Translations under genes and position numbers: made by a program
Shown: piece by piece, positions 1-64,000 of the stretch
Position numbering within the stretch: position 1 is the first letter of the stretch
Layout: each line of letters starts with the position of its first letter
NCBI GenBank assembly: GCA_017403825.1
Contig: JAFRDO010000014.1
Location: 629 to 64,628 of the forward strand
Source of the DNA: Kiritimatiellia bacterium
Lineage (GTDB): Bacteria; Verrucomicrobiota; Kiritimatiellia; RFP12; UBA1067
DNA length: 64,000 nt
Direction: 5' to 3'
The notes under the pieces: model-generated
Seen by the model: the letters and a program-made list of their open reading frames with translations, nothing else
The model's database searches: none
What the model was told of the DNA's origin: nothing

Positions 1-2894
1 TCGGCCGAACGGATGCCCCTGGAATAGCGGCACTCGTCAACCCAGCCGTTCAACGCACCAGTGCCGAGCTCCTGACCTCCGATCACGAGGTTGTCGTACA
101 CTGCCGTGTCGTCGTTCGCGACCGGATGCTTGAGCGTAATGGTTGACTGAAGGTTTCCATTGAGATAGGCGCTGGCGGTCTGGTTGCTGAACACAAACGT
201 CCAGCAGGCCCACTTTTCGTGCGAATAGCCGTTCACATTGAACAGTGCGTACTCGTTCTTGACCGTGCTCCCGCCGTACGCGCGAATCTGGCTTGCGGAA
301 TTGCCGTCATGGTACTGGACGCCCCAGCCGTTGCTTGCATCTTCGCTCTTGCGGCTCACGAGATACGCCCAGCCGGGCTTGGAGTCCGCCAACTTACTCC
401 AGCAGGAGTACGTGAACACGTTCCCGACACTTGTGCGGAGAATGTCGTCATGGTCGTACACGACGATGTTTCCGTAGGTGGAGGACGTGCCGGCTTGCTG
501 CGCCACACGACGGCAGTAGCCGATACGCCCGTTGCTGTTTGCCAGCGAATTCGCGTGCGTCTCGCCGACGAGGTTGTTGGTCGTGGAGTCGACGACATCT
601 ACGATCCCGTCCGACTTCTCGTTCATGTGCCACACGCCGACGTACTTCTCGAAGACGTTGCCGGGGTCGGCGGGCGGATCGATGAGCGGGCTGCGGTAGC
701 ACATCGTGAACGTCGTCCCGTTGTTCATCTCCGGGAGGCGCACCCAGATGAGCGTCTGGCCGTTCGGATTCCACGTGTCGATCTCGTGCGGAATCACGTG
801 CCCCTTGTCATCGACGAACGCGATGTCCTCGCCGTGGAAGCGATAGAAGTCGTCGTAGGTGAAGCCGTTCGTATCGTTCTTGCGGACATCGACCAGAACC
901 GGGAAGCTCGTGAGCGTCTCCGTTCCCGTGTAGCCCGTCACCGTGAACGGCAGGTAGCGCTCGAAGTCGTTCGCCACCCAGTAGGCGTTGGTGCCGTCCG
1001 TGAAAAAGTGCGTCTCCGACGTGCCGATCGTCTCTCCCGTCTCGCCGCGGGTCGTGAACGTGCCGGTGACAGGCGTTGTCTCGACCCCGCTGTTTCCGAC
1101 CGCGCGGAGCGCGTAGCTGTACGCCGTGCCCGCCGTCAGGTTCGTGACGACAGCCGCGAAATCGTCATTCAGCCCAAGGCCCGCCTTGAGTGTCGTCCAG
1201 TTCTCCGGCTCGCTCTCGCCAGTCGGCCAGAACTTGCCCTGGACGTCACAGGTCGTCGCACCGCCGATAGCCGTGACCGTGCCGCCGATCTTGACGAAGT
1301 CGTACGCAATCGTCTGGATGCCCGCCGTGCCAGAGACCGAAGACCATTCGACGTCAAACCAGCTTTCTGTCGTGAACGTGCCGGAGACGGAATTCGTATC
1401 CGCATTGTCGACGCCGACGGCCTGAAGCTTGTAGTTGTAGGCGGTGGAAGGGGCCAACTCCGTGAAGGTGGTCTCAAACGTATCGGCCAGCACAAGTCCA
1501 TTCGTAAGCGATGTCCAATTCTCCGGCTCGCTTCCGCTTGTTGGCCAGACCTTGCCTTCGATGGCGCACGAGGTGGCCTCGCCCAAATTCAGCACCGTTC
1601 CGCCAAACGTCACGGAATCGTAGGTCGTCATCGCAACGCCAGGGGTGGCGCCGGAGTCGTTCACCCACGTTACGTCAAGCGCGTCCGACGGCACAACCGT
1701 GACGAAGTTCGGATTGTTCACCGTGTCATAGTCGGCCTTGACCCAATCGGCGCTTGCGGGGCCGGCGCTCAAGCGAACTTCGTCGATCCAACCGTTCCAG
1801 GCATTTTCGCCAACACCATCACCAATGCCAGCTACATTGTTTCCGAAACAAAGCGGCTGATTATTGTCAACAACTGGCGTGAAACTGACCGCTTCCGCAC
1901 ATTGGAACCCATTCGTGTAAACAGTACACATATGGTTATCACCGTTGTACGAGAAGGTTAGGTATGCCCATTTGTTGAACACGACGCCTTGAAGGTTGAC
2001 CACAGAGGTGTTGTCATTGCCAGTACCGTAAATGCAGACCGAGCTCTTGTCTTTATTCTTATCGTTCATCTGGATGGCGAACGATCCCTTCTGTCCAGAG
2101 GCATTGTTGGCAACAGATCTCTTGAAAAAGACCTTGTCATAACGATACATCGTCGTGCCATGTCTGTACTTGAACCACCCGGAAATCGTAAAAGACGATC
2201 CGAGGTCAAGGGGGCCGTTGTCCCCGCTGTCAGGGACAAAAACGCCACCATAGATAATCTTGTCCTTGGCAGAATTCTTCCAATTATCCTCGTTCTTGGC
2301 GACACAAACCGATTTCCCGATGACGCCTGATTCATTTGCAATGGAACGGCATGCTTTCTGGCCGTCAATGCCTGCTGTGGCCGTCGAATTCGGATAGGTT
2401 CCGTAGGCGCTCGCATTGTTCGTTTCATTCAGGTGCCAAACGCCGACATACTTGCTCCAGGGGTTGGTGTCGTTCGTGACATACACACCGTCCGCGACGT
2501 TGTAACACATGAAGAATCTCGTGCCCTTCGTCATGGTCGGAAGCTTTACCCATACAAGCATCTCGCCTGTGTTTCCGACGGTTTTATTGATATCCCAAGT
2601 GTCCTTTTCAAGTGCAAGGCGCGTACCGTCTTCGGCAAAGAAAGCCAAGTCATAGCCAAGGGCCTTGCCATACCTGTTTGTTGCGGACATGTCGGCAAAG
2701 TGGAAGCCGGGAATGCCCGCTTCCGATACGCGCACCAGCACGGGGAAGTTCGTAAGGGTAGACGTTCCAGTATAGCCATCGACCTTCAGCTTGATTGAAT
2801 GGGCGAAGTCGGCCATCGTCAATGAGTCCACCGCCTTCGCGCTGGATGCGGCAAGGCAAATCGCCGCTGAAAGAATCAGGGTAATCTTTTTCAT
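1..2894 (-). CDS. Secreted DUF2341 + LamG/concanavalin-like repeat protein (C-terminus runs off the left edge; not in the ORF track because there is no stop in the window)
   Basis: Manual reverse translation from ATG 2894..2892 (AGGAGG-type RBS just upstream) stays open to position 3. It begins with the signal peptide MKKITLILSAAICLAASSAKA. Two DUF2341-like blocks are present (TNFPVLVRVSE...MLVWVKLPTM and TSFPVLVDVRK...TLIWVRLPEM), each followed by a LamG-like module ending NGW(I/V)DE(V/C)R(L/Y)S. Two ~105-aa FN3-like repeats lie between them. The + ORF 219..1961 is its codon-register antisense shadow. Confidence 0.75.
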   Translation of the reverse strand, partial: MKKITLILSAAICLAASSAKAVDSLTMADFAHSIKLKVDGYTGTSTLTNFPVLVRVSEAGIPGFHFADMSATNRYGKALGYDLAFFAEDGTRLALEKDTWDINKTVGNTGEMLVWVKLPTMTKGTRFFMCYNVADGVYVTNDTNPWSKYVGVWHLNETNNASAYGTYPNSTATAGIDGQKACRSIANESGVIGKSVCVAKNEDNWKNSAKDKIIYGGVFVPDSGDNGPLDLGSSFTISGWFKYRHGTTMYRYDKVFFKRSVANNASGQKGSFAIQMNDKNKDKSSVCIYGTGNDNTSVVNLQGVVFNKWAYLTFSYNGDNHMCTVYTNGFQCAEAVSFTPVVDNNQPLCFGNNVAGIGDGVGENAWNGWIDEVRLSAGPASADWVKADYDTVNNPNFVTVVPSDALDVTWVNDSGATPGVAMTTYDSVTFGGTVLNLGEATSCAIEGKVWPTSGSEPENWTSLTNGLVLADTFETTFTELAPSTAYNYKLQAVGVDNADTNSVSGTFTTESWFDVEWSSVSGTAGIQTIAYDFVKIGGTVTAIGGATTCDVQGKFWPTGESEPENWTTLKAGLGLNDDFAAVVTNLTAGTAYSYALRAVGNSGVETTPVTGTFTTRGETGETIGTSETHFFTDGTNAYWVANDFERYLPFTVTGYTGTETLTSFPVLVDVRKNDTNGFTYDDFYRFHGEDIAFVDDKGHVIPHEIDTWNPNGQTLIWVRLPEMNNGTTFTMCYRSPLIDPPADPGNVFEKYVGVWHMNEKSDGIVDVVDSTTNNLVGETHANSLANSNGRIGYCRRVAQQAGTSSTYGNIVVYDHDDILRTSVGNVFTYSCWSKLADSKPGWAYLVSRKSEDASNGWGVQYHDGNSASQIRAYGGSTVKNEYALFNVNGYSHEKWACWTFVFSNQTASAYLNGNLQSTITLKHPVANDDTAVYDNLVIGGQELGTGALNGWVDECRYSRGIRSA
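1041..1690 (-). repeat. Two tandem ~105-aa FN3-like coding repeats inside the DUF2341/LamG gene
   Basis: The two translated units align by eye: ...VTWVNDSGATPGVAMTTYDSVTFGGTVLNLGEATSCAIEGKVWPTSGSEPENWTSL...GTFTTE versus ...VEWSSVSGTAGIQTIAYDFVKIGGTVTAIGGATTCDVQGKFWPTGESEPENWTTL...GTFTTRG. Confidence 0.7.
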
Positions 2895-2915
2895 CGCTCT
2901 CTTCCTCCTTTCCCC

Positions 2916-3752
2916 TTACTCGGCCCTTATCACCCTGAAGAACCGACAGTCGGCGGACTGCGCCGTCCCGATCGATATCTTCGCGCCGCTCTTGCCATCG
3001 ACTACTTCCGCACAGCTGTCTTCCTGAAGATTACCAGGATCCGAGCCAGAAATTATGGTATAGGAGAGGAATGGCACGGTATCCGCCACCTCAAGCCAGA
3101 CCTCGCCGGCAGTATCCAACAGGTCAAGCCTAGTGATTCGCGGCGGCATCACCGAATCTGGCACCGCAGAAAGGGTGCTTGCGCAGGATCCCTCGTCGGC
3201 AAGGCCGGCAGACGACACAGCGGCGAGGCTTGCGCTGGAAGAAGCCTTTTTCGCTACTACCGAAGGAAGCGTCAGGGCAGAAGCCGATGCAGGCTCAACC
3301 GTCACGCCGCTCCTGACGATGCCCCAGCGGTTGACGCGGAGCGGAACGTTGTCCTTGACTCCCGCCGGAATGCCGGACGCCGTGCGCGTGTCAACAAGGC
3401 ACACGGCCCACTCGCCGCCCTCAAGCTCCGCATATTCATCGGCAGGAACCTGAAAGAGCGTGTCGCGGCATTTGCCGCCGCTCGCAAGCGGAGCCGCAAG
3501 TACAACACGGTCTTGCGAGGAAATCGTCGAGCCATCGGCATTGAAACCGGAGAAAACAGAGCCCTTAGGCGACCAGACAAGCGCATAGCACTCGCCGTCC
3601 ACGACTGCAGAACCATCCGCATAGCGGTCGGTTCCAGATGTCGAGAACCGCAGCACCTTATCCTCAATTGACGAAAACGCAACGCCGGACAGCATGATTA
3701 CACACGCCACCCACGTCATCCGCCACCGGAAAACTATATCGTGCCCATTCAT
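2916..3752 (-). CDS. Hypothetical secreted protein, first gene of a two-gene unit with the DUF2341/LamG gene
   Basis: 278-aa ORF with a signal-peptide-like N-terminus (MNGHDIVFRWRMTWVACVIMLSGVAFS) and normal amino-acid composition. It ends 21 nt before the next start. No recognisable domain. Confidence 0.6.
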   Translation of the reverse strand: MNGHDIVFRWRMTWVACVIMLSGVAFSSIEDKVLRFSTSGTDRYADGSAVVDGECYALVWSPKGSVFSGFNADGSTISSQDRVVLAAPLASGGKCRDTLFQVPADEYAELEGGEWAVCLVDTRTASGIPAGVKDNVPLRVNRWGIVRSGVTVEPASASALTLPSVVAKKASSSASLAAVSSAGLADEGSCASTLSAVPDSVMPPRITRLDLLDTAGEVWLEVADTVPFLSYTIISGSDPGNLQEDSCAEVVDGKSGAKISIGTAQSADCRFFRVIRAE

Positions 3753-3763
3753 AGGAACGCGAC

Positions 3764-3772
3764 ATTATAGCA
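3764..3772 (-). promoter_or_regulatory. Extended -10 promoter element TGCTATAAT (minus strand) for the 3752 gene; transcript nearly leaderless
   Basis: The reverse complement of 3764..3772 is TGCTATAAT. The hexamer ends ~11 nt from ATG 3752. Confidence 0.4.
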
Positions 3773-3907
3773 TTTCTGAACTATTGTTGCAACCGGGGGC
3801 TGCTGAGCCGCACGAAAAATCCTTCCCCTATTGAATTGGGTACACAATTAAGCCAAACTGCGCCTATCGAGAATTGAGAGGTTCCGATTCCACTACCCAT
3901 TCAGATT

Positions 3908-3916
3908 TGCTATAAT
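3908..3916 (+). promoter_or_regulatory. Extended -10 promoter element TGCTATAAT for the hybrid kinase at 3938
   Basis: GATTTGCTATAAT at 3904..3916, with RBS GAAGG at 3926..3930 and ATG at 3938. The same 13-mer recurs at 59638..59650. Confidence 0.45.
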
Positions 3917-3937
3917 ACGGACCGTGAAGGTGATAAA

Positions 3938-6900
3938 ATGAAAGAAGGCGAAAACACTGTTGAAAGATATATCCGCGACGACCGGATGCTGTTCAGTTCG
4001 ATTGTGAAGCATATCGCTCAAGCCGCGCCGAATGAGGATCCTTCGGATTTCATTCTTGCCTCAATCGGGCAGAGCGTGGGGGCGGACCGCTGCTATGTCT
4101 ACCGGTTCTGGAATCCCGGCAAGTCCTCCATGTGCACAAATACGCATGAGTGGTGCGCCGAGGGCATCAAGCCCGAGATCGGCGGACAGCAGACGTGCAA
4201 CCTCGCAGACCTCGTCGAGTTCAACGCCCACATCATGTCGGGGCGCGACTTTTTCTTCACGGACATCAACGCCATCGACTCCGGCTCGCGCGAATGGCTC
4301 GCGCCGCAGGGCATCCAGTCGCTCATCGTGACCCCGCTCGTGGGAGCCAACAACACGATCTGCGGGTTCGCGGGGTTCGACTTCGTCAAGGCTCCGTGCA
4401 AAGAGTTCACGGAACGCATCGTCTTCAACATCCACCAGGCGGCGGATCTGCTCCTCAACTGCCAGCGGATGCACGAGCATGGCCTGGCGCGTCGGGACAT
4501 CCCGCAGCAGGAGGACGAGCACCAGAAGTACGACCTCGATTTCGAGAGAGCGCTGGCCGCGCTCCATGGCGACGTACACACCATGCGCCCGGCGCAGATG
4601 CTGGAGATCGTGCGTAAAAGTCTGGACGCCGACTTCTGCGACATCATGCGTGACATACGCCCGGAAGGCGGCGGAACGATTTTTGCGGGCCATGCGCTGA
4701 CGCGCGACGGCGTGACGAACACGCGGGACTTGGCAATCAACCAGAAGGCCGCGCGCGCCCTCAACATGCGGCTCCTGACAAGTTCCGTCGTCACGCTCCG
4801 CGAAAGCGAGATTTCCTGGCTGGAGGAGAACATCGAGGCCGAAGATTTAATGTCCGACCTCGCGGGAAAGCTAAAAACGCTCCATTTCACCGGCGTCCAC
4901 CAGGATGGAAAGCTCGTCGGCATCATGTGCGCCGGCTTTGTTGCCGACGATCACCCGCTCACGCCGCTCCAGATCGGCTTCCTGAGGCGTTCGGCCTTCG
5001 TCATCGTCTCGGCCCTGGAACGCATCTCGACCTACCATGAACTGTCCGTCGCGCTGAACGTCGCCAACCTCAAGGCCGAAGTCGTGGAGTTCATCTTCAA
5101 GCATGAGGACTACACGGAGATCATGGAATTCCTCGGCTCGAAGGTGTGCGCGATCACCGGCGCGCAGCATCTCATGCTGAGTTCCGACGACGGGTCGCGC
5201 AGCGACTGGTTCGGCGCGGACGCTCCGGAATGCTGCCGCAACTGCGTGAAGGCATCCACATGCGCCGGCAAGCAATTGCCGCAAGACTTCCTCGCGGATC
5301 GCGAGACGATGATATTCCTGGACGGGGATCCGCTGCCGGACATGAATCGTCCTCCATACTGCCCGATGACGTCGGCCGCCGTCGCGCAGTTCAAGAAAGG
5401 CGCCGGCTGGTGGCGCCTGGTGGCCGACTATACGCACCCGCACAAGCACAACATGGACATGGTCGCGCGCGGTCTGCGTACCGCGCTGGAGTTTCTGGCC
5501 ATTGCGTATGACAGGGAGTGCCGCGAAAAGACGATCAAGCAGATGCAGGTGCATCAACAGTTCAGGGCTGACGCGCTCGCCTATGCGCTTTCAAGGGACA
5601 ACTTGCCGGGCCTGATCGACCTTACGCTGCATCGGCTGCTCGAACTGACCGCATGCGACTACATCGCGATCCACTCCGTTGACGGAGACCATAAAATGCT
5701 GTATCCCGGCGAAAAGCTGAAGACATGTCCGGGGCGTTGCGAGGCCTGTTCGTTCTACAAGCTGACGATCCCGCCTGTAGAGGACGCCGACCATGTCATC
5801 GAGCTGAACGACACGAAGCACCAGGCCATCACGTCGCTTCCGACCGAATGTCCGGCGAAGTCACTTGAGGTCATCATAGTATATTGCGAAGGGAAACCCT
5901 GGGGCGGCATTGCGCTCCACTATACCAACCGGCAGCACAGGATTTCGGAGAACGACCGTCAAACGCTCAAAATCGCCGCCAACGTGCTGACGCTGGCCCT
6001 TGAACGCCACGCCGCCGCCGTCAGACTGAAGACCGAACACGACCGAGTGGTGGAGGCCGAGAAGACCAGAAGCTACTTCTTCTCGGCGGTTTCTCACGAC
6101 ATCCGCACACCGCTCAACGCCATCATCGGCTTTTCAGAGCTCCTGCAGGCCGGCGATGTTCCGCCGGAGGAGGCGAAGCAGAATCTCGACATGATTGTGT
6201 CGAGCAGCAAGATGCTCCTGCAACTTGTGGATGACGTCCTTGACCTCTCGAAGATGGATCTCGGAAAGCTCAATTTCAACCATGAGCCGACCGATGTCGG
6301 CGAACTTCTGCGTGAAGCCGTGTTGGCCTTCCGGCCGATGATGGCCAAGAAAGGCCAGACCTTCGTCCTTGAGATTGCCGACATGCCGCGCCTCATGGTC
6401 GACTCCTTCCGGTTCCGCCAGATGATGTTCAACTACATCAACAATGCGGTCAAGTACGCGGGGCCGTGCACAATCCGCATCACGTCCACCTACGAGGATG
6501 GTCGGCTCAAGCTGACGGTCGCAGATAACGGCAAGGGCGTTTCGCCCGATAAGGCCAAGCGTCTCATGCAGCCTTTCGTGCAGGCCGACATCAAGAACCG
6601 CACGGAGGGAAGCGGATTGGGCCTTGCGATCTGCAAGCGTCTTGTGGAACTTGCGCATGGCACGCTTGCGATCGACACCGCCCCCGGCAAGGGCTTCGTG
6701 ATCCATGTCAAAGTGCCGATTGACCTCGCGCCCGAGGAGCAGGCGAGCGACAAGGTCGGCGCTCTATCGACGATTGAGGTGTCCCATCTACCCAAACGAA
6801 TCCTTTTGGTGGACGATTCGCCCGTGAACCGCGCTGTGCTGAAGGCCATGTTGAAGAAGATCAACATCACGGACATCGAACTCGCGGAGGACGGCAAGGT

Positions 6901-7159
6901 GGCGCTTGACAAGCTCAAACGTGACCCAACGTTCGATTTGGTCATGTCCGACATGTGGATGCCCGTCATGGACGGTGCCGAACTCGTCAAACGCATCCGG
7001 GCGGACGAGCGTCTCGCAAAGCTGAAGGTGTGTTCGATCACCGCAGACGTGGAATCCTGCACGACCTACAGGGAAAAGGGCTTCGATTCGTTGCTCCTGA
7101 AACCCGTGACCATCAAGAAGCTGATGGATCTCTTTGCCGGCGCTCGTTTCCAAAACTAA
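3938..7159 (+). CDS. Hybrid sensor histidine kinase (cytoplasmic GAF-type sensor region - HisKA - HATPase_c - REC)
   Basis: 1073-aa ORF. H-box SYFFSAVSHDIRTPLNAIIGFSELL, ATP-binding G-boxes (DNGKGV..., GSGLGLAICKRL), and a C-terminal receiver (ILLVDDSPVNRAVL...SDMWMPVMDG...LLKP). No TM segments are obvious. Confidence 0.9.
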   Translation: MKEGENTVERYIRDDRMLFSSIVKHIAQAAPNEDPSDFILASIGQSVGADRCYVYRFWNPGKSSMCTNTHEWCAEGIKPEIGGQQTCNLADLVEFNAHIMSGRDFFFTDINAIDSGSREWLAPQGIQSLIVTPLVGANNTICGFAGFDFVKAPCKEFTERIVFNIHQAADLLLNCQRMHEHGLARRDIPQQEDEHQKYDLDFERALAALHGDVHTMRPAQMLEIVRKSLDADFCDIMRDIRPEGGGTIFAGHALTRDGVTNTRDLAINQKAARALNMRLLTSSVVTLRESEISWLEENIEAEDLMSDLAGKLKTLHFTGVHQDGKLVGIMCAGFVADDHPLTPLQIGFLRRSAFVIVSALERISTYHELSVALNVANLKAEVVEFIFKHEDYTEIMEFLGSKVCAITGAQHLMLSSDDGSRSDWFGADAPECCRNCVKASTCAGKQLPQDFLADRETMIFLDGDPLPDMNRPPYCPMTSAAVAQFKKGAGWWRLVADYTHPHKHNMDMVARGLRTALEFLAIAYDRECREKTIKQMQVHQQFRADALAYALSRDNLPGLIDLTLHRLLELTACDYIAIHSVDGDHKMLYPGEKLKTCPGRCEACSFYKLTIPPVEDADHVIELNDTKHQAITSLPTECPAKSLEVIIVYCEGKPWGGIALHYTNRQHRISENDRQTLKIAANVLTLALERHAAAVRLKTEHDRVVEAEKTRSYFFSAVSHDIRTPLNAIIGFSELLQAGDVPPEEAKQNLDMIVSSSKMLLQLVDDVLDLSKMDLGKLNFNHEPTDVGELLREAVLAFRPMMAKKGQTFVLEIADMPRLMVDSFRFRQMMFNYINNAVKYAGPCTIRITSTYEDGRLKLTVADNGKGVSPDKAKRLMQPFVQADIKNRTEGSGLGLAICKRLVELAHGTLAIDTAPGKGFVIHVKVPIDLAPEEQASDKVGALSTIEVSHLPKRILLVDDSPVNRAVLKAMLKKINITDIELAEDGKVALDKLKRDPTFDLVMSDMWMPVMDGAELVKRIRADERLAKLKVCSITADVESCTTYREKGFDSLLLKPVTIKKLMDLFAGARFQN

Positions 7160-7165
7160 ATGCGA

Positions 7166-7190
7166 CCTTCCCCGGGGAAGGCACTTTTAT
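7166..7190 (+). terminator. Putative intrinsic terminator after the first kinase
   Basis: Perfect palindrome CCTTCCCCGGGGAAGG (7166..7181) followed by CACTTTTAT, 7 nt after the stop at 7159. Confidence 0.45.
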
Positions 7191-7369
7191 CGTCTGTCTA
7201 TCGCCAACATGCCGTGAAACCTCGCCATCCATTCGGAACAACTAAATGCCACCAATCCCATCCACCACCTTCGGAACAAGTAATTGCGACTACCATAGTC
7301 ACATTGAGTTTGGGAAGAAAGCAAATGACCTTCCAACGCACTTCCGGCTTTACGGGAAAGGCGTGATGA

Positions 7370-7378
7370 TGATATAAT
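7370..7378 (+). promoter_or_regulatory. Extended -10-like element TGATATAAT upstream of the Hpt gene
   Basis: Exact TGATATAAT lies in the AT-rich 7160..7529 spacer, ~150 nt upstream of ATG 7530. Confidence 0.35.
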
Positions 7379-7529
7379 ATTCGCCAAACAATTCAGAGAA
7401 TAGAGCGAGCAGAGACATGGAGAATGAAGATTCGTTGGCGAACAGCACGGATATGCATGGAAAGACGATGATTCTCCTCAATGATTCTACCATGTCAAAC
7501 TGGGTGATTACAAGGAAAAGGAGCAAGTC

Positions 7530-7838
7530 ATGAAGGAATGTTGCAGGAAATACCTGATTGAACAGTTCGGAGATGATGCGGAGGTCGTGGATGCGATCTA
7601 CGCCGAGTATGTCTCCTCTGTCGGCGTCAAGCTAGCCGAAGCAGATGCGGCGCTAGTCGCAGACGCGTGGGACACGCTGGACAGGGTGGCCCACACCGTC
7701 AAGGGCAACTCACTCTCTGTTGGCGACCAGCAGATGGCCGATACGGCCATTGCGCTTCGAAGCGCCGCCAAATTGCAGGAACGCGACCAGACGGCACAGC
7801 TCATCGCAGACATGAAGGCGCTCGCGGAACAGCTCTGA
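7530..7838 (+). CDS. Stand-alone histidine phosphotransfer (Hpt) protein
   Basis: 102 aa with RBS AAGGAG upstream. Contains the Hpt signature around the phospho-His ([14 protein letters not shown]) in a predicted helical context. Confidence 0.75.
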
Positions 7839-7854
7839 CTACTACTACGTAGCC

Positions 7855-8064
7855 ATGGCAAGTTTCCTTGAAAGATCTAAGGGCGGCGTGATCTTCAAGA
7901 TGAAGGACGATCCGCGCATCACGAAGGTGGGCCGCTTCCTCAGGCGCACGAGCATGGACGGGCTGCGGAACGTGTTCATCGGCGACATGAGCCTCGTGGG
8001 GCCGCGTCTGCCCGTCCCGAGCGAAGTGGACAACCTATTTCACATAGGAGGTGGAATGGCATGA
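7855..8064 (+). pseudogene. Relic of a polyprenyl-phosphate sugar transferase (Bac_transf core only, 69 codons)
   Basis: The ORF contains [36 protein letters not shown]. The intact paralog at 43546..44877 has [38 protein letters not shown]. The relic lacks the PQL residues, all TM segments and the C-terminal part. Its stop overlaps the next start (ATGA). Confidence 0.55.
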
Positions 8065-11000
8065 AGGCGATCTTGACGGTGGTGTTCGCCGCCATTGAGC
8101 TTATGGTCGGTGCCGCGCCGATAAAGGTGACGGACTGTGTTCGCAACGCAGAGTTCGACTATTGGGCAGCGGCGGACGTGAAGTTCTGCCACATAGTTCT
8201 GCAACAGCTGTTCCGTGATGTCGGCGTGGAAACCGAGCACGTGCCGTTCGGCAAGGACGGGCACGTCGTCGAGACTAACGCGATCGTTATCGCTTCGGCG
8301 TTCCGCACCCCAGACCTGCTCGAGAACTACAACTTTCCCCTGCAGCCGCTTGGGCGCATGCACTATGCGCTCTACGCCACGCCGGCCCATGCCATGTCGA
8401 TGATGTCAATGAAGATCTCCGACTGGCCGCGCATGCGTGTGGGCTACTCGCCCGTCTCGCAGGGACAGAACCAGGATCGGCAGAACTATTTCAAGCACGC
8501 GAATCTGTCGCCGGAATACGTCGAATATCCTACGAGCAAGGGGGCCGTAAAGGCCCTGCTCGACGGCGAGATCGACGCGCTCTTCCTGTACACACCGTTC
8601 AGCAAGCGTCCAGAAGGTCTGGTGGAGGTGGTGCCCATCGGCGAGAGAAACGTGTATTTCGCCGTGCGCAAGGACAACCCAGAGTTGTTCGCCAAGCTTT
8701 CAAAGGCATGGAGAGACTTCTACATCGACCACATCGACCTCATCGACAAGTGGCGCGAGGAAATACTGGGCTTCCAAAAGCCGAAGAACCGCGTGCGCGT
8801 CGCGGCCTACGAACGCGGCGACATTTTCGAAATTTCGCCTGACGGCGTGATGTCCGGGGCCCTGGCCTTGTGGATGAAGACGATTTGCGGCCATACGCGC
8901 TGGACGGCAGACTACGTGTACGGCAGTTACGACGAGAGCCTTGAGGATGTCCGCAACGGCAGGTTGGATCTCATCGGCGGGCTGGGCTTCACGTCCTCGC
9001 GCCGCAGCAGCTTCTACTATCCCCACACTTCCATCGGGATGCTGCGCGTCTACCTGTGGGCGCATCCGGGCAGCAAGTACAAACCAGGCCAACCTTCCAC
9101 GTGGGACGGAATGAAGGTCGGCATGCTGTCCGGCGCGGTCAGCTCGGAGCGCGCGAAGCGCCAGTTCGAGCACGATACGATCAACGTGTCGTACGTCGAG
9201 TATCTGTCCGACACGGCAATGATCGCCGCCTATTTCAAGGGTGAGGTCGATGCGTGCATCGACGTGGATATGCCGGATCTGGCTAACGAGGTGGCCCTGC
9301 ACCTTTATGCCTCCCATCCGATGTACATCTGCGCGTCGCTGAAGCGTACAGACCTGTTCGACGACCTCGAGCACGCTCTTGACTTGGTGTGCGATGACTT
9401 CCCGAAATACATGCGCATGATCAGCGAGCACCACTACGGCCACAGGAGCGAAATGGCCGCGCTCACCATGAGAGAGGCCGAATGGCTCAACAAGCGCATC
9501 GCATCGGGCAAGCCGATCACCATCGACTTCTCGCCGTGGCCGTTTCCCGTCATGGACGCCCAGGGGCATCCGATGGGGCTTATCGGCGCGTTCACCACGG
9601 AACTTTCGCGGAAGACGGGGCTTAGGGTCGTCCCGCAGGCGCAGACCGGCATCATGACGGCCGAAGCGAAGTTCATGCGAGGGGAGACCGAGCTGTGGAT
9701 ACCGTTCCCCGCCGAGGCGAAAGACGCCACATACGGTGCGAAGAGCGTGTTCGCCTTGCCAGTGCCGCAGTCCGTGGCGGAATTCTACGGCGCAAAAGAC
9801 GAGTACCTCGACTTCGAGATGTTCGCCAACAAGCACGTGCCGCCCGAGCTCGTCTCCATCCTGCACAAGGTGGCCATGGGCATTGATGCGTCCCGCGCGC
9901 AGGAAATGTTCATGGGTGCCGTCGCCGAGCGTAAGGTGGTCCACAAGATATTCGGCATGACGCACGACGAGCTCCTGTACGTCATCTGGGCCGTGTCGCT
10001 CTTTCTGATGTTCGTGTTCGCGGCCTACGGGTTTGTCATGATCTGGCTCCTCAAGAAAGAGGCGCGCCGCGCCAACGCCGCCGCCGCGGTGGCCGAGGAA
10101 CACGCGCATGCAAAGACGCGCTTCCTCGCGATGATGTCGCACGAGCTCAGGACGCCGCTCAACGCCGTCATCGGCTTCGCGGAATTCATGTCCAAGAAGG
10201 ACCTTGAAGAGAAGCTCCGCGACGAGTACATCAAGGGCATTCTGTTGAGCGCGAACGCCCTGTTGAAGCTGATCAACGGCATCCTTGACCTCTCGAAGCT
10301 CGATGTCGGCGCCATGAACATGCGGTCGGGGGTGTGCGACATGCGTCAGCTCATGAACGAGTTGCCGGCCATCTTCGGCTACCAGATACGTCGCCATGGC
10401 GTGAAGCTCAATGTCGAGATGCCGAAGGACAAGGCGATTCCACTCCTGGAGCTGACGCAGCAGGGTATGCGCCAGATTCTCCTCAATCTTGTGGGTAACG
10501 CCGCCAAGTTCACGGAAACGGGAGCGATAACGATCCGCGCGGGATGGGATGACGCCACGCGTACCCTGCATTTGGAGGTGGCGGACACCGGTTGCGGCAT
10601 CTCCGAGGAGAAGATGAAGAAGTTGTTCGACCCGTTCGTGCAGGATATTGCCAGCCGCATGAGGGCAGGCGGGAGCGAGATCAAGGGCACGGGGTTGGGC
10701 TTGCCGATTGTCCATCGCATGGTGGAGTCCGCAAAAGGGACCATTTCGGTCAAAAGCGAACTTGGTCGCGGCACGGTGTTCACCATCGACATCCCCGGTC
10801 TGGTGGTGCTGGAGAACGTGCCGCAAACGCCGCGTCCGGCGGAGAAGCTCGTCCAGACGGTACTACCAGAACACATCCTGGTGGTGGACGACATAATGAT
10901 GAACCGCAAGATACTCGGCATCCACCTTCACAACATGAAGATCAAGGACATCCGCTATGCGGAGAACGGGGAAGAAGCCCTCGACATGATGAAGGAATGG

Positions 11001-11228
11001 GTGCCGGACATTGTCCTGACCGACATGTGGATGCCAAAGATGGATGGCTCGCAGCTCGCCGAGGCGATGCGCAAGGACGGGAGACTCTCGGAGATTCCCA
11101 TCGTCGCCATCACGGCAGACGTCGATGTGGGCGCCACGTACGACATAAGCCTTTTCGCAAAGGTCATCGCGAAGCCTGTCAACGGCGAGAAGCTTCGCGC
11201 CCTCTTTGGAGACATCGCATCGTCATGA
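8061..11228 (+). CDS. Hybrid sensor histidine kinase with two periplasmic solute-binding (SBP_bac_3 / Venus-flytrap-like) domains, TM, HisKA, HATPase_c, REC
   Basis: 1055 aa with a strong RBS AGGAGGTGG. N-terminal signal/TM, two SBP-like halves, TM segment [25 protein letters not shown]-box [35 protein letters not shown], and receiver [14 protein letters not shown]...[10 protein letters not shown]. Confidence 0.9.
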
Positions 11229-11440
11229 AACTGCTTGTTTCCAGCCTCCCTTACGATGGCGGCAAGAGCGACATCTCGGTCTATGTCCGGGAAGTCGTGC
11301 GGGCGTTGCTGGAGCGCGTCCCTCCCGTCATCTACGCCCCTCGCTGGACGCGCCGGCCGGGGAGGCTCTGGAAGCGGTATGCATACGGACTGGTCAAGTC
11401 TTCGTGGCTGTCCATAAGGACGGTCTGTGGAGGGTGCTAG
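11225..11440 (+). other. 71-codon ORF resembling the N-terminus of a GT4-type glycosyltransferase (possible gene relic)
   Basis: The ATG overlaps the kinase stop (ATGA). The product begins [31 protein letters not shown], like GT-B glycosyltransferase N-termini, then degenerates into Arg/Trp-rich sequence and stops. The resemblance is by eye only. Confidence 0.25.
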
Positions 11441-14292
11441 TGGAAAACACATCTTCAAAACGGCATCTATCGGCATTCGCCGCATGGGCGTTCTCGTTCG
11501 GGACTGCGGTTGGTTGGGGCGCGTTCGTCATGCCCGGCACGACGTTCCTGCCGCTTGCCGGACCGTTGGGAACGGTCTTGGGCATCCTTGCGGGCGCGGC
11601 GGTCATGATAATCCTTGCATGGAATTACCACTACATGGTTCGCCGCATGCCGAGCACGGGGGGGACGTTCACGTTCGTCTTGCGAACGTTTGGTGGTGAC
11701 CACGGGTTCTTCTGCGCCTGGTTCCTATGCCTTTCCTACGTGGCTATCGTCTGGGCGAATGCGACCGCGTTGACGATTGTGGCACGATGTCTGTTCGGCG
11801 ATGCGCTTCGATTTGGATTCAGCTACAGCATAAAAGGTTTTGAGGTGTCGCTGGGCGACATCATGCTCTCGGTGGCGGCGATCGTGTCAGCAGCCGTCAT
11901 CTGCTGCCGGAGGCGCACGGCGGGAGGGGTGCAGGCTGTGCTCGCGACGATATTCGCGGTGGGCGTTGCCGTGTGCTTCGCCGCGAGTCTCTTCTGCCAC
12001 GGCGGTGGGCTACAGTCTATGGCGCCGGCGTTTTCACCTGACGGCGGGAAACCGCTCGCGCAGGTGTTGAAGATCGTCGCTCTTGCGCCGTGGTTCTTCG
12101 TGGGGTTCGAGTCCATCTGCCACCTCTCCAGGGAGTTCCGGTTCCCCCTGAAGCGGACGTTCGGCGTGCTGGCGGTTGCAATCGCCGCGTCCGTGGCCGC
12201 ATACGCGTTTCTCGCTCTGCTGCCCGTCCTGACGCCCAGCGCGGGCGGCGCGGACTGGGTCGATGGCCTCGCCCGCCTCGACCACGAGAAAGGCCGCCTC
12301 GCGCTGCCGACGCTTGAGGCTGTAAGCTGTACGCTGGGGAAAGCCGGAACCGCGCTTTTCGTCGCCACCATCCTCGGAGCCGTATTCACGAACCTCGTGG
12401 GCGACATGTTTGTCGCGAGCCGTCTGGTGTGCGCGATGTCGGACGAGCGCGTGTTCCCGGAATGGCTGGGGCGGCGCGATGGGAACGGCGAGCCGAGCCG
12501 CGCCATTTTCTTCCTTGCCGGGATCTCATGCCTCATCCCTCTGCTCGGTCGCACGGCGATCGGCTTCATCGTGGACGTGGCAACCGTCGGCACGGTGATC
12601 GCCTACGCCTATACCTCGGCGGCCGCTTTCCACCGCGCGCGTGCCGACGGCAACGGCCCCACGAAGGTGACCGGCGCGTGCGGCCTCCTGCTCTCCGTCG
12701 TCATCTTCGCCATCTTCATTGTACCGAACTACTTCTCTGGGACGATGATGTCCACGGAGTCGTATCTCATCCTCGTCCTATGGTGCATTCTCGGCTTCCT
12801 CTACTACCTCTACGTGCTCAGGCGGGACAACCTCCAGCGCTACGGGCGTTCGCTGGTCGTGTGGGTTGCCCTGATCGTGCTGATTCTCGTGATGTCGCAC
12901 ATGTGGATGCGCCAGGGAATGCACGAGGCGATGACGCGGGCGTTCGACTCAATCGGCAAGTTCCAGGACAGCGTGCCCGACGTCGACGCCGCCGTCCAGG
13001 ACGAGATGTGGAATGCACACCTGGACGGGCAGCTTGCGGACATGAACCGCTCGCTCGTGCAAAGCGGGCTTGTCCAGGCGGGCCTCATGATCGTGACGCT
13101 CGCCATCATGTTCACCCTGTTCACGATCGTGCGGCGCCACGAACGGCGCCTGGAGCGCGAAAAGGCGGCGGCCAAGAGCTACTTCTTCTCCACCGTGAGC
13201 CACGACATCCGCACGCCGCTCAACGCGATCATCGGCTACTCGGAGATGCTCAAGACGGGTCTGGACACCAAGGAGGAACGCGAGCAGGCCGTCGATTCGA
13301 TCCTCGTGAGCGGAAAGACACTTTTGGGACTCGTCAACGACGTGCTGGACCTGTCGAAACTCGAGTCCGGAAAGATGAAGATCGCCCCGGAGCCCACGGA
13401 CTGCCCGCGTCTCCTCCACGGCGTCATGGACGCCTTTCGCATCTCGGGCAAGAAGCCGGGGCTGGAGCTGCGCTGCGAAATCGGGGAGATGCCCGCGCTG
13501 ATGTTCGACCCGCAACGCCTAAGGCAGATCGTGTTCAATCTCGTCGGCAACGCCGTCAAGTTCACGGAGATGGGCCATGTGACGCTACGCGCCGACTACG
13601 AATGTGCAAAGGACGCCGAGACGGGCGTGTTCAGCCTGTCGGTCGAGGACACTGGCTGCGGCATCTCCGAAGAGGACCAGAAGCGCATTTGCTCGGCATA
13701 CGTGCAAGTGGGTTCAAAGCTCGCGCGCAACGGCGGCACGGGGCTCGGCCTCTCCATCTGCAAACAGCTCGTGAAAGCCATGGGCGGCGAACTGAAGGTG
13801 AAGTCTGCCCTCGGGCAGGGCTCCACGTTTTCGGTGGACATACCCGATGTGAGGATGGAGGGGGCGGTGCCAGACGCGCAGGAGCACGTACCTCCCGTGC
13901 AGAAGGCGGTAGGGCCGCACCGCATCCTCCTCGTCGACGACTCGAAGATGAACCTCATGGTCCTCAAGGCGCTTCTGAAGAAGGCCGGCGACTACGAGAC
14001 CACGATGGCGATGGACGGGCAAGAGGCCTTGAAGCTTCTGGAGGAGTCTGACGCCAGGCCGTACGACCTTGTCCTCACAGACATGTGGATGCCGAACCTG
14101 GACGGCGAGGGGCTCGTGAAGAACATCCGCGCGAACGCGTCGCTCGCGTCGCTGCGCGTTCTCGTGGTGACGGCCGACGTGGAGGTCCGCGACAAGGCCG
14201 CCGAGATGGGATTCGATGGCATTCTCCTGAAGCCCGTCACACCTGATGCGCTCAAACAGACCTTGCTGGGGAAAGAGGGGGACGTAACGTGA
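11440..14292 (+). CDS. APC-superfamily permease-like 12-TM domain fused to HisKA-HATPase_c-REC (hybrid 'transceptor' kinase)
   Basis: The reading frame is that of ORF 11206..14292. The likely start is GTG 11440 (or 11434), after GGAGG at 11428..11432, by alignment with the paralog at 14289. N-terminus: RHLSAFAAWAFSFGTAVGWGAFVMPG... with multiple TM helices. Then SYFFSTVSHDIRTPLNAIIGYSEML, GTGLGLSICKQL, and receiver ILLVDDSKMNLMVL...TDMWMPNLDG. Confidence 0.85.
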   Translation: MENTSSKRHLSAFAAWAFSFGTAVGWGAFVMPGTTFLPLAGPLGTVLGILAGAAVMIILAWNYHYMVRRMPSTGGTFTFVLRTFGGDHGFFCAWFLCLSYVAIVWANATALTIVARCLFGDALRFGFSYSIKGFEVSLGDIMLSVAAIVSAAVICCRRRTAGGVQAVLATIFAVGVAVCFAASLFCHGGGLQSMAPAFSPDGGKPLAQVLKIVALAPWFFVGFESICHLSREFRFPLKRTFGVLAVAIAASVAAYAFLALLPVLTPSAGGADWVDGLARLDHEKGRLALPTLEAVSCTLGKAGTALFVATILGAVFTNLVGDMFVASRLVCAMSDERVFPEWLGRRDGNGEPSRAIFFLAGISCLIPLLGRTAIGFIVDVATVGTVIAYAYTSAAAFHRARADGNGPTKVTGACGLLLSVVIFAIFIVPNYFSGTMMSTESYLILVLWCILGFLYYLYVLRRDNLQRYGRSLVVWVALIVLILVMSHMWMRQGMHEAMTRAFDSIGKFQDSVPDVDAAVQDEMWNAHLDGQLADMNRSLVQSGLVQAGLMIVTLAIMFTLFTIVRRHERRLEREKAAAKSYFFSTVSHDIRTPLNAIIGYSEMLKTGLDTKEEREQAVDSILVSGKTLLGLVNDVLDLSKLESGKMKIAPEPTDCPRLLHGVMDAFRISGKKPGLELRCEIGEMPALMFDPQRLRQIVFNLVGNAVKFTEMGHVTLRADYECAKDAETGVFSLSVEDTGCGISEEDQKRICSAYVQVGSKLARNGGTGLGLSICKQLVKAMGGELKVKSALGQGSTFSVDIPDVRMEGAVPDAQEHVPPVQKAVGPHRILLVDDSKMNLMVLKALLKKAGDYETTMAMDGQEALKLLEESDARPYDLVLTDMWMPNLDGEGLVKNIRANASLASLRVLVVTADVEVRDKAAEMGFDGILLKPVTPDALKQTLLGKEGDVT

Positions 14293-17156
14293 ACAAAGGC
14301 ACCGTCAAATCTTCAATGCGGCATCTTTCGCTTCTGGGCGCGTGGGCGCTCGCCTTCGGCTGCGCCGTGGGTTCCGACGCCTTCGTCATGCCTTGGAACG
14401 ATTTCCTGCCAAAGGCCGGACCACTCGGCACGGTGATCGGCATATTCATCGGCGGGCTAGTCATGGCCGTTGTCGCATGGAACTTCCATTACATGATCAA
14501 CCGCCTGCCCGGACCGGGCGGTACGTATGCATACGCGGCGGAGGTTTTTGGCAACGACCATGGATTCCTCTGCGGCGTCTTTCTCGGATTTGCCTACTTG
14601 GCGATCGTCTGCCTTGACGTGACGGCGTTGGTGGTCGTGGCGCACTACACGTTGGGCGACGTATTCAGCTTCGGGTTCAGCTACACGATCGAGAAAAGCA
14701 ACGTCTACCTTGGCGACATTCTGCTCTCCGTCTTCGCCATTGCCGTTGCGTCGGTCATCTGCTGCCGTCATCGCCTTTCGGGCGTCGTGCAGATCGTGAT
14801 GGCGGTCGTCCTTGCCGCCGGTATTCTCGTGTGCTTCGTGTCGACGGCGCTGAACCACGACGGCGGATTCGGGACGATGGGCCCGGTTTTCGCTCCAAGC
14901 AACGGCAATGGCATTTTCCAGACCCTGAACATCCTCGCCATTGCGCCGTGGCTCTTCGTAGGTTTCGAGTCCATATCGAATTCGTCCTCGGAATTCCGTT
15001 TCCCCGTCAGCAAGTCATTCATGGTCATGCTCGCCGCGCTCGTCACGGCGGTGATTGCCTACGCGCTTCTGACCGCCATCCCGGTGCTCTCGTTCGGCGG
15101 AGCTTCTTCTGCCGGCTGGACTGGCGCCGTGGCCGATCTGGCCAACTCTGGAGTCGAGCCGGATTACCACGCATTTGACGTGGCCCGCCGGTTTCTTGGA
15201 AAGGCGGGCGGTGTAATCATCGGCGTGACGCTGGTATGCGCCATCTTCACGAACCTCGTCGGCAACACCGTCGCGGTGAGCCGCTTGGTGGCGGCGATGG
15301 CGGACGATGGCGCGTTGCCGTCGTTTCTTGGGGGGAGAAACGTAGACGGCGCCCCTCGCAATGCCGTTCTTGCCATTGCGGCGCTGGTTGCCCTCGTGGT
15401 GCCTCTCGGGCGGTCGGTCATCGGCGTGGTCGTGGACATCTCGATTCTCGGCGCGGCGGTGGCCTACGCCTACACCTCGGCTGCGGCGTTCAAGACCGCG
15501 CGCAAGGAAGGCAACAAGGGCACGCAGGTGACGGGACTCCTCGGGCTTGCGATTTCACTCGTGGTCATTTTCCTTTTCGTCATGCCGTTCGTTTCGCTCG
15601 ACACCACCATGATTGCGACGGAATCCTACCTCGTCCTGATCATCTGGTGCATTGCCGCGCTCGCCGCCTTCTTGGCCGTCTTCCATCGCGACAGTGCTCG
15701 CCGGTTCGGCAGGTCGCCCGTCGCGTGGATATCCATCTTCATCGTCATCATGCTCCTGTCTGCGATGTGGACGCGCCAGAAGACCCTCGAAACGACGGAT
15801 CAGGCGTTTGACACCATCATCAACCACCATGTCACGGCGTGCGAGGCCGGCGAGAAGGACGGCGGCGACTGGCGCACGATCCTGCGGACGAATCTGTCCC
15901 GTGTGAACAGCTCGATTTTCCACGGCAACCTCGTCCAGGGCGGGCTCAATCTCCTCGCCCTTGTCCTCATGTTTGGAATCTACTCCATCCTTCGCCGTCG
16001 GGAGCGCGATGCCGAGCGGGAGAAGTCCAAGGCAAAGAGCTACTTCTTCTCCACCGTCAGCCATGACATCCGCACGCCGCTCAATGCCATCGTGGGGTTC
16101 TCGGAGATGCTTGAATCCGGTTTCAAGACCGAAGCCGAGCGCAAGGAGGCGATTGACTCCATCGTGATGAGCAGCAAGACGCTACTGAGTCTTATCAACG
16201 ATGTGCTGGATCTGTCCAAGCTCGAATCTGGCAAGATGAAGATAGCCCTGGAGCCGACCGATTGCCCGAAGCTCATGCACAAGCTCTTAGAAGCATTCCA
16301 CGCCTTCAGGACAAATCCGGAGGTGAAGCTGCGCTACCGCGAGAGTCCCATGCCGAGGCTTATGTTGGACCCGCAGCGCATACGGCAGATCGTGTTCAAC
16401 CTCGTGGGTAACGCCCTGAAGTTCACGGAGAAGGGCCATGTGGAACTTCGAGCCTTGTATAGCCGCGCCAACGGTGCAAATACGGGTACGTTTCAAATAG
16501 AAGTCGAGGACACCGGTTGCGGCATTAGCGAGGACGACCTGAAAATTATCGGATCGGCATACGTGCAGGTGGACTCGCAACGTTCCAGACATGGCGGCAC
16601 TGGACTCGGGCTCGCCATCTGCAAGCAGCTCGCCATCGCCATGGGCGGCAAGCTCAAGGTGGAATCCACGCTGGGGAAAGGATCGACCTTCTCCATCGTA
16701 GTTCCCGGCGTCAGCGTTGCTGCGGCCGAATGCGCCGCTCAGGCGGAGACCTCAGAGAAATCCGTACCCGAAATCAAACACGCCGACTGGCCGAAACGCC
16801 TGCTGATCGTTGACGACTCGAAGATAAATCTCTTGGTCCTGAAGGCCCATCTGAAGAAATTGGGTGACTTCGACGTGGTAACGGCCAACGACGGGAAAGA
16901 GGCCCTAGACATATTATCGAGTCCCGAGACGAAGCCATTTGACCTCGTGATGACGGACATGTGGATGCCTAACTTGGACGGCGAGGGACTGGTCAGGGCA
17001 ATCCGACAGACACCATCTCTTGCAACCCTTCCAGTGCTAGCTGTAACTGCTGATGTGGAAGCCTGCGGCAAGGCTGCGGGAATGGGGTTCAGCGGCATTC
17101 TTCTCAAGCCTGTCACCATCGACACGCTTGGCAAGGCTCTTTCAGGTGGTTTGTGA
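14289..17156 (+). CDS. Second APC-permease-like - HisKA - HATPase_c - REC hybrid kinase (tandem paralog)
   Basis: 955 aa. The GTG start overlaps the previous stop (GTGA), with RBS GAGGGGGA. It is collinear with the previous protein over its whole length (e.g. FLPKAGPLGTVIGIFIGGLVMAVVAWNFHYM vs FLPLAGPLGTVLGILAGAAVMIILAWNYHYM). Confidence 0.9.
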   Translation: MNKGTVKSSMRHLSLLGAWALAFGCAVGSDAFVMPWNDFLPKAGPLGTVIGIFIGGLVMAVVAWNFHYMINRLPGPGGTYAYAAEVFGNDHGFLCGVFLGFAYLAIVCLDVTALVVVAHYTLGDVFSFGFSYTIEKSNVYLGDILLSVFAIAVASVICCRHRLSGVVQIVMAVVLAAGILVCFVSTALNHDGGFGTMGPVFAPSNGNGIFQTLNILAIAPWLFVGFESISNSSSEFRFPVSKSFMVMLAALVTAVIAYALLTAIPVLSFGGASSAGWTGAVADLANSGVEPDYHAFDVARRFLGKAGGVIIGVTLVCAIFTNLVGNTVAVSRLVAAMADDGALPSFLGGRNVDGAPRNAVLAIAALVALVVPLGRSVIGVVVDISILGAAVAYAYTSAAAFKTARKEGNKGTQVTGLLGLAISLVVIFLFVMPFVSLDTTMIATESYLVLIIWCIAALAAFLAVFHRDSARRFGRSPVAWISIFIVIMLLSAMWTRQKTLETTDQAFDTIINHHVTACEAGEKDGGDWRTILRTNLSRVNSSIFHGNLVQGGLNLLALVLMFGIYSILRRRERDAEREKSKAKSYFFSTVSHDIRTPLNAIVGFSEMLESGFKTEAERKEAIDSIVMSSKTLLSLINDVLDLSKLESGKMKIALEPTDCPKLMHKLLEAFHAFRTNPEVKLRYRESPMPRLMLDPQRIRQIVFNLVGNALKFTEKGHVELRALYSRANGANTGTFQIEVEDTGCGISEDDLKIIGSAYVQVDSQRSRHGGTGLGLAICKQLAIAMGGKLKVESTLGKGSTFSIVVPGVSVAAAECAAQAETSEKSVPEIKHADWPKRLLIVDDSKINLLVLKAHLKKLGDFDVVTANDGKEALDILSSPETKPFDLVMTDMWMPNLDGEGLVRAIRQTPSLATLPVLAVTADVEACGKAAGMGFSGILLKPVTIDTLGKALSGGL

Positions 17157-17191
17157 ACAAGAAGAGCGGGGTGCCGTTGGGGAACTGGCCT

Positions 17192-17692
17192 CTAATGGCT
17201 GCTGAGCAAGGCCTCTAAATCATTGCGGGTGGAGACGGAGGCAAGGCGGGATGCCATGTCGTCGGAAATGAGGCATCTGCACAATCGCGCCAGGAACTGA
17301 CGGTATCCCGCATGGTTGGGACTGGAGCAGACGATCACGACAAAGACGTGCGTTCTGGAACCGTCTATGGCGTTGAAATCAATCGAACAGCCATCTCGGA
17401 AAACGCCGATGCCCACAAGCAGCTTCTCCAATCCGGGAACGTATCCGTGCAGAATCGCAAAACCGTGCATTGCGGCGAAGCCGATGTCGCCCAGAGAGTG
17501 CGAAATGACGGTCGAGACCATGCCGTCAAGCTTGTCCATGGGCATGCCGTTCTTCTCGAAAACGGACGCGAGAACCTGGCGGACGGCGCCTTCGGCGGTC
17601 GTCTCGGTGATGTCGCAGACAACGGGAATGGAGTTGACGATCTTCTGCCACTCTGCATTGTCCATTGGAATGCCTTCGTTTGTATCGCTCAT
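17192..17692 (-). CDS. PTS EIIA type-2 (PtsN / EIIA-Ntr-like) domain protein
   Basis: The frame is that of ORF 17192..17707. ATG 17692 is preferred (RBS GGAGAAG). PTS_EIIA_2-like layout: GFAILHGYVPG (putative phospho-His), ...SIDFNAIDGSRTHVFVVIVCS..., C-terminal LISDDMASRLASVSTRNDLEALL. Confidence 0.6.
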   Translation of the reverse strand: MSDTNEGIPMDNAEWQKIVNSIPVVCDITETTAEGAVRQVLASVFEKNGMPMDKLDGMVSTVISHSLGDIGFAAMHGFAILHGYVPGLEKLLVGIGVFRDGCSIDFNAIDGSRTHVFVVIVCSSPNHAGYRQFLARLCRCLISDDMASRLASVSTRNDLEALLSSH

Positions 17693-17732
17693 TTGACTCT
17701 TCTCCATATTGTAGTTGTAGTTGAGTGTTGTA

Positions 17733-19547
17733 TTAGGGTTTGACGTCCGTATAGCCGCACAGCGCGCCCAGCGCCCAGTCGAGGGCGAAGAAGGAAACGC
17801 CCTTCAGGGCGTCCGCCGCCTCGAGCTGCGCACGCACGGAGTCCCGGTCGGGACTCGCCTCGTCCGCGCAGGCGGCAATTCCCGGGACGAGGGCGCACGC
17901 TGGCACCGCCGCCTTGCACAGCGCAAGGTCGCGTTTGAAGGCGATTGGGGACTCGGTGTAGATCATGGGCGAGACGAAATCCACCCACTCCTCCTTCACC
18001 CACCGGGGCCAGTCCTGGCCACGCTTCGCCGCCGCTTCGGGGGTGGGAAACACCGCAGCGGAAAGCGCGCAGCCCGGACGCGCGCGGCGAAACATCCGCG
18101 AGAAAGTCCGGACGAAAAGCGAGATGTCGTCCATCTTCTCGGCGGTCGCCTCCTCAGCGGACGGCACGCGCACGTAGTCGAGCTGGACGCCGACGACATC
18201 CTGCGGGATTGAATCCAGGAGTTCCTGCGCGCGCCTGCCGCGTGCTTCTCCGCCGTGAGGAACGGTCCACCGGCCGTCCGAAGACTGTTCGAACGCATTG
18301 AGCCAGAGATGGACGCCGACGCCCGCTTTGCCAGCCAGCCAGAAAAATCGCCTGACGCCTGTCTCCCCGGAGCCCAGCGCTTCGCGGCGGACGAAGAGCG
18401 CATTCAGGCCATGCCCCTTCATCCATTCCGGCAGCGCCGGCATTCCACCCGGAAAGCCGGGAGGATTCTGCAGCCATGCTCCGCGCAACTCGAACTTGGC
18501 GAGTTCCGTGACAGAGATGGGCTTCATGGGGCCAGGAGGATCCTGACAGGCCATGTTGGGCGACACCTTCTGGACGATACTCCTGAGATGCCTTGCCGCC
18601 GCAGGCGATGGAAGCGGCGGGATGTGCGAGAACCACGCACCGGCGGGCGTGAGCGTCACGGCCGGCGAACCGGCCGAGCCGTCGGGAGAGAGGAACCGGG
18701 CCACCACCTTGGCGGAAGCCGAGCCGTCGAAGAACGGCACGATGGTGTTGTCGGTGCGGTGGGGATATGGCGGAACGGCCTCGTCGAGGGGCTTGATGGC
18801 GCACCACGGCTGTCCGCCGTGCCAGGCGCCGGGCCGCAGGCCGAACGCCTCCGAGAGGACGGGGTCGGCCGAATAGTAGACGATGGCGCGGCCGCCTTTG
18901 CGAATAAACCCGGCGAGGAGCTCGGCATCGTCGGCGGGAAGCGACGAGGCATCAGGGACGATGACGAGCCGCGGGGCGGATTTCACGGCGGCGGAAACGG
19001 AAGGATAGAGGTCGCAATCAAGCCGGCTGCGGGAGAGCGTGGAGGCTACGCGGCGCGCAAGAGTTTCCATCCACGAGCCTGTCGGGCCCGACAGAACGGC
19101 GATTTCAGAGACGGGGGCGAGCGAGATGGAATTGACGACGAGCCTGCCCGCACCGGGCGAAGGCGAGCGCCACACGCTCACGCGCACCTCGCCTATCTTC
19201 GGCTCCTCGCCAACGGTCGGCACGAAGTTCCCGAACGGAACGCGCAGGCGCGACGTGGCGAGCGCGGCAGCGTCGACTTGGGCGGCGGCAAGCCAGTCGC
19301 CGCCGATTTTCAAGTGGAACGTTGCGGCCCTGACGGAAGCGGCCCCCTCGAAAAGCTTGATGTCGAGCGCGATGGCGCCCGCCGGCACGCCGGGGCGGGA
19401 TGGCATCGGCTTCACGTCCACGAAGGCCCGGTCCTCCGCCGTTTTCGCGAAGTCCCACTCGAGCGACGACACGGCGGCCGGCGCCACCAGGGCAGCAAGG
19501 GCGCAGGCGAGCGACAGGAGCCTTTCCATGGCCCTTTGGAAAATCAT
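17733..19547 (-). CDS. Secreted glycoside-hydrolase-like protein (GHL10 / DUF187-type TIM barrel at the C-terminus)
   Basis: ORF 17733..19553. ATG 19547 forms an ATGA overlap with the upstream stop (alternative ATG 19529). Signal peptide MERLLSLACALAALVAPAAVSS. The C-terminal half carries GHL10-like motifs (GLNALFV..., VGVQLDYVRVP, GQDWPRWVKEEWVDFVSPMIY). Confidence 0.65.
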   Translation of the reverse strand: MIFQRAMERLLSLACALAALVAPAAVSSLEWDFAKTAEDRAFVDVKPMPSRPGVPAGAIALDIKLFEGAASVRAATFHLKIGGDWLAAAQVDAAALATSRLRVPFGNFVPTVGEEPKIGEVRVSVWRSPSPGAGRLVVNSISLAPVSEIAVLSGPTGSWMETLARRVASTLSRSRLDCDLYPSVSAAVKSAPRLVIVPDASSLPADDAELLAGFIRKGGRAIVYYSADPVLSEAFGLRPGAWHGGQPWCAIKPLDEAVPPYPHRTDNTIVPFFDGSASAKVVARFLSPDGSAGSPAVTLTPAGAWFSHIPPLPSPAAARHLRSIVQKVSPNMACQDPPGPMKPISVTELAKFELRGAWLQNPPGFPGGMPALPEWMKGHGLNALFVRREALGSGETGVRRFFWLAGKAGVGVHLWLNAFEQSSDGRWTVPHGGEARGRRAQELLDSIPQDVVGVQLDYVRVPSAEEATAEKMDDISLFVRTFSRMFRRARPGCALSAAVFPTPEAAAKRGQDWPRWVKEEWVDFVSPMIYTESPIAFKRDLALCKAAVPACALVPGIAACADEASPDRDSVRAQLEAADALKGVSFFALDWALGALCGYTDVKP

Positions 19548-19891
19548 CGCCACACGTACACCTCGCCGTCATTGGCAGGCGCCTTGACGGACTGGCCCGT
19601 TGGATTGTCGGCGGCGACAACAGTTGCGGATGCCGGAACGGGCGTCTGGGCAGAGGTCGGCGCGGGCGTTGGAGCCGCTGCCGCAGGTTTCAGCGCGGCA
19701 AAGGGATTTTCCAGCCTTACGGGAGCGTGTTCGTCGCCCATGTTGCCGTTGTTCTTGATGATGCGGGCGGTCTCGCGCCGGTTGTTCCGGATGCGCGAGC
19801 GGATCGCGTTTACCAGCGCGCTCAGAAGGAAGATGGCGGCAAGAATGCCGAACACCAGATGGAAAAGGTCGTTCTGAAGCAAGTCCTCCAT
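19544..19891 (-). CDS. Small bitopic membrane protein with Pro/Ala-rich tail (ExeB/GspB-like by architecture)
   Basis: ATG 19891 is preceded by GAAGGAGGG. One TM (LFHLVFGILAAIFLLSALV), then a basic stretch, then AAAAPTPAPTSAQTPVPASA. It lies immediately after the ExeA-like gene and is tightly coupled to both neighbours. Confidence 0.5.
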   Translation of the reverse strand: MEDLLQNDLFHLVFGILAAIFLLSALVNAIRSRIRNNRRETARIIKNNGNMGDEHAPVRLENPFAALKPAAAAPTPAPTSAQTPVPASATVVAADNPTGQSVKAPANDGEVYVWR

Positions 19892-19896
19892 ATCGG

Positions 19897-20724
19897 TCAA
19901 CCCTCCTTCGGCGAGATGTCCACGTCCTCGGCCGCCTGCCGCACGATCGCGGCGTCTATTTCGGAAGCCTTGGCCACATAGCCGAGCATCAGCGCGGTGT
20001 CGCAGATGTTAGTGATGCTTCTGGGCACGCCGCCGGAAAGGCGGTAAAGCTCGGACAAGGCCTCTTGGTTGAAGATCCACATGTCGCCGCCCGCCGCCAT
20101 GACCTTGTGCTGGACGAACTCGATGGTCTCGGTGTGCGTGAGGGGGGCGAGCGTCCAGGTAAGCTGCACCCTGGCGCGCAGGGACTGGTAGGAACGCACC
20201 ATGTCCAGAAGCTCCGGAATGCCGGCCATGATGACCGTGGCGAGCTGCTGTTCGCGTCCGTCGCTGGAGGCCAGGCGCAGGTTGCTCAGGTAATGGATGA
20301 GATAGAGCCCGTCATCGTCACCAAGATACTGCGCCTCGTCGATGAGAATCGCGTGGCGTTTCAGGGCGCCCGGCTTGCGGGAGAGCTCCTGAAGCGTCAT
20401 GAGGCCGTCCGCGATCGAGGCGACCGTCCCCTTCACGCCCAGGCCGGCGATGACATGGCGAAGCAGCGCTAGGTGCCCCTTGGGGATGGCGTCGATGCGG
20501 ATGTACGGAATGTCTGACTGGGTGATGCGCTCGGCCAGGTTGGACAGGAGGAAGGACTTGCCCATGCCGAACTGACCGGTGAGGATGCCGGCGACCCTTC
20601 CTTCCGAAACCAGGTAGAAGAGCCGTGCCACGCCCTCCTCGAACTGGCTCGAGAGGTAGAGCTGCTTAGGGTTGTATGAGTTGACGAACGGCGCTTCCCT
20701 GAGGTTCCAATATTTTTTGTACAT
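19897..20724 (-). CDS. ExeA/GspA-family AAA ATPase (AAA_22)
   Basis: 275 aa. N-terminal YWNLREAPF motif typical of ExeA/MshM, Walker A GQFGMGKS, Walker B AILIDEAQYL, and the C-terminal GG(V/I)PR motif (SGGVPRSITNICD). Confidence 0.8.
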   Translation of the reverse strand: MYKKYWNLREAPFVNSYNPKQLYLSSQFEEGVARLFYLVSEGRVAGILTGQFGMGKSFLLSNLAERITQSDIPYIRIDAIPKGHLALLRHVIAGLGVKGTVASIADGLMTLQELSRKPGALKRHAILIDEAQYLGDDDGLYLIHYLSNLRLASSDGREQQLATVIMAGIPELLDMVRSYQSLRARVQLTWTLAPLTHTETIEFVQHKVMAAGGDMWIFNQEALSELYRLSGGVPRSITNICDTALMLGYVAKASEIDAAIVRQAAEDVDISPKEG

Positions 20725-20725
20725 G

Positions 20726-21694
20726 TCAATCTTCTTCCTTCATTGCGGTGGCAAACGAATATTTCGCGCGTTTTTTCGTTTCTGTCTCGGCGGCGGCGAA
20801 CGAGAATTTAGCACGGTCGCTCCTTTCGGGCACGGGCGCGGGGCTGGGCTTGGGCTGCGGCACGGAATGCGAAATCTGGCCGAGTATGGACTGCGTCATG
20901 TCCATAATCACCGGATCTGCCCCATGGGAGAAGGACTCCGCGGCCTCTGGCGCCTCCTTTCGTTCGGCAGAAGCCAGGAATTCGCCAGACGACGTTGGGA
21001 CAGCCTCGGGCTCCACGTCCTTCACGAACCCTTCCCGCGGCACGAACTTCAGCGGCATCTCGTATGGCAGGCGGACGTTCGCCGTCAGTCCCATGTAGGC
21101 TAGCACCTTCATGAAGTAGTTGCCCAGCCTGTCGCGGTGGAACTGGATCGCGACCGAGGACCTGTTCAACACCTCCCCCCACACCGTCTTCGCGGCGGCG
21201 GAGACTGGTTCCGGCAAGGCCACGATGGTGGTAAGCCCGGATTCTTCGAGTGTCGAGATGAATTCCGCGACGCGCTCTGGAGCGGCAGAAACAGGATGGA
21301 CTTCGAGCCAGGGTCGGGCGTCCTGGATGAAGAGGACGGACGCCGAGACGCGGTGGGCCTCCGCGATGATCTCCTCAATCGATTCCCTGACGGGCAGTGC
21401 CTCACCCGGCTTGTAGGCATGGTAGAGGGCCGAGAGAGCGCCGATTTCAGTGGCCTTCTCCAGATCGTAGCCGACTTCGCGCGCCCGCAGCGTGACATAG
21501 TCTTTGGACTCGGTGAAGACGGCCAGGACCTGCTCTTCCAGCCGGTAGTAACTGTTCAGTATCGTGCCCGCAGCCACTTCGCGGCCTTCGTTCGAGGCGC
21601 CCATCAGAAACGTCACGTGGCCGACGTAGATGCCGGAGAACTTGTCATCCAGCGCAGGAATCCCGATGGGAACCTTCATGATCCTCTTTGTCAT
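20726..21694 (-). CDS. KaiC/RecA-superfamily-like protein with degenerate Walker A and a disordered repeat tail
   Basis: 322 aa. KaiC-like N-terminus GIPALDDKFSGIYVGHVTFLMG, but the P-loop reads GASNEGRE instead of GxxGxGK(T/S). The C-terminal ~100 aa are low complexity and end with two RAK(F/Y)SFA(A/T)A repeats. Confidence 0.6.
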   Translation of the reverse strand: MTKRIMKVPIGIPALDDKFSGIYVGHVTFLMGASNEGREVAAGTILNSYYRLEEQVLAVFTESKDYVTLRAREVGYDLEKATEIGALSALYHAYKPGEALPVRESIEEIIAEAHRVSASVLFIQDARPWLEVHPVSAAPERVAEFISTLEESGLTTIVALPEPVSAAAKTVWGEVLNRSSVAIQFHRDRLGNYFMKVLAYMGLTANVRLPYEMPLKFVPREGFVKDVEPEAVPTSSGEFLASAERKEAPEAAESFSHGADPVIMDMTQSILGQISHSVPQPKPSPAPVPERSDRAKFSFAAAETETKKRAKYSFATAMKEED

Positions 21695-22537
21695 TTAGGC
21701 TCTCCTCCCCGCCGCCACGGCAGCTTCAAGCTCGCGCAGACGTTTCGCCATCGCGGTGATGTCCATCAGCGTGCCCACCACCATGTCGTGGCGAGCGCCC
21801 GAGCTCTTCATCAGCTCGCAGAAAAGCACGTCCACGCGGTCGGGCTTGAGCGAGTCGACCAGGATGGGTCCTCCGGAACCGGAATCAACCGCGTTCTTGA
21901 CAACCCCGTTGAAGAGCCCGGCGTTCTGCCCCACGACTTCCGCAAGCGTGAAGCCGACCGTCTGCGGGCAGCCGACCAGCGCGTTGAAGTGGCCGTTGGC
22001 ACGCACGATCTTCCCCGTAGCGGCGTCGACCGCGAAGACGGCGGCGGCGGTCCCCTCGAGGACGGCGTTGAGCTCCCCGCCCACGGAGGCGATGGCGGCG
22101 GCGGCGGCGCTTGCCCGCTCGCAGACGGACTTCACCAGCGCCAGCAGCACCTTTCCGTCGAATGGCTTGCCGATCACTTCCCACGCACCGCATTCATAGA
22201 GCTCTGTGACCGTCTGAAGATCGATGGCCGAGGCGGTCTCCACCACCACTGGCACCATATTGACGATGCCGCTTTCGCGCAGAAACTTCAGCACTTCCCA
22301 TCCGTCCACCTCCTGCATGACGAGGTCAAGTATGATGGCGGAGTAGTTGTACGCGCCCATGCGCAGCATCTCGATGGCTCGGGTGCCGTCCGAAGCCTCG
22401 TGAACCTCGAAGTCGTTCTGGAATATGCTGCGGACGATTGACCGCACGACATTCGAATCGTCGATGATCAGGATCGGGGGTTTCGCGCTCCTGCGGGCTA
22501 CATCATGCGTGCTGGGGTGATGACTTGGGATTATCAT
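21695..22537 (-). CDS. Response regulator: receiver domain + PAS-like domain (no DNA-binding output)
   Basis: 280 aa. ILIIDDSNVVRSI...AIILDLVMQEVDG...GKPFD (intact receiver residues), then a PAS-like region (AAVFAVDAATGKIVRANGHFNALVG...). Confidence 0.8.
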   Translation of the reverse strand: MIIPSHHPSTHDVARRSAKPPILIIDDSNVVRSIVRSIFQNDFEVHEASDGTRAIEMLRMGAYNYSAIILDLVMQEVDGWEVLKFLRESGIVNMVPVVVETASAIDLQTVTELYECGAWEVIGKPFDGKVLLALVKSVCERASAAAAAIASVGGELNAVLEGTAAAVFAVDAATGKIVRANGHFNALVGCPQTVGFTLAEVVGQNAGLFNGVVKNAVDSGSGGPILVDSLKPDRVDVLFCELMKSSGARHDMVVGTLMDITAMAKRLRELEAAVAAGRRA

Positions 22538-22800
22538 AGGTATGTTCCTTTACCATGTCGTGGATAATCGGAGTTGCGTCAGAAATGGCTTAAGAGGTAG
22601 AGAAGCACCATGTGGTCAATGTAGGACCTCATGGCCAGGATGTCGAATTCCACCGAAACCGTCAGCCAGTCGGTGATGTCGTAGCTGTAGAGGCCGCCAA
22701 AGCCCCAGATGGCCTTCCAGTCGGTGTCTAGGTCGTATACGGACCTGAAGGAAGATGAGGGGATGGAAGAGGATTCTTCGGAGGAGTCGGAGGATTCCTT

Positions 22801-22836
22801 GGCTCTCTCAATCTCCCTGGCTCTCTCAATCTCCCG
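22801..22836 (-). repeat. 18-bp tandem duplication (2 copies, 1 mismatch) inside the barrel-coding part
   Basis: GGCTCTCTCAATCTCCCT followed by GGCTCTCTCAATCTCCCG. In frame it encodes the AREIER AREIER duplication. Confidence 0.9.
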
Positions 22837-23400
22837 GGCGACGTTCTTGTCGTCCAGCGAAAAGCCTCCGCGCCCGTCGCTCTTAGCGAAGCCGCCAACG
22901 ATGTCGGCCCGGAACCGCATCTTGTCCGAATCCGTCTCGTAGCGCAGCACGCCCAGCGCGCGCTTGTCCCAGTAGGGCGTCCAGTAGAAGTCGCTGGCTT
23001 CGCTCGTCGTGGTGGTGTTGAATCTCAGGCCGTACCAAACCGTCGGCATGGACTCGGAGGACCACATGGACTCGAGGTTTATGAAGTACATCGCGTTGTC
23101 GTCACTGTAGGTCCAGTACTGCGTACGACCGGACAGCTTCCAGTAGTCGGACGGCAGCCACTCAGCCATGAGGGCGAGGGAGTCGTACGTGACGTCCTTT
23201 ACGGCCGAGGCCACGTAGTCGTGGTCGAAGAGCGACATGACGGAGAAATTGTCCTCGGGGTTCCACCGGGCACCGAAGGAAAACACCACCTCGTCGTTCC
23301 TGCGCATCGGCGTGAAGATGCCGCTGTTGCGGTGATCCTGCAGGTTCGCGTAATCCACGTACGCGTAGCTGCCGGAGTAGTCGGGCTTGCGCGCCGACAG

Positions 23401-23408
23401 CCCCCCCC
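23401..23408. repeat. Homopolymer C8 (G8 on the coding strand) at the frameshift site
   Basis: Read directly: ...gccgacag cccccccc gagccg.... Confidence 0.95.
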
Positions 23409-26404
23409 GAGCCGAAGAGAAACACCCCGGAATCGAGGCGCCAGTTCATGCCCAAGCGCCAGTCGTCGGTGTCGGCCTTGAACTTGTATATCGACTCCCC
23501 GTAGGTCACGTCGGTCATCGTCCGCGCGTTCCAGTAGGGCCGGACGGTCTGCTTGATCTCGCCCTTGTGGTATTCGCCGTACAGACCGACCCGGTCGTTC
23601 CAGTTGGCCCCGGCCTTCCCGCCGTACCTGACGATCTCCACCTGGTCGTTGGCCTTGGTGTGGGAGATGTCGATCTGCCCGTAGGGATGGGCGGGATCGA
23701 ACCAAGGCTTTTCCTTCTCCTCGGACATCTGCCACTCGAGCTCCGACTCGCGCAAGTTGCCCGCGACCTGCTTCGCCCCCACGTCTTCGCCAGGATCGTT
23801 CCGGCGGATCGTCGTGTCGTTGCGGTCGTCGCGCTCCGCGTCGTGCGCGGACGTCCCGCCCGAGACCGTCTCCAGCAATGGGCGCATGCTGGCGGAGACG
23901 CGGTTGCGGAAGCGGTGGCGGATATTGTAGTCAAGCTTGGTGCACAGGTCTTCGGGATAGCCGTCCTTGCGCAGGCTGGCCACGATCTTGTTCGCCTCGT
24001 TCGGCTGGTTGAGGAGCATCGCCAGCTCGGCGCGCATCCGGCGGCCGAGGAAGTAGGGATGGAACTCATAGGCGTGCCGGACGACGTCCTCGCCCTCGTC
24101 CGCCCAGCCGGGCTCGTAGCGGCGCGCGATCATCGGGTCGTCGCCGGTCACGGTGAAGCCGGTGGTGCTCTGCACGAAGCCGAGGCTATAGGAGCAGGCG
24201 GCCTCGGAGATGATGCTGTCGCTGATCGAGCGCTTGGCGCTGATGTTGCACGCGCCAACCTGCCCCACCGAACCGAGGGGGTAGGCCACCATGGCCACGG
24301 CACAGTCGTTCGAGCCCATCTCCCTGCGGATCTTAGCGCGGCTATCGCGGAACTCGTGGCGTATGCGCCGGTCCCATTCGTTCATCGACTCGATCCGGTT
24401 GCGGTCGGCCTTCCACAGGCGGTTGTACAGAGGGTCTCGCATGTCGTCGCCCTCCTTGTCCACGGGCGCCTTCTTGTCGCCGGAGCGGAGCGAGGATCCG
24501 ACGATCCAGTTGCCGGTGTCGGCGTACTGGCGTATCTCATCCCACCCAGGCCTGCTTGGCTCGAAAGATTCCGGTTCATCGGATGGGGTGAACAGCGCGA
24601 AAGGAACGCCGAACTCCTCCGCGACACGGGTGCCCAGCACCATTTGCGAGCGGCGGGCGGTGTCGAACGTCACCGCGAAGGTCAACCGGGGGCCAAAGGA
24701 ATCCTCGTCATCCATGCCTTCTTCGTCCTCGTCGCCGGCATCGTCGTCTTCATCCTGCCCGGATCGCTTGCGCGCGCGGGCCTTTCCCGTCTCCTGAGTT
24801 TTCTTCTTGAGGTAATGCCGGCCCGTGATCATCCAGCCGATATGGTCGAAGAACTTCGCCGGGAGAGGCGCTTCCTCCTCGTCATCCTGCTCGTCGACGA
24901 GATGCCGCACTTTCCGGCGACCGTCCTTGGCGTTTTTTGCGGGGTTCCTCGCGGCGCCGATGATCCGGGGGATCTCGTCCGCCGATACCAGCTCCCAGCC
25001 GGCTCGCTGCAGCGAACGGATGTGCTCCGTCAGGCGTCTCACGCTCGTCTGCGGCATCCAGTCGCTCTCGGTGAGGTTGGAGTACTTGAGCGTCAACACG
25101 GAGCCCTTCGAACCCGCCTCTTCGAGCCGTTTCGCCTCCGCCAACGCCTTGGCGTATTCGCCCTGTGCGGAATAGAGGCGCGCGCGGTAGTAGTGTATCA
25201 TCGGGTCGTCGCGGTCGAAATACTTGAACCACTCGCGCAGGACGCGCTGCGCGGCATCGAAGTTCCGCTCCTTGACCTCCACCTCGAAGAGCATCGCAAG
25301 CGCCCGCACGTCCTGGTGGTTGTACTTGAGCAGGACGTCCTCGATCTGGCTGCGGCAGATGTTCAACCGATCGGACTGGTAGCAAAGCTCGGCCAGGAGC
25401 TCGCGCGCCTGCATGTTCAGGGGATCGGCCTCGACCGCCTCCTGCAGCCAGTCGATGATCGTGTCGGTCTTGTAGCGCTCGGGGTTGTCCCGGTTGATGG
25501 CCACACACCGGCCCGCGAGCCGGGTGAGGTACTCCGCGCGCATGAGGCGGTTGGTGGTCGCCTCGATAAGCGTCATGAGCGGGGTCACGTCCTCCTGGCC
25601 CGAGATCTCCGCGATATCGGCCCGGAGCCGCATGGCCGCCATGTTATCGGGATCCAGCTCGAGAATCTCCCGGCAAAGGCGGTCGGCTTTCTCCAGCTCG
25701 CCCACCCGCAGCTCCAGCGTGGCCTGCTCGAGTTTTATGAGGGGGTTGTCCGAGACGAGTTCCGCGATGTCGTGGTATATCTTGAGCGACTCCTCGTCCT
25801 GAAAGCGGTTCGCAAGCATCTGGGCGTAGGTGCGCTGGATGTCGACGCGGTCGGGGTTCTCCTTGACGAGCCCCTTCAAAACCGCTTCGGACTCCTCGAT
25901 CTCGCCCAGTCGCATCAGGTTCTGCGCGAACGAGTATTTGAGGTCGTAGTCCCGCGGATTGATGGCAAGGGCCTTGCGGAAGGCCTCGTCCGCCTTCACC
26001 CAGTCCTTCTCGAGGATCTCGTACTGCGCGACGAGCGCGTGGGGCTTGGCCTTCTCGGGCATCAGGTCGCGCATCCGGAACCACAGGTCGCGTGCGCGTT
26101 TCTGCTGGCCGGTCCGCACGTAGCACCAGCCGAGGCCCTCCCAGCCGGCCTCCAGCGCGGGGTCGCGCGAGATAGCCTCCTCCAGGTAGGGGATGGCATC
26201 GGCGAACTCCTCCTCCTGAACGCGCTCGAGTCCGTGATACAGGAGCGCCTGGGCGGGCGTTACCTCCGAGACGTCCGTCCGGCGGGACTCTTCGATCACG
26301 CGATTGAACTCGTCCTGGATGGTAGCGGCGCAAGCCGAACCGGCGGCCAGGAGCAGCGCCATCGCGATTGTCCGTCCAATTATCCTCATCGTGCCTCCTG
26401 CGGG

Positions 26405-27139
26405 TTACTTCTTGTCGGGCCAGTAGGTCCTTAGCACGTCCTCCGCGACGACTTTCGCGCCAGGGAAGGTCAGGTGGATGCCGTCCGTGTCGCGCACCGT
26501 GACCGCCGTACCCGTCTTGGAGATGATGGTCTGGGTGTAGCGTCCCGGCCGGATCGTGAGCACCTTGCCCATGTCGTACCTGTGGAACCGGTCACGGTAC
26601 TTCTCGTCGCCCGCAATCTCGGCGACGATGCCGGCGACGAGCTGCAAGTGCTGATCGTTGGTCTCGGACCTCATCGGCGGCGTAAGCATCCACACGATGT
26701 GGGTTACGCCGCTCGCGTAGAGGGCGTCGAGAAGCTCCTCGATGCGGCACTTGTACTCGACGCGCCACTCGTCCGTCCCCACCACGGCCATGCTGCCCGT
26801 ACGGCTCTCGAGGCTCTGCCTGTCGTTCGTACCCAGAGAGATGAACGCTGTCTTCGGCTTTATCCGCCCGCAGAGTTCCTTTGCCTTCGACGGCCAGTTG
26901 AAGACCGACGGCCGGGCAAGTCCGGAACCGAGCGACGAGAATGACTCGGCCGGGGTCACTTCCTTCGCCTTGAAGGCCTTCTCCATGCCCTTGCCGAGCA
27001 TCTTCATCATCGAGTCGCCGATGAAAACGACGGGCGTGTCGAGCTTGACCGGCTCCCCAATCTTCGGAGTGTCCGTCTCCGCGCCAGTCGCCGTAATCGC
27101 CGCCATCAGGACGGCCGCAGCCATGAGTCTCCTTGTCAT
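26405..27139 (-). CDS. Periplasmic SGNH/GDSL-family hydrolase/acyltransferase (DUF459-like; AlgX/AlgJ/PatB-type role)
   Basis: The frame is that of ORF 26405..27160. ATG 27139 is preferred (RBS AAGGAAGG). Signal peptide MTRRLMAAAVLMAAITATGA. SGNH blocks: FIGDSM, SLGSGL, ISLGTNDRQ, DTDGIHLT. Confidence 0.7.
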   Translation of the reverse strand: MTRRLMAAAVLMAAITATGAETDTPKIGEPVKLDTPVVFIGDSMMKMLGKGMEKAFKAKEVTPAESFSSLGSGLARPSVFNWPSKAKELCGRIKPKTAFISLGTNDRQSLESRTGSMAVVGTDEWRVEYKCRIEELLDALYASGVTHIVWMLTPPMRSETNDQHLQLVAGIVAEIAGDEKYRDRFHRYDMGKVLTIRPGRYTQTIISKTGTAVTVRDTDGIHLTFPGAKVVAEDVLRTYWPDKK

Positions 27140-27172
27140 TTTACCTTCCTTGTTTTTCATTGCATGTTTTTG

Positions 27173-27433
27173 TTATTGCGGGTCATCCTTCTGGTCGAGC
27201 CACCGCCCGCGAACGCACGCGGCTCCCCGGCGGAGAAAATCAAGCCGGAGCATCGCCGAGAGACGTGCGACAGGACGCACGAGCGACTTCGTCGCGTCGC
27301 GGGCAACTCCGTAGTCCATGTTCTCGGCGTTCTTCTCCATCGCCGGCGCGTTCATGAGCACCGCAAGCGCGTAGAACACGGCAAGGCCGGCCGCCGCCCG
27401 CCAAGTCGCATTTTTTCCTTCAGAGTCCTTCAT
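27173..27433 (-). CDS. Small membrane protein between the MBOAT and SGNH genes
   Basis: ATG 27433 is preceded by GAGGGAGG. There is one hydrophobic segment (AAAGLAVFYALAVLM). Its position matches the small partner proteins of MBOAT systems (positional inference only). Confidence 0.45.
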   Translation of the reverse strand: MKDSEGKNATWRAAAGLAVFYALAVLMNAPAMEKNAENMDYGVARDATKSLVRPVARLSAMLRLDFLRRGAACVRGRWLDQKDDPQ

Positions 27434-27446
27434 GTCCACGCCTCCC

Positions 27447-28931
27447 TCAGAACTGGAAATAGATGAACGGAGCCACGCCTTCGGGGGCGAGTCCCAGGAT
27501 GATGGTAAACACGACCGCCGCCAGGCCGCCCTGCACCCACGCGGGCCATCTGCGCACGCGGTCGGTGAGCCAGGCGAGCCGCGCTCCGTCGCAGAGCTGC
27601 AGGGCGAAGCCAGCCGCCAGCACCACCGCGCCGGCCGTCACCGGCAGCGTAGACTCCGCGCCTACGGCCCTGAACGCATTGAGGACCCCCTTGAAGGTCT
27701 CCATGCCGCCTGCGGAACCCGCCCTGAAGAGTATCCACAGGAAGGCGACCACGTGGAACACGAATATCCGCGCAAGCCACTTCGGCGGGCGGAAGGAAAC
27801 GATGCGGCCGAGCATGCGCTCCACCGCCAGCAGCGCGCCGTGCAGGATCCCCCACAGCGCGAACGCCCAGCCCGCCCCGTGCCAGAGTCCGCCCAGGAAC
27901 ATGGTGAGCATGAGATTCGCGTAGGTTCTCGCCTTCCCCCTGCGCGAGCCGCCCAGGGGGATGTAGAGGTAGTCGCGGAGCCACGACGAGAGCGAGATGT
28001 GCCAGCGGCGCCAGAACGTCTTGAAGCTGTCGGAGAAATAGGGCGCGTCGAAATTGATCGGGAACTCGAAGCCCAGCAGCAGTGCGCAGCCGATCGCGAT
28101 GTCGGAGTAGGCCGAGAAGTCGCAGTAGATCTGCAAGGTGTAGGCGTACACGCCCATGAGTGCGTCGATGGCGCCGAATTCCTCCGGCATGGCGAAGAGC
28201 GGGTCCGCGAGGTTCGTGGCGAGGTAGTCCGCGATGACCATCTTCTTGATGAGCCCCAAAAGGATGAGCACGCCCGCACGCGCAGTATCCAGCCTCGTCT
28301 CCGTCCCCGGCAGGTTTTCCATCGCCGGGATGAGGTGGCCCGCACGGACGATCGGCCCGGCAACGAGCTGCGGGAAGAAGGCAAGGTAGTTCGCGAAGTC
28401 GATCCAGCGCCTCGCGGGCTTGACCTCTCCGCGCGACACGTCGATCACGTAGCTCAGCGCCTGGAAGGTGTAGAAGGATATGCCCACAGGGAGGACGATC
28501 ATGTCCAGAAACGGCTGCGCCGACTCCAGGAAGGCGATCCACGCATCGCCTCGGCCAAGCCAGCCGGCCACCTTCACCCCCAGCGGGGCGACCGCCCCGT
28601 TGAAGAGGAATCCCGTGTACTTGAAGAACACGAGCACCCCGATGTTGAGCGAGACTGCCAGCACCACCGGCAGTCGGCCCGCCTGCGCCCCTCTCCCGGC
28701 CATCCACAGGGCGAAACCATGGTTGATGACGGAAGACGCGAGCAGCATCAGCGCAAACGGCCAGCTCCACCAGCCGTAGAACACAAGACTGGCGGCGAGC
28801 AGCACCAGCTTCCTCAGCGAGACGAACCCGTTTTCGCTGCCTGCATGCCGCTCCGCCAGTGCCGCCAGGCCCCAGTTGAGGCCGAAGACGACCGCGAAGA
28901 ACACGGCGAACGTCAAGGTCGGGAACAGCAT
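27447..28931 (-). CDS. MBOAT-family membrane O-acyltransferase (AlgI/DltB/PatA-like)
   Basis: The frame is that of ORF 27447..29012. ATG 28931 (MLFPTLTFAVFF...) overlaps the upstream stop by 1 nt (TGATG). MBOAT hallmarks: GISFYTFQALSYVIDV, FWRRWHISLSSWLRDYLYIPLGG, GGLWHGAGW. Confidence 0.85.
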   Translation of the reverse strand: MLFPTLTFAVFFAVVFGLNWGLAALAERHAGSENGFVSLRKLVLLAASLVFYGWWSWPFALMLLASSVINHGFALWMAGRGAQAGRLPVVLAVSLNIGVLVFFKYTGFLFNGAVAPLGVKVAGWLGRGDAWIAFLESAQPFLDMIVLPVGISFYTFQALSYVIDVSRGEVKPARRWIDFANYLAFFPQLVAGPIVRAGHLIPAMENLPGTETRLDTARAGVLILLGLIKKMVIADYLATNLADPLFAMPEEFGAIDALMGVYAYTLQIYCDFSAYSDIAIGCALLLGFEFPINFDAPYFSDSFKTFWRRWHISLSSWLRDYLYIPLGGSRRGKARTYANLMLTMFLGGLWHGAGWAFALWGILHGALLAVERMLGRIVSFRPPKWLARIFVFHVVAFLWILFRAGSAGGMETFKGVLNAFRAVGAESTLPVTAGAVVLAAGFALQLCDGARLAWLTDRVRRWPAWVQGGLAAVVFTIILGLAPEGVAPFIYFQF

Positions 28932-31900
28932 CAGTCTTCCCGCCCCCTTGGCATGACCACTATGATCGGCTTCGCTCCCGTGCGGCCCGTGCCGGCGGGA
29001 GCGGCCTTCCACTTCTCGAATTTCTCAGCCTGGGTCGCCCAGGTCGCCTTGCCCGTCTGCAGATAGACACTGCCGCGCTGGAGCTCGTGCAGCACCACCT
29101 TGGCGTCGGCCTGCACGGCCTCCGCGAGCGGCTTGTCGCTCTGGATCAGGATGACGTTCGCGAACATGGCCTCGAGCGCCTTCTCCATCTTCGCGCACCA
29201 CTCCTCCTCGGGGAGCCGCCTCACCCGCAGGCACAGGCCATCGAAGCCAGCCTTCTTTATGTAGGCGATGACGTCCGCAGGTTCGGGGTCGTTGTAGTAG
29301 CCGAGGTCCACGACCGGCATGAGCCGCAGACGGTGGTAGCGCGTGAAGACGCGCAGACTGTCTAGCGCGCGAGCGTCTGGAGAAGAGAGGGACCGATCCA
29401 CCGCCTGCTGGCCGACGACCGGCGCAATCACGCCCACGTCGCCCGCCCGCCCGCGCAGGGCCTCGAGAACGTCGTGCGTCGGCGCGGGGTCGGAGGTGCC
29501 GTCCTCCCTGACGGTCGGCAGCAGGTCCATGACGACGATTGTCGGGTTCATCGGGCCGGACGACAGCACCTTGATGCGCGTCTGAGCCATGCCCGTCTCG
29601 GATGCGGAGGCCGCCACCCCCCACCAGCCATAGCCGAGCGCGCGCGGAATATCGAGGGGCGTGGAGAACGCGGGATTGCCGTTGACATAGCCGATCGCAC
29701 CGTCGCCGCGGATCTCCAGCCGGAGCGTGAGGTCGTCTTTCGGACGGACCCACAGGACGCTGTCCAGCACCCGTGGCTCGCCGTTCTGCCATGCCTGAAT
29801 GCGCAGGAATCCGTCGCTGTCGAACCCGAAGCGCACCATGCCCTGCGTCGAGCGCCGCGCATAGAGCCAGAACGCGCCGAGCGACTCGCCGATCCTCGTC
29901 TCCAGGAACCCGTCGCGGAAGAGGTCACTGCGCTTGAGCCTCAGGTTGGTCTCGGATGGGTCGGGCAGGCCCGGCAGCAGGTATTCGCCGCCGATCAGCG
30001 CCCCGTTGTTGCCGAAAACCTCCCAGCTGTCGGAGAGACCGGACTCCGAGAAATTCTCGGTAACGGGCTGTTCGAGCGGCATCAGCGACATGTAGTTGCG
30101 CCGCACCAGGCCGTTCTTGGAATCCCTCGCCACGCGCCGCAGGAAGTCGAACGCCGCGCTCGACTCCGGGAACGTCAAGATCCCGGAGTCCTCGATTTTG
30201 CGGCGGAACCACATCAGGTTCTGGCTGTTGGGCGCGACCATGCCGATGATGTGCAGCAGGTTGTCGTAGCGCTCGGACGCCTCGTTGAGGTAGTTGTGCA
30301 GTGCCACCCTGATGTCGATGTTGCCGGGCTGGCGTCCGACCCAGTCCTCGAGAATCGCGCGCGCGTCCGCGCGCAACCCCTTGTGGTCGAGCCAACGCGC
30401 CTGCGCGAGGGCGATCTCGCGGTTGAGGGGGAAGGCCTTCGCGTACCTGTCCAGCATCTCGCGCGCCTCGTCCTCGGCCTTGCCGGTCGTCATCAGGTAG
30501 TCGGCGAAGGCCGTCACCACGCCGATTCGCCCGGGGTCGAGTTCGAGGGCCTTCCGGTAGGCCTCCGCCGCCTCGTCGCCACGCGTCTCGCGGACGTTCA
30601 GCCTCGCCTTGTATTCCCATGCGTCCGCGCTCGTCGGCATCGCCTCCGTCCAGCGCTTGGCGACGGCGTCAGCCTCAAGGAAACGGCGTTCGGACAGAAG
30701 CCGCTCGGCCCGGACGGCGAAGTCCGGATCGCCGGGGTTCGAATCCTGCGGCTTCGCGTCGATCGTCGCGAGCTGGTAGTAGTTGACGGCGCCGTCCTTA
30801 TCGTTCGGCACCACCGGCAGGAGCCCGTGCATGCGCTTCCTGAGGGCGGGCGTGACCTCCGAGCCGTCCGCAGCCACCACGATCACGCCCGGCAGCGTGT
30901 CAAGAAAGCCCACCGCCAGGCTCCCCGCCACGAACGACGCCGGGAACCTGACCGCTACCGGCATGTTGGTACACTCCGTATCCTTGCGGAACGACGCGAT
31001 CCAGCTGCGCATCAACGGCAGGCTCGTCTCCTCCAGTTCGCTCGCGTCTACGTAAAGCCCCGCGAACCCGCCGTCCTTGAACGCCTCCGCCGACGTCTCC
31101 CGCGGGATGTTGCCGAACGGGTTCTTCCCGGAAAGCTTCAGCCGCGGCCATACGCCGCAGAACGCCTTGGCCGCCTCGATCTTGATGACGTCGAGATCCT
31201 CCACGAGCTGGAAGCCGGCCATGCCGTCGCTCGCCGAAAACCACGGCGGCGCGATTCCGTCGTACCTGAAGGCCTGCCGTTCAAGCTCCGCGAAGACGTC
31301 CGTCTTGTCGCGTATCGACTCTGCATCCCAAAACGCGAAACGCGGCAGCGGCGCCCTGAGACGCGCGGATATGATCTCCACTTCCGCCTCGCCGGGATGG
31401 CCGCTCCATACGCCCGCGCCGACGAATCCTGGCCTGGGCCGAGGGTTCCCAAGGCTCACGCCCCCGCCGAAGAGCACCCGCCCGTCCAGCATCGAGAAGA
31501 GCGCGCCGCTGCGCGTGATGAGAACGAGCGAGTGCTCGCGGCCCGTACCGATGGGGGATTCCAGGAATTCAACGGCCAGCCTTTCGCCGGCCGTGCGTCC
31601 CGGCTGGTTGCGCGTCAGGATGACCGAGCTGTCCGTTCCGAACGTGAGCATCACCGCGTCGTCTTCGGCCACGTAGTTCAGGAGCACGGTGAAGCCGCCA
31701 CCATCCATGCGGAACTTGATTTCAAACGAGCCTTCCGCAAAGGCGTTGGATCCCATCACCAGCGCCTTCGAGCCGGTGGTGGAGCCTTTGTCTGAGACGA
31801 TCGGGTCGTCCGGGGCCTTTGCCCGCAGGTAGACGGAGGGGCTGTTGGCGTCTGGCATGCACTCGCCCCAGATCGCGCGCCACCTTTCCTTTCCCACGTC

Positions 31901-32944
31901 ACCCGCCTTCGGCGGGTCGTTCCAGCCGCCGGGTATCTCGCGCGGCCACACGCCGTCAAGGATGCGCACCAGCTCGTCGGCGCTCCACGCGGGATCCACC
32001 TTGAGCCGCGCGAGGCGGCGCGGGTCGGAGAGAGCGTCGTTGTAGCCGAAGCCGTCGATGATGAACCCCATTTCGTAGAAGTCCTCCACCGCCTTGAGGT
32101 TGGCTTCCCGCAACGGCTTGTTGTGCGCCTCGAACTGTCCGTAGTTCCCCATGGGGAAGAAGAACGCCCGCGCCGCGCATCCGAGCGTGTTCGTGAAAAA
32201 CGAAACCGCTGCAGCATGGTCGGCGCGGATGCGCCTGTCGAACTCCTCCGGGGTTTCAAATCGCGAAAGATCCGGCAGCCATGCGGGCGCGGAAAAGAAC
32301 ATCGCCGTTCGCCCGTCCGCGCCCGCAGTGACCTCTCCCGTGCCGTGGTCGGACTCCGCCGCCAGGTCCCACGTGGGGTTTGATTTCATGCGCTCCAGGT
32401 ACGGCGCGAGGATGACCCCTTCCGACTCCTTGCGCACGTCGTCCGTCACCACCCCCATGACGGCATGCCAGCGCCTCTTCTCCAGCAGGCCGCCGGCGGT
32501 GAAATACGAGCTTCGCCGCGAGTTCTCGAACGTGATCAGCAGCGACTTGGCGGGAAGGAGGCGCTTCTCCTTGTAGAACCTCGCCACGTCGTCGAGCGTG
32601 ATCGGGGTGTACCCCGCCGCCATCAGCGCGTCTAGCTGCGAATTGAACTCCTTCGTCGAGACGAAGTCCCCGCCGGCTTCCGGATTTGTCGTGACGCCGC
32701 CGTAGGCGATGGCCACGAACGAATCGCTCGCGCGCTTTGCCATGTCCAGCGCCGCCCGCTCCGTGCGCTCACGCTGCTTCCAGTAGATGCTGTTGATCAC
32801 GCCCCATGTCGCCACCCCCAGACACACGAGGCCAAGCAACACGAGCCAGGCGGTGCGGTTCTGGTCCTTGCGCATCGCCTGCGGACGCGCCCACCCGCTG
32901 CCCGGCATATTGGCGGAACTGGTTTTTTCCGGATTCTCGCTCAT
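28931..32944 (-). CDS. Giant (about 1337 aa) membrane-anchored periplasmic protein: PgaB-like CE4 domain with variant motif, beta-sandwich/LamG-like regions, TPR block, hydrolase-like C-terminal region
   Basis: The frame is that of ORF 28931..33052. ATG 32944 (MSENPEK...) forms an ATGA overlap with the GT2 stop. TM segment AWLVLLGLVCLGVATWGVI. PgaB-like N-domain (STKEFNSQLDALMAAGYTPITLDD...SLLITFENSRRS). TPRs (AEAYRKALELDPGR...). The C-terminal fold call is inference only. Confidence 0.7.
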   Translation of the reverse strand: MSENPEKTSSANMPGSGWARPQAMRKDQNRTAWLVLLGLVCLGVATWGVINSIYWKQRERTERAALDMAKRASDSFVAIAYGGVTTNPEAGGDFVSTKEFNSQLDALMAAGYTPITLDDVARFYKEKRLLPAKSLLITFENSRRSSYFTAGGLLEKRRWHAVMGVVTDDVRKESEGVILAPYLERMKSNPTWDLAAESDHGTGEVTAGADGRTAMFFSAPAWLPDLSRFETPEEFDRRIRADHAAAVSFFTNTLGCAARAFFFPMGNYGQFEAHNKPLREANLKAVEDFYEMGFIIDGFGYNDALSDPRRLARLKVDPAWSADELVRILDGVWPREIPGGWNDPPKAGDVGKERWRAIWGECMPDANSPSVYLRAKAPDDPIVSDKGSTTGSKALVMGSNAFAEGSFEIKFRMDGGGFTVLLNYVAEDDAVMLTFGTDSSVILTRNQPGRTAGERLAVEFLESPIGTGREHSLVLITRSGALFSMLDGRVLFGGGVSLGNPRPRPGFVGAGVWSGHPGEAEVEIISARLRAPLPRFAFWDAESIRDKTDVFAELERQAFRYDGIAPPWFSASDGMAGFQLVEDLDVIKIEAAKAFCGVWPRLKLSGKNPFGNIPRETSAEAFKDGGFAGLYVDASELEETSLPLMRSWIASFRKDTECTNMPVAVRFPASFVAGSLAVGFLDTLPGVIVVAADGSEVTPALRKRMHGLLPVVPNDKDGAVNYYQLATIDAKPQDSNPGDPDFAVRAERLLSERRFLEADAVAKRWTEAMPTSADAWEYKARLNVRETRGDEAAEAYRKALELDPGRIGVVTAFADYLMTTGKAEDEAREMLDRYAKAFPLNREIALAQARWLDHKGLRADARAILEDWVGRQPGNIDIRVALHNYLNEASERYDNLLHIIGMVAPNSQNLMWFRRKIEDSGILTFPESSAAFDFLRRVARDSKNGLVRRNYMSLMPLEQPVTENFSESGLSDSWEVFGNNGALIGGEYLLPGLPDPSETNLRLKRSDLFRDGFLETRIGESLGAFWLYARRSTQGMVRFGFDSDGFLRIQAWQNGEPRVLDSVLWVRPKDDLTLRLEIRGDGAIGYVNGNPAFSTPLDIPRALGYGWWGVAASASETGMAQTRIKVLSSGPMNPTIVVMDLLPTVREDGTSDPAPTHDVLEALRGRAGDVGVIAPVVGQQAVDRSLSSPDARALDSLRVFTRYHRLRLMPVVDLGYYNDPEPADVIAYIKKAGFDGLCLRVRRLPEEEWCAKMEKALEAMFANVILIQSDKPLAEAVQADAKVVLHELQRGSVYLQTGKATWATQAEKFEKWKAAPAGTGRTGAKPIIVVMPRGRED

Positions 32945-34488
32945 CCTCTCGTACCCCATTTCTTGCCGTCCAAAGTCAGGAAGCCCCAGTAGGTCTGCCA
33001 GCCGAAGAAGAAGATGTAGGAAAGCGTGAACAGGATTCCGGCATACCACCACCTACGGCCGCTCGTGATCCAGAAGTGGAGACACCACACCATCGTGATC
33101 GTGAGCACGCCGATCACATACGACGGATGCAGTGCCCCTTCCTGCAGGGGCGCAATGATAAGCGCCTGCACCATCACGACGGGCTCGGCGATCGGCATCC
33201 ACATCATGGCGTACCACGAAAGCGCGGGAACGGGGTGCTTGCGCCACATGAACTTGCCCGTCTTCCAGATTTCGCGCAGATAGGACCTCACCCACCGCGC
33301 CTGCTGGCGTGCGTACTGCTTCCACCCCTCGGGGCAGATCGTCGTCGCGAGCGCCTCGTCGTCGTAAATGATCTTGTAGTCCTTCAGGATGAGGTTCGTG
33401 AGCGAACGGTCGTCGGCGTAGTTCCCGTGCTCGCCCCAGACGGTCGCGTTGATCCAGTCGTCCATCACGGCGAGGACGCACGTCCGCCTGTACGCCGAAA
33501 AGCATCCGGGCAGGCAGCTCACGGTGCCGAATACGCTTTCGGCCGCCTTCATGATCTTGTACGAGAAGTAGTACCTCACGTCCTGCATCCGCGTGAGCAT
33601 GTTGACGTTCGCGTTCTCGATGTCGCAGTGGCCGGAGATTCCGCCCACCGTCGGGTCCACGAAGCCTTGCATCAGCTTGTGGAGCGAACCAGGGAAGACG
33701 AAGGTGTCCGAATCCACGCACACCATGAACTCGCCGCGCGCGAGGAACGTAGCCACCCCCCAGCCGTGGCAGAGGCCTCGGTTCTTCTCGAAATTCACCA
33801 GCACGAGCCCCGGATGGTTCGTCTGCGCCTCCTGGATGTGGACGAGCGAATCGTCCGAGGAGCCGTCGTTGACGCACACGACCTCAAGCTTGTCCAAGGG
33901 ATAGCCCGAGGAGAAGATGCGCTCCAGGGTCTTGCGGATCGCCTGGCCCTCGTTGAAACACGGCACCAGCACCGTCAGCGTCGGCTCGAAGTCGGCTTCA
34001 GCCGGCGCCTTGTAGAAGGCGGCGAAAATGAAGCGCGTGATCACGAAGGCGCCGGCGATGATGGAGTAGATCGACACGAGCGGCTGGTAGAAGTAGTTCT
34101 CGATGCTGTTCAGCTGCAGCGTCACCGCCCACGCCAGCAGACCCACCGCGCCGATCGCCACGATGATGCCGAATATGAAATGCGGGGGATGGTAGATCGC
34201 CTTCAGACGCGCCTTCACCTCTTCCGGCGAAGGCGGCTCCATCGACGGGGCGACCGGGCGCTCCAGCGTGCTCTGCACCATCGCCTGGCGGCAGTAGGGA
34301 CAGATCGTTGGCGGGGCCGTCCCCACGGTCTGGACGTCAATCAAACAGTGCGGACACCGACTGGAACGCACCTCCACCGAATCTCGGCGGCGGCTCCCGG
34401 AGACGGCGGGGCTGGGACTGGAACGCGTAAAAAAACTGCGCGTTCCCTCTCCCCCTGCCGTTGCCATCGATGTCATGCCGGTTGTCAT
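32941..34488 (-). CDS. Processive family-2 glycosyltransferase of the hyaluronan-synthase / NodC / chitin-synthase type, with an N-terminal C4 zinc ribbon
   Basis: 515 aa. CPHC...CPYC at residues 45-66. GT2 core: VLVPCFNEG, VCVNDGSSDDS, CVDSDT. HAS/NodC-type signatures: ADDRSLTN and QQARWVRSYLRE. Multiple C-terminal TM helices. Confidence 0.85.
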   Translation of the reverse strand: MTTGMTSMATAGGEGTRSFFTRSSPSPAVSGSRRRDSVEVRSSRCPHCLIDVQTVGTAPPTICPYCRQAMVQSTLERPVAPSMEPPSPEEVKARLKAIYHPPHFIFGIIVAIGAVGLLAWAVTLQLNSIENYFYQPLVSIYSIIAGAFVITRFIFAAFYKAPAEADFEPTLTVLVPCFNEGQAIRKTLERIFSSGYPLDKLEVVCVNDGSSDDSLVHIQEAQTNHPGLVLVNFEKNRGLCHGWGVATFLARGEFMVCVDSDTFVFPGSLHKLMQGFVDPTVGGISGHCDIENANVNMLTRMQDVRYYFSYKIMKAAESVFGTVSCLPGCFSAYRRTCVLAVMDDWINATVWGEHGNYADDRSLTNLILKDYKIIYDDEALATTICPEGWKQYARQQARWVRSYLREIWKTGKFMWRKHPVPALSWYAMMWMPIAEPVVMVQALIIAPLQEGALHPSYVIGVLTITMVWCLHFWITSGRRWWYAGILFTLSYIFFFGWQTYWGFLTLDGKKWGTRG

Positions 34489-34536
34489 CTAATCCACTTG
34501 TAACTTACCCTTCTTTGTGAATTCATTGAGGATATA

Positions 34537-34545
34537 TTATATCAA
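34537..34545 (-). promoter_or_regulatory. Extended -10 element TGATATAAT (minus strand) for the exopolysaccharide operon
   Basis: The reverse complement of 34537..34545 is TGATATAAT, ~49 nt upstream of ATG 34488, in the only AT-rich spacer upstream of the operon. Confidence 0.4.
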
Positions 34546-34585
34546 ATTTGATGCAAAAGCGTAATAGTGGAAATTCCCTGGAATA

Positions 34586-34594
34586 CCCCCCCCC
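34586..34594. repeat. Homopolymer C9 (G9 on the operon strand) upstream of the operon promoter
   Basis: Read directly: ggaata ccccccccc accttc. It lies ~45-55 nt upstream of the putative -10. Confidence 0.95.
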
Positions 34595-34682
34595 ACCTTC
34601 GGAGTTAACACAAAAAGCACGGAAAACAAGCAATTTCATTCCGTGTATTCTGTGTATTCAGTGGTTTTGCAATTACCTCCTA

Positions 34683-35471
34683 CTACTGCGCGAGGTAACC
34701 GCCGTCAACAGGCAGGCAGACGCCCGTGACAAACGACGCCGCTCCGCTAAGGAGGAAGCAGATTGCCGACGCGACCTGCTCCGGATCGCCCAGCCCAAGA
34801 GGCTGCCTTGCAGCGAGGGCCGCCTTTGCCGATTCGCCGGCTCCAGCCGTCAGAGACTCGAAAAGCGGCGTGCGGATATGCGACGGGCAGACTGCATTGA
34901 CGCGGATCCGGCGAGGCGCAAGCTCGACCGCCAATGCGCGGACCGCCGCGTTCACCGCGCCCTTGCTCCCGGCATAGGGGGCGCCGCCTGGCCAACCGGC
35001 CTCGGCCGAGACGGACGACACCGCGACAGCGGAAAAGCCGTCGTTGGAAGACCCCTTCCGCGTCAGCCGCCGCATCAAAAGCATAAACGCTCCGTAGCCG
35101 ACGGACATGGAATCGGCGAGCACGGCCGGGCTGACGACGCCAACGGGCACTACCGTGCAGGCGCCAGCCGCATGCACGAAGCCGTCCAACCGGCCGCCGT
35201 CGACAGCGCTGGCGGCAAGCTCATCGACGAATGCGGCGTCCTTCAGGTCGCCGGCGACAGCCATATGCGCGTCGGGACGCGCCATCAAGCCGCGCGTGCG
35301 CTCCAGCTCTTCGCTCCGGCGACCGGTCAGCACCACGTCCGCACCGAGCGCCGCCGCAAGAACAGCCGTCGCACGGCCAATGCCCGACGATGCGCCGGTA
35401 ACCAGCACGCGCCGGCCGACAAGGCTCATCGGATTGCATGCAGTCGCGTCCATGTCGCCCAAGCTCCTCAC
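34683..35471 (-). CDS. Short-chain dehydrogenase/reductase (SDR) family oxidoreductase
   Basis: VLVTGASSGIGRATA (TGxxxGIG) and the YAGSKGAV catalytic motif. The start is uncertain (GTG 35471 overlapping the upstream stop, or ATG 35429). Confidence 0.85.
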   Translation of the reverse strand: MRSLGDMDATACNPMSLVGRRVLVTGASSGIGRATAVLAAALGADVVLTGRRSEELERTRGLMARPDAHMAVAGDLKDAAFVDELAASAVDGGRLDGFVHAAGACTVVPVGVVSPAVLADSMSVGYGAFMLLMRRLTRKGSSNDGFSAVAVSSVSAEAGWPGGAPYAGSKGAVNAAVRALAVELAPRRIRVNAVCPSHIRTPLFESLTAGAGESAKAALAARQPLGLGDPEQVASAICFLLSGAASFVTGVCLPVDGGYLAQ

Positions 35472-36508
35472 GCCTGCCTCAGAAGGTTGTTGCGGTAAAG
35501 CGCCCGGACGGCATCGCAGTCAAGCGTATGCCCGGCGCGGAAAGAGACAACGGTGCCGCAGAAGCGGTGCTCCCCGGTAAGGGCGAGCGCCGCCATCAGG
35601 TCCAAGGCCGCCCGGTGCCAGACCGGCTCCAGGAACTTGTCGCCTACTGGGAAGCGCGGTTCGGTATAGTAGCGCTTCGGACCGTGAATAAGTATGTTGC
35701 GCTCATTGTAGCCCCAGTTGCGCGTCGCGGCAAACAGCTTGCCGATAGTCTTAACGAAAAGATACTGGCGGTGGGTCGCGTTCGTGCGTGCCAAAGCCGC
35801 ATACCGAAACGTCTCGGGCGTTACGTCGAACAGCACGCGCTGGCGGCCGATCACCGTGTTCCAGGAGATGGCGCAGTCAATGCGCAGACGGCGGTCGCCG
35901 CCTTCCGCCGGAAAGAAAAGGAGAAAGTCGCCGCGGTTGCCGCCGAAGGCGACCGGCTCGCGAACAGTTACATAGGTCGCGTCGTCGGTCCCCTCCACGA
36001 TGCCGGCGCGCTCAACCGTCTCGATCAGCGGCATCGACGACTGGTCGAAGAGCGGAGGGTCGCCGGAATAGACCTTCAGCAGCACGTCGTCAAGCCCCAG
36101 GCCGCACTTGAGCGCGATTATGTGCTCGACCATGCGCAAGTAGTTGTGCGGCGAGCCAGACCTCAGCACCAGGTTCTGCGCACTGGTCCAGAGGTTGGCG
36201 ATGTCCACCTTTGTGTCAAGCTGCTCCGGCTGGTCCATGCGGCGGATCCACCAGCCCGGGCGCTCGCTCGGCGCGAACGTGATAGTCTGCCGTTCGCTGC
36301 CCTTGAAAGTTCCGATACCGGCGACCCGGGCTTCCCCGGCCAAAGCCTGCCGCCGCGCAAGAAACGGCGAAGGCGCACCCGCCTCCGCCAGCCGTGTCTC
36401 GTCAATCGGTTGATCCCTAAAAAGTCGGTACGCCGCATCAACCGATGCGGCGCTGCCGAACACGATCCTGCCGATCGCGTATTCGGGCATCTCGCCCTTC
36501 ACCGTCAC
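35468..36508 (-). CDS. LpxC-family (UDP-3-O-acyl-GlcNAc deacetylase-like) protein with N-terminal extension
   Basis: [45 protein letters not shown] parallels E. coli Lpx[50 protein letters not shown]...FRAGHTLD parallels HKMLDAIGDL...KSGHALN. The start is GTG 36508 (GTGA overlap with acpP) or ATG 36490. Confidence 0.65.
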
Positions 36509-36798
36509 TGCGCAGGCGCAGCAGCGGCGTTGCCGCCAGAGGGCTCAGCACCATCGTCACCGTAGCCCTTGGCCTTCAGATAATCGACAACCTTGCCGAT
36601 CGTGGTAAGCTTCTCGGCGTCTTCCTCGGGAATAGCCGCTCCAAATTCTTCCTCAAACGCCATGATAAGCTCAACGCTGTCAAGCGAATCGGCACCGAGA
36701 TCGTCGATAAACGAAGCCTCCGGCGTAACCTGATCGGCGTTGACGCCAAGCTGCTCGACGATGATGTCTCTCACGCGTTCTTCAAGTTTTCCTGCCAT
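36505..36798 (-). CDS. acpP: Acyl carrier protein (with ~18-aa Gly/Ala-rich C-terminal extension)
   Basis: [21 protein letters not shown] phosphopantetheine-attachment motif. Located downstream of fabD-fabG. Confidence 0.9.
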
Positions 36799-36831
36799 GT
36801 TCTTTTCAACTCCTTTGTTGTTGGTGCTATT

Positions 36832-36840
36832 ATTTTACCA
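36832..36840 (-). promoter_or_regulatory. Possible extended -10 element TGGTAAAAT upstream of acpP
   Basis: The reverse complement of 36832..36840 is TGGTAAAAT, in the 70-nt fabG-acpP spacer. Confidence 0.3.
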
Positions 36841-36868
36841 AATTTCCCGATGAGTGCGCAAGGGGGTA

Positions 36869-37600
36869 TCAGACCATACCCCCGTTGACGCTTATGACCT
36901 GCCCGGTCACATACGAGGCAGCGTCCGACGCAAGCCATGCGACGGCGTTGGCGACGTCCGTTGCTTCCCCGAACCGCTTCAGCGGAATGGTCTGGGCATA
37001 CTGGTTCTTGACGTCCTCGGGCAGCACGTCCGTCATCTGCGAACGTATGAACCCCGGGGCGACCGCATTGCAGCGTATCTGCCGCGAGCCAAGCTCCTTG
37101 GCTACAGTCTTCGTCAGCGCGATGACGCCACCCTTGGACGAAGTGTAGTTCGCCTGCCCGGCGTTGCCGGTGATGCCCACGACCGACGCGATGTTGACGA
37201 TTGCGCCGCCGGACGGCTGCCCGTCCGCCCCCTTGTTCTTCATCATCGGACGCGACACCGCGCGAGTGAAGAGGAACGTGCCCTTGAGGTTGATGTCGAT
37301 CACCTGGTCCCAGTCGGCGTCGGACATCCTCATCAGCAGCCCGTCCTTCGTTATGCCGGCGTTGTTGACTAGGATATCGACCCGGCCGAACTTCGCAACC
37401 GTCTCCTTCACGCAGGCATCTACTTGCTCGGCGTTCGACACGTCAACCTTAAGGCAAAGCGAAGCGCCCGGACACGACTCGATGGAGCGCGCGCAGGCGA
37501 CGACCGTGGCCCCCTCCGCGGCAAGCTTGCCCACTATCGCCGCGCCGATTCCGCGCGACGCGCCGGTGACTATCGCTATGCGGCCATCAAGCGTACCCAT
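36869..37600 (-). CDS. fabG: 3-oxoacyl-[ACP] reductase
   Basis: IVTGASRGIGAAI, NNAGITKD, YTSSKGGVIALTK, and the C-terminal YVTGQVISVNGGMV. Classic FabG, located between fabD and acpP. Confidence 0.9.
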   Translation of the reverse strand: MGTLDGRIAIVTGASRGIGAAIVGKLAAEGATVVACARSIESCPGASLCLKVDVSNAEQVDACVKETVAKFGRVDILVNNAGITKDGLLMRMSDADWDQVIDINLKGTFLFTRAVSRPMMKNKGADGQPSGGAIVNIASVVGITGNAGQANYTSSKGGVIALTKTVAKELGSRQIRCNAVAPGFIRSQMTDVLPEDVKNQYAQTIPLKRFGEATDVANAVAWLASDAASYVTGQVISVNGGMV

Positions 37601-37601
37601 T

Positions 37602-38522
37602 TCACAGCCCTCCTGCGGTTTCTTCCAGCGACGTGACGTCGGAGACGTTGAACGTAGCCAACGTGGCGTCGATCTTCTTCACCAGGCCCGACAGCACCTT
37701 GCCGGGGCCGAACTCCACGAACGCCGTGCAGCCAAGCGCCTTGGCCGCCTCGACGTCTGCCGCCCAGTTCGTCGTGCCGGTGACCTGCTCTAGCATCGCC
37801 GCCTTGATCGCCCCAGGGTCGGACGAGTGGGGCTGGCCGGTCACGTTGGAGAGAACCGGGAAACGCGGCACGCCAAACGTGACGGAATCCAGCACGGGGG
37901 CCAGCTTCTCGCGGGCGGACGCCATGAACGGCGAATGGAACGCCCCGGCCGTAGCCAGCGGAATCGCCCGCTTGATGCCAAGCTCCTTGGCGGCAGCGGC
38001 GGCGGCGGTTATCGCGTCCTTCGAGCCAGACAGCACCTGCTGTGCCGCAGAATTAACGTTTGCGACTGTGCAGCCGGTCCGCTCGCAGAGCGCCTTGAGC
38101 TGGTCGGGCGACGCGCCGACGATGGCGATCATGCCGGACGGGGTTGCCTCGCAGGCCTCCTGCATGAAGCGTCCGCGCGCCTCCAGCACCTTAAGGGTGG
38201 AGTCAAAATCCAGCACGCCGGCGGCGCAGAGCGCCCCCCACTCGCCAAGCGACAGCCCGGCGGCGCAGGCGAAGTCAATTGCCTTGCGCTTGCGCAAGGC
38301 CGTGTACGCAGCATAGCTCACGACGAAAATCGCGGGCTGGCAGACGTTCGACTTCACGAGCTCCTCGGCCGGGCCCTCGAAGCAAACCTTCTTGAGGTCG
38401 AAGCCGAGGACGGCGTTAGCCTTGTCGAAGAACCCCATCGCCTCGGCATCCGCCTCGGCGAAGTCCTTGCCCATGCCGGGAACCTGGGCGCCTTGACCGG
38501 CAAACATGCAACAGTAACTCAT
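37602..38522 (-). CDS. fabD: Malonyl-CoA:ACP transacylase
   Basis: FAGQGAQVPGMG and the active-site GLSLGEW motif; 306 aa; typical synteny. Confidence 0.9.
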   Translation of the reverse strand: MSYCCMFAGQGAQVPGMGKDFAEADAEAMGFFDKANAVLGFDLKKVCFEGPAEELVKSNVCQPAIFVVSYAAYTALRKRKAIDFACAAGLSLGEWGALCAAGVLDFDSTLKVLEARGRFMQEACEATPSGMIAIVGASPDQLKALCERTGCTVANVNSAAQQVLSGSKDAITAAAAAAKELGIKRAIPLATAGAFHSPFMASAREKLAPVLDSVTFGVPRFPVLSNVTGQPHSSDPGAIKAAMLEQVTGTTNWAADVEAAKALGCTAFVEFGPGKVLSGLVKKIDATLATFNVSDVTSLEETAGGL

Positions 38523-38529
38523 AGGTTCT

Positions 38530-38538
38530 ATTATATCA
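38530..38538 (-). promoter_or_regulatory. Extended -10 element TGATATAAT upstream of fabD
   Basis: The reverse complement of 38530..38538 is TGATATAAT, 8 nt from ATG 38522 (near-leaderless geometry). Confidence 0.4.
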
Positions 38539-38543
38539 TACTT

Positions 38544-39422
38544 TCAGGCTGCGCGCTCGCGGGCGTAGAGGAGCACGGCCATGGATACGATGGTTGCGAA
38601 GCCGAGGCAGCTCCAGGCGTCCGGTACCTGCCCGAACGCCATGAAGCCGAACGCGGAGACGAATATCAGCCCCGAATAGTCGTAGACGGCGATCTGCCGC
38701 GGCTCGGCGAACCGATACGCCCAGGTTATGCCGAACTGCCCGAGCGCCGCGCCTGCCCCCGCCCCGCCCAGCGCCGCCAGCTGTGCGCCGTTCATCGGCT
38801 TGCTTCCCACCGCAATGAACGGCAAGCACGCCAGGCAGGAGAACACCGAGAAGAACAGGACAATGAATGTTCCGCTGACGCCGCGGCGCCCGAGCCGGTG
38901 CAGCAGGGCGTACGCAAAACCGGCGAACGCCCCGCTCGACAACCCGACCAGCGACGGGAGCGTAAGGCCGCCCGAGAAGCCTGGCTTCACCACGAGCATC
39001 GCCCCCAGGAACGCCCCCATGACGCACAAGAGCTGCCTCGGGCGCATGCGCTCGCCTAGGAACACCCAGCAGGCGAGAAGCGTGAAGAACGGAGCCGTCT
39101 TGTTCAGCGCCATCGCGTCACACAGCGGAATGACTGAAATCGCATAGAAGTTGGTGAAGACGCCGAGCGTGCCGCAGAGGGCGCGCAACACGAGCGCCAG
39201 CCAGTCGCCCGCCGACATGGGGCCGCCGCGCCGCAGCGCAGGGTCGCGGCGACGCATCCGCAGGAACGCCGGCAGAGCCAGCGCCACCGCGACAAGATTG
39301 CGGAAGAACGCCTTCTGGATCGCAGGCAACGGCTCGCCCACGACGTCCGCCATGCGCACGAACATCGCCATCAGCGCGAACCCGAACGCGCTCAGGCAGA
39401 TGCAGACGATGCCGCGACGCAT
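38544..39422 (-). CDS. EamA/DMT-superfamily transporter
   Basis: 292 aa with ~10 hydrophobic helices and a two-EamA-repeat organisation. Confidence 0.75.
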   Translation of the reverse strand: MRRGIVCICLSAFGFALMAMFVRMADVVGEPLPAIQKAFFRNLVAVALALPAFLRMRRRDPALRRGGPMSAGDWLALVLRALCGTLGVFTNFYAISVIPLCDAMALNKTAPFFTLLACWVFLGERMRPRQLLCVMGAFLGAMLVVKPGFSGGLTLPSLVGLSSGAFAGFAYALLHRLGRRGVSGTFIVLFFSVFSCLACLPFIAVGSKPMNGAQLAALGGAGAGAALGQFGITWAYRFAEPRQIAVYDYSGLIFVSAFGFMAFGQVPDAWSCLGFATIVSMAVLLYARERAA

Positions 39423-39423
39423 G

Positions 39424-41094
39424 TCAGATGTGCTGCGGCGTCTCTATGCCTAGCAGGTTCAGGCCGGTGCGCAATATGCGGCCGAAGAGGGCGCACAGCC
39501 CGAGCCGCGCCTCGCGCACCGCCGCCTCGCTCTTCAGGATCGGCGAGTTCTGGTAGAAGCTCGAATAGAGCTGCGCCGTCTGGAAGAGATAGTCGGCCAG
39601 TACGGACGGCTTGTACGCCTCGGCAGCCCTGACGACCGCGCCGGGGAACTCCAGCAGCTGCAGGGCGAGACGCTTCTCGCTCGGCGTCTCGACCGCGAAC
39701 GTTCCGCCGGACGGCCCCGACGCATCCGCGCCGGCCTTCGCCATCAGGGAACAGACGCGCGCATATGCATACTGCAAGTAAGGGCCCGAATTGCCCTCCA
39801 GCGCAAGCGCCTTGTCCCAGCTGAAGTCAATGTCCGTCGCAGGATCGTGGGAAAGGTCGGAGTACTTCACGGCCCCGTAGCCTATCTGCTCGGCGAGCTT
39901 CTCGTCACCGCCGCGGTCCTGCACGATCTCGAGCGCCCGGCGCTTCGCCTCAGTCAACAGGTCGTCAAGGCGTATCAAGTTGCCCTCGCGGGTCGAGATC
40001 GCCTTGCCCTGGTAGGACATGAGGCCGAAGGGAACGTGCACGAGCTTGACGTCCGTGTAGCCCATCTTCGCCGCAATCGAGAACCACTGCTTGAAATGCA
40101 GCTGCTGACGCGCGTCCGTCACGTATATGATGCGCTCGGGGACGTATTCCTCGACGCGCGTCTTGACGCACGCGAGGTCGCTCGTCGTGTAGTTGTAGCC
40201 GCCGTCGGACTTCCTGACTATCGCGACGCCAAGCTTCTCAGCCTCGAGGTTGACGACAAGCGCGCCCTCGCTTTCCACGGCAAGACCCATCTCTTGCAGC
40301 CTTGCGACGACGCCGGGCATGACGTCGTTGTAGTAGGACTCTCCGCGGTATGTGTCGAACTTCACGCCCAGCTTCGCGTACATGCGCTCGAACTCGCCTA
40401 TCGAGATGTCGATGAACCGCTTCCAGAGCGCAAGGTTGTCGGCATCGCCCTGCTGGAGCTTCACCAGCTCGGCGCGGCAGGCGTCTTTCCAGGTTTCGTC
40501 GGCCTTGGCCTTCGCGGCGGAAAGCACGTAGCACTTCTCAAGCGCGGCGACGGTGAGGTTGGCGCGCTCGTCGTCGGAAAGGCATTCGCGGTAACCCTTG
40601 ATGAGAATGCCGAACTGCGTTCCCCAGTCTCCGAGGTGGTTGTCGGCGATAACCTCATAGCCGAGTGCGCGAAAGATGCGGTCAAGGGCTCCTCCTATCA
40701 CGGTAGAGCGGATATGGCCGATGTGCATCTGCTTCGCCGCGTTCGGAGACGAGTAGTCGATGACAACCCTCTTGCCCGCGCCGTTCTGCGGAATGCCGCA
40801 ACCAGGCTTGGCGGCGAGGTCCGCAAGCGCGGCGGCCAGCCAGGCGGCGGATACCGTAAGGTTGAGGAAGCCGGGTCCTGCAACCTCCGCCTTGAGCGAC
40901 GGATCTATGTTGGCGGCGACCTTTGCTGCGACTTCGCGCGGCGGCATTCCGAGCCGTTTTGCGATCTTGAGAGCGTCGTTGCACTGGTAGTCGCCGAACT
41001 TCGGATCCGTCGCGGGCGTCACCCTGACAAAGCCGAAGTCTTCCCCCGGAAACGCCTTCTCGAAGGCCGACCTCACGGTTGCGTCAAGTTTCAT
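39424..41094 (-). CDS. argS: Arginine--tRNA ligase
   Basis: 556 aa. Class-I HIGH motif (NAAKQMHIGHIRS), typical ArgS N-terminal and anticodon-binding regions, and the C-terminus ...LLGIETPQHI. Confidence 0.95.
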   Translation of the reverse strand: MKLDATVRSAFEKAFPGEDFGFVRVTPATDPKFGDYQCNDALKIAKRLGMPPREVAAKVAANIDPSLKAEVAGPGFLNLTVSAAWLAAALADLAAKPGCGIPQNGAGKRVVIDYSSPNAAKQMHIGHIRSTVIGGALDRIFRALGYEVIADNHLGDWGTQFGILIKGYRECLSDDERANLTVAALEKCYVLSAAKAKADETWKDACRAELVKLQQGDADNLALWKRFIDISIGEFERMYAKLGVKFDTYRGESYYNDVMPGVVARLQEMGLAVESEGALVVNLEAEKLGVAIVRKSDGGYNYTTSDLACVKTRVEEYVPERIIYVTDARQQLHFKQWFSIAAKMGYTDVKLVHVPFGLMSYQGKAISTREGNLIRLDDLLTEAKRRALEIVQDRGGDEKLAEQIGYGAVKYSDLSHDPATDIDFSWDKALALEGNSGPYLQYAYARVCSLMAKAGADASGPSGGTFAVETPSEKRLALQLLEFPGAVVRAAEAYKPSVLADYLFQTAQLYSSFYQNSPILKSEAAVREARLGLCALFGRILRTGLNLLGIETPQHI

Positions 41095-41129
41095 ATCTCC
41101 ATTGTCTTTCTGCCATACAGGATTTTGGT

Positions 41130-41138
41130 ATTATAACA
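41130..41138 (-). promoter_or_regulatory. Extended -10 element TGTTATAAT upstream of argS
   Basis: The reverse complement of 41130..41138 is TGTTATAAT, ~36 nt upstream of ATG 41094. Confidence 0.4.
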
Positions 41139-41198
41139 TAATCTAGGGAGGAGGTCGCGGGCGCCGCCACGGCACTACTTGCCGTACGGGCTGTCGTT

Positions 41199-41207
41199 TG
41201 ATACACT
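41199..41207 (+). promoter_or_regulatory. Possible extended -10 element TGATACACT for the metallophosphoesterase gene
   Basis: The element lies ~50 nt upstream of ATG 41256, with RBS GAAGG before the start. Confidence 0.3.
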
Positions 41208-41255
41208 ACAGTCATCTGTCCAAACCTGTTCCAACATGCAAAGAAGAAGGTTGTA

Positions 41256-42809
41256 ATGAGCATCAAGGTATCGCGCAGATGGTTTATCGGCGGACTCGCC
41301 TCATACGGCGCGTTCGGCGGCAACCGGGTGTTCTGCGCACACGCCGGAAAATTCACGGGCGGCAAGCCCAACCTCACGTTCGGCGTCGTGAGCGACGTGC
41401 ACGTGCGCCTGGGGCCGACCGGCGAAGGCTTCGCCAAGGGCAGCGACACCACAACCTTAATCCACACCCTCGAATGGTTCCGCGACCAGAATGTGGATGC
41501 CGTGATGATCGTGGGCGACATCGCCGACAAGGGCCTCGTGGACGAGCTACAGGCCGTGGCGGGCGCCTGGTTCAAGGTGTTTCCGGACGACAAGGCTCCC
41601 GACGGACGCCACGTCCAGCGTCTCTTCGTCTACGGCAACCACGACTACGAGGGCTTCAACTACGGCGGCTACGCGAAGAAGATCTGGGAAGACGAGACGG
41701 AGCGCGCCAAGCATGTCCTGCGCACCGACCAGAAGGCGAACTGGGAGAACATCTTCCACGAGGAATATTCTCCGATAATGAGCTGGAACGTAAAAGGATA
41801 CGCCTTCGTGGGCGGGCACTGGACGGCCGACAAGTGCCGTGGCTGGGAGGAGACCGGCATCGGCGGAGTGGAGGAGTTCTTCGACGCGCACCGCAGCCTG
41901 CTCGATCCCAAGAAGCCCTTCTTCTACTTCCAGCACCCGCACCCCAAGGACACTTGCTACGGCTCGTGGGCCTGGGGTCACGACGACGGCCGGGCGACGC
42001 GCGCCCTCTCCGCGTTTCCGAACGCCATCGCGTTCTCCGGCCACTCGCACACTACGCTCACGCACGACCAGTCCATCTGGCAGGGCGCGTTCACGTCGCT
42101 CGGCACCAGTTCGCTCCGCTACACGGGCGGGGCCTACGCCAAGGCGCGCCTTCCCATGGGCTACGAGAACGGCGGAGGTGCCGCGGCATACGACGCCTGC
42201 AAGATCACGGGCGGCTACGGCAGCACGATGGACGGGCGCCAGGGCATGCTCGTGCGCGTGTACGACAGCCATGTCGCGTTCACGCGCCGCGAGTTCGTCT
42301 ACGACCAGTCCCTCGGCGAAGACTGGGTGCTGCCCCTGCCGGCGGCGGAGCCAAAGCCCTTCTCGTTCGCCGAACACGCCAAGCGGTCGATCGCGCCGGA
42401 ATTCCCGGCAGGCGCCGCGCTCCTCGTCTCGCGGGCGCGCGGCAAGAACCGTGGCGCCGCCGCAAAAGGCACAACCCCCGCCGTCCCGTCCGAGGAAAAG
42501 CCCATCTTCGTGCTCGACTTCCCGGCGGCTGATGCCGTCAGGGGCGGACGCGTGTTCGACTACGAGATCGTAGCCGCTCCTAAGGACGGCGGCGGGAAAG
42601 TGAAGCGCTACCTGATGGCGGACGGCTACAACATGTCCGAAGACAACCCGCGCACGCACCGTCCGCAGACGGTCCGCATAGCGGCCGACCAGCTGCCGCA
42701 GGGCGTCAAGTTCCGCTTTGCGGTGCGCCCGGTCAACTCGCTCGGCAAGCCCGGCCGCCCGATCGTCAGCGACTGGCAGCAAGCCGTCATCGCCGCTGAC
42801 AAGTCATAA
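41256..42809 (+). CDS. Tat-exported calcineurin-like metallophosphoesterase
   Basis: Twin-arginine signal SRRWFIGGLASYGAFGG. Metallophosphoesterase motifs: GVVSDVH, GDIADKG, GNHD, GHWT, GHSH. The C-terminal part looks like a beta-sandwich. Confidence 0.8.
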   Translation: MSIKVSRRWFIGGLASYGAFGGNRVFCAHAGKFTGGKPNLTFGVVSDVHVRLGPTGEGFAKGSDTTTLIHTLEWFRDQNVDAVMIVGDIADKGLVDELQAVAGAWFKVFPDDKAPDGRHVQRLFVYGNHDYEGFNYGGYAKKIWEDETERAKHVLRTDQKANWENIFHEEYSPIMSWNVKGYAFVGGHWTADKCRGWEETGIGGVEEFFDAHRSLLDPKKPFFYFQHPHPKDTCYGSWAWGHDDGRATRALSAFPNAIAFSGHSHTTLTHDQSIWQGAFTSLGTSSLRYTGGAYAKARLPMGYENGGGAAAYDACKITGGYGSTMDGRQGMLVRVYDSHVAFTRREFVYDQSLGEDWVLPLPAAEPKPFSFAEHAKRSIAPEFPAGAALLVSRARGKNRGAAAKGTTPAVPSEEKPIFVLDFPAADAVRGGRVFDYEIVAAPKDGGGKVKRYLMADGYNMSEDNPRTHRPQTVRIAADQLPQGVKFRFAVRPVNSLGKPGRPIVSDWQQAVIAADKS

Positions 42810-42827
42810 CCGAAAGCGGCGCCGCCG

Positions 42828-43529
42828 CTACTGCTGCGGCTGGGCCGGCGACTCGTCCGGCAGCTGCTTTGTCACGTCAAGGATCCAGGCGGCATCCTTC
42901 CAGCATGGGTGCTTCGTGTCCTTGATGACCTCGCGCAGCACGGGCAGTTTCACTGCCTCTTCGCGGTTGAGTATGTCGCTGAACACGGTGTCGATAGTCT
43001 CCGGATCCTGGCCCTTGTCCATCAGCACGCCCGCAAGCAGCATGACGTTCTCGTCGGGTATGAGGTTCAGGGCGCGGTGAATGCACTCGTCCTTGCGGTC
43101 GGCGGGAACCTTGCGGAACAGTTCCACGAAGGCGTCGACCTCGGCGAGCGTCGGCGGATCCCCGGACGACGTCTCCATCCACTTGTCCGTCAGCGCGTCA
43201 AACTCCTCGACAATCTTTTCGGCCTCTGCCTCGGCCTTTTCCTCCTCGGTCGGCTCTTCGGCGGGCTCGTCGTCCCCGTCGGCAGCCGCCTTGCCGGCCT
43301 TCGCCCTGGCGGCCCGTGCGCCAGCCTTGCCCTTCTTGCCGGGCGCGACTTCCAGCGGAATGTCGCCCTTGAAGTCGTCCAGCAGCTCCTTGTCGTTCGG
43401 CTCCATACGCTCGAACTCGCGTTCAAGGTCCGCCTGCCCCGTCGCCGGACTGCGGACGGCAGTGCAAATCCACAGCGCCACGGCGGCAAGTGCCACGGCG
43501 ACCAACGTCAATACGGCCAGTTTCTTCAT
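42828..43529 (-). CDS. N-terminally anchored hypothetical protein with acidic/basic linker and helical-repeat C-domain (last gene of the long minus-strand operon)
   Basis: 233 aa, RBS AAGGAGAGG, signal/anchor MKKLAVLTLVAVALAAVALWICTA. No recognisable catalytic motif. Confidence 0.5.
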   Translation of the reverse strand: MKKLAVLTLVAVALAAVALWICTAVRSPATGQADLEREFERMEPNDKELLDDFKGDIPLEVAPGKKGKAGARAARAKAGKAAADGDDEPAEEPTEEEKAEAEAEKIVEEFDALTDKWMETSSGDPPTLAEVDAFVELFRKVPADRKDECIHRALNLIPDENVMLLAGVLMDKGQDPETIDTVFSDILNREEAVKLPVLREVIKDTKHPCWKDAAWILDVTKQLPDESPAQPQQ

Positions 43530-43545
43530 CTTATGCCTCTCCTTG

Positions 43546-44877
43546 TCAGCGGGCGCCGCGCATGAACACGACGGCGGCGAACGTCTTCTTCAGAATCCAG
43601 AGGTCGAGCCAGGGCGACCAGTTTAGTATGTAGTGCACGTCAAGAGCGACACGGCGCACGTAGTCGGTGTTGCTGCGGCCAGACGCCTGCCACAGTCCGG
43701 TTACGCCGGGCTTGACGGACGAGAACGTGGCGTAGTCGTCGCCGTAGTAGTGCACCTCCCCCTCCACGATGGGGCGCGGGCCGACAAGCGTCATGTCGCC
43801 GGCGAACACGTTGAAGAGCTGAGGGAACTCGTCGAGCGACGTCCGGCGCAGGAACCGGCCGAGCGGAGTCACGCGCGGGTCGTCCGCCAGCTTGAAGTTC
43901 GCCTCCCATTCGGCCTTCTTCACCGGGTCGGACGCAAGAATCGCCGCCAAACGGTCGTCCGCGTCAACGTACATCGTGCGGAACTTCCAGACGCGCAGGG
44001 GCCGTCCCCACTTGCCGAGCCTGTTGTGGCGGTAGAACACCGGGCCGCGCGAGGTCAGCTTTATCAGCACGGGGATTATGACGAAGAGCGGCAGGGAGCA
44101 GATGAAGACGAACAGGGCCAGCGACTTGTCAAGCAACCACTTCTCGAACCGAAGAAGACGCATGCGGCGCTGGCTGGCGAACTCGATGCCGCCGCGTCCA
44201 TCCACCGAGGTCGAGCGAGCCCCGGCCAAGGGCAGCGCGCCGGAAGGCGGAATGTACTCTATGTACGAATAGCGCTGCGCGTATTCGGGGTAGCGGGTGC
44301 GGAAATCGGTCATCTCCTCGCACGAGAACAGCACATGCGGCCTGGCGGACGCAGCGACGGCGCGGAATCCCGCGTAGGCGTCATTGTCCAGCGCCACAGA
44401 GAGCCGCCGCACTGCATCCTCAGGCCCGACGACTGCGGCGGGTATGCGAAAGATGCGGAAGCGCGAGATCACAATGCGCACCAGGTCTCGCATCGGCTGC
44501 ACCAGAATGGCGGTGAACACGCCGGAGAACACGGTCACCACGCGGGAAGTCTCCTTGAGCGTCTGGTTGGTCAACGCTATGTAGGCGACCAGGGCCATGT
44601 GCGTAAGGAGCGCCGAAGCGATAAGCCTGCGCATCTCCTCAACCGGCGACACGGGCGCAGCCGGATAGGCGAAGCGGCCCTGATAGAGCCGAAACGCCAC
44701 GTTCACAATGACGAACGCCACGAGCGCCGGCCAGAGCCGCAGGTAGAAAGTCCATCCGTAAAGGTAGCGCCCGACGCCAATGGCCCAGTAAGCCCAGACG
44801 TCGAACGCCCAGACCGCCGCCATCGTCACGACGTCGGTCAGCACGAGAACGAGAACGCGAAGCCTCGCCTCCGTCAC
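43546..44877 (-). CDS. Polyprenyl-phosphate glycosyl-1-phosphate transferase (WbaP/EpsL-type bacterial sugar transferase)
   Basis: The frame is that of ORF 43546..44949. GTG 44877 overlaps the upstream stop (GTGA). N-terminal TM helices and a C-terminal Bac_transf core: RPLRVWKFRTM...[38 protein letters not shown]. Confidence 0.85.
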   Translation of the reverse strand: MTEARLRVLVLVLTDVVTMAAVWAFDVWAYWAIGVGRYLYGWTFYLRLWPALVAFVIVNVAFRLYQGRFAYPAAPVSPVEEMRRLIASALLTHMALVAYIALTNQTLKETSRVVTVFSGVFTAILVQPMRDLVRIVISRFRIFRIPAAVVGPEDAVRRLSVALDNDAYAGFRAVAASARPHVLFSCEEMTDFRTRYPEYAQRYSYIEYIPPSGALPLAGARSTSVDGRGGIEFASQRRMRLLRFEKWLLDKSLALFVFICSLPLFVIIPVLIKLTSRGPVFYRHNRLGKWGRPLRVWKFRTMYVDADDRLAAILASDPVKKAEWEANFKLADDPRVTPLGRFLRRTSLDEFPQLFNVFAGDMTLVGPRPIVEGEVHYYGDDYATFSSVKPGVTGLWQASGRSNTDYVRRVALDVHYILNWSPWLDLWILKKTFAAVVFMRGAR

Positions 44878-46673
44878 TTGCCGCCTCCTATCACGTAGTC
44901 GGTCCAGTTGGGTATGTACAGCTCGGCCCCCTTGACGAGCGTCACCCACTCGGGGTGCGGGCCTTCGCCGTAGACGTCGACGTATCTCGCCGCGAACTCA
45001 CCGAGAAGCACACCCACCCGCGTTACGGCGAAAAGCTCTTTTGGAAAGTCCTTCGGGCCGAACGGAGGAGAAAGGAAGACTATCTCGCCGGCGGAGGGCG
45101 CACGGCCATGGCGGAAGAGCGCGAGATACCGCTCGCCCTGACGGCCAGGCAGCACAAGTCGTCCAACGCGCCCCGGGACGTCCGCCAGGCTGCGGCAGTA
45201 GACGCAGGCCGACACGGCGTTCGACGCCGAGGAAGAGGTCATGTAGTGGCGGCGTATCAGGTTCTGCGTGTAGATTCCGCCAAGGGTTTCGCCGTCATCG
45301 ACTATCCAGACCGACGGCTCCCCCTCGCCTACCGTCACAGTGCCTCCGGCATGGCGGATACGCGGACTGGACGGCCCTACGGCGCGGCAGACGGCATAGA
45401 GCGCGGCAACAGCGACGACGCTGGCGGCGGCGGCAATGCCGAGGGCGGCAATGTAGCCGCGCCAGGCCCTCCATTCGCCACGGCAGAGTCGCCAGGCCAT
45501 AAGGCCGATGAAGGACGCCGGCAGTATCCAAAGCGCAAGCTGCGACAGCATCACGTTGAAGAGCGCGGCGGCGAAGAGCGAAACCCATACCGCGACGCCT
45601 GCGGCCGTGAAGCCGCGCCGGGCATGATGCCAGAGAAGTGCGATTGCCGCGAACCACCCGAGAATCCACAGCCAGCGCCCGGTCCATCCGTAGCCGACCA
45701 GATGCGTGAGATGATCGCTCACGAGCGTCATCTGCCAGGTGTCGCCACCCATCGACTGGTACCAGTGGGAATAGGCCGGCCCTGCCTTTTTTACGCCCCA
45801 GCCGTCTGGCGCATCGGCCATCATCCGCGCACCTGCGACGAAGATGGCGCTGCGGTCGCGTCCCTCGCCGCGACCCTCTATCGTACGGACCAGCCCCTTG
45901 GTGAACCTGGAGGAGCCCTGCGTGGCTACGGCGAACACTCCTGCCAGGACGAGGCAGCCCGCAAGCACCAGCACTCGCTTCAGCACGGGCCGCCCGGCCC
46001 GACGCAGGAACGTCGCCGCGAGAAGCACCGCGAATCCTGCAAGGAACGCCAGCATGCCGCCGCGAGAACCCGTCATGGCTAGGCCAGCTAACGACGCAAG
46101 CATCGAAACCAACCCGACCGACAGCCATACGACGCCACACGAAAGGAACAGCGCCGCGCCGACGAGCGCCGTGCCCGCCAGGAACGCCGCCGCCACATTC
46201 GGACTCCTGAACCAAAGCGAGAAGCGACCGGTCATGCTCCAGATGTCCGTCAGACGGTCAAGACGCTTCTGCATCTTCTCGCGATCCATCTGCTCCGGCT
46301 CGATTCCCCACAGCGAAGCAGGCTTCCCGCCGTATGCCGGCTCGAACGGGTAGGTGATGGAATGCCTGTTCTTGCCGCGCTGGTACGTCACAAGCCGTCC
46401 GTCGACGTACGTGAAGCGCCGGTGCCCAGGCGCCCGCACCACAACCTTGCCGTCCACGGCCTCCGCCGACCATCCGCGCGGCCCGCTGAAGCTCCCCTCG
46501 TCAAGCTGACGGAATTCGCGCAGTTCGCCGTCTGGCCCCATCATGCGGTAGTAGAACGGACAGACAGGCGCGAAATACGTGATTCCGGCAAGGTCAGTTT
46601 CAGACGGCGCGTCCGCAGCCATCGAGACAGCCGCGGACGATACAGCGAAAAGAAGGCTAAGCAGCCGGCGCAT
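44874..46673 (-). CDS. Wzy_C / O-antigen-ligase-family membrane protein with extra N- and C-terminal soluble domains (WaaL or PglL/PilO-like)
   Basis: The frame is that of ORF 44874..46682. ATG 46673 is preceded by AGGGAGGA. Wzy_C-like motifs: LAMTGSRGGMLAF, RSAIFVAGARMMADAPDGWGV, SDHLTHLVGYGWTG. Many TM helices. Confidence 0.65.
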   Translation of the reverse strand: MRRLLSLLFAVSSAAVSMAADAPSETDLAGITYFAPVCPFYYRMMGPDGELREFRQLDEGSFSGPRGWSAEAVDGKVVVRAPGHRRFTYVDGRLVTYQRGKNRHSITYPFEPAYGGKPASLWGIEPEQMDREKMQKRLDRLTDIWSMTGRFSLWFRSPNVAAAFLAGTALVGAALFLSCGVVWLSVGLVSMLASLAGLAMTGSRGGMLAFLAGFAVLLAATFLRRAGRPVLKRVLVLAGCLVLAGVFAVATQGSSRFTKGLVRTIEGRGEGRDRSAIFVAGARMMADAPDGWGVKKAGPAYSHWYQSMGGDTWQMTLVSDHLTHLVGYGWTGRWLWILGWFAAIALLWHHARRGFTAAGVAVWVSLFAAALFNVMLSQLALWILPASFIGLMAWRLCRGEWRAWRGYIAALGIAAAASVVAVAALYAVCRAVGPSSPRIRHAGGTVTVGEGEPSVWIVDDGETLGGIYTQNLIRRHYMTSSSASNAVSACVYCRSLADVPGRVGRLVLPGRQGERYLALFRHGRAPSAGEIVFLSPPFGPKDFPKELFAVTRVGVLLGEFAARYVDVYGEGPHPEWVTLVKGAELYIPNWTDYVIGGGK

Positions 46674-46678
46674 GCGTG

Positions 46679-47413
46679 TCAATCCTCCCTGAACCTCGCC
46701 TCGTACTTAGTGGACTTCTTGACCTTGACCCTATAATCGGTTTTCTTCGAGACAAGCTTGCCATTCGCGTCATACCAGCCGATCAGGCTGCAACCGCGCT
46801 TCGGCTTGGCCGTAAGCGTCACCTTCTTGCCGATCTTCTGCCAGCGCACCTGCACGACTTCGCCGTACTTGTCGCTGACAGTGCCATTCTCGTCGCAGGC
46901 CTTCAGTTTGATCCTCGCATATTTCTTGATGACGGACTTTGCCTTGCTGCGGAAGGATTTGGCCGTCAGCCCGCTGCCGGTAAACACCTTCTTCACCGTC
47001 GGCGACACCGAGCCGCGCGGATTCAGGTAAACGGCGCAGAAAGGATATTTGCGCAGAGTGGAACTTCCGTCCGACTTGGCGAACTCCTTTGACCGCGCTC
47101 CTGCCTTGGTTTTCGTTCCTATGCCAAGCACGAAGACATAGCCGCAGGACTTGCGCCATTCCTCAAAATCCGAAGAGGCTGCTATGTCGTTGCAGAGGGA
47201 TTTGCAATGCCCGCAACCCGGATTCACCCACAGGACGACAAGCGGTACGCCAAGCTTTTCCGCATGTTTCTTGCACTTGGAGAACTGCGTCGACCAGACG
47301 CCAGTCTTCACCGCAGTCGTGGAATAGCTGAGCCCCTCATGCGTCTTCGTGGCACCGGAACCAACGAGACAAAGCCCCGCGCACACGGTGAAAATCAGCG
47401 CTTTGCGGAACAT
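46679..47413 (-). CDS. Secreted thioredoxin-fold protein with CGHC active-site motif plus C-terminal beta-rich domain
   Basis: The frame is that of ORF 46679..47437. ATG 47413 is preceded by AGGAGG. Signal peptide MFRKALIFTVCAGLCLVGSGA. VPLVVLWVNPGCGHCKSL is paralogous to the N-terminal domain of the 1567-aa protein (VPVLVFWANNGCGHCAAT). Confidence 0.6.
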   Translation of the reverse strand: MFRKALIFTVCAGLCLVGSGATKTHEGLSYSTTAVKTGVWSTQFSKCKKHAEKLGVPLVVLWVNPGCGHCKSLCNDIAASSDFEEWRKSCGYVFVLGIGTKTKAGARSKEFAKSDGSSTLRKYPFCAVYLNPRGSVSPTVKKVFTGSGLTAKSFRSKAKSVIKKYARIKLKACDENGTVSDKYGEVVQVRWQKIGKKVTLTAKPKRGCSLIGWYDANGKLVSKKTDYRVKVKKSTKYEARFRED

Positions 47414-47438
47414 GGCAACACCTCCTGGCTGGGACACG

Positions 47439-48362
47439 CTATTCCTCTATGACGTCCGGGTTTTCCTTGCCGTACTGGATTATGTCCTCTCGGGTCTGGA
47501 TCTTGCCGGCGAAGTCGTCGAACACGAATGCCATGTTGTCGCCCAGCGCGTCGATTGCCGTCTGGTTGCCGCTGTCGAGAATGACAAGGGCCGTCTCGAC
47601 CTTGATGGAGTTCGGCATTCCGTTCATCTCAAAGATGAAGGGGTTGAGTATCTGGCCGTCAGTCGTCATATTGACGAGCAGGCCGATGGCTTCGGAAATC
47701 TGCTGCGGCGTGGTGTCAAAATCCCACAGCAGTTCCTGTATCGCCTCGAGCGACACCTCCGCAACCTCCTGGTTCTCGTCCGCCGCGAGCTGGACCAGTT
47801 CTGGCAGCACCTCTAATACGCCGCCTCCGCCACCGCCGCCTTCGCCGTCACCGCCACCGCCGGCAGACTTAAGCGCCTCGACGATCTGACACTTCGCATA
47901 AGACGACACCTTGGCACCCCCGCTCATCTTCGCAAGCAACTTACGGACTGCCGCCATCACGCCTCGGTGATCGAAATTCACCTGAGCGCGACGCATCTCG
48001 GTCAAGATGTCGCGCACAGCCTTCGACATCTCGACAGCGACCTCGCCCTCCAGGGTGAAGTCGATGTCCATGTCAAAGTTCCCCTTCTCGTCATCGAACG
48101 GATTCCAGTCCTCGTCAACCTTGGCATTTTTATTCTTGACCTCGCTTCCAGGCTTCGAAAGGCCCTTCTCGCGACGCTGCTTCGCCGCGATGCGACGGGC
48201 AGTCGCCTTGGAGGCGGGCTTCTCCTCGCGTATGACGCGGGAGCGCAGCACGCGGCCAGGCTTGCCGTCCGGCTCGTCGGCCTTCGGCGCAGACAGCCAC
48301 CAGCCGCCTATGCAAAGGCCGACGAGAACGACCGTCAGGGTTATCAGTTTCCAGAGTTTCAT
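47439..48362 (-). CDS. N-terminally anchored hypothetical protein (basic linker, poly-Gly tract, helical-repeat domain)
   Basis: 307 aa, RBS GGAGAA, anchor MKLWKLITLTVVLVGLCIGGWWL. A GGGGDGEGGGGGGG run is encoded at ~47820..47870. Confidence 0.5.
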   Translation of the reverse strand: MKLWKLITLTVVLVGLCIGGWWLSAPKADEPDGKPGRVLRSRVIREEKPASKATARRIAAKQRREKGLSKPGSEVKNKNAKVDEDWNPFDDEKGNFDMDIDFTLEGEVAVEMSKAVRDILTEMRRAQVNFDHRGVMAAVRKLLAKMSGGAKVSSYAKCQIVEALKSAGGGGDGEGGGGGGGVLEVLPELVQLAADENQEVAEVSLEAIQELLWDFDTTPQQISEAIGLLVNMTTDGQILNPFIFEMNGMPNSIKVETALVILDSGNQTAIDALGDNMAFVFDDFAGKIQTREDIIQYGKENPDVIEE

Positions 48363-48384
48363 CTGTTCTCCGTCATTGTGTCAT

Positions 48385-51300
48385 TCAGTCGGCATAGACC
48401 TCGAACGGGAGCGAGAACGTCCAGGTGCGCACCCCGATCTTGACAGGCTTGACGATCGCGCCGCTGATCAGCACGTCTTCGCCGAGGCCGCCCGCGATGC
48501 CGCTACGCGTGTCGCGGTCGATCGTAAGCACGCCGAAGTGCTCGAAGCCGGCAATCTGCTTCTGCACGCCCTCTGCCTCGCTGGCAATCCATGCCGAGCA
48601 CGATCCCGAAGAGACGCCCGTCGCGCGGTTAAAGGCGATCTTGACGTTGCAGGGGTTGACGCTCGCCACCAGGTCGTACTGCGTCGCGTCGTCCGCTTCG
48701 GCGACAAGCTTCCTGGATACGGCGGCGAACTTGTTGCCGACGAGCGTAACCGGCACCGCGCTCGGCGTGGCCGCATACGCGTAGCCTGCGCCCAGCAGCT
48801 CCGCCGGGAATGCGTTGGGCGCACCGGCCGCGAACGCCTTGGCCTTCGAGTTGTAGTAGCCCTGGAGGTTCGCCAGGAGGTCGTACCATCCGCCGACCGG
48901 GACAAATTCCATGCGCCAGCCCTGTACGCCGTCCTCCGTGGCGGAGGCGTCGTCGGAATTCCAGCAGACCGTCTTCTTGGAATCGACGATGGTCTTGTAT
49001 TTCTTGCCGTCCAGATGGCTCTTGTCGGACTGCATGAACAGATGGAGTTCTGCAGCAAAGCAGCTGGAGGCGTTCGCCTGGTAGACGGGGATTACCATTT
49101 CGTAGCCCGTCTTCGACGACGAGTTAGGCACGACCGCGCAGGCCGTGGCCGACGCCGCGACCGCAGTCTTGTCGGCCAGGAGACCGGCGATCTTCGCCGC
49201 GCCCTTGTTGTCCACCGTGACCGTCAGGTAGCCGTTGCCGGCGGGAACGCCCGCTCCGGGCGCACCGCGGTCGGTTCCATCGACCGCGCCGGCGACGAGC
49301 GCCACCGTGTAGTAGCCGTCGAAGAGGAACGCAGTGTCGAGGTACTTCTGTATCTTGGCGTTGTTGCGGTAGAGCGAGCCGGCATACGAGATGCCGGTCT
49401 GGGCGCCGGCGCCCGAGGCGTCAGGCACGCGAAGCAGCAGGCTGGCCTTGCAGCCCGACTTGGCCCAGTCGGAATACTTGCCGTCGGTCACCGCGACAGT
49501 CAGCTCATTAGTGTACGGCGGCTCCTCGCCGCTGCCGGGCCAGACGTTGACAAGCGTCTTCTTCTTGGCGCCGTCAGAAGTCGTGCCGTCCCACCCCGCG
49601 CCTGCGGTGAACGAATACGTCTTCCCGGCAAGCTGGACCTTTGCGGACATCGACTCCGGCGAAGAGCTGGAGGAAGCGGAGATCGTCAGCGTGACGGCGG
49701 CGAACTCGGGGGCGCCGTTCGTGAGCTGCGTGCCGCTCTCGCGCACCAAGCCGTAGAACGTGCCGATGCGCAGGTTGCTCTTGTCCTCCTTCTTCTGCTT
49801 CGCGGCCTTGTCCTTGTAGACCGACGCGTATGCCGCCGCCGCATCCTTGTACTTCGCCGTGTTCACGATCTTGACAGTCGCCTGCACCGAGGTCTTGTAG
49901 TTCGGGAACGCCGCCTGGACCACGTCCTTCAGCCCGTCGCCGGCGGACGCCGACGAGGCATCCTTCAGCACGACCTTGAACGACAGGTCCTTGCTCTTGA
50001 CAGGAATGGTCTTCGGGACGAGGGCAATCTTGATCTTCTTCTTGCCCTTGTCGCCGTTCTTCCAGCTGACGTAGCCGGAGGCGTTGATGTAGTTGACCCC
50101 TGCCTTCGCCGTTCCCGCCGAGAGGGTGTACTTCACGCGGCACGCGCCCGTCGCCTTCGTGCGGACGGCGGTGACGGTCACGGACGTCGCGCTGTCCTTG
50201 GCCTTGAACGTCGCATTGCTGAACTTCACCACGCCGAGGTCCTCGTAGCGGCCCTTCAACTTGTAGGCTCCGCCGTCGTTCGTGGAGGTCTTGTGCGAGA
50301 CGATGAGGTAGTACTTCTTAGACGACTTGGGCAACAGCAGCCGCGTCACGGAAGTCACCTTCTTCGCGTAGTACGTGCCGTTCTCGTTCTTGATGGTGAA
50401 CACCTGGTCGCCCTTGCCGTTGCCGTAGAGGCTGAACGTGTAGTGATAACCCTTCTTCGAGTAGAAGGAGAAGCAGTCGTTCTTGTCTGTCTTCCAGAGC
50501 GTGTGCTTCGTCTGCGTGGTGTACTTCGACTTCAGCGTCCATGCCGTCGCCTTCTTCGTCGAGTCGTCCTTCGGGTCCCACTTGTCGGTGTAGTAGATGT
50601 CGCTGACTTCCGTGGTCTTGCCGTTGGAAACCGTGGCGCTTGCGTTCTTGGGCGTCGTGTAGCCCTTGACCGACGTGAAGTACAGGGTCTTCTTGCCGGC
50701 CGACATGATGACGCTCACGCCGCTCGCGTACTGGGTGCCCTTCTTGGAGAGCATCCACTTGCCGCTCGCGCCCTTGATCGTCACCTTTAGCGCACCGCAC
50801 TTCTTGCCGTTAGAGAAGTAGCCGACCGAATGAATGCGGATCGGCTTGTAGTCGAGACCCTCGCCGGCGGCCGGACGGACGACCACGTAGTACATTCCGT
50901 CGACGTTCGCCTTGAACGTGAACGTCTTGCCGGGCGCGAACGTCACGGCCTTGACCAGCGTCTTGTCAGACACCTTGCCGCTGTAGATCTGCGCGGCAAG
51001 CCGGTTGGTCTCGGTGTTCGCCGCATCGGCGAAGCTCGTTGCCAGCGCATATGTGACGCCGCTTGCCGCGCCAATCACGCACTTGGCCGACCAGCAGTCC
51101 TTCCCCAGCTTGAAGGCCGAGCTCCCGGCGGCGTCCGCCGCCTGCGGCTTCGAGTCCTTCGTGCCGGGAACAGGCGAGAGCTTCACGGTCTTGACCGTCG
51201 TCGAAACGGTGGAGGCCTTTATGCTGACCTTGTGGTACTTCGGCGTAAACTCGTCAAAGACCCCGTGGTCCTCGCAGACGCCCACGTAGTAGGTCGCCGA

Positions 51301-52494
51301 CTTCGACGGAGTGAACACGACGCGAACGTCCGCGCTGCCGCTGCCCTTGGAGCGGTTCGTCTTGATGACGGTGCCCTTGGAGTCATAGAGATACGCTACT
51401 ATCGGCACCTCGTTGGTCGCCCCGCTCGTCTCCACCACATAGTTCTTGCCCTTCTTGGCGGCTATCGAGAAGAGCTGCTGGTCGGCTACCATGTCAAAGT
51501 AGCCGGACCCGGGCTTGTTCAGGTAACCGGGCTTGAAATCCACGGACTTGCCGAGCGCAAGAGCCGTGGGCTTGTGCTTGGCCGGCGTCCTCGCCTTCTC
51601 CAGAAGGAAGCGCAGCTTGCCCTTGGCCTTGTAGCCCTTCGAGGACCTGATGCGCATCAGTACCGTCTGGTCGCCGTCCGGAATGAACGAAATCGCCTGG
51701 TTGTTCGCCTTGGCCCACGTCTTGTAGGGACCAAGTATGCCGAGGTTGAGGTTGTACTCCTCGTCGAACGAGAGCACGTTAGACGCCGTGCCGTCCAGAG
51801 TGCCGAAGCGATAGCACGAACCGCCCTTGAGCACGACCTTCACGTAGTAGAACTCGCCCATAAAGCCGTCCTTGAGGGTCACGGTCTGGGCCTTGTTCTT
51901 CGGCTTGATCACGAGCGGATTGGCCGCAACGCCCTTCGGTATCTTGTTCGCCTGCACGTAGTTGAGCGTCGCAGTCGCCCCATTGTCGCCCTCGACAAGA
52001 ATGTAGTACGTCCAGCTGTTGGGCGTCTTGGACTTGCCCCAGTCGCCCCAGTTGTCGTCAGAGACGATGTCCGTCCAGGCCGAGGTGTCCCAGTCGTCGT
52101 TCCAGTCGTTGGACCATTCCTTGCCCGTGACGAGCCAGCGCGTCTCGATGCCGCAGTCTACGCTGTCGAAATGGGCGAGCGGCTCGTTGGTGTTCCAGTC
52201 GGTGGACTCCATCCCGTAGGCCGTGCGGATCCTGATGTTGCTGTTCGTGGAGTTGACGCCGGTAAGCCACACGGTGTACGCCTTGCCCTTGGACAGCGTC
52301 ATCTTGTAGTAGCACCGGTAGACGGTCTTATTCTGATCGTCCTTGGTCTTGTAGAGCTTGACCGTCTTCTTCTGCACGGAAGACTTGGCCGACAGGCCCA
52401 GCGCGTACTTCTCCTTCACGGGATTGCTCGCGCCGAAGACCGAACCCGCAAGACACAGCACGCCAAGCGCCGCCGTCACAATCTGTTTCATCAT
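48385..52494 (-). CDS. Giant secreted protein (about 1369 aa) built of repeated beta-sandwich (PPC/pre-peptidase-C-like) modules and a Calx-beta-like module
   Basis: The frame is that of ORF 48385..52500. ATG 52494 is preceded by AAGGAG. Signal peptide MMKQIVTAALGVLCLAGSVFGA. Recurrent K-G-x-x-Y-x-(V/F) motifs. Calx-beta-like stretch VTVTAVRTKATGACRVKYTLSAGTAKAGVNYINASGYVSWKNGDKGKKKIKIAL. Confidence 0.75.
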   Translation of the reverse strand: MMKQIVTAALGVLCLAGSVFGASNPVKEKYALGLSAKSSVQKKTVKLYKTKDDQNKTVYRCYYKMTLSKGKAYTVWLTGVNSTNSNIRIRTAYGMESTDWNTNEPLAHFDSVDCGIETRWLVTGKEWSNDWNDDWDTSAWTDIVSDDNWGDWGKSKTPNSWTYYILVEGDNGATATLNYVQANKIPKGVAANPLVIKPKNKAQTVTLKDGFMGEFYYVKVVLKGGSCYRFGTLDGTASNVLSFDEEYNLNLGILGPYKTWAKANNQAISFIPDGDQTVLMRIRSSKGYKAKGKLRFLLEKARTPAKHKPTALALGKSVDFKPGYLNKPGSGYFDMVADQQLFSIAAKKGKNYVVETSGATNEVPIVAYLYDSKGTVIKTNRSKGSGSADVRVVFTPSKSATYYVGVCEDHGVFDEFTPKYHKVSIKASTVSTTVKTVKLSPVPGTKDSKPQAADAAGSSAFKLGKDCWSAKCVIGAASGVTYALATSFADAANTETNRLAAQIYSGKVSDKTLVKAVTFAPGKTFTFKANVDGMYYVVVRPAAGEGLDYKPIRIHSVGYFSNGKKCGALKVTIKGASGKWMLSKKGTQYASGVSVIMSAGKKTLYFTSVKGYTTPKNASATVSNGKTTEVSDIYYTDKWDPKDDSTKKATAWTLKSKYTTQTKHTLWKTDKNDCFSFYSKKGYHYTFSLYGNGKGDQVFTIKNENGTYYAKKVTSVTRLLLPKSSKKYYLIVSHKTSTNDGGAYKLKGRYEDLGVVKFSNATFKAKDSATSVTVTAVRTKATGACRVKYTLSAGTAKAGVNYINASGYVSWKNGDKGKKKIKIALVPKTIPVKSKDLSFKVVLKDASSASAGDGLKDVVQAAFPNYKTSVQATVKIVNTAKYKDAAAAYASVYKDKAAKQKKEDKSNLRIGTFYGLVRESGTQLTNGAPEFAAVTLTISASSSSSPESMSAKVQLAGKTYSFTAGAGWDGTTSDGAKKKTLVNVWPGSGEEPPYTNELTVAVTDGKYSDWAKSGCKASLLLRVPDASGAGAQTGISYAGSLYRNNAKIQKYLDTAFLFDGYYTVALVAGAVDGTDRGAPGAGVPAGNGYLTVTVDNKGAAKIAGLLADKTAVAASATACAVVPNSSSKTGYEMVIPVYQANASSCFAAELHLFMQSDKSHLDGKKYKTIVDSKKTVCWNSDDASATEDGVQGWRMEFVPVGGWYDLLANLQGYYNSKAKAFAAGAPNAFPAELLGAGYAYAATPSAVPVTLVGNKFAAVSRKLVAEADDATQYDLVASVNPCNVKIAFNRATGVSSGSCSAWIASEAEGVQKQIAGFEHFGVLTIDRDTRSGIAGGLGEDVLISGAIVKPVKIGVRTWTFSLPFEVYAD

Positions 52495-52560
52495 CTTCAA
52501 TCTCCTTGATCTTGTCTTGTCAGCCTGTCAGCCAATCTTCTTTCCACACGGTCTCCTGCG

Positions 52561-55500
52561 TCACTTCTCCGGGAATGCAGCCCCGGAGTAGATTCGCCCG
52601 CCGGAGAGCGCCGTGTCCTTGCTCGACTTGCCGACCTGGTCCTTGAACGAGAACGCGCCGCAGATGAACGGCATCTGAAGCTCCTCGCCCTCGGAGCAGT
52701 CGCACTCCGCGCTCCAGCCAGTCAAAAGCACCCCGTTCCAGGTTGCATCGATGTAGCTGGTCTTGCCGCCGGCAACGTAGTTGAGGCGGAGCGAACCGCT
52801 CAGGATTCCCGTGGCGCGGTCGATCGACAGCTTGAACTTGTTGGTCGCCTTCGTCACGCTGATCGAGTTCTTCCCGACCGAGACCGTCTGCACAGGAATC
52901 GCCTGCGCCTTGCCGCGGCCAGCATAACGGTCGTAGCCAGCGTACTCAGGAACCTCTACCTGGAGCTTCATCGCGGAGGGGTTCATCGACGACTCCGTGC
53001 AGCAGTCCTTCAGGCTCTTCGCCGCGTCGTAGAGACCGCCCATGAGGTGAATGTCCATGCTGTAGCCCGTGCCGTTGTCGCCACTGTGCGTCCACGTGCC
53101 GAGCGGCAGGACGGGCGAGAGGTCCGGGCAGCCGAGCAGGCTCCTGTTGCCGCCGTTGTCGCCGGCCGCGTTGGCCTTGATCTCCGCCACGATCGAGAAA
53201 CGGTCGGCGGAAAGCTTCTTGAAGATCGGCAGGTATGCGTAGCCGCCGCGGCCGACCCAGTTGTTCACGCCCTTGGACAGGACGGCCGAACCGGAGATCG
53301 CCTGGCCGTTGGGCAGCTTGCCCGCCCACGTCATCTTGCCCTTAGAGGCAGCCTTAGAGGTCAGCTTCAGCGACACGTAACCGTAGCCGATGGGCGCCGC
53401 GAACTTATCGTTCGTCGGCTGCACGATCTCGCCGGTGAATGCACCGTAGACACCGTCGCCGCGGTAGTACGGCGTTCCGGACGGCACGATCGCGCCATTG
53501 TAGATGCCGACCCACGACTTGGCCGACGCGCTGCTGCTCCAGACCGTTCCGGAGGACTTCGCCGTCAGATCCTGATCCTTGAACGCCTTGTCTATGACAG
53601 TCGCCTCGACACGCCCGTTGGAGTATGCCTTCACCTCCAGGGCGTAGCCTTCCTTGGACGGCGTCAGAGTCGCCGTCAGCGTGCCGTCGGCGGCGGAAAG
53701 GTCCTTCGCGTTCCAGCTCTTGGACGAGAACGAGACCGTGCCGCCGTTGCAGGCGTACTTCGCGCTCACCTTGCCGGAGCGCGGGATCGTCACGTCCAGC
53801 GTGCCGGCAAGCCGCTTCGGGTCGCCGCCGGAAAGAACCATCAGGCTCGAAAGCGTCCGCGACGTCTTCACCGCAGTGTTGGAAAGCTTGCCGTACGTCT
53901 TGTCGGACGGCTTGACCGTGGTCGGATCGACGACCCGGAAGCTGACCTTGACCGGCATTCCCTTCACCAGCTTCTTGCTGCGCGTCGCGCATGCGCGGAA
54001 GTAGGCGGTGTAGGAACCGGCCGCCGTCGGAATGCCCGTCAGCTTCAGCTTCTGCCCGCTCACCTTCGCCTTGATGCCCTTCGGGAGAGATCCCTTGAAC
54101 AGCTCGACGGAAAGCACGTCGCCCTTCTGGATATAGGCAGGATCGAACGCAACGGACGCGCTGCACGTCGAATACGTCACCATCTTAATCTGGGCGATCT
54201 TGTCCGAGACGAAGGCAGGCGCCTTGTCGTCAACGACCACGATGACTATCGACTTCGCGTTCTTGTCGGCCTTGAAGCTGCCAGACGTGGCGTTCAGCGA
54301 CACCGTGGCCTTCTTCTCAGCCTTGGGCAAGCCCTTCACCAGAACCGCCTTGTCGGCGTAGTCGTCGGCGCCCCAGCCCACTTCCGACCCAAGTATGGTC
54401 TCGCCGGAGAACGAGACCGTGCTGACGGACGACTTGAGCCCGATGCTGTTGGCGAGCGGCTTGCCGTCGTTGGAACGGTGGAGCGTCATGGTGACGCCCG
54501 CGCTGCGCCGCGCGTAGACTGTCGTGTCGAACGTGGCGGTTGGCTCTGTGCCGGATATCGACACTGTGCTCTGGGTCTTTCCAGACTCGTCCTTGACCTT
54601 CAGCGTGTACGACGACTTGCCGAGCGTAGCGTCGCCGTTGTCGCTCGCCAGGCCTTCGAGGGCAAGCACGATTTGTCCGTCGCCGAAGTACTTGGACAGC
54701 TCCGCGCTCTTCTCGACCGTAATCACGAGGCTCTTGGGCTCGTTGTCGCCGTCCAGCCACGTCAGCTGCTTCGACATGAAGCCCCACTCGTCGTCAATGG
54801 CGAAGCGTGGCAGCAGCTTCGTCTTGTGGTCGTAGTAGAACGTGGACTTGTCGACATCCACGACGACGGTCGCCGAAACCGAACCGGAAACGCCGCCGCT
54901 GCGCATGACCGTCACCGTCCACTTGCCCACGCTCTCGCCAATGCCGTCTTTCGGCTCGTTGTCGTTGAAGGCGACCTTCGACGGCACCCACTTCTGGTAC
55001 CCGATTTCGCCGTCGGCCGACGCAACAAGCGCGACGTCGCCGTTCACGGTAGCCTCGAACATTCCGTCATCCCTCTTCTTAAGCCCTTCGGGAAGCGGAT
55101 CCGTCACGATGCCGGTGATGCGGTAGACCTTGCCGGCGTCAACGGACATATGGATGGAAGAGCCCTCGGCAAGAGGCACGGACGCGAAGTCCTCCTGCGG
55201 GTCAAGGGACTTAACGGAAGCCGTCAGAGTGAACTCCGCAAAGTGATTCGCGGTTGCGCTCCCGATGGCGAATGCAGCAGAAGCGATGTCCGCACCGGCA
55301 ACCCGCAGATAGCACGTGCCCACTTCGTCGAACTCCCCGAGAAGCGCGGTGTTGGCATTGATTGCAGTCGTTACGGGCTTGCCGACAAGCTCGAACGCCC
55401 CGTCCTTCTCAATCATGAACTGCGCTACGACCTTGGCATCGGACGAGCCGGTGATCGTGACGTTCACGTCCGCCGCGCCCTTGAAGTTCGTCAGCTTGAA

Positions 55501-57264
55501 CGTATCGCGCATGTCGGCGTGGCAGAGACGTCCTTCCACGGCCGTCCTGGTGCCGACCGGCAGTTCAGTGGTCTTGGCGGAAGGCGTGTTGTTACCGATT
55601 TCGTTCGCGTCAGCCGTCCCGGCTTCGGCGTCGGCAATCGCCAGCATCTCCTCGAAACGCTTGATGAAGTTGTTGAAGTTCGCCTGGTCGGCCTTCATCG
55701 GACTCGCCACGGCGCCAAAGTACGTCAGGCGCGCAGCAACGGTACCGTCGCTCTTCAACAGCACGAAGATCGGAACGTTGGTGCGATTGGGGTTTTTGTC
55801 CTCGTTGCGCGGGTCGTCCGCTCCGTAGAACAGGTGGAAACCACCCTGCTCAGGCGTCTTGTAAGCCAGGTCGTGGAACTTCTTGAGCGTCGCGAGCGCA
55901 TCCGCGTCCGAAATGCCGTTGCGCGTCAGGTAACCGAGACCGCTGCGTACCACAGCATTGGTCAGCTTGGCCGGCGCACCGGACGCCGGATACTCCCATG
56001 CGCGCGCCAGCGTCGTCGCATAGGCATCTCTCGAGAAAAGCGTCGGGGACTCGCGGTCGTCGACGGTGGGCCCCTTGTAGTTCGGAACGTCCATCGCGAC
56101 GAGCGCCACGTTCTTCGACTTCGCCCACGCCTGGAAGCGGTTCTTGCCGGTCGCATCCTTGAGGTCTAGGAAGTTGCGGTCGGTGTTTGCGCAGTCGGGG
56201 CACCAAAGCGATCCCTGCACGCTTACGAGCGTATAAGCTTTCGTCGAGCCGGTAGTCGCCGCCGCCTTGCCCGCCGCGGACGCGCCGCCGGCCTTCGCCT
56301 TCACCAGCGCCTTGGCCGCATCGATGTCGGCCGTCCACTCGCCGAATTCGGCACCCTTCCACCGCGGATTGCCTGTGCCGTTCTCCTTCTCCACGAAATA
56401 GATGGTGTTCCTGTACTTCGCCGCAGACTCGCCGTTAATGACCGCGATGAGCTTGTCGCCGGACGCGAGACCGGACGGAATCGCCACCACGAGATCAAGC
56501 ACGGTCGCGCCCTTCGTCCAGCTGGCGGTGTACGTCTTGACAAGGTTGGCGTCTTTCACCGCATTCTTGTAGAGCTTCACGGAATCCGTTCCCACGACCG
56601 ACTTCTTGGCACTGCTGCGCGTCATCCTGAGCGCCACTTTCTTCGTCGACGCATCCACCTCATAACGGTTCCCGTCCGAAGCGTCCGTCAACTCAAACCA
56701 CCCGCCGACGGCCGGGGTGTAGCCCTTCAGGATGCTCTCGACCTTCTTTATGAACGTAGGGGCATCCATGCCGTTGCCGGAGAATGCGCCGCGCCACTTA
56801 TTGCTGTATGACTTACTCTCGTAGTCGTATTTTTTTCCGTCACCCCAGTAGACGCCAACATACGGGAACGATGTACTGCCACCATCACGTTTTGCAACCT
56901 GTTTGGCTACAGCGGACTCGTTCTTGGCAGGCCCCGGATAGCCGCCACAAGAAAAGACCATGTAAATCTGGTACTTCTTCTGCCAGTTGGTGAACGTCTT
57001 GGTGCACAGTTCAACCTCCGTTGCCGCGCAGTGACCGCACCCGTTGTTCGCCCAGAAGACAAGCACGGGGACATCCTCCTCCAACGCCTGCTTCATCGCC
57101 TTGTCCAGCTGGCTGGTCCATTCGCCGCGAACGATAGCCCCCTTCGAATTATAAGGTATCTTCGCCCCCTTAGAATTCTCAAAGACAGAATCCGTTGCCG
57201 CAATGACCGTCAACCCCGCCATCGCGGCAAGGCAGACTACCACTTTCTTTAGCATTTCCTTCAT
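52561..57264 (-). CDS. Giant secreted protein (1567 aa): N-terminal CGHC thioredoxin-fold domain, second CxxC (CPDC) thioredoxin-like domain, many beta-sandwich modules
   Basis: The ATG overlaps the PPIase stop (ATGA). Signal peptide MKEMLKKVVVCLAAMAGLTVIAA. WANNGCGHCAAT (residues 71-82) and SLWCPDCANT (~residue 355). It shares a C-terminal module with the 1369-aa protein (KLSIDRATGILSGSL vs KIAFNRATGVSSGSC). Confidence 0.75.
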   Translation of the reverse strand: MKEMLKKVVVCLAAMAGLTVIAATDSVFENSKGAKIPYNSKGAIVRGEWTSQLDKAMKQALEEDVPVLVFWANNGCGHCAATEVELCTKTFTNWQKKYQIYMVFSCGGYPGPAKNESAVAKQVAKRDGGSTSFPYVGVYWGDGKKYDYESKSYSNKWRGAFSGNGMDAPTFIKKVESILKGYTPAVGGWFELTDASDGNRYEVDASTKKVALRMTRSSAKKSVVGTDSVKLYKNAVKDANLVKTYTASWTKGATVLDLVVAIPSGLASGDKLIAVINGESAAKYRNTIYFVEKENGTGNPRWKGAEFGEWTADIDAAKALVKAKAGGASAAGKAAATTGSTKAYTLVSVQGSLWCPDCANTDRNFLDLKDATGKNRFQAWAKSKNVALVAMDVPNYKGPTVDDRESPTLFSRDAYATTLARAWEYPASGAPAKLTNAVVRSGLGYLTRNGISDADALATLKKFHDLAYKTPEQGGFHLFYGADDPRNEDKNPNRTNVPIFVLLKSDGTVAARLTYFGAVASPMKADQANFNNFIKRFEEMLAIADAEAGTADANEIGNNTPSAKTTELPVGTRTAVEGRLCHADMRDTFKLTNFKGAADVNVTITGSSDAKVVAQFMIEKDGAFELVGKPVTTAINANTALLGEFDEVGTCYLRVAGADIASAAFAIGSATANHFAEFTLTASVKSLDPQEDFASVPLAEGSSIHMSVDAGKVYRITGIVTDPLPEGLKKRDDGMFEATVNGDVALVASADGEIGYQKWVPSKVAFNDNEPKDGIGESVGKWTVTVMRSGGVSGSVSATVVVDVDKSTFYYDHKTKLLPRFAIDDEWGFMSKQLTWLDGDNEPKSLVITVEKSAELSKYFGDGQIVLALEGLASDNGDATLGKSSYTLKVKDESGKTQSTVSISGTEPTATFDTTVYARRSAGVTMTLHRSNDGKPLANSIGLKSSVSTVSFSGETILGSEVGWGADDYADKAVLVKGLPKAEKKATVSLNATSGSFKADKNAKSIVIVVVDDKAPAFVSDKIAQIKMVTYSTCSASVAFDPAYIQKGDVLSVELFKGSLPKGIKAKVSGQKLKLTGIPTAAGSYTAYFRACATRSKKLVKGMPVKVSFRVVDPTTVKPSDKTYGKLSNTAVKTSRTLSSLMVLSGGDPKRLAGTLDVTIPRSGKVSAKYACNGGTVSFSSKSWNAKDLSAADGTLTATLTPSKEGYALEVKAYSNGRVEATVIDKAFKDQDLTAKSSGTVWSSSASAKSWVGIYNGAIVPSGTPYYRGDGVYGAFTGEIVQPTNDKFAAPIGYGYVSLKLTSKAASKGKMTWAGKLPNGQAISGSAVLSKGVNNWVGRGGYAYLPIFKKLSADRFSIVAEIKANAAGDNGGNRSLLGCPDLSPVLPLGTWTHSGDNGTGYSMDIHLMGGLYDAAKSLKDCCTESSMNPSAMKLQVEVPEYAGYDRYAGRGKAQAIPVQTVSVGKNSISVTKATNKFKLSIDRATGILSGSLRLNYVAGGKTSYIDATWNGVLLTGWSAECDCSEGEELQMPFICGAFSFKDQVGKSSKDTALSGGRIYSGAAFPEK

Positions 57265-58484
57265 TTTCTTCCTTGTTTTGTTGTTTTAGAATCAGTTTTG
57301 TTTCCCTTTTCCTTCAAATCTGCTTTCGGCTGCTTGACTTCGGCACTCTTTTTTGCCGCTCCACCCTTCTTCGCCGCTCCCTTAGAACGCGATTGTTTGC
57401 CAGAATCTACAGCCTTGACGCCTTTTTTCCCCGATTTGTCCTTCTTGTGCGCGTTCTTCTTCGTCTTCGGCTTTACAACATCAGCCGCCTTGACAAGGGC
57501 CGCAATCTCCTTGGACAGAACCTGCTGCTCGTGCTGCTGGCGTTTCCTCTTCAAAAGCGTATCTTCGTCAACGATCTCCTGAAACATCGGCAACCTGAAG
57601 TAGATACGTGAAAGAGCATAGTCATCGCCCTTCTTGGCATTCACCTTCAAGATCATAAGCCCGTTGTCGCCCTCGATTGGAGGGGAGAATTGACCTGGCT
57701 GAAGTTTCTGGGCCCATTTGACGAGATCCTCGTCCGGCTCAAGCTGCTGAAGGCCAAGCGTGCCCCAGTCTCCTCCCTCCTTCGCCTCTCGCGGCACTTC
57801 CGAGAACTGCCGTGCGACCAGCTTGAAGTCCTCCCCAGCCTTCAGCTTCTCCCACGCATTAGTCGCCCGTGCGTAAACAACCGCATTCGTAAGCGCCATC
57901 TCGGCGTTGTACGCAGTAATTCTCTTTATCTGCTCCTTCGCGTAATTTGCCGGCAGGTTCGGCGGATTCTTCTCAAGAATACGCTGACGGACGGCGTCCT
58001 CCATCGCCTGTATGCGCACAAATTCATCCATTGCCGCCGCGAACGACCCGACTTTGCGGCGCAGATTGTCGTAGGTCATGCGACCTCCGAATCCCGACAG
58101 AAACTTCTTCCTCGCCTTTTCAATCGCCGCCTTGTCAACCTTGATCTTCTCATTCCTGACAAACTCTTCGAATACGACCTCACGGACGAACATCTTCGGC
58201 AAAGCCGACCTAAGACGCTTGCGAAGCTTCGGTATGTCGCTCAACGTCATCTTGGGATTCGCAATCGTGCTAACCTTGACAAGCATCTCCACCCGCTCGT
58301 TCAGGTTCGTCGAATGCAATTCACGCCCGTTGACCGTAATAACAACGCGGTTACGCACCGGCTTTTCGTCCTTCGCCGACTTGTCGGCAGCCGAAGATGC
58401 AGGCTTAACGTCAGGCTCGCCGTTGTCCCAACAGCCAACCAGCACCAGCGCAAGCGACGCCAGAATATACCACTTGATTTTCAT
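57261..58484 (-). CDS. SurA/PrsA-like lipoprotein peptidyl-prolyl isomerase (parvulin domain) with ~70-aa lysine-rich C-terminal tail
   Basis: Lipobox LVLVGC. SurA_N-like helical region. Parvulin-like GGDWGTLGLQQLEPD...FSPPIEGDNGLMILKV. The tail reads KPKTKKNAHKKDKSGKKGVKAV...KTTKQGRK. Confidence 0.7.
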   Translation of the reverse strand: MKIKWYILASLALVLVGCWDNGEPDVKPASSAADKSAKDEKPVRNRVVITVNGRELHSTNLNERVEMLVKVSTIANPKMTLSDIPKLRKRLRSALPKMFVREVVFEEFVRNEKIKVDKAAIEKARKKFLSGFGGRMTYDNLRRKVGSFAAAMDEFVRIQAMEDAVRQRILEKNPPNLPANYAKEQIKRITAYNAEMALTNAVVYARATNAWEKLKAGEDFKLVARQFSEVPREAKEGGDWGTLGLQQLEPDEDLVKWAQKLQPGQFSPPIEGDNGLMILKVNAKKGDDYALSRIYFRLPMFQEIVDEDTLLKRKRQQHEQQVLSKEIAALVKAADVVKPKTKKNAHKKDKSGKKGVKAVDSGKQSRSKGAAKKGGAAKKSAEVKQPKADLKEKGNKTDSKTTKQGRK

Positions 58485-58495
58485 AGTACTACTTT

Positions 58496-58501
58496 ATTAT
58501 A
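58496..58501 (-). promoter_or_regulatory. Possible -10 hexamer TATAAT for the PPIase-led operon (near-leaderless geometry)
   Basis: The reverse complement of 58496..58501 is TATAAT, 11 nt from ATG 58484 and just downstream of the terminator at 58538..58579. Confidence 0.3.
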
Positions 58502-58537
58502 GATATGCCGCGCACTGATGACAATGACAATTTTTTC

Positions 58538-58579
58538 AAAAAAAGAAGGGGCTGCGCAGTCGCGCAACCCCTCTTTTTC
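58538..58579 (-). terminator. Intrinsic (bidirectional-looking) terminator after the Cys-rich protein gene
   Basis: AAAAAAA-GAAGGGGCTGCGC-AGTC-GCGCAACCCCTC-TTTTT. The stem is 10 bp with one mismatch, the loop is 4 nt, and U-runs are present on both strands. It lies 18 nt after the stop at 58597. Confidence 0.6.
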
Positions 58580-58596
58580 GCAATCACGTTAAGTGA

Positions 58597-59403
58597 TTAG
58601 TCCTGGCAGACGCTGCAAGTAACATCCGAGCAAGCGCGCTTGTCGGCGAGCTTGACAGCGGTGGCAGTGCCCCAACCGGTCTTGGCCTGAGTCTCGGTGA
58701 GATTCGTGCCAACCTTGTCGGTGATGCCAGCATCCCACACGAGCGTCCACTTGCCATAGGCGGCCGTGTACGCGCAGGTGTAGGAGGTGTTGCAGCAGAG
58801 GTTCCACACATAGTTGCCGCAGACGGTCGTCGGATCGGCGCAGGGACCATTGCTGATCACAGCACCAGCCGGGAGCTGACCAGCGCAGTAGCCGGAAACA
58901 GCACCGAGCGTGATCTTGCCGTCGTGGTTGCCAACGAGGCCGAAGCCAGCGAACGTCATCTGAGCGACGTTCTCGCTGCACTTGTAGCCAACCGTGAAGG
59001 CCATCTCGGCCTTGTTGCGGTCCTCAGCCTTGCAGCCGATGCGGTTGAGCTGGATGAGCTCAGTCGTGTCAGCGTCGAGCTCCATCGGGCCGGCGTTGTC
59101 ATAATCGAAGAACGCGACATAAGCCGTGTCCTTCCAATCATTGCACTTGCAACCCTGATCGCCGCAGGTTCCTTCCTCGACGTCAGTGGTGCCATAGACC
59201 ATGCCCATGAAGCGACGGATCACCGGACCACGATAGGTGGCGGTGGAGCACTCATTGCACGCATCCTTGGCGACAACACTGCAGCTGGCGGTCGTGCGAA
59301 CCATCACCTTCAGGCGATAGCCGAACGGGCAGTCAGTGCAGGAGGCAGCGGAGGCGATACCGGCAACAGCCGTGATCGCAAGCGCTATAATAACCTTCTT
59401 CAT
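58597..59403 (-). CDS. Secreted cysteine-rich protein (19 Cys in 268 aa), function unknown
   Basis: Signal peptide MKKVIIALAITAVAGIASAAS. Cys occur in CxxC-like pairs (SCTDC, ACNEC, GCKC, LCC, TCSVC). Monocistronic, lying between the putative promoter at 59543..59551 and the terminator at 58538..58579. Confidence 0.6.
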   Translation of the reverse strand: MKKVIIALAITAVAGIASAASCTDCPFGYRLKVMVRTTASCSVVAKDACNECSTATYRGPVIRRFMGMVYGTTDVEEGTCGDQGCKCNDWKDTAYVAFFDYDNAGPMELDADTTELIQLNRIGCKAEDRNKAEMAFTVGYKCSENVAQMTFAGFGLVGNHDGKITLGAVSGYCAGQLPAGAVISNGPCADPTTVCGNYVWNLCCNTSYTCAYTAAYGKWTLVWDAGITDKVGTNLTETQAKTGWGTATAVKLADKRACSDVTCSVCQD

Positions 59404-59542
59404 TGTTTTTGTTCTTTCTGTTTTTCCCTCGGCGCCTTCGGCAAACGGTCCGTCAACGCTTCAGGAGGTTAACCTTGCCCCTTCCTCAGAATCAAGGTAG
59501 CAGACACCATGTCTGAAACCCTTCCTCGGTCAAGACACGCGT

Positions 59543-59551
59543 ATCATACCA
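59543..59551 (-). promoter_or_regulatory. Possible extended -10 element TGGTATGAT for the Cys-rich protein gene (implies ~135-nt 5' UTR)
   Basis: The reverse complement of 59543..59551 is TGGTATGAT. Confidence 0.3.
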
Positions 59552-59641
59552 TATTTTCCCTTCACTTTGCAAGGGGGTATTTTAAAAAATTTTTTCGCCC
59601 CTCTCTAACCCGCCTCCGCCTTGTGCCGCAATGGTCCGATT

Positions 59642-59650
59642 TGCTATAAT
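59642..59650 (+). promoter_or_regulatory. Extended -10 element TGCTATAAT for the GH20 gene
   Basis: GATTTGCTATAAT is identical to the 13-mer at 3904..3916. TTGTGC lies 18 nt upstream as a possible -35. ATG at 59698. Confidence 0.45.
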
Positions 59651-59697
59651 CACGACGGGCAAGCACCTACATATAAACGGAAAGGAACCAACATACC

Positions 59698-61284
59698 ATG
59701 TCAAGTCATGCAAGCCAAATGGGAAATGCCGAACAGCGGCGCAACCGCATCGTCGCGCTGGCCGTCGCACTGGCATGCATCACAGCGTTCGGCGGCGGGA
59801 TGCCCGTCCTGGTGCCTGCGCCGCGTCACATGAAAACGGACGAAGGCGAATTCCACGACAAGGCCGCCGACGCCGACGGGATTGCAGTGCAAGAAACGCA
59901 TGACGCATCGCTGCCGCCGGAGAGCTACCGGCTCTCTGTCACGACCAGCAGTGTGTCGATTGCGAGCGCGGACGCCGCCGGCGCATTCTACGCCCGGCAA
60001 ACGATAAGACAACTGGCGACGTGCGGCAAGACAGGAACTGACGGCACTGCCGACATCGCGATTCCCTGCGTGGAGATAGAGGATTCGCCGGCCTACCGCT
60101 GGCGCGGCGTTCATCTCGACGAAGTGCGTCACTTCTTCGGCAAGGAGAACGTGATGCGCATACTCGACCTGATGGCATACCACAAGCTGAACGTCTTCCA
60201 CTGGCACCTCACCGACGACGAGGGGTGGAGACTTGAGATACCAAAGTATCCCGAGCTGACGCGGATCGGCGCGAAGCGTCCCAACTCATGGAAGCGCGGC
60301 GGCAAGCCGCACAAGGTGAACGGCAGGAGCGTCATCGACCGCAACACCGAAGCGTATGGTCCTTATTTCTACACGGCGGACGACGTACGCGAGATCCTCG
60401 CCTACGCGGCGGCGCGTTACATCACCGTAGTGCCCGAAATCGAGCTGCCCGGCCACGCCGGCGCGGCGGTCACGGCCTACCCGCAACTCGCATGCAAGCC
60501 GGAAGGCGTGCGCGAACGCATCTGGGACGCCGGCTGGGGCAACACCATCGACGTGTTTTGCGCAGGCAACGACGAGACGATCCGATTCCTGGAGGGCGTG
60601 CTCGACTGCGTGTGCGAGCTGTTCCCGTCAAAGGTCATACATATCGGCGGCGACGAATGTCCGCGCACTCGCTGGAAGGAATGCCCGAAGTGCCAGGCCC
60701 GCATGAAGGCTGAGGGACTGAATGACGCGAACGACCTTCAGGCGTGGATTACGCGCCACTTCGCGGACTATCTGGAGAAAAAGGGACGCCGCATCATGGG
60801 CTGGGACGAGATCCTGAGCGGCGACGTGCCGCGAAGCGCCATCGGCATGAGCTGGCGCACAAGCCAGAAGAACGGCACCGGCGACAAGCTGACGAGCGGC
60901 GCAGAAGGCGCACAGCGCGGACACGACATGGTGATGACCCCGCACCTGATCTGCTACTACGACTACAGCCAGGACCTCCCAGACGACCCGTTCCAGTACA
61001 TCGGCGGACACGTCCCGCTGGAGAAAGCGTACTCGTTCGACCCTTGCGACGGCGTTGCGGACGATGCCCGGGCGCACGTGCTGGGAGGCCAGTGCAACAA
61101 CTGGTCGGAGTTCACCTGGAACGAGCACGACCTCGCCTGGAAGATGTGGCCGCGCACCTGCGCGATGGCAGAGGCGCTGTGGACGGCGCCGGCGCCACGC
61201 GACTTCAAGGACTTCTTAAAGCGCATGGAGGTTCACCGCAAGCGACTTGTGTCGATGGGCGTGAACTGCGCTCCGTTGCGCTAG
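59698..61284 (+). CDS. Secreted beta-N-acetylhexosaminidase (GH20)
   Basis: Signal-like N-terminus. GH20 motifs: YRWRGVHLDEVRHF, HKLNVFHWHLTDDEGWRLEI, VVPEIELPGHAGAA, IHIGGDECP, GWDE. Confidence 0.9.
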   Translation: MSSHASQMGNAEQRRNRIVALAVALACITAFGGGMPVLVPAPRHMKTDEGEFHDKAADADGIAVQETHDASLPPESYRLSVTTSSVSIASADAAGAFYARQTIRQLATCGKTGTDGTADIAIPCVEIEDSPAYRWRGVHLDEVRHFFGKENVMRILDLMAYHKLNVFHWHLTDDEGWRLEIPKYPELTRIGAKRPNSWKRGGKPHKVNGRSVIDRNTEAYGPYFYTADDVREILAYAAARYITVVPEIELPGHAGAAVTAYPQLACKPEGVRERIWDAGWGNTIDVFCAGNDETIRFLEGVLDCVCELFPSKVIHIGGDECPRTRWKECPKCQARMKAEGLNDANDLQAWITRHFADYLEKKGRRIMGWDEILSGDVPRSAIGMSWRTSQKNGTGDKLTSGAEGAQRGHDMVMTPHLICYYDYSQDLPDDPFQYIGGHVPLEKAYSFDPCDGVADDARAHVLGGQCNNWSEFTWNEHDLAWKMWPRTCAMAEALWTAPAPRDFKDFLKRMEVHRKRLVSMGVNCAPLR

Positions 61285-61324
61285 CCCGACGCCGACGACA
61301 AGACCAGAGCAAGAGGAACGACAG

Positions 61325-62290
61325 ATGGAAAAACATGACAAGGATACGATCTGGGCCGCGTTGTTGCACTTCGGCATAAACATGTGGTGCGACCAGCCGG
61401 TAAAAGCATACAAGGACTACTCTCCGGAAGACCTTGCTATGCTCGCGTCGGCGGATCACCTGCGGTTCGACGAGGACGTCTGGCGGCGCGTCACCGGACG
61501 CATGGCCGAGGTCGGCATGAACATGATCGTCATCGACGTCGGCGAGGGCATCCAGCTGAAGAGCCATCCCGAACTGGCGGTCAAGGGCTCGTGGACCATC
61601 GACCGCTTCCGCGCCGAGCTGGGCCGTCTTCGCAAGATGGGGCTTGAGCCCATTCCGAAGCTGAACTTCTCGTCGGCGCACGATATCTGGCTGAAGGATT
61701 ACAGCCGCATGCTCTCGACCCCGGAATACTACCGCGTCTGCGAGGACGTTATAGCCGAAGTCGGCGAGATATTCGACAGGCCGCGGTTCTTCCATCTCGG
61801 CTACGACGAGGAGAACTGGAAGTGCCAGCGGTTCTGCGCATACGCCGTGGTGCGGCAGGGCGACCAGTGGTGGACCGACTTCCTCAAGATATCCGGATTT
61901 GCCGAGAAGCACGGCATGCGTCCGTGGATATGGAGCGACTACGCCTGGGACCACGAGGAGGAGTTCATGCGCAGAATGCCGAGAAGCGTCCTGCAGTCGA
62001 ACTGGTACTACGGCACGCATTTCGAGTCCAGCAAGAATGCGCACAGGGTGATCCGCTGCAAGACTTTCGGACGGCTATCGGACGCCGGGTTCGACGAGAT
62101 ACCGTGCGGCTCCAACTACGAGAGCGACGATAACTTCGGCACGCTGGTGGCCTATTGCGGAAAGACCGTTGCGCCGGAACGCCTGAAAGGATTCCTGATG
62201 GCCCCCTGGTTCGTCACCGTGCCGAGCAAGGAGAAGAAGCTCCTCGATGCCGTCAATCAGGTCGGCGCAGTCATCAAGACCCGCGCCTAG
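61325..62290 (+). CDS. Cytoplasmic hypothetical protein, probably a TIM-barrel glycosidase-like fold
   Basis: 321 aa, RBS AGAGGAA. FFHLGYDEENW resembles the H-x-G-x-D-E acid/base motif of GH20-type barrels. The call rests on this resemblance only. Confidence 0.4.
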   Translation: MEKHDKDTIWAALLHFGINMWCDQPVKAYKDYSPEDLAMLASADHLRFDEDVWRRVTGRMAEVGMNMIVIDVGEGIQLKSHPELAVKGSWTIDRFRAELGRLRKMGLEPIPKLNFSSAHDIWLKDYSRMLSTPEYYRVCEDVIAEVGEIFDRPRFFHLGYDEENWKCQRFCAYAVVRQGDQWWTDFLKISGFAEKHGMRPWIWSDYAWDHEEEFMRRMPRSVLQSNWYYGTHFESSKNAHRVIRCKTFGRLSDAGFDEIPCGSNYESDDNFGTLVAYCGKTVAPERLKGFLMAPWFVTVPSKEKKLLDAVNQVGAVIKTRA

Positions 62291-62353
62291 CCGCCGCATC
62301 TGCGCCCGGAACCAGATTTTTCGTGTGGGTGCGTCCGCAAGCGCGGGATTTTT

Positions 62354-62361
62354 TGTATAAT
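62354..62361 (+). promoter_or_regulatory. Extended -10 element TGTATAAT 7 nt before ATG 62369 (leaderless geometry)
   Basis: Read directly. It is preceded by a weak GC hairpin plus a T6 run that may terminate the upstream gene. Confidence 0.35.
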
Positions 62362-62368
62362 ACGCCAT

Positions 62369-63496
62369 ATGAACATGAAGCTGACGTTGCGTACCGGAAC
62401 GATCGTTTCCGCCTTCGCCGTAATGCTGGCTCTCCGTGCAGAGCCTGTCAAGGTAATCTTCGACACCGACATGCTGACCGACTTCGACGACGTCGGCGCA
62501 CTCGCCTGCCTCCATGCGCTCGCCGACGCAGGCGAGTGCGAGATACTCGCGACAGTCAGCTGCACGCGCGGCAATGCGTCCGTCGGCACAATCGAAATCA
62601 TCAACCGATACTACGGCCGTCCCGACATTCCGGTCGGCGCGCCTAAAGGCATCGGCGTCCTGGGCGCGTTCGCAGGGGCAAGCGCAAAGGTCGATCCCAC
62701 GGCACCGCTCGGCGAGCGCAAGGGCGTTGACGGCGGACACTACAAATACCGCAAGCTGCTCGCGGACTATCCCGGCTGGTACCGCTACGCCGATTCGGAC
62801 GACGCGCCGGACGCGAACGAGGTCTACCGGAAAGCCCTTGCCGCGCAGCCGGACGGGAGCGTAGTGATATGCTCCGTCGGGTTCCTGACCAACATCCGCC
62901 GCCTTCTCGAAACTCAGCCCGACGCCATTTCGCCGCTGGACGGTAGGGCGCTCGTAGCCAAGAAAGTGAAGAAGTGGGTCGCGATGGCATGCCGGTATCC
63001 GAACGGGAAGGAGTACAATTCACAGTGGGACGCCGAGTCGTCGCGCATTGCGCTCGAACACTGGCCGACGCCAGTCGTGTTCTCCGACTGGTCCTACGGA
63101 TTTGACATCTTCGCTGGCAGGGCCCTGGCAGAGTCGGACGCCTCCGGACGCAATCCAGTGCGCGACGTGTTCGCCGGGAACATCCCTTCGCGGGACGAGG
63201 TGCGCCGCGACCCCGCAAAGTGGCTTAGGGCCTGCTACGGAATGGGCGGACGAAGTTCGTGGGACGAGACAGCCGTGCTCGCGGCGGTCCGCGGCGAGAC
63301 CAGCTACTTTAACGTCGTGCGCGGCACATACCGCATGGTCGGCAACGACGGCACCGACGAATGGGCGCCTTCGGAGGACGGCCCGCACATCCGCATCACA
63401 GAGAAGCTTTCAAAGACCGAGGTCGGCCGCACAATCGACGAGCTCATGTGCCGTCCTCCGGCAAAGGCAGTCACGGCGAGGAAGACGACGAAATGA
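62369..63496 (+). CDS. Secreted inosine-uridine-preferring nucleoside hydrolase-family protein
   Basis: Signal peptide MNMKLTLRTGTIVSAFAVMLALRA, then the IU_nuc_hydro aspartate cluster VIFDTDMLTDFDDVGAL. Confidence 0.7.
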   Translation: MNMKLTLRTGTIVSAFAVMLALRAEPVKVIFDTDMLTDFDDVGALACLHALADAGECEILATVSCTRGNASVGTIEIINRYYGRPDIPVGAPKGIGVLGAFAGASAKVDPTAPLGERKGVDGGHYKYRKLLADYPGWYRYADSDDAPDANEVYRKALAAQPDGSVVICSVGFLTNIRRLLETQPDAISPLDGRALVAKKVKKWVAMACRYPNGKEYNSQWDAESSRIALEHWPTPVVFSDWSYGFDIFAGRALAESDASGRNPVRDVFAGNIPSRDEVRRDPAKWLRACYGMGGRSSWDETAVLAAVRGETSYFNVVRGTYRMVGNDGTDEWAPSEDGPHIRITEKLSKTEVGRTIDELMCRPPAKAVTARKTTK

Positions 63497-64000
63497 AGAA
63501 AATAGTAGTCTTGGGTTCCACGAACACCGACATGGTGATTTCGGGCAGGAAGATTCCCGTGCCCGGCGAAACGGTGTCAGGCGGGCATTTCATGATGAGC
63601 CCCGGCGGCAAAGGCGCAAACCAGGCAGTAGCCGTTGCGAGGCTTTCGGCGAAGCGCGGCGCGTGCGTGTTCATGGCGAAGGTCGGCGACGACCTCTTCG
63701 GACGCGACACGGCGCGACGAATGAAGAAGGAAGGAATAGCCGCGCGGCTGGTCATAGACAAGAAAGAGCCTTCCGGCACGGCCCTCATCCTCGTCGATGC
63801 GAAGGGACAGAACGTCATTTCCGTCGCGCTCGGCGCGAACGGGACGCTTTCATCGGCAGACATCGCTCCATTCAAGGACGAGATCAAGGGTGCAGCGGCC
63901 CTGCTTATGCAGCTCGAAACGCCGCTCGACACAGTTGCATGGGCGGCGAAGGTCGCGCACAGCGAAGGAGTGCCGGTGATACTCAACCCGGCCCCGGCGC
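63493..64000 (+). CDS. rbsK: Ribokinase (PfkB family), 3' end beyond the window; not in the ORF track
   Basis: The ATG overlaps the previous stop (ATGA). Manual translation: MKKIVVLGSTNTDMVISGRKIPVPGETVSGGHFMMSPGGKGANQAVAVARL.... This is the canonical ribokinase N-terminus (GSxNxD, GGKGANQA). The frame is open to the window edge. Confidence 0.8.
   Translation, partial: MKKIVVLGSTNTDMVISGRKIPVPGETVSGGHFMMSPGGKGANQAVAVARLSAKRGACVFMAKVGDDLFGRDTARRMKKEGIAARLVIDKKEPSGTALILVDAKGQNVISVALGANGTLSSADIAPFKDEIKGAAALLMQLETPLDTVAWAAKVAHSEGVPVILNPAPA

Follow-up and report, generated by a model that had tools for sequence, protein, structure and literature searches.

A recurrent gene system of thioredoxin-fold secreted proteins and a long-form Wzy_C protein in Kiritimatiellae-like genomes

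Gene content and layout of the locus

The locus described here belongs to a gut-dwelling Kiritimatiellia bacterium (GCA_017403825.1, contig JAFRDO010000014.1, positions 629-64,628 of the forward strand), and the window to which all coordinates refer is the whole 64,000-nt stretch of DNA that was analysed. Nine genes, g0 to g8, lie in the same direction on the minus strand and are given below in the order in which they would be read, together with two signals located between the first and the second of them. Throughout, CTD stands for an all-beta C-terminal domain common to secreted proteins of the system, and PGT for phosphoglycosyl transferase.

58597..59403, minus strand: g0, secreted protein of 268 aa with 19 Cys (7.1%), first gene of the conserved cassette
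58546..58573, minus strand: terminator-like hairpin of 12 pairs, 8 of them G-C, followed by a T run, directly 3' of the g0 stop codon
58496..58524, minus strand: promoter-like site TTGTCA-17-TATAAT, 11 of 12 consensus matches
57261..58484, minus strand: g1, 407 aa, lipoprotein parvulin-type PPIase (SurA/PrsA-like) with a Lys-rich C-terminal tail
52561..57264, minus strand: g2, secreted giant 1, 1567 aa
48385..52500, minus strand: g3, secreted giant of 1371 aa from TTG or 1369 aa from ATG, with PPC and Calx-beta domains (Pfam) and the shared CTD
47439..48362, minus strand: g4, 307 aa, N-terminal membrane anchor and acidic HEAT-like helical domain
46679..47437, minus strand: g5, secreted protein of 252 aa with a thioredoxin (Trx)-fold domain (CGHC) and an InlB B-repeat (Flg_new_2), lacking the CTD
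44874..46682, minus strand: g6, 602 aa, long-form Wzy_C-family membrane protein
43546..44949, minus strand: g7, 467 aa, large polyprenyl-phosphate hexose-1-phosphate transferase (WbaP/EPS type)
42828..43529, minus strand: g8, 233 aa, membrane-anchored acidic helical protein, last gene of the cluster

The original prediction had described eight co-directional genes, and all eight minus-strand ORFs (g1-g8) are found where it had placed them; its domain assignments likewise hold in Pfam and NCBIfam searches, but its list left out g0 (58597-59403), a ninth same-strand gene of the conserved set. Going from g1 to g8, neighbouring ORFs first overlap by 4 nt, are then separated by 60 nt, 22 nt and 1 nt, overlap again by 4 nt (g5/g6) and by up to 76 nt (g6/g7), and finally lie 16 nt apart. 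The extent of the overlap between g6 and g7 depends on the g7 start codon, which is itself uncertain (relatives are called at 438-441 aa), and g6 more probably begins with the ATG at 46673, in which case g5 and g6 are 5 nt apart, with a Shine-Dalgarno-like GGGAGGA located upstream. The cluster is flanked by a convergent metallophosphoesterase gene and a divergent GH20 gene, the convergent gene ending 19 nt from g8, and no Rfam match was obtained in 42000-60000. Nor did Pfam/NCBIfam searches and inspection of the neighbourhood reveal any flippase, polymerase, chain-length regulator or other glycosyltransferase within 42828-59403, in agreement with what had been claimed.

Because the strong terminator-like hairpin and the near-consensus promoter stand between g0 and g1, g0 may be transcribed apart from g1-g8. 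The promoter-like site, putative by its consensus match, ends 11 nt 5' of the g1 ATG and may thus give a nearly leaderless g1-g8 mRNA.

Exported and anchored proteins

The gene found upstream of the PPIase gene in distant loci encodes a protein 28-30% identical to g0, and an HMM built only from those loci matches g0 over its full length (E 2e-16); none of the 41 homologues of g0 carries a name or a Pfam family. As regards g1, its description as a SurA/PrsA-like lipoprotein PPIase is borne out by a Rotamase match of 51 bits (Pfam cut-off 21.7), as expected of a PPIC-type rotamase, and by a canonical LVGC lipobox read from the sequence. SurA_N_3 is matched weakly (16.7, below the Pfam cut-off), and so are the PrsA-type NCBIfam equivalog models, far below their cut-offs. 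A PPIase is kept in every cassette, and the leave-out HMM, made from distant loci, matches g1 at 4e-42.

The giant g2 begins with two Trx-fold domains, the first with CGHC (aa 39-148) and the second with CPDC (aa 300-452), which are followed by a beta-rich middle part and by a compact all-beta C-terminal region of 329 aa terminating in the shared CTD. Thioredoxin_7 scores 29.9 bits against a Pfam cut-off of 27, and leave-out HMMs match both the Trx domains (2e-26 and 1e-9) and the CTD (2e-7). Homologues number at least 198, and the 120 of them that were listed all come close to full length; each of the two CxxC motifs is kept in 119 of these 120, with the intervening residues varying widely across the family. 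The N-terminal domains of g2, together with g5, thus combine a Trx-like fold with a conserved CxxC, and are predicted oxidoreductases. For the last 329 aa of g2 an AF2 model of high confidence was obtained (pLDDT 93.2, pTM 0.91), with which Foldseek returned only TM-scores of 0.27 or lower, to the tandem beta-barrels Fsa2/Phm7, TbpB/LbpB, HphA and BF2706; at such scores an assignment of this region to the tandem beta-barrel proteins is not claimed. In Pfam and NCBIfam, neither the C-terminal regions of g2 and g3 nor g0 and the CTD-only proteins match anything above noise, the set as a whole giving a weak lipocalin-like hint to GH43_C (E 0.07). In NCBIfam, g2 matches no model, that of the T9SS CTD (TIGR04183) included, and g3 gives one weak, unrelated match.

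The second giant, g3, is always paired with g2 (loci L001, L003, L005-L009 and L022), and its C-terminus aligns with the CTD profile of the distant loci (hhalign probability 96.5%, E 7e-10). The smaller g5 and the first Trx domain of g2 are paralogous (31% identity over 143 aa, E 2e-16), and the leave-out Trx HMM matches g5 as well (6e-22). In the original prediction, g5 had been viewed as a CGHC thioredoxin serving the giants as a separate maturation factor. The Trx fold with its CGHC motif is real, but this role is weakened by the two conserved CxxC domains within giant 1 itself, to one of which g5 is paralogous.

No Pfam or NCBIfam family covers the two anchored helical proteins, g4 and g8. 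Homologues of g4 come after the giants in L001, L003, L007 and L008, one relative of g4 gives a weak HEAT_2 match in Pfam, and the leave-out HMM of the HEAT-like family from distant loci matches g4 (8e-7). That HMM does not match g8, orthologues of which occur in L001, L003 and L009. A paralogous relationship between g4 and g8 was also considered; it was dropped, as BLASTP finds no similarity between them and the distant HEAT-like HMM recognizes only the former.

Membrane enzymes and their genomic surroundings

The g6 protein comprises a signal peptide, a beta domain (around aa 36-108), eight transmembrane (TM) helices (around aa 161-435) and an alpha/beta domain (aa 442-602). Its Wzy_C match of 36.1 bits lies above the Pfam gathering threshold of 31.7, which places it in the Wzy_C superfamily (PF04932), and the domain was found in all 19 family members scanned (best 2.9e-12). 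Among 50%-identity cluster representatives, 343 long-form relatives were retrieved at E<=1e-30, the best 150 of which are nearly all full-length (about 540-640 aa), and g6 belongs to a subfamily of its own, seen in genomes labelled Kiritimatiellae, Lentisphaerae and Verrucomicrobia (PVC group). An AF2 model of the whole protein (pLDDT 69.6) likewise has eight TM helices after the signal peptide. The Wzy_C loop and both extra domains are predicted to lie on the periplasmic side, a location in which the two domains could encounter secreted proteins. As judged from sequence and model, the positive charge of the loops at aa 230-242, 353-360 and 405-419 is consistent with this placement of the extra domains.

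The catalytic residues are R215/R288/H338 in E. coli WaaL and R224/R298/H349 in PglL (PMC3643930). The equivalents of this Arg-Arg-His triad in g6 are R207, R277 and H324, located in the Wzy_C loop region; the R215 equivalence is derived from a TGSRGG/TQTRAT alignment, and those of R288 and H338 from an alignment to the WaaL structure 7TPG along with a by-eye alignment of motifs. Both arginines are invariant in 39 of 39 sequences, while the histidine is present in 32, including that of the window, and is replaced by Gln in the seven members of a sister subclade. WaaL 7TPG is also the only PDB relative of the family, with a weak match from a widened profile, A4 (E 1.1e-4 over about 110 residues, including the SRGG/TRGA motif). 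Against the PDB sequences the close-family profile, A1, retrieved nothing, and with E. coli K-12 WaaL its hhalign alignment covered the SRGG motif region alone and was not significant. Foldseek with the full g6 model, of medium confidence (pLDDT 69.6), returned nothing from the PDB at E<=0.001, so that WaaL was not recovered. The PglL_A motif is known to separate PglL from WaaL (PMC3643930), and none of the 19 members matches it (PF15864), even at E<=5. Thus, of the claim of a Wzy_C/PglL-like protein with extra soluble domains, the Wzy_C domain and the additional domains stand, but the motif specific to PglL is absent. A similar qualification applies to g7, announced as a WbaP-type transferase: Bac_transf scores 203 bits in Pfam and hydrophobic N-terminal segments are apparent in the sequence, as in large transferases of this kind, and the EPS_sugtrans model TIGR03025 is passed (304.4, cut-off 295.55), but the WbaP model TIGR03022 stays below its cut-off (343 against 403).

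A first alternative is that g6 and g7 act in the synthesis or ligation of an envelope glycan (LPS O-antigen, capsule or exopolysaccharide), g6 being a WaaL-type ligase or a Wzy-type polymerase, with the giants not serving as substrate and the adjacency of the genes reflecting a shared envelope function or co-regulation. We regard this as somewhat unlikely. The Pfam family is indeed called 'O-antigen ligase', WaaL is the only solved relative of g6, g7 passes the EPS_sugtrans model, and weak matches to TuaE and to the repeat-unit polymerase model TIGR04370 occur among the relatives of g6 (the latter in 8 of 19, best 4.5e-7). However, g6 itself has no NCBIfam match, TIGR04370 included, and its two extra conserved domains, predicted to be periplasmic, are foreign to both WaaL and Wzy. 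Lacking a repeat-unit polymerase match, and with no Wzx or Wzz in the cluster, g6 does not present itself as a Wzy polymerase.

Genomic context weighs further on this question. In relatives whose Wzy_C protein is 57-91% identical the same gene order is found, and at 28-35% identity each of the ten distant species still has its long-form Wzy_C gene immediately 3' of a Trx/CTD gene, the Trx and/or CTD gene ending from a 1-nt overlap to about 480 nt upstream of it. These distant genes are usually situated inside cassettes of g0, PPIase and Trx/CTD genes, with CTD-only and HEAT-like genes as further neighbours, and in leave-out HMM searches the neighbour families of the distant loci match g0, g1, g2, g4 and g5. 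No LPS-core, Wzx, Wzz or glycosyltransferase genes were recognized around the ten distant long-form loci, and neither there nor in the window does the Wzy_C gene occupy the LPS-type neighbourhood that would be typical of WaaL. That the adjacency to Trx/CTD genes persists in such surroundings in every one of the ten species, with identity down to about 30%, argues against the envelope-glycan account, whereas the occurrence of the giant pair without a nearby Wzy_C or PGT gene is in its favour: four loci of more distant Kiritimatiellae (L005-L008) have the core of g0, PPIase, giant 1 and giant 2 but neither Wzy_C nor PGT within the sequence retrieved, which covered flanks of 10 kb or ran to the contig end. 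Hence the giants need not have the glycan module beside them. From these four loci, Wzy_C and PGT had at one stage been taken for a mere clade-specific addition, an idea that was dropped after a genome scan showed how deep the Wzy_C-Trx/CTD adjacency goes.

The PGT gene is less constant. It adjoins the Wzy_C gene only in the window's own clade; in three of the ten distant loci (L010, L011 and L015) it is part of the same cluster, on the same strand and at the 3' end, 4-9 kb downstream, and from the available flanks of the other seven it is absent, as it is from all 30 short-form loci. Short-form paralogues of g6 adjoin genes for a rhodanese, MauE/DoxX, an alpha/beta-hydrolase-like protein and an ABC transporter, which hints at a role with no obvious tie to glycans. 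A second alternative, which we consider decidedly improbable, is that g6 is no glycan transferase at all: it would serve as a scaffold in the membrane, resemble a transporter (as in the case of IctB, which is Wzy_C-like) or take part in extracytoplasmic thiol-redox chemistry centred on the CxxC proteins, and the PGT would be an unrelated passenger. The redox-associated rhodanese and MauE/DoxX proteins around the short forms would fit such a role, as would the long-form neighbours, which are all CxxC proteins, the weak IctB-family matches in 7 of 19 members, the change of His324 to Gln across the whole sister subclade and a PGT in the available flanks of only three of ten distant long-form lineages. 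Against this, both arginines of the Wzy_C site are retained in 39 of 39 sequences and the histidine in 32, that of the window among them, and the PGT recurs at the cluster end and on the same strand in three independent distant lineages, compared with none of 30 short-form loci.

Co-occurrence in other genomes, which the original prediction had put forward as a check, is thus seen both in the gene order kept at 57-91% identity and in the Wzy_C-Trx/CTD adjacency of all ten distant species. As a statement about the whole eight-gene set it needs restriction: Wzy_C stays with Trx/CTD genes in 10 of 10 cases, but the PGT does so in three of 10, and in L005-L008 the giants stand without either enzyme. 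What is observed is co-conservation and not chance juxtaposition. That the eight or nine genes form no functional unit, being independent secreted-protein and envelope genes made co-directional by chance, appears highly improbable. The hairpin and promoter separating g0 from g1 would be in keeping with it, as would the lack of a known function for g4 and g8, but the genes abut closely or overlap and show Shine-Dalgarno coupling, order and content are kept across deep divergence, and leave-out HMMs find the same families in all distant loci. The nine genes are one instance of a recurrent gene system in gut and rumen Kiritimatiellae-like genomes, made up of g0, a lipoprotein parvulin PPIase, Trx-fold/CTD secreted proteins, anchored helical proteins, a long-form Wzy_C protein and sometimes a WbaP-type PGT. 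Its repeated unit is g0 plus the PPIase plus at least one Sec-exported Trx/CTD protein, here expanded to a giant pair.

Proposed role and comparison with known systems

Although Kiritimatiellae abound in rumen and hindgut communities, they have hardly been studied, and we know of no work on how they build their cell surface; targeted literature searches on O-antigen ligases or thioredoxin-type surface proteins in this group found no relevant paper. The gene system is so far undescribed, as no Pfam or NCBIfam model, and no paper that we found, covers it. Gene content suggests a dedicated system that decorates or anchors Trx-bearing surface proteins with sugar, and sugar transfer onto co-encoded proteins is the best reading that we can infer, although we put it at slightly less than an even chance. 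On this account, g7 would charge undecaprenyl phosphate with hexose-1-phosphate on the inner side of the membrane, and the lipid-linked sugar, possibly after extension, would be flipped by an enzyme encoded elsewhere. Through its WaaL/PglL-type Arg-Arg-His site, g6 would then move the sugar from undecaprenyl pyrophosphate to a periplasmic acceptor, the likeliest acceptors being the co-encoded Trx/CTD proteins (g2, g3 and perhaps g0), which its two extra periplasmic domains would recognize. The outcome would be protein O-glycosylation or glycan-mediated surface anchoring. Folding or escorting of the very large exported proteins would fall to the lipoprotein g1, and the Trx domains would be cargo and not a maturation factor, probably engaged in extracytoplasmic thiol-disulfide exchange, plausibly with the Cys-rich g0. 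The maturation line for the giants that had originally been envisaged, with folding, disulfide chemistry and glycosylation or anchoring, is as a whole partly supported.

Observations on both sides of sugar transfer can be set next to each other. Speaking for it are the Wzy_C-Trx/CTD adjacency in 10 of 10 species, the recurrent PGT, the triad, WaaL as the sole solved relative and the predicted periplasmic topology; speaking against it are a cluster with no flippase or further glycosyltransferases, L005-L008 with neither Wzy_C nor PGT, the PGT missing in 7 of 10 loci, the absence of PglL_A, His replaced by Gln in 7 of 39 sequences, eight TM helices in place of the 12 of WaaL, Foldseek results that do not include WaaL, and the short-form neighbours. 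Gene arrangements of this type have precedents: O-oligosaccharyltransferase genes lie beside the gene of a target protein in 21 of 31 cases (PMC3643930), and in S-layer glycosylation clusters the WbaP homologue WsaP is paired with the Wzy_C transferase WsaB (PMC2943079).

A bolder version, which we deem unlikely, is that the cluster is a PVC-specific system for sorting and attaching surface proteins. Here, the CTD would mark a whole family of CxxC exports, the two giants among them, the extra domains of g6 would read this mark and couple a lipid-linked sugar or glycolipid, and the Trx domains would cross-link abundant g0 into a disulfide-bonded envelope layer. By analogy, such a system could be functionally like T9SS-CTD/A-LPS anchoring or S-layer glycosylation while being evolutionarily independent of them, and the layer could be reminiscent of the chlamydial cysteine-rich outer-membrane complex.

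If g6 does act on its neighbouring proteins, it would represent a new type of O-antigen-ligase-like transferase, one that is directed at proteins and carries its own acceptor-binding domains, of interest to glycoengineers, and would be the first evidence of dedicated surface-protein glycosylation or anchoring in the host phylum. The giants, for their part, would be unusual as extracellular multi-domain thiol-disulfide oxidoreductases in strict anaerobes.

Among known systems, a lipid-linked monosaccharide, which a PGT can make by itself, would be an expected donor for a PglL-type enzyme. With the PglL/PilO O-oligosaccharyltransferases (Neisseria PglL, Acinetobacter PglL-ComP, Pseudomonas aeruginosa PilO-pilin) g6 shares the character of a Wzy_C membrane enzyme with Arg-Arg-His on a periplasmic loop, and a gene that adjoins, and is co-directional with, secreted-protein genes encoding candidate acceptors (PMC3643930). 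Unlike them, it has no PglL_A (PF15864), eight TM helices instead of about 12-13 and two extra periplasmic globular domains, and its neighbours are Trx-fold/CTD proteins and not pilins. Compared with WaaL (E. coli; Cupriavidus metallidurans, PDB 7TPG), g6 possesses the equivalents of R215/R288/H338 and a weak profile match to 7TPG, but it lacks the first roughly four TM helices (eight against 12), carries extra N- and C-terminal domains, lies outside an LPS-core neighbourhood, and neither does its close-family profile align significantly with E. coli WaaL in hhalign nor does its model recover 7TPG in Foldseek.

The slg clusters of Geobacillus stearothermophilus and Paenibacillus alvei (WsaP/WsfP with WsaB/WsfB) also combine WbaP-like and Wzy_C-type transferases near the gene of an abundant surface protein, and have a helical-repeat accessory, the TPR protein WsaA or the TPR tail of WsfB, comparable to the HEAT-like g4 and the helical g8 flanking g5-g7 (PMC2943079). 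In contrast to these, the present cluster has no chain-building glycosyltransferases, nucleotide-sugar genes or Wzm/Wzt exporter, its host is a diderm PVC-group bacterium, and its candidate acceptors are CxxC Trx-fold proteins. Cargo of the Porphyromonas gingivalis T9SS shares a folded beta CTD, and its attachment to A-LPS needs an LPS-type pathway including WbaP and WaaL. The likeness is functional only, as no T9SS genes or T9SS CTD model matches were found, a PorU-like sortase is absent from the window, and the CTD described here is a different one, with no Pfam family. Finally, extracytoplasmic Trx-fold oxidoreductases of the DsbA/PDI type differ in that the Trx domains described here are N-terminal fusions on beta-rich CTD proteins of 400-1600 aa, in a cluster with no DsbB- or DsbD-type redox partner, but they have in common with them secreted Trx-fold domains with a conserved CxxC, which in the window includes CGHC, the classical PDI active-site motif.

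Organization of the cluster and the additional gene g0

The original prediction described eight genes, here g1 to g8, as an operon proposed to serve the maturation of two giant secreted proteins, including their O-glycosylation or anchoring. All eight minus-strand ORFs are present where predicted, and Pfam and NCBIfam searches bear out the domain assignments of g1–g3 and g5–g7 and return no family match for g4 and g8. A ninth gene, g0, was overlooked in that prediction and, judging from its homologues, is a member of the conserved gene set. The features of the region are as follows.

Features of the cluster (minus strand throughout; source of the call in brackets)
g1: PPIase, parvulin Rotamase domain (Pfam/NCBIfam) and canonical LVGC lipobox (sequence)
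g2: giant 1, 1567 aa, Thioredoxin_7 (Pfam/NCBIfam)
g3: giant 2, PPC and Calx-beta (Pfam/NCBIfam)
g4: anchored helical protein
g5: small thioredoxin-fold (Trx) protein, InlB B-repeat C-terminal to its CGHC region (Pfam/NCBIfam)
g6: long-form Wzy_C protein, Wzy_C at 36.1 bits, cut-off 31.7 (Pfam)
g7: WbaP-type phosphoglycosyl transferase (PGT), Bac_transf at 203 bits (Pfam)
g8: anchored helical protein
58597-59403 (-): g0, 268 aa, signal peptide, 19 Cys
58546-58573 (-): terminator-like hairpin, 12 bp, G+C-rich, followed by a T run, directly 3' of the g0 stop
58496-58524 (-): promoter-like site TTGTCA-17-TATAAT, a consensus match, its -10 ending 11 nt before the g1 ATG

Going from g1 to g8, successive genes first overlap by 4 nt, are then spaced by 60, 22 and 1 nt, overlap again by 4 nt and next by at most 76 nt, and are finally spaced by 16 nt; the window has about 62% G+C. 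For g6, the more likely start is the ATG at 46673, which follows the stop codon of g5 by 5 nt and has GGGAGGA ahead of it. The g7 protein scores above the NCBIfam cut-off of TIGR03025 (EPS_sugtrans) but below that of the WbaP model TIGR03022. Downstream, the cluster is bordered by a convergent metallophosphoesterase gene (41256-42809, +) and upstream, past one further minus-strand ORF, by a divergent GH20 gene; inside the cluster there is, as originally predicted, no flippase, polymerase, chain-length regulator or additional glycosyltransferase.

The g0 gene is homologous to the gene preceding the PPIase in every related locus, and an HMM made without window sequences matches it over its full length (E 2e-16). 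The hairpin 3' of g0 resembles a textbook intrinsic terminator, and together with the promoter-like site it is consistent with an abundant, separately terminated g0 transcript. The same predicted signals, both called by consensus matching only, also fit a g1–g8 transcript that would be nearly leaderless, since the -10 lies 11 nt from the ATG.

Several other features of the window were recorded. At 7867-8031 (+), in the gap between two histidine-kinase genes, a fragment of about 57 aa is 54% identical to g7 residues 343-399 (E 4e-17) and looks like the remnant of a second phosphoglycosyl transferase gene. Four hybrid histidine kinases (HisKA-HATPase-receiver) stand in series at 3938-17156 (+), with one GAF domain and one weak solute-binding-protein domain among them, and two (11206-14292 and 14289-17156) have an amino-acid-permease-like membrane domain fused at their N-terminus. 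On the minus strand, the gene for a GT2 chitin-synthase-like glycosyltransferase (32941-34488) immediately precedes that for a 1373-aa TPR protein (28931-33052), the ORFs overlapping by about 110 nt, and another TPR protein of 1075 aa is encoded at 23162-26389; the GT2/TPR region is possibly a polysaccharide locus of the synthase type that has no connection with g0–g8.

Classification of the Wzy_C protein g6

When considered by family models, g6 is a member of the Wzy_C superfamily: 19/19 members of its close family pass Pfam Wzy_C, and its active site appears intact by alignment. None of the 19 matches PglL_A (PF15864) or another Wzy-related Pfam family, even at E<=5, so that the PglL likeness originally suggested does not stand in that form, the PglL-specific motif being absent. 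The window g6 has no NCBIfam match, and some relatives give weak matches to the models for a repeat-unit polymerase (8 of 19), IctB (7), WsfD (4) and TuaE (2). Searching with a profile of 39 sequences, long and short forms together, yields a single solved relative, Cupriavidus metallidurans WaaL (7TPG/7TPJ); the match (E 1.1e-4) spans about 110 residues, among them the SRGG motif. No informative match came from a narrower profile searched against PDB sequences, from hhalign against E. coli WaaL, or from Foldseek with a medium-quality model (pLDDT 69.6). The superfamily placement thus holds, g6 cannot be assigned to WaaL, PglL, PilO or Wzy, and it is best described as belonging to a separate subfamily, whose members here come solely from genomes with the labels Kiritimatiellae, Lentisphaerae or Verrucomicrobia.

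Two arginines, R207 and R277, are invariant in 39/39 aligned sequences, and H324 is present in 32/39 including the window (alignment A1 of the close family and the widened A4). By alignment these would correspond to the catalytic residues R215/R288/H338 of WaaL and R224/R298/H349 of PglL (PMC3643930); the R215 equivalence was taken from the E. coli WaaL hhalign alignment, and the other two from the 7TPG alignment and a by-eye motif alignment. In a sister subclade of the window's clade (52-69% identity), residue 324 is Gln and both Arg are unchanged. From N- to C-terminus, g6 is predicted to have a signal peptide, a beta domain in the periplasm, eight TM helices whose Wzy_C loop is periplasmic, and an alpha/beta C-terminal domain that is likewise periplasmic, as judged from AlphaFold2 secondary structure and Arg/Lys-rich loops at aa 230-242, 353-360 and 405-419. 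WaaL, in contrast, has twelve TM helices and lacks the extra domains of g6.

Giant proteins and conservation of the gene set

Giant 1 is itself a thioredoxin-fold protein, with a first domain carrying CGHC (aa 39-148) and a second carrying CPDC (aa 300-452). Its family comprises at least 198 proteins; of 120 listed homologues, almost all of them full length (~1300-1650 aa), 119 keep the first CxxC, with variable xx residues, and 119 keep the second, as CPDC (105) or CHDC (13). The disulfide role originally given to g5, the small CGHC thioredoxin, does not stand in that form, since g2 has its own Trx domains and g5 is a paralogue of the first of them (31% identity over 143 aa, E 2e-16). Both giants end in a common C-terminal domain (CTD) with the motif NPxxLK(L/I)S(Y/F)x(R/K)xTGxxxGSF...G(V/L). 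BLASTP similarity between g2 and g3 is weak (E 0.055); a CTD profile from distant loci alone matches g2 (E 2e-7) and the C-terminus of the g3 family (hhalign probability 96.5%, E 7e-10). The C-terminal 329 residues of g2 (52564-53550, -) are modelled as one compact all-beta unit (AlphaFold2 pLDDT 93.2, pTM 0.91) for which the PDB offers no close neighbour, the best TM-scores (<=0.27) being to tandem beta-barrel proteins such as Fsa2/Phm7, TbpB/LbpB and HphA; on this model, the unit may be a novel arrangement of beta-barrel/beta-sandwich domains. No Pfam or NCBIfam model spans the CTD, g0, g4 or g8.

Gut and rumen metagenomes, together with MAGs labelled Kiritimatiellae, supply the nearest homologues, the best species-representative match being RGIG5820 from sheep ileum, with a 91% identical g6. 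The nine-gene set is conserved within the window's clade, because the order giant1-giant2-g4-g5-Wzy_C-PGT-g8 is unchanged in relatives with 57%, 69% and 91% identical Wzy_C, and g0 and the PPIase lie 5' of giant 1 on the same contig in the 57% relative.

A one-genome-per-species scan for g6 homologues gave 41 loci of two classes, whose six frames were mapped with custom HMMs for each window family and again with HMMs excluding window sequences. Long forms (~585-600 aa, N-terminal beta domain present, 28-35% identity) occur in 10 further species, all rumen/gut MAGs labelled by their submitters Kiritimatiellae, Verrucomicrobia, Lentisphaerae or 'uncultured bacterium'. In 10/10 of these loci, a Trx and/or CTD gene ends between a 1-nt overlap and ~480 nt 5' of the Wzy_C gene, and the other neighbours come from one small gene set, typically in the order g0, PPIase, Trx/CTD, Wzy_C, CTD-only small protein, HEAT-like anchored protein, g0 and Trx/CTD (~606 aa). 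The original interpretation is thus supported in part: co-conservation holds, with the same families in all ten distant loci, as does the link between the Wzy_C enzyme and secreted proteins. In one locus (L022) the Wzy_C gene comes straight after a giant1/giant2 pair, an arrangement close to that of the window. In 3/10 (L010, L011, L015), the last gene of the same-strand cluster is a WbaP-type PGT, 4-9 kb downstream; it was not found in the other seven within the available flank or before the contig end; its association with long-form Wzy_C is recurrent but looser. A CTD-only secreted protein of 157-176 aa is encoded directly 3' of Wzy_C, or in L016 one gene further on, in about 7/10 (L010-L026; e.g., L013 6416-6889 and L015 5135-5617); the window's clade is without it, and the PGT occupies that position.

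Short forms (~445 aa) consist of the TM core and C-terminal domain only and occur in Chthoniobacterales, Terrimicrobiaceae, Verrucomicrobiales and others, both forms being co-resident in some genomes (RUG10619, RUG572). The PGT was found in 0/30 short-form loci, and Trx gave one stray match. In their place, the genes conserved around the short forms encode an alpha/beta-hydrolase-like protein, an ABC transporter, a rhodanese and a MauE/DoxX membrane protein. This Verrucomicrobiota neighbourhood makes up another system, likewise undescribed, centred on the shared enzyme core. It also encodes a 172-aa TM protein and a 656-aa helical protein, with the ABC transporter fused and one or two alpha/beta-hydrolase-like proteins (L017-L049, e.g., L024 3472-12381). 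The rhodanese/MauE context and the His-to-Gln subclade at g6 residue 324 speak for a non-glycan, redox-linked or scaffold role, which we nevertheless regard as improbable. From the contents of both classes, the deep link therefore joins long-form Wzy_C, Trx/CTD, PPIase and g0. Among 1.84 billion cluster representatives, a profile search picks up 343 relatives at E<=1e-30, and of the best 150 almost every one is full length (~540-640 aa); long forms thus make up a substantial family that is still uncharacterised.

Four distant giant loci were also inspected (L005, NCBI GCA_964386385.1; L006, JGI; L007; L008; giant 1 32-40% identical). They conserve the core g0-PPIase-giant1-giant2, and two of the four have a g4 homologue (alignment A3). 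No Wzy_C or PGT gene occurs in the DNA fetched (10 kb each side or to the contig end), and the giants therefore need not have the glycan module beside them, contrary to the dependence originally envisaged. Downstream of the giant-pair cluster, two independent loci encode giant C10 (streptopain-like) cysteine peptidases that combine an Inhibitor_I69 prodomain with Flg_new repeats, in L001 (21465-21788) ~8 kb beyond the cluster end and in L006 (19766-24529) just beyond an M28 peptidase; the window has no such gene. Taken together, these loci show a conserved system assembled from the listed families, and the view that there is no functional unit at all has very little to recommend it.

Proposed mechanism and comparison with known systems

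We tentatively propose, at somewhat less than even confidence for the scheme as a whole, that g7 would load hexose-1-phosphate onto undecaprenyl phosphate, that an enzyme encoded outside the cluster would flip the lipid-linked sugar, and that g6 would move the sugar from Und-PP onto a periplasmic acceptor. The acceptors would be the co-encoded CTD proteins, perhaps g0 too, because Trx/CTD adjacency is invariable, the neighbourhood is non-LPS and g6 carries two additional domains in the periplasm; these proteins would as a result be O-glycosylated or anchored through a glycan. The reading of g6 and g7 as an ordinary envelope-glycan ligase or polymerase we consider less likely. Within the proposed transfer scheme, the PPIase is plausibly a periplasmic foldase/holdase for very large exported proteins. 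The Trx domains are part of the cargo family, and the fact that they always accompany the Cys-rich g0 points to thiol-disulfide exchange between the two.

In the databases searched, g0, the Trx/CTD giants and long-form Wzy_C carry no informative names, the sole label among g6 relatives being 'O-antigen ligase family protein', and literature searches aimed at Kiritimatiellae found no relevant paper. By analogy, the mechanism proposed for g6 draws support from two precedents: an O-oligosaccharyltransferase gene adjoins its target gene in 21/31 cases (PMC3643930), and in S-layer glycosylation clusters a WbaP homologue is encoded together with a Wzy_C transferase and a helical-repeat accessory (PMC2943079). 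Every enzyme class in the cluster is already known, and a Wzy_C transferase encoded beside its protein target is an established idea; novelty appears to lie in the system as a whole, in the architecture of long-form Wzy_C, in the Trx/CTD family including the giants, and in g0.
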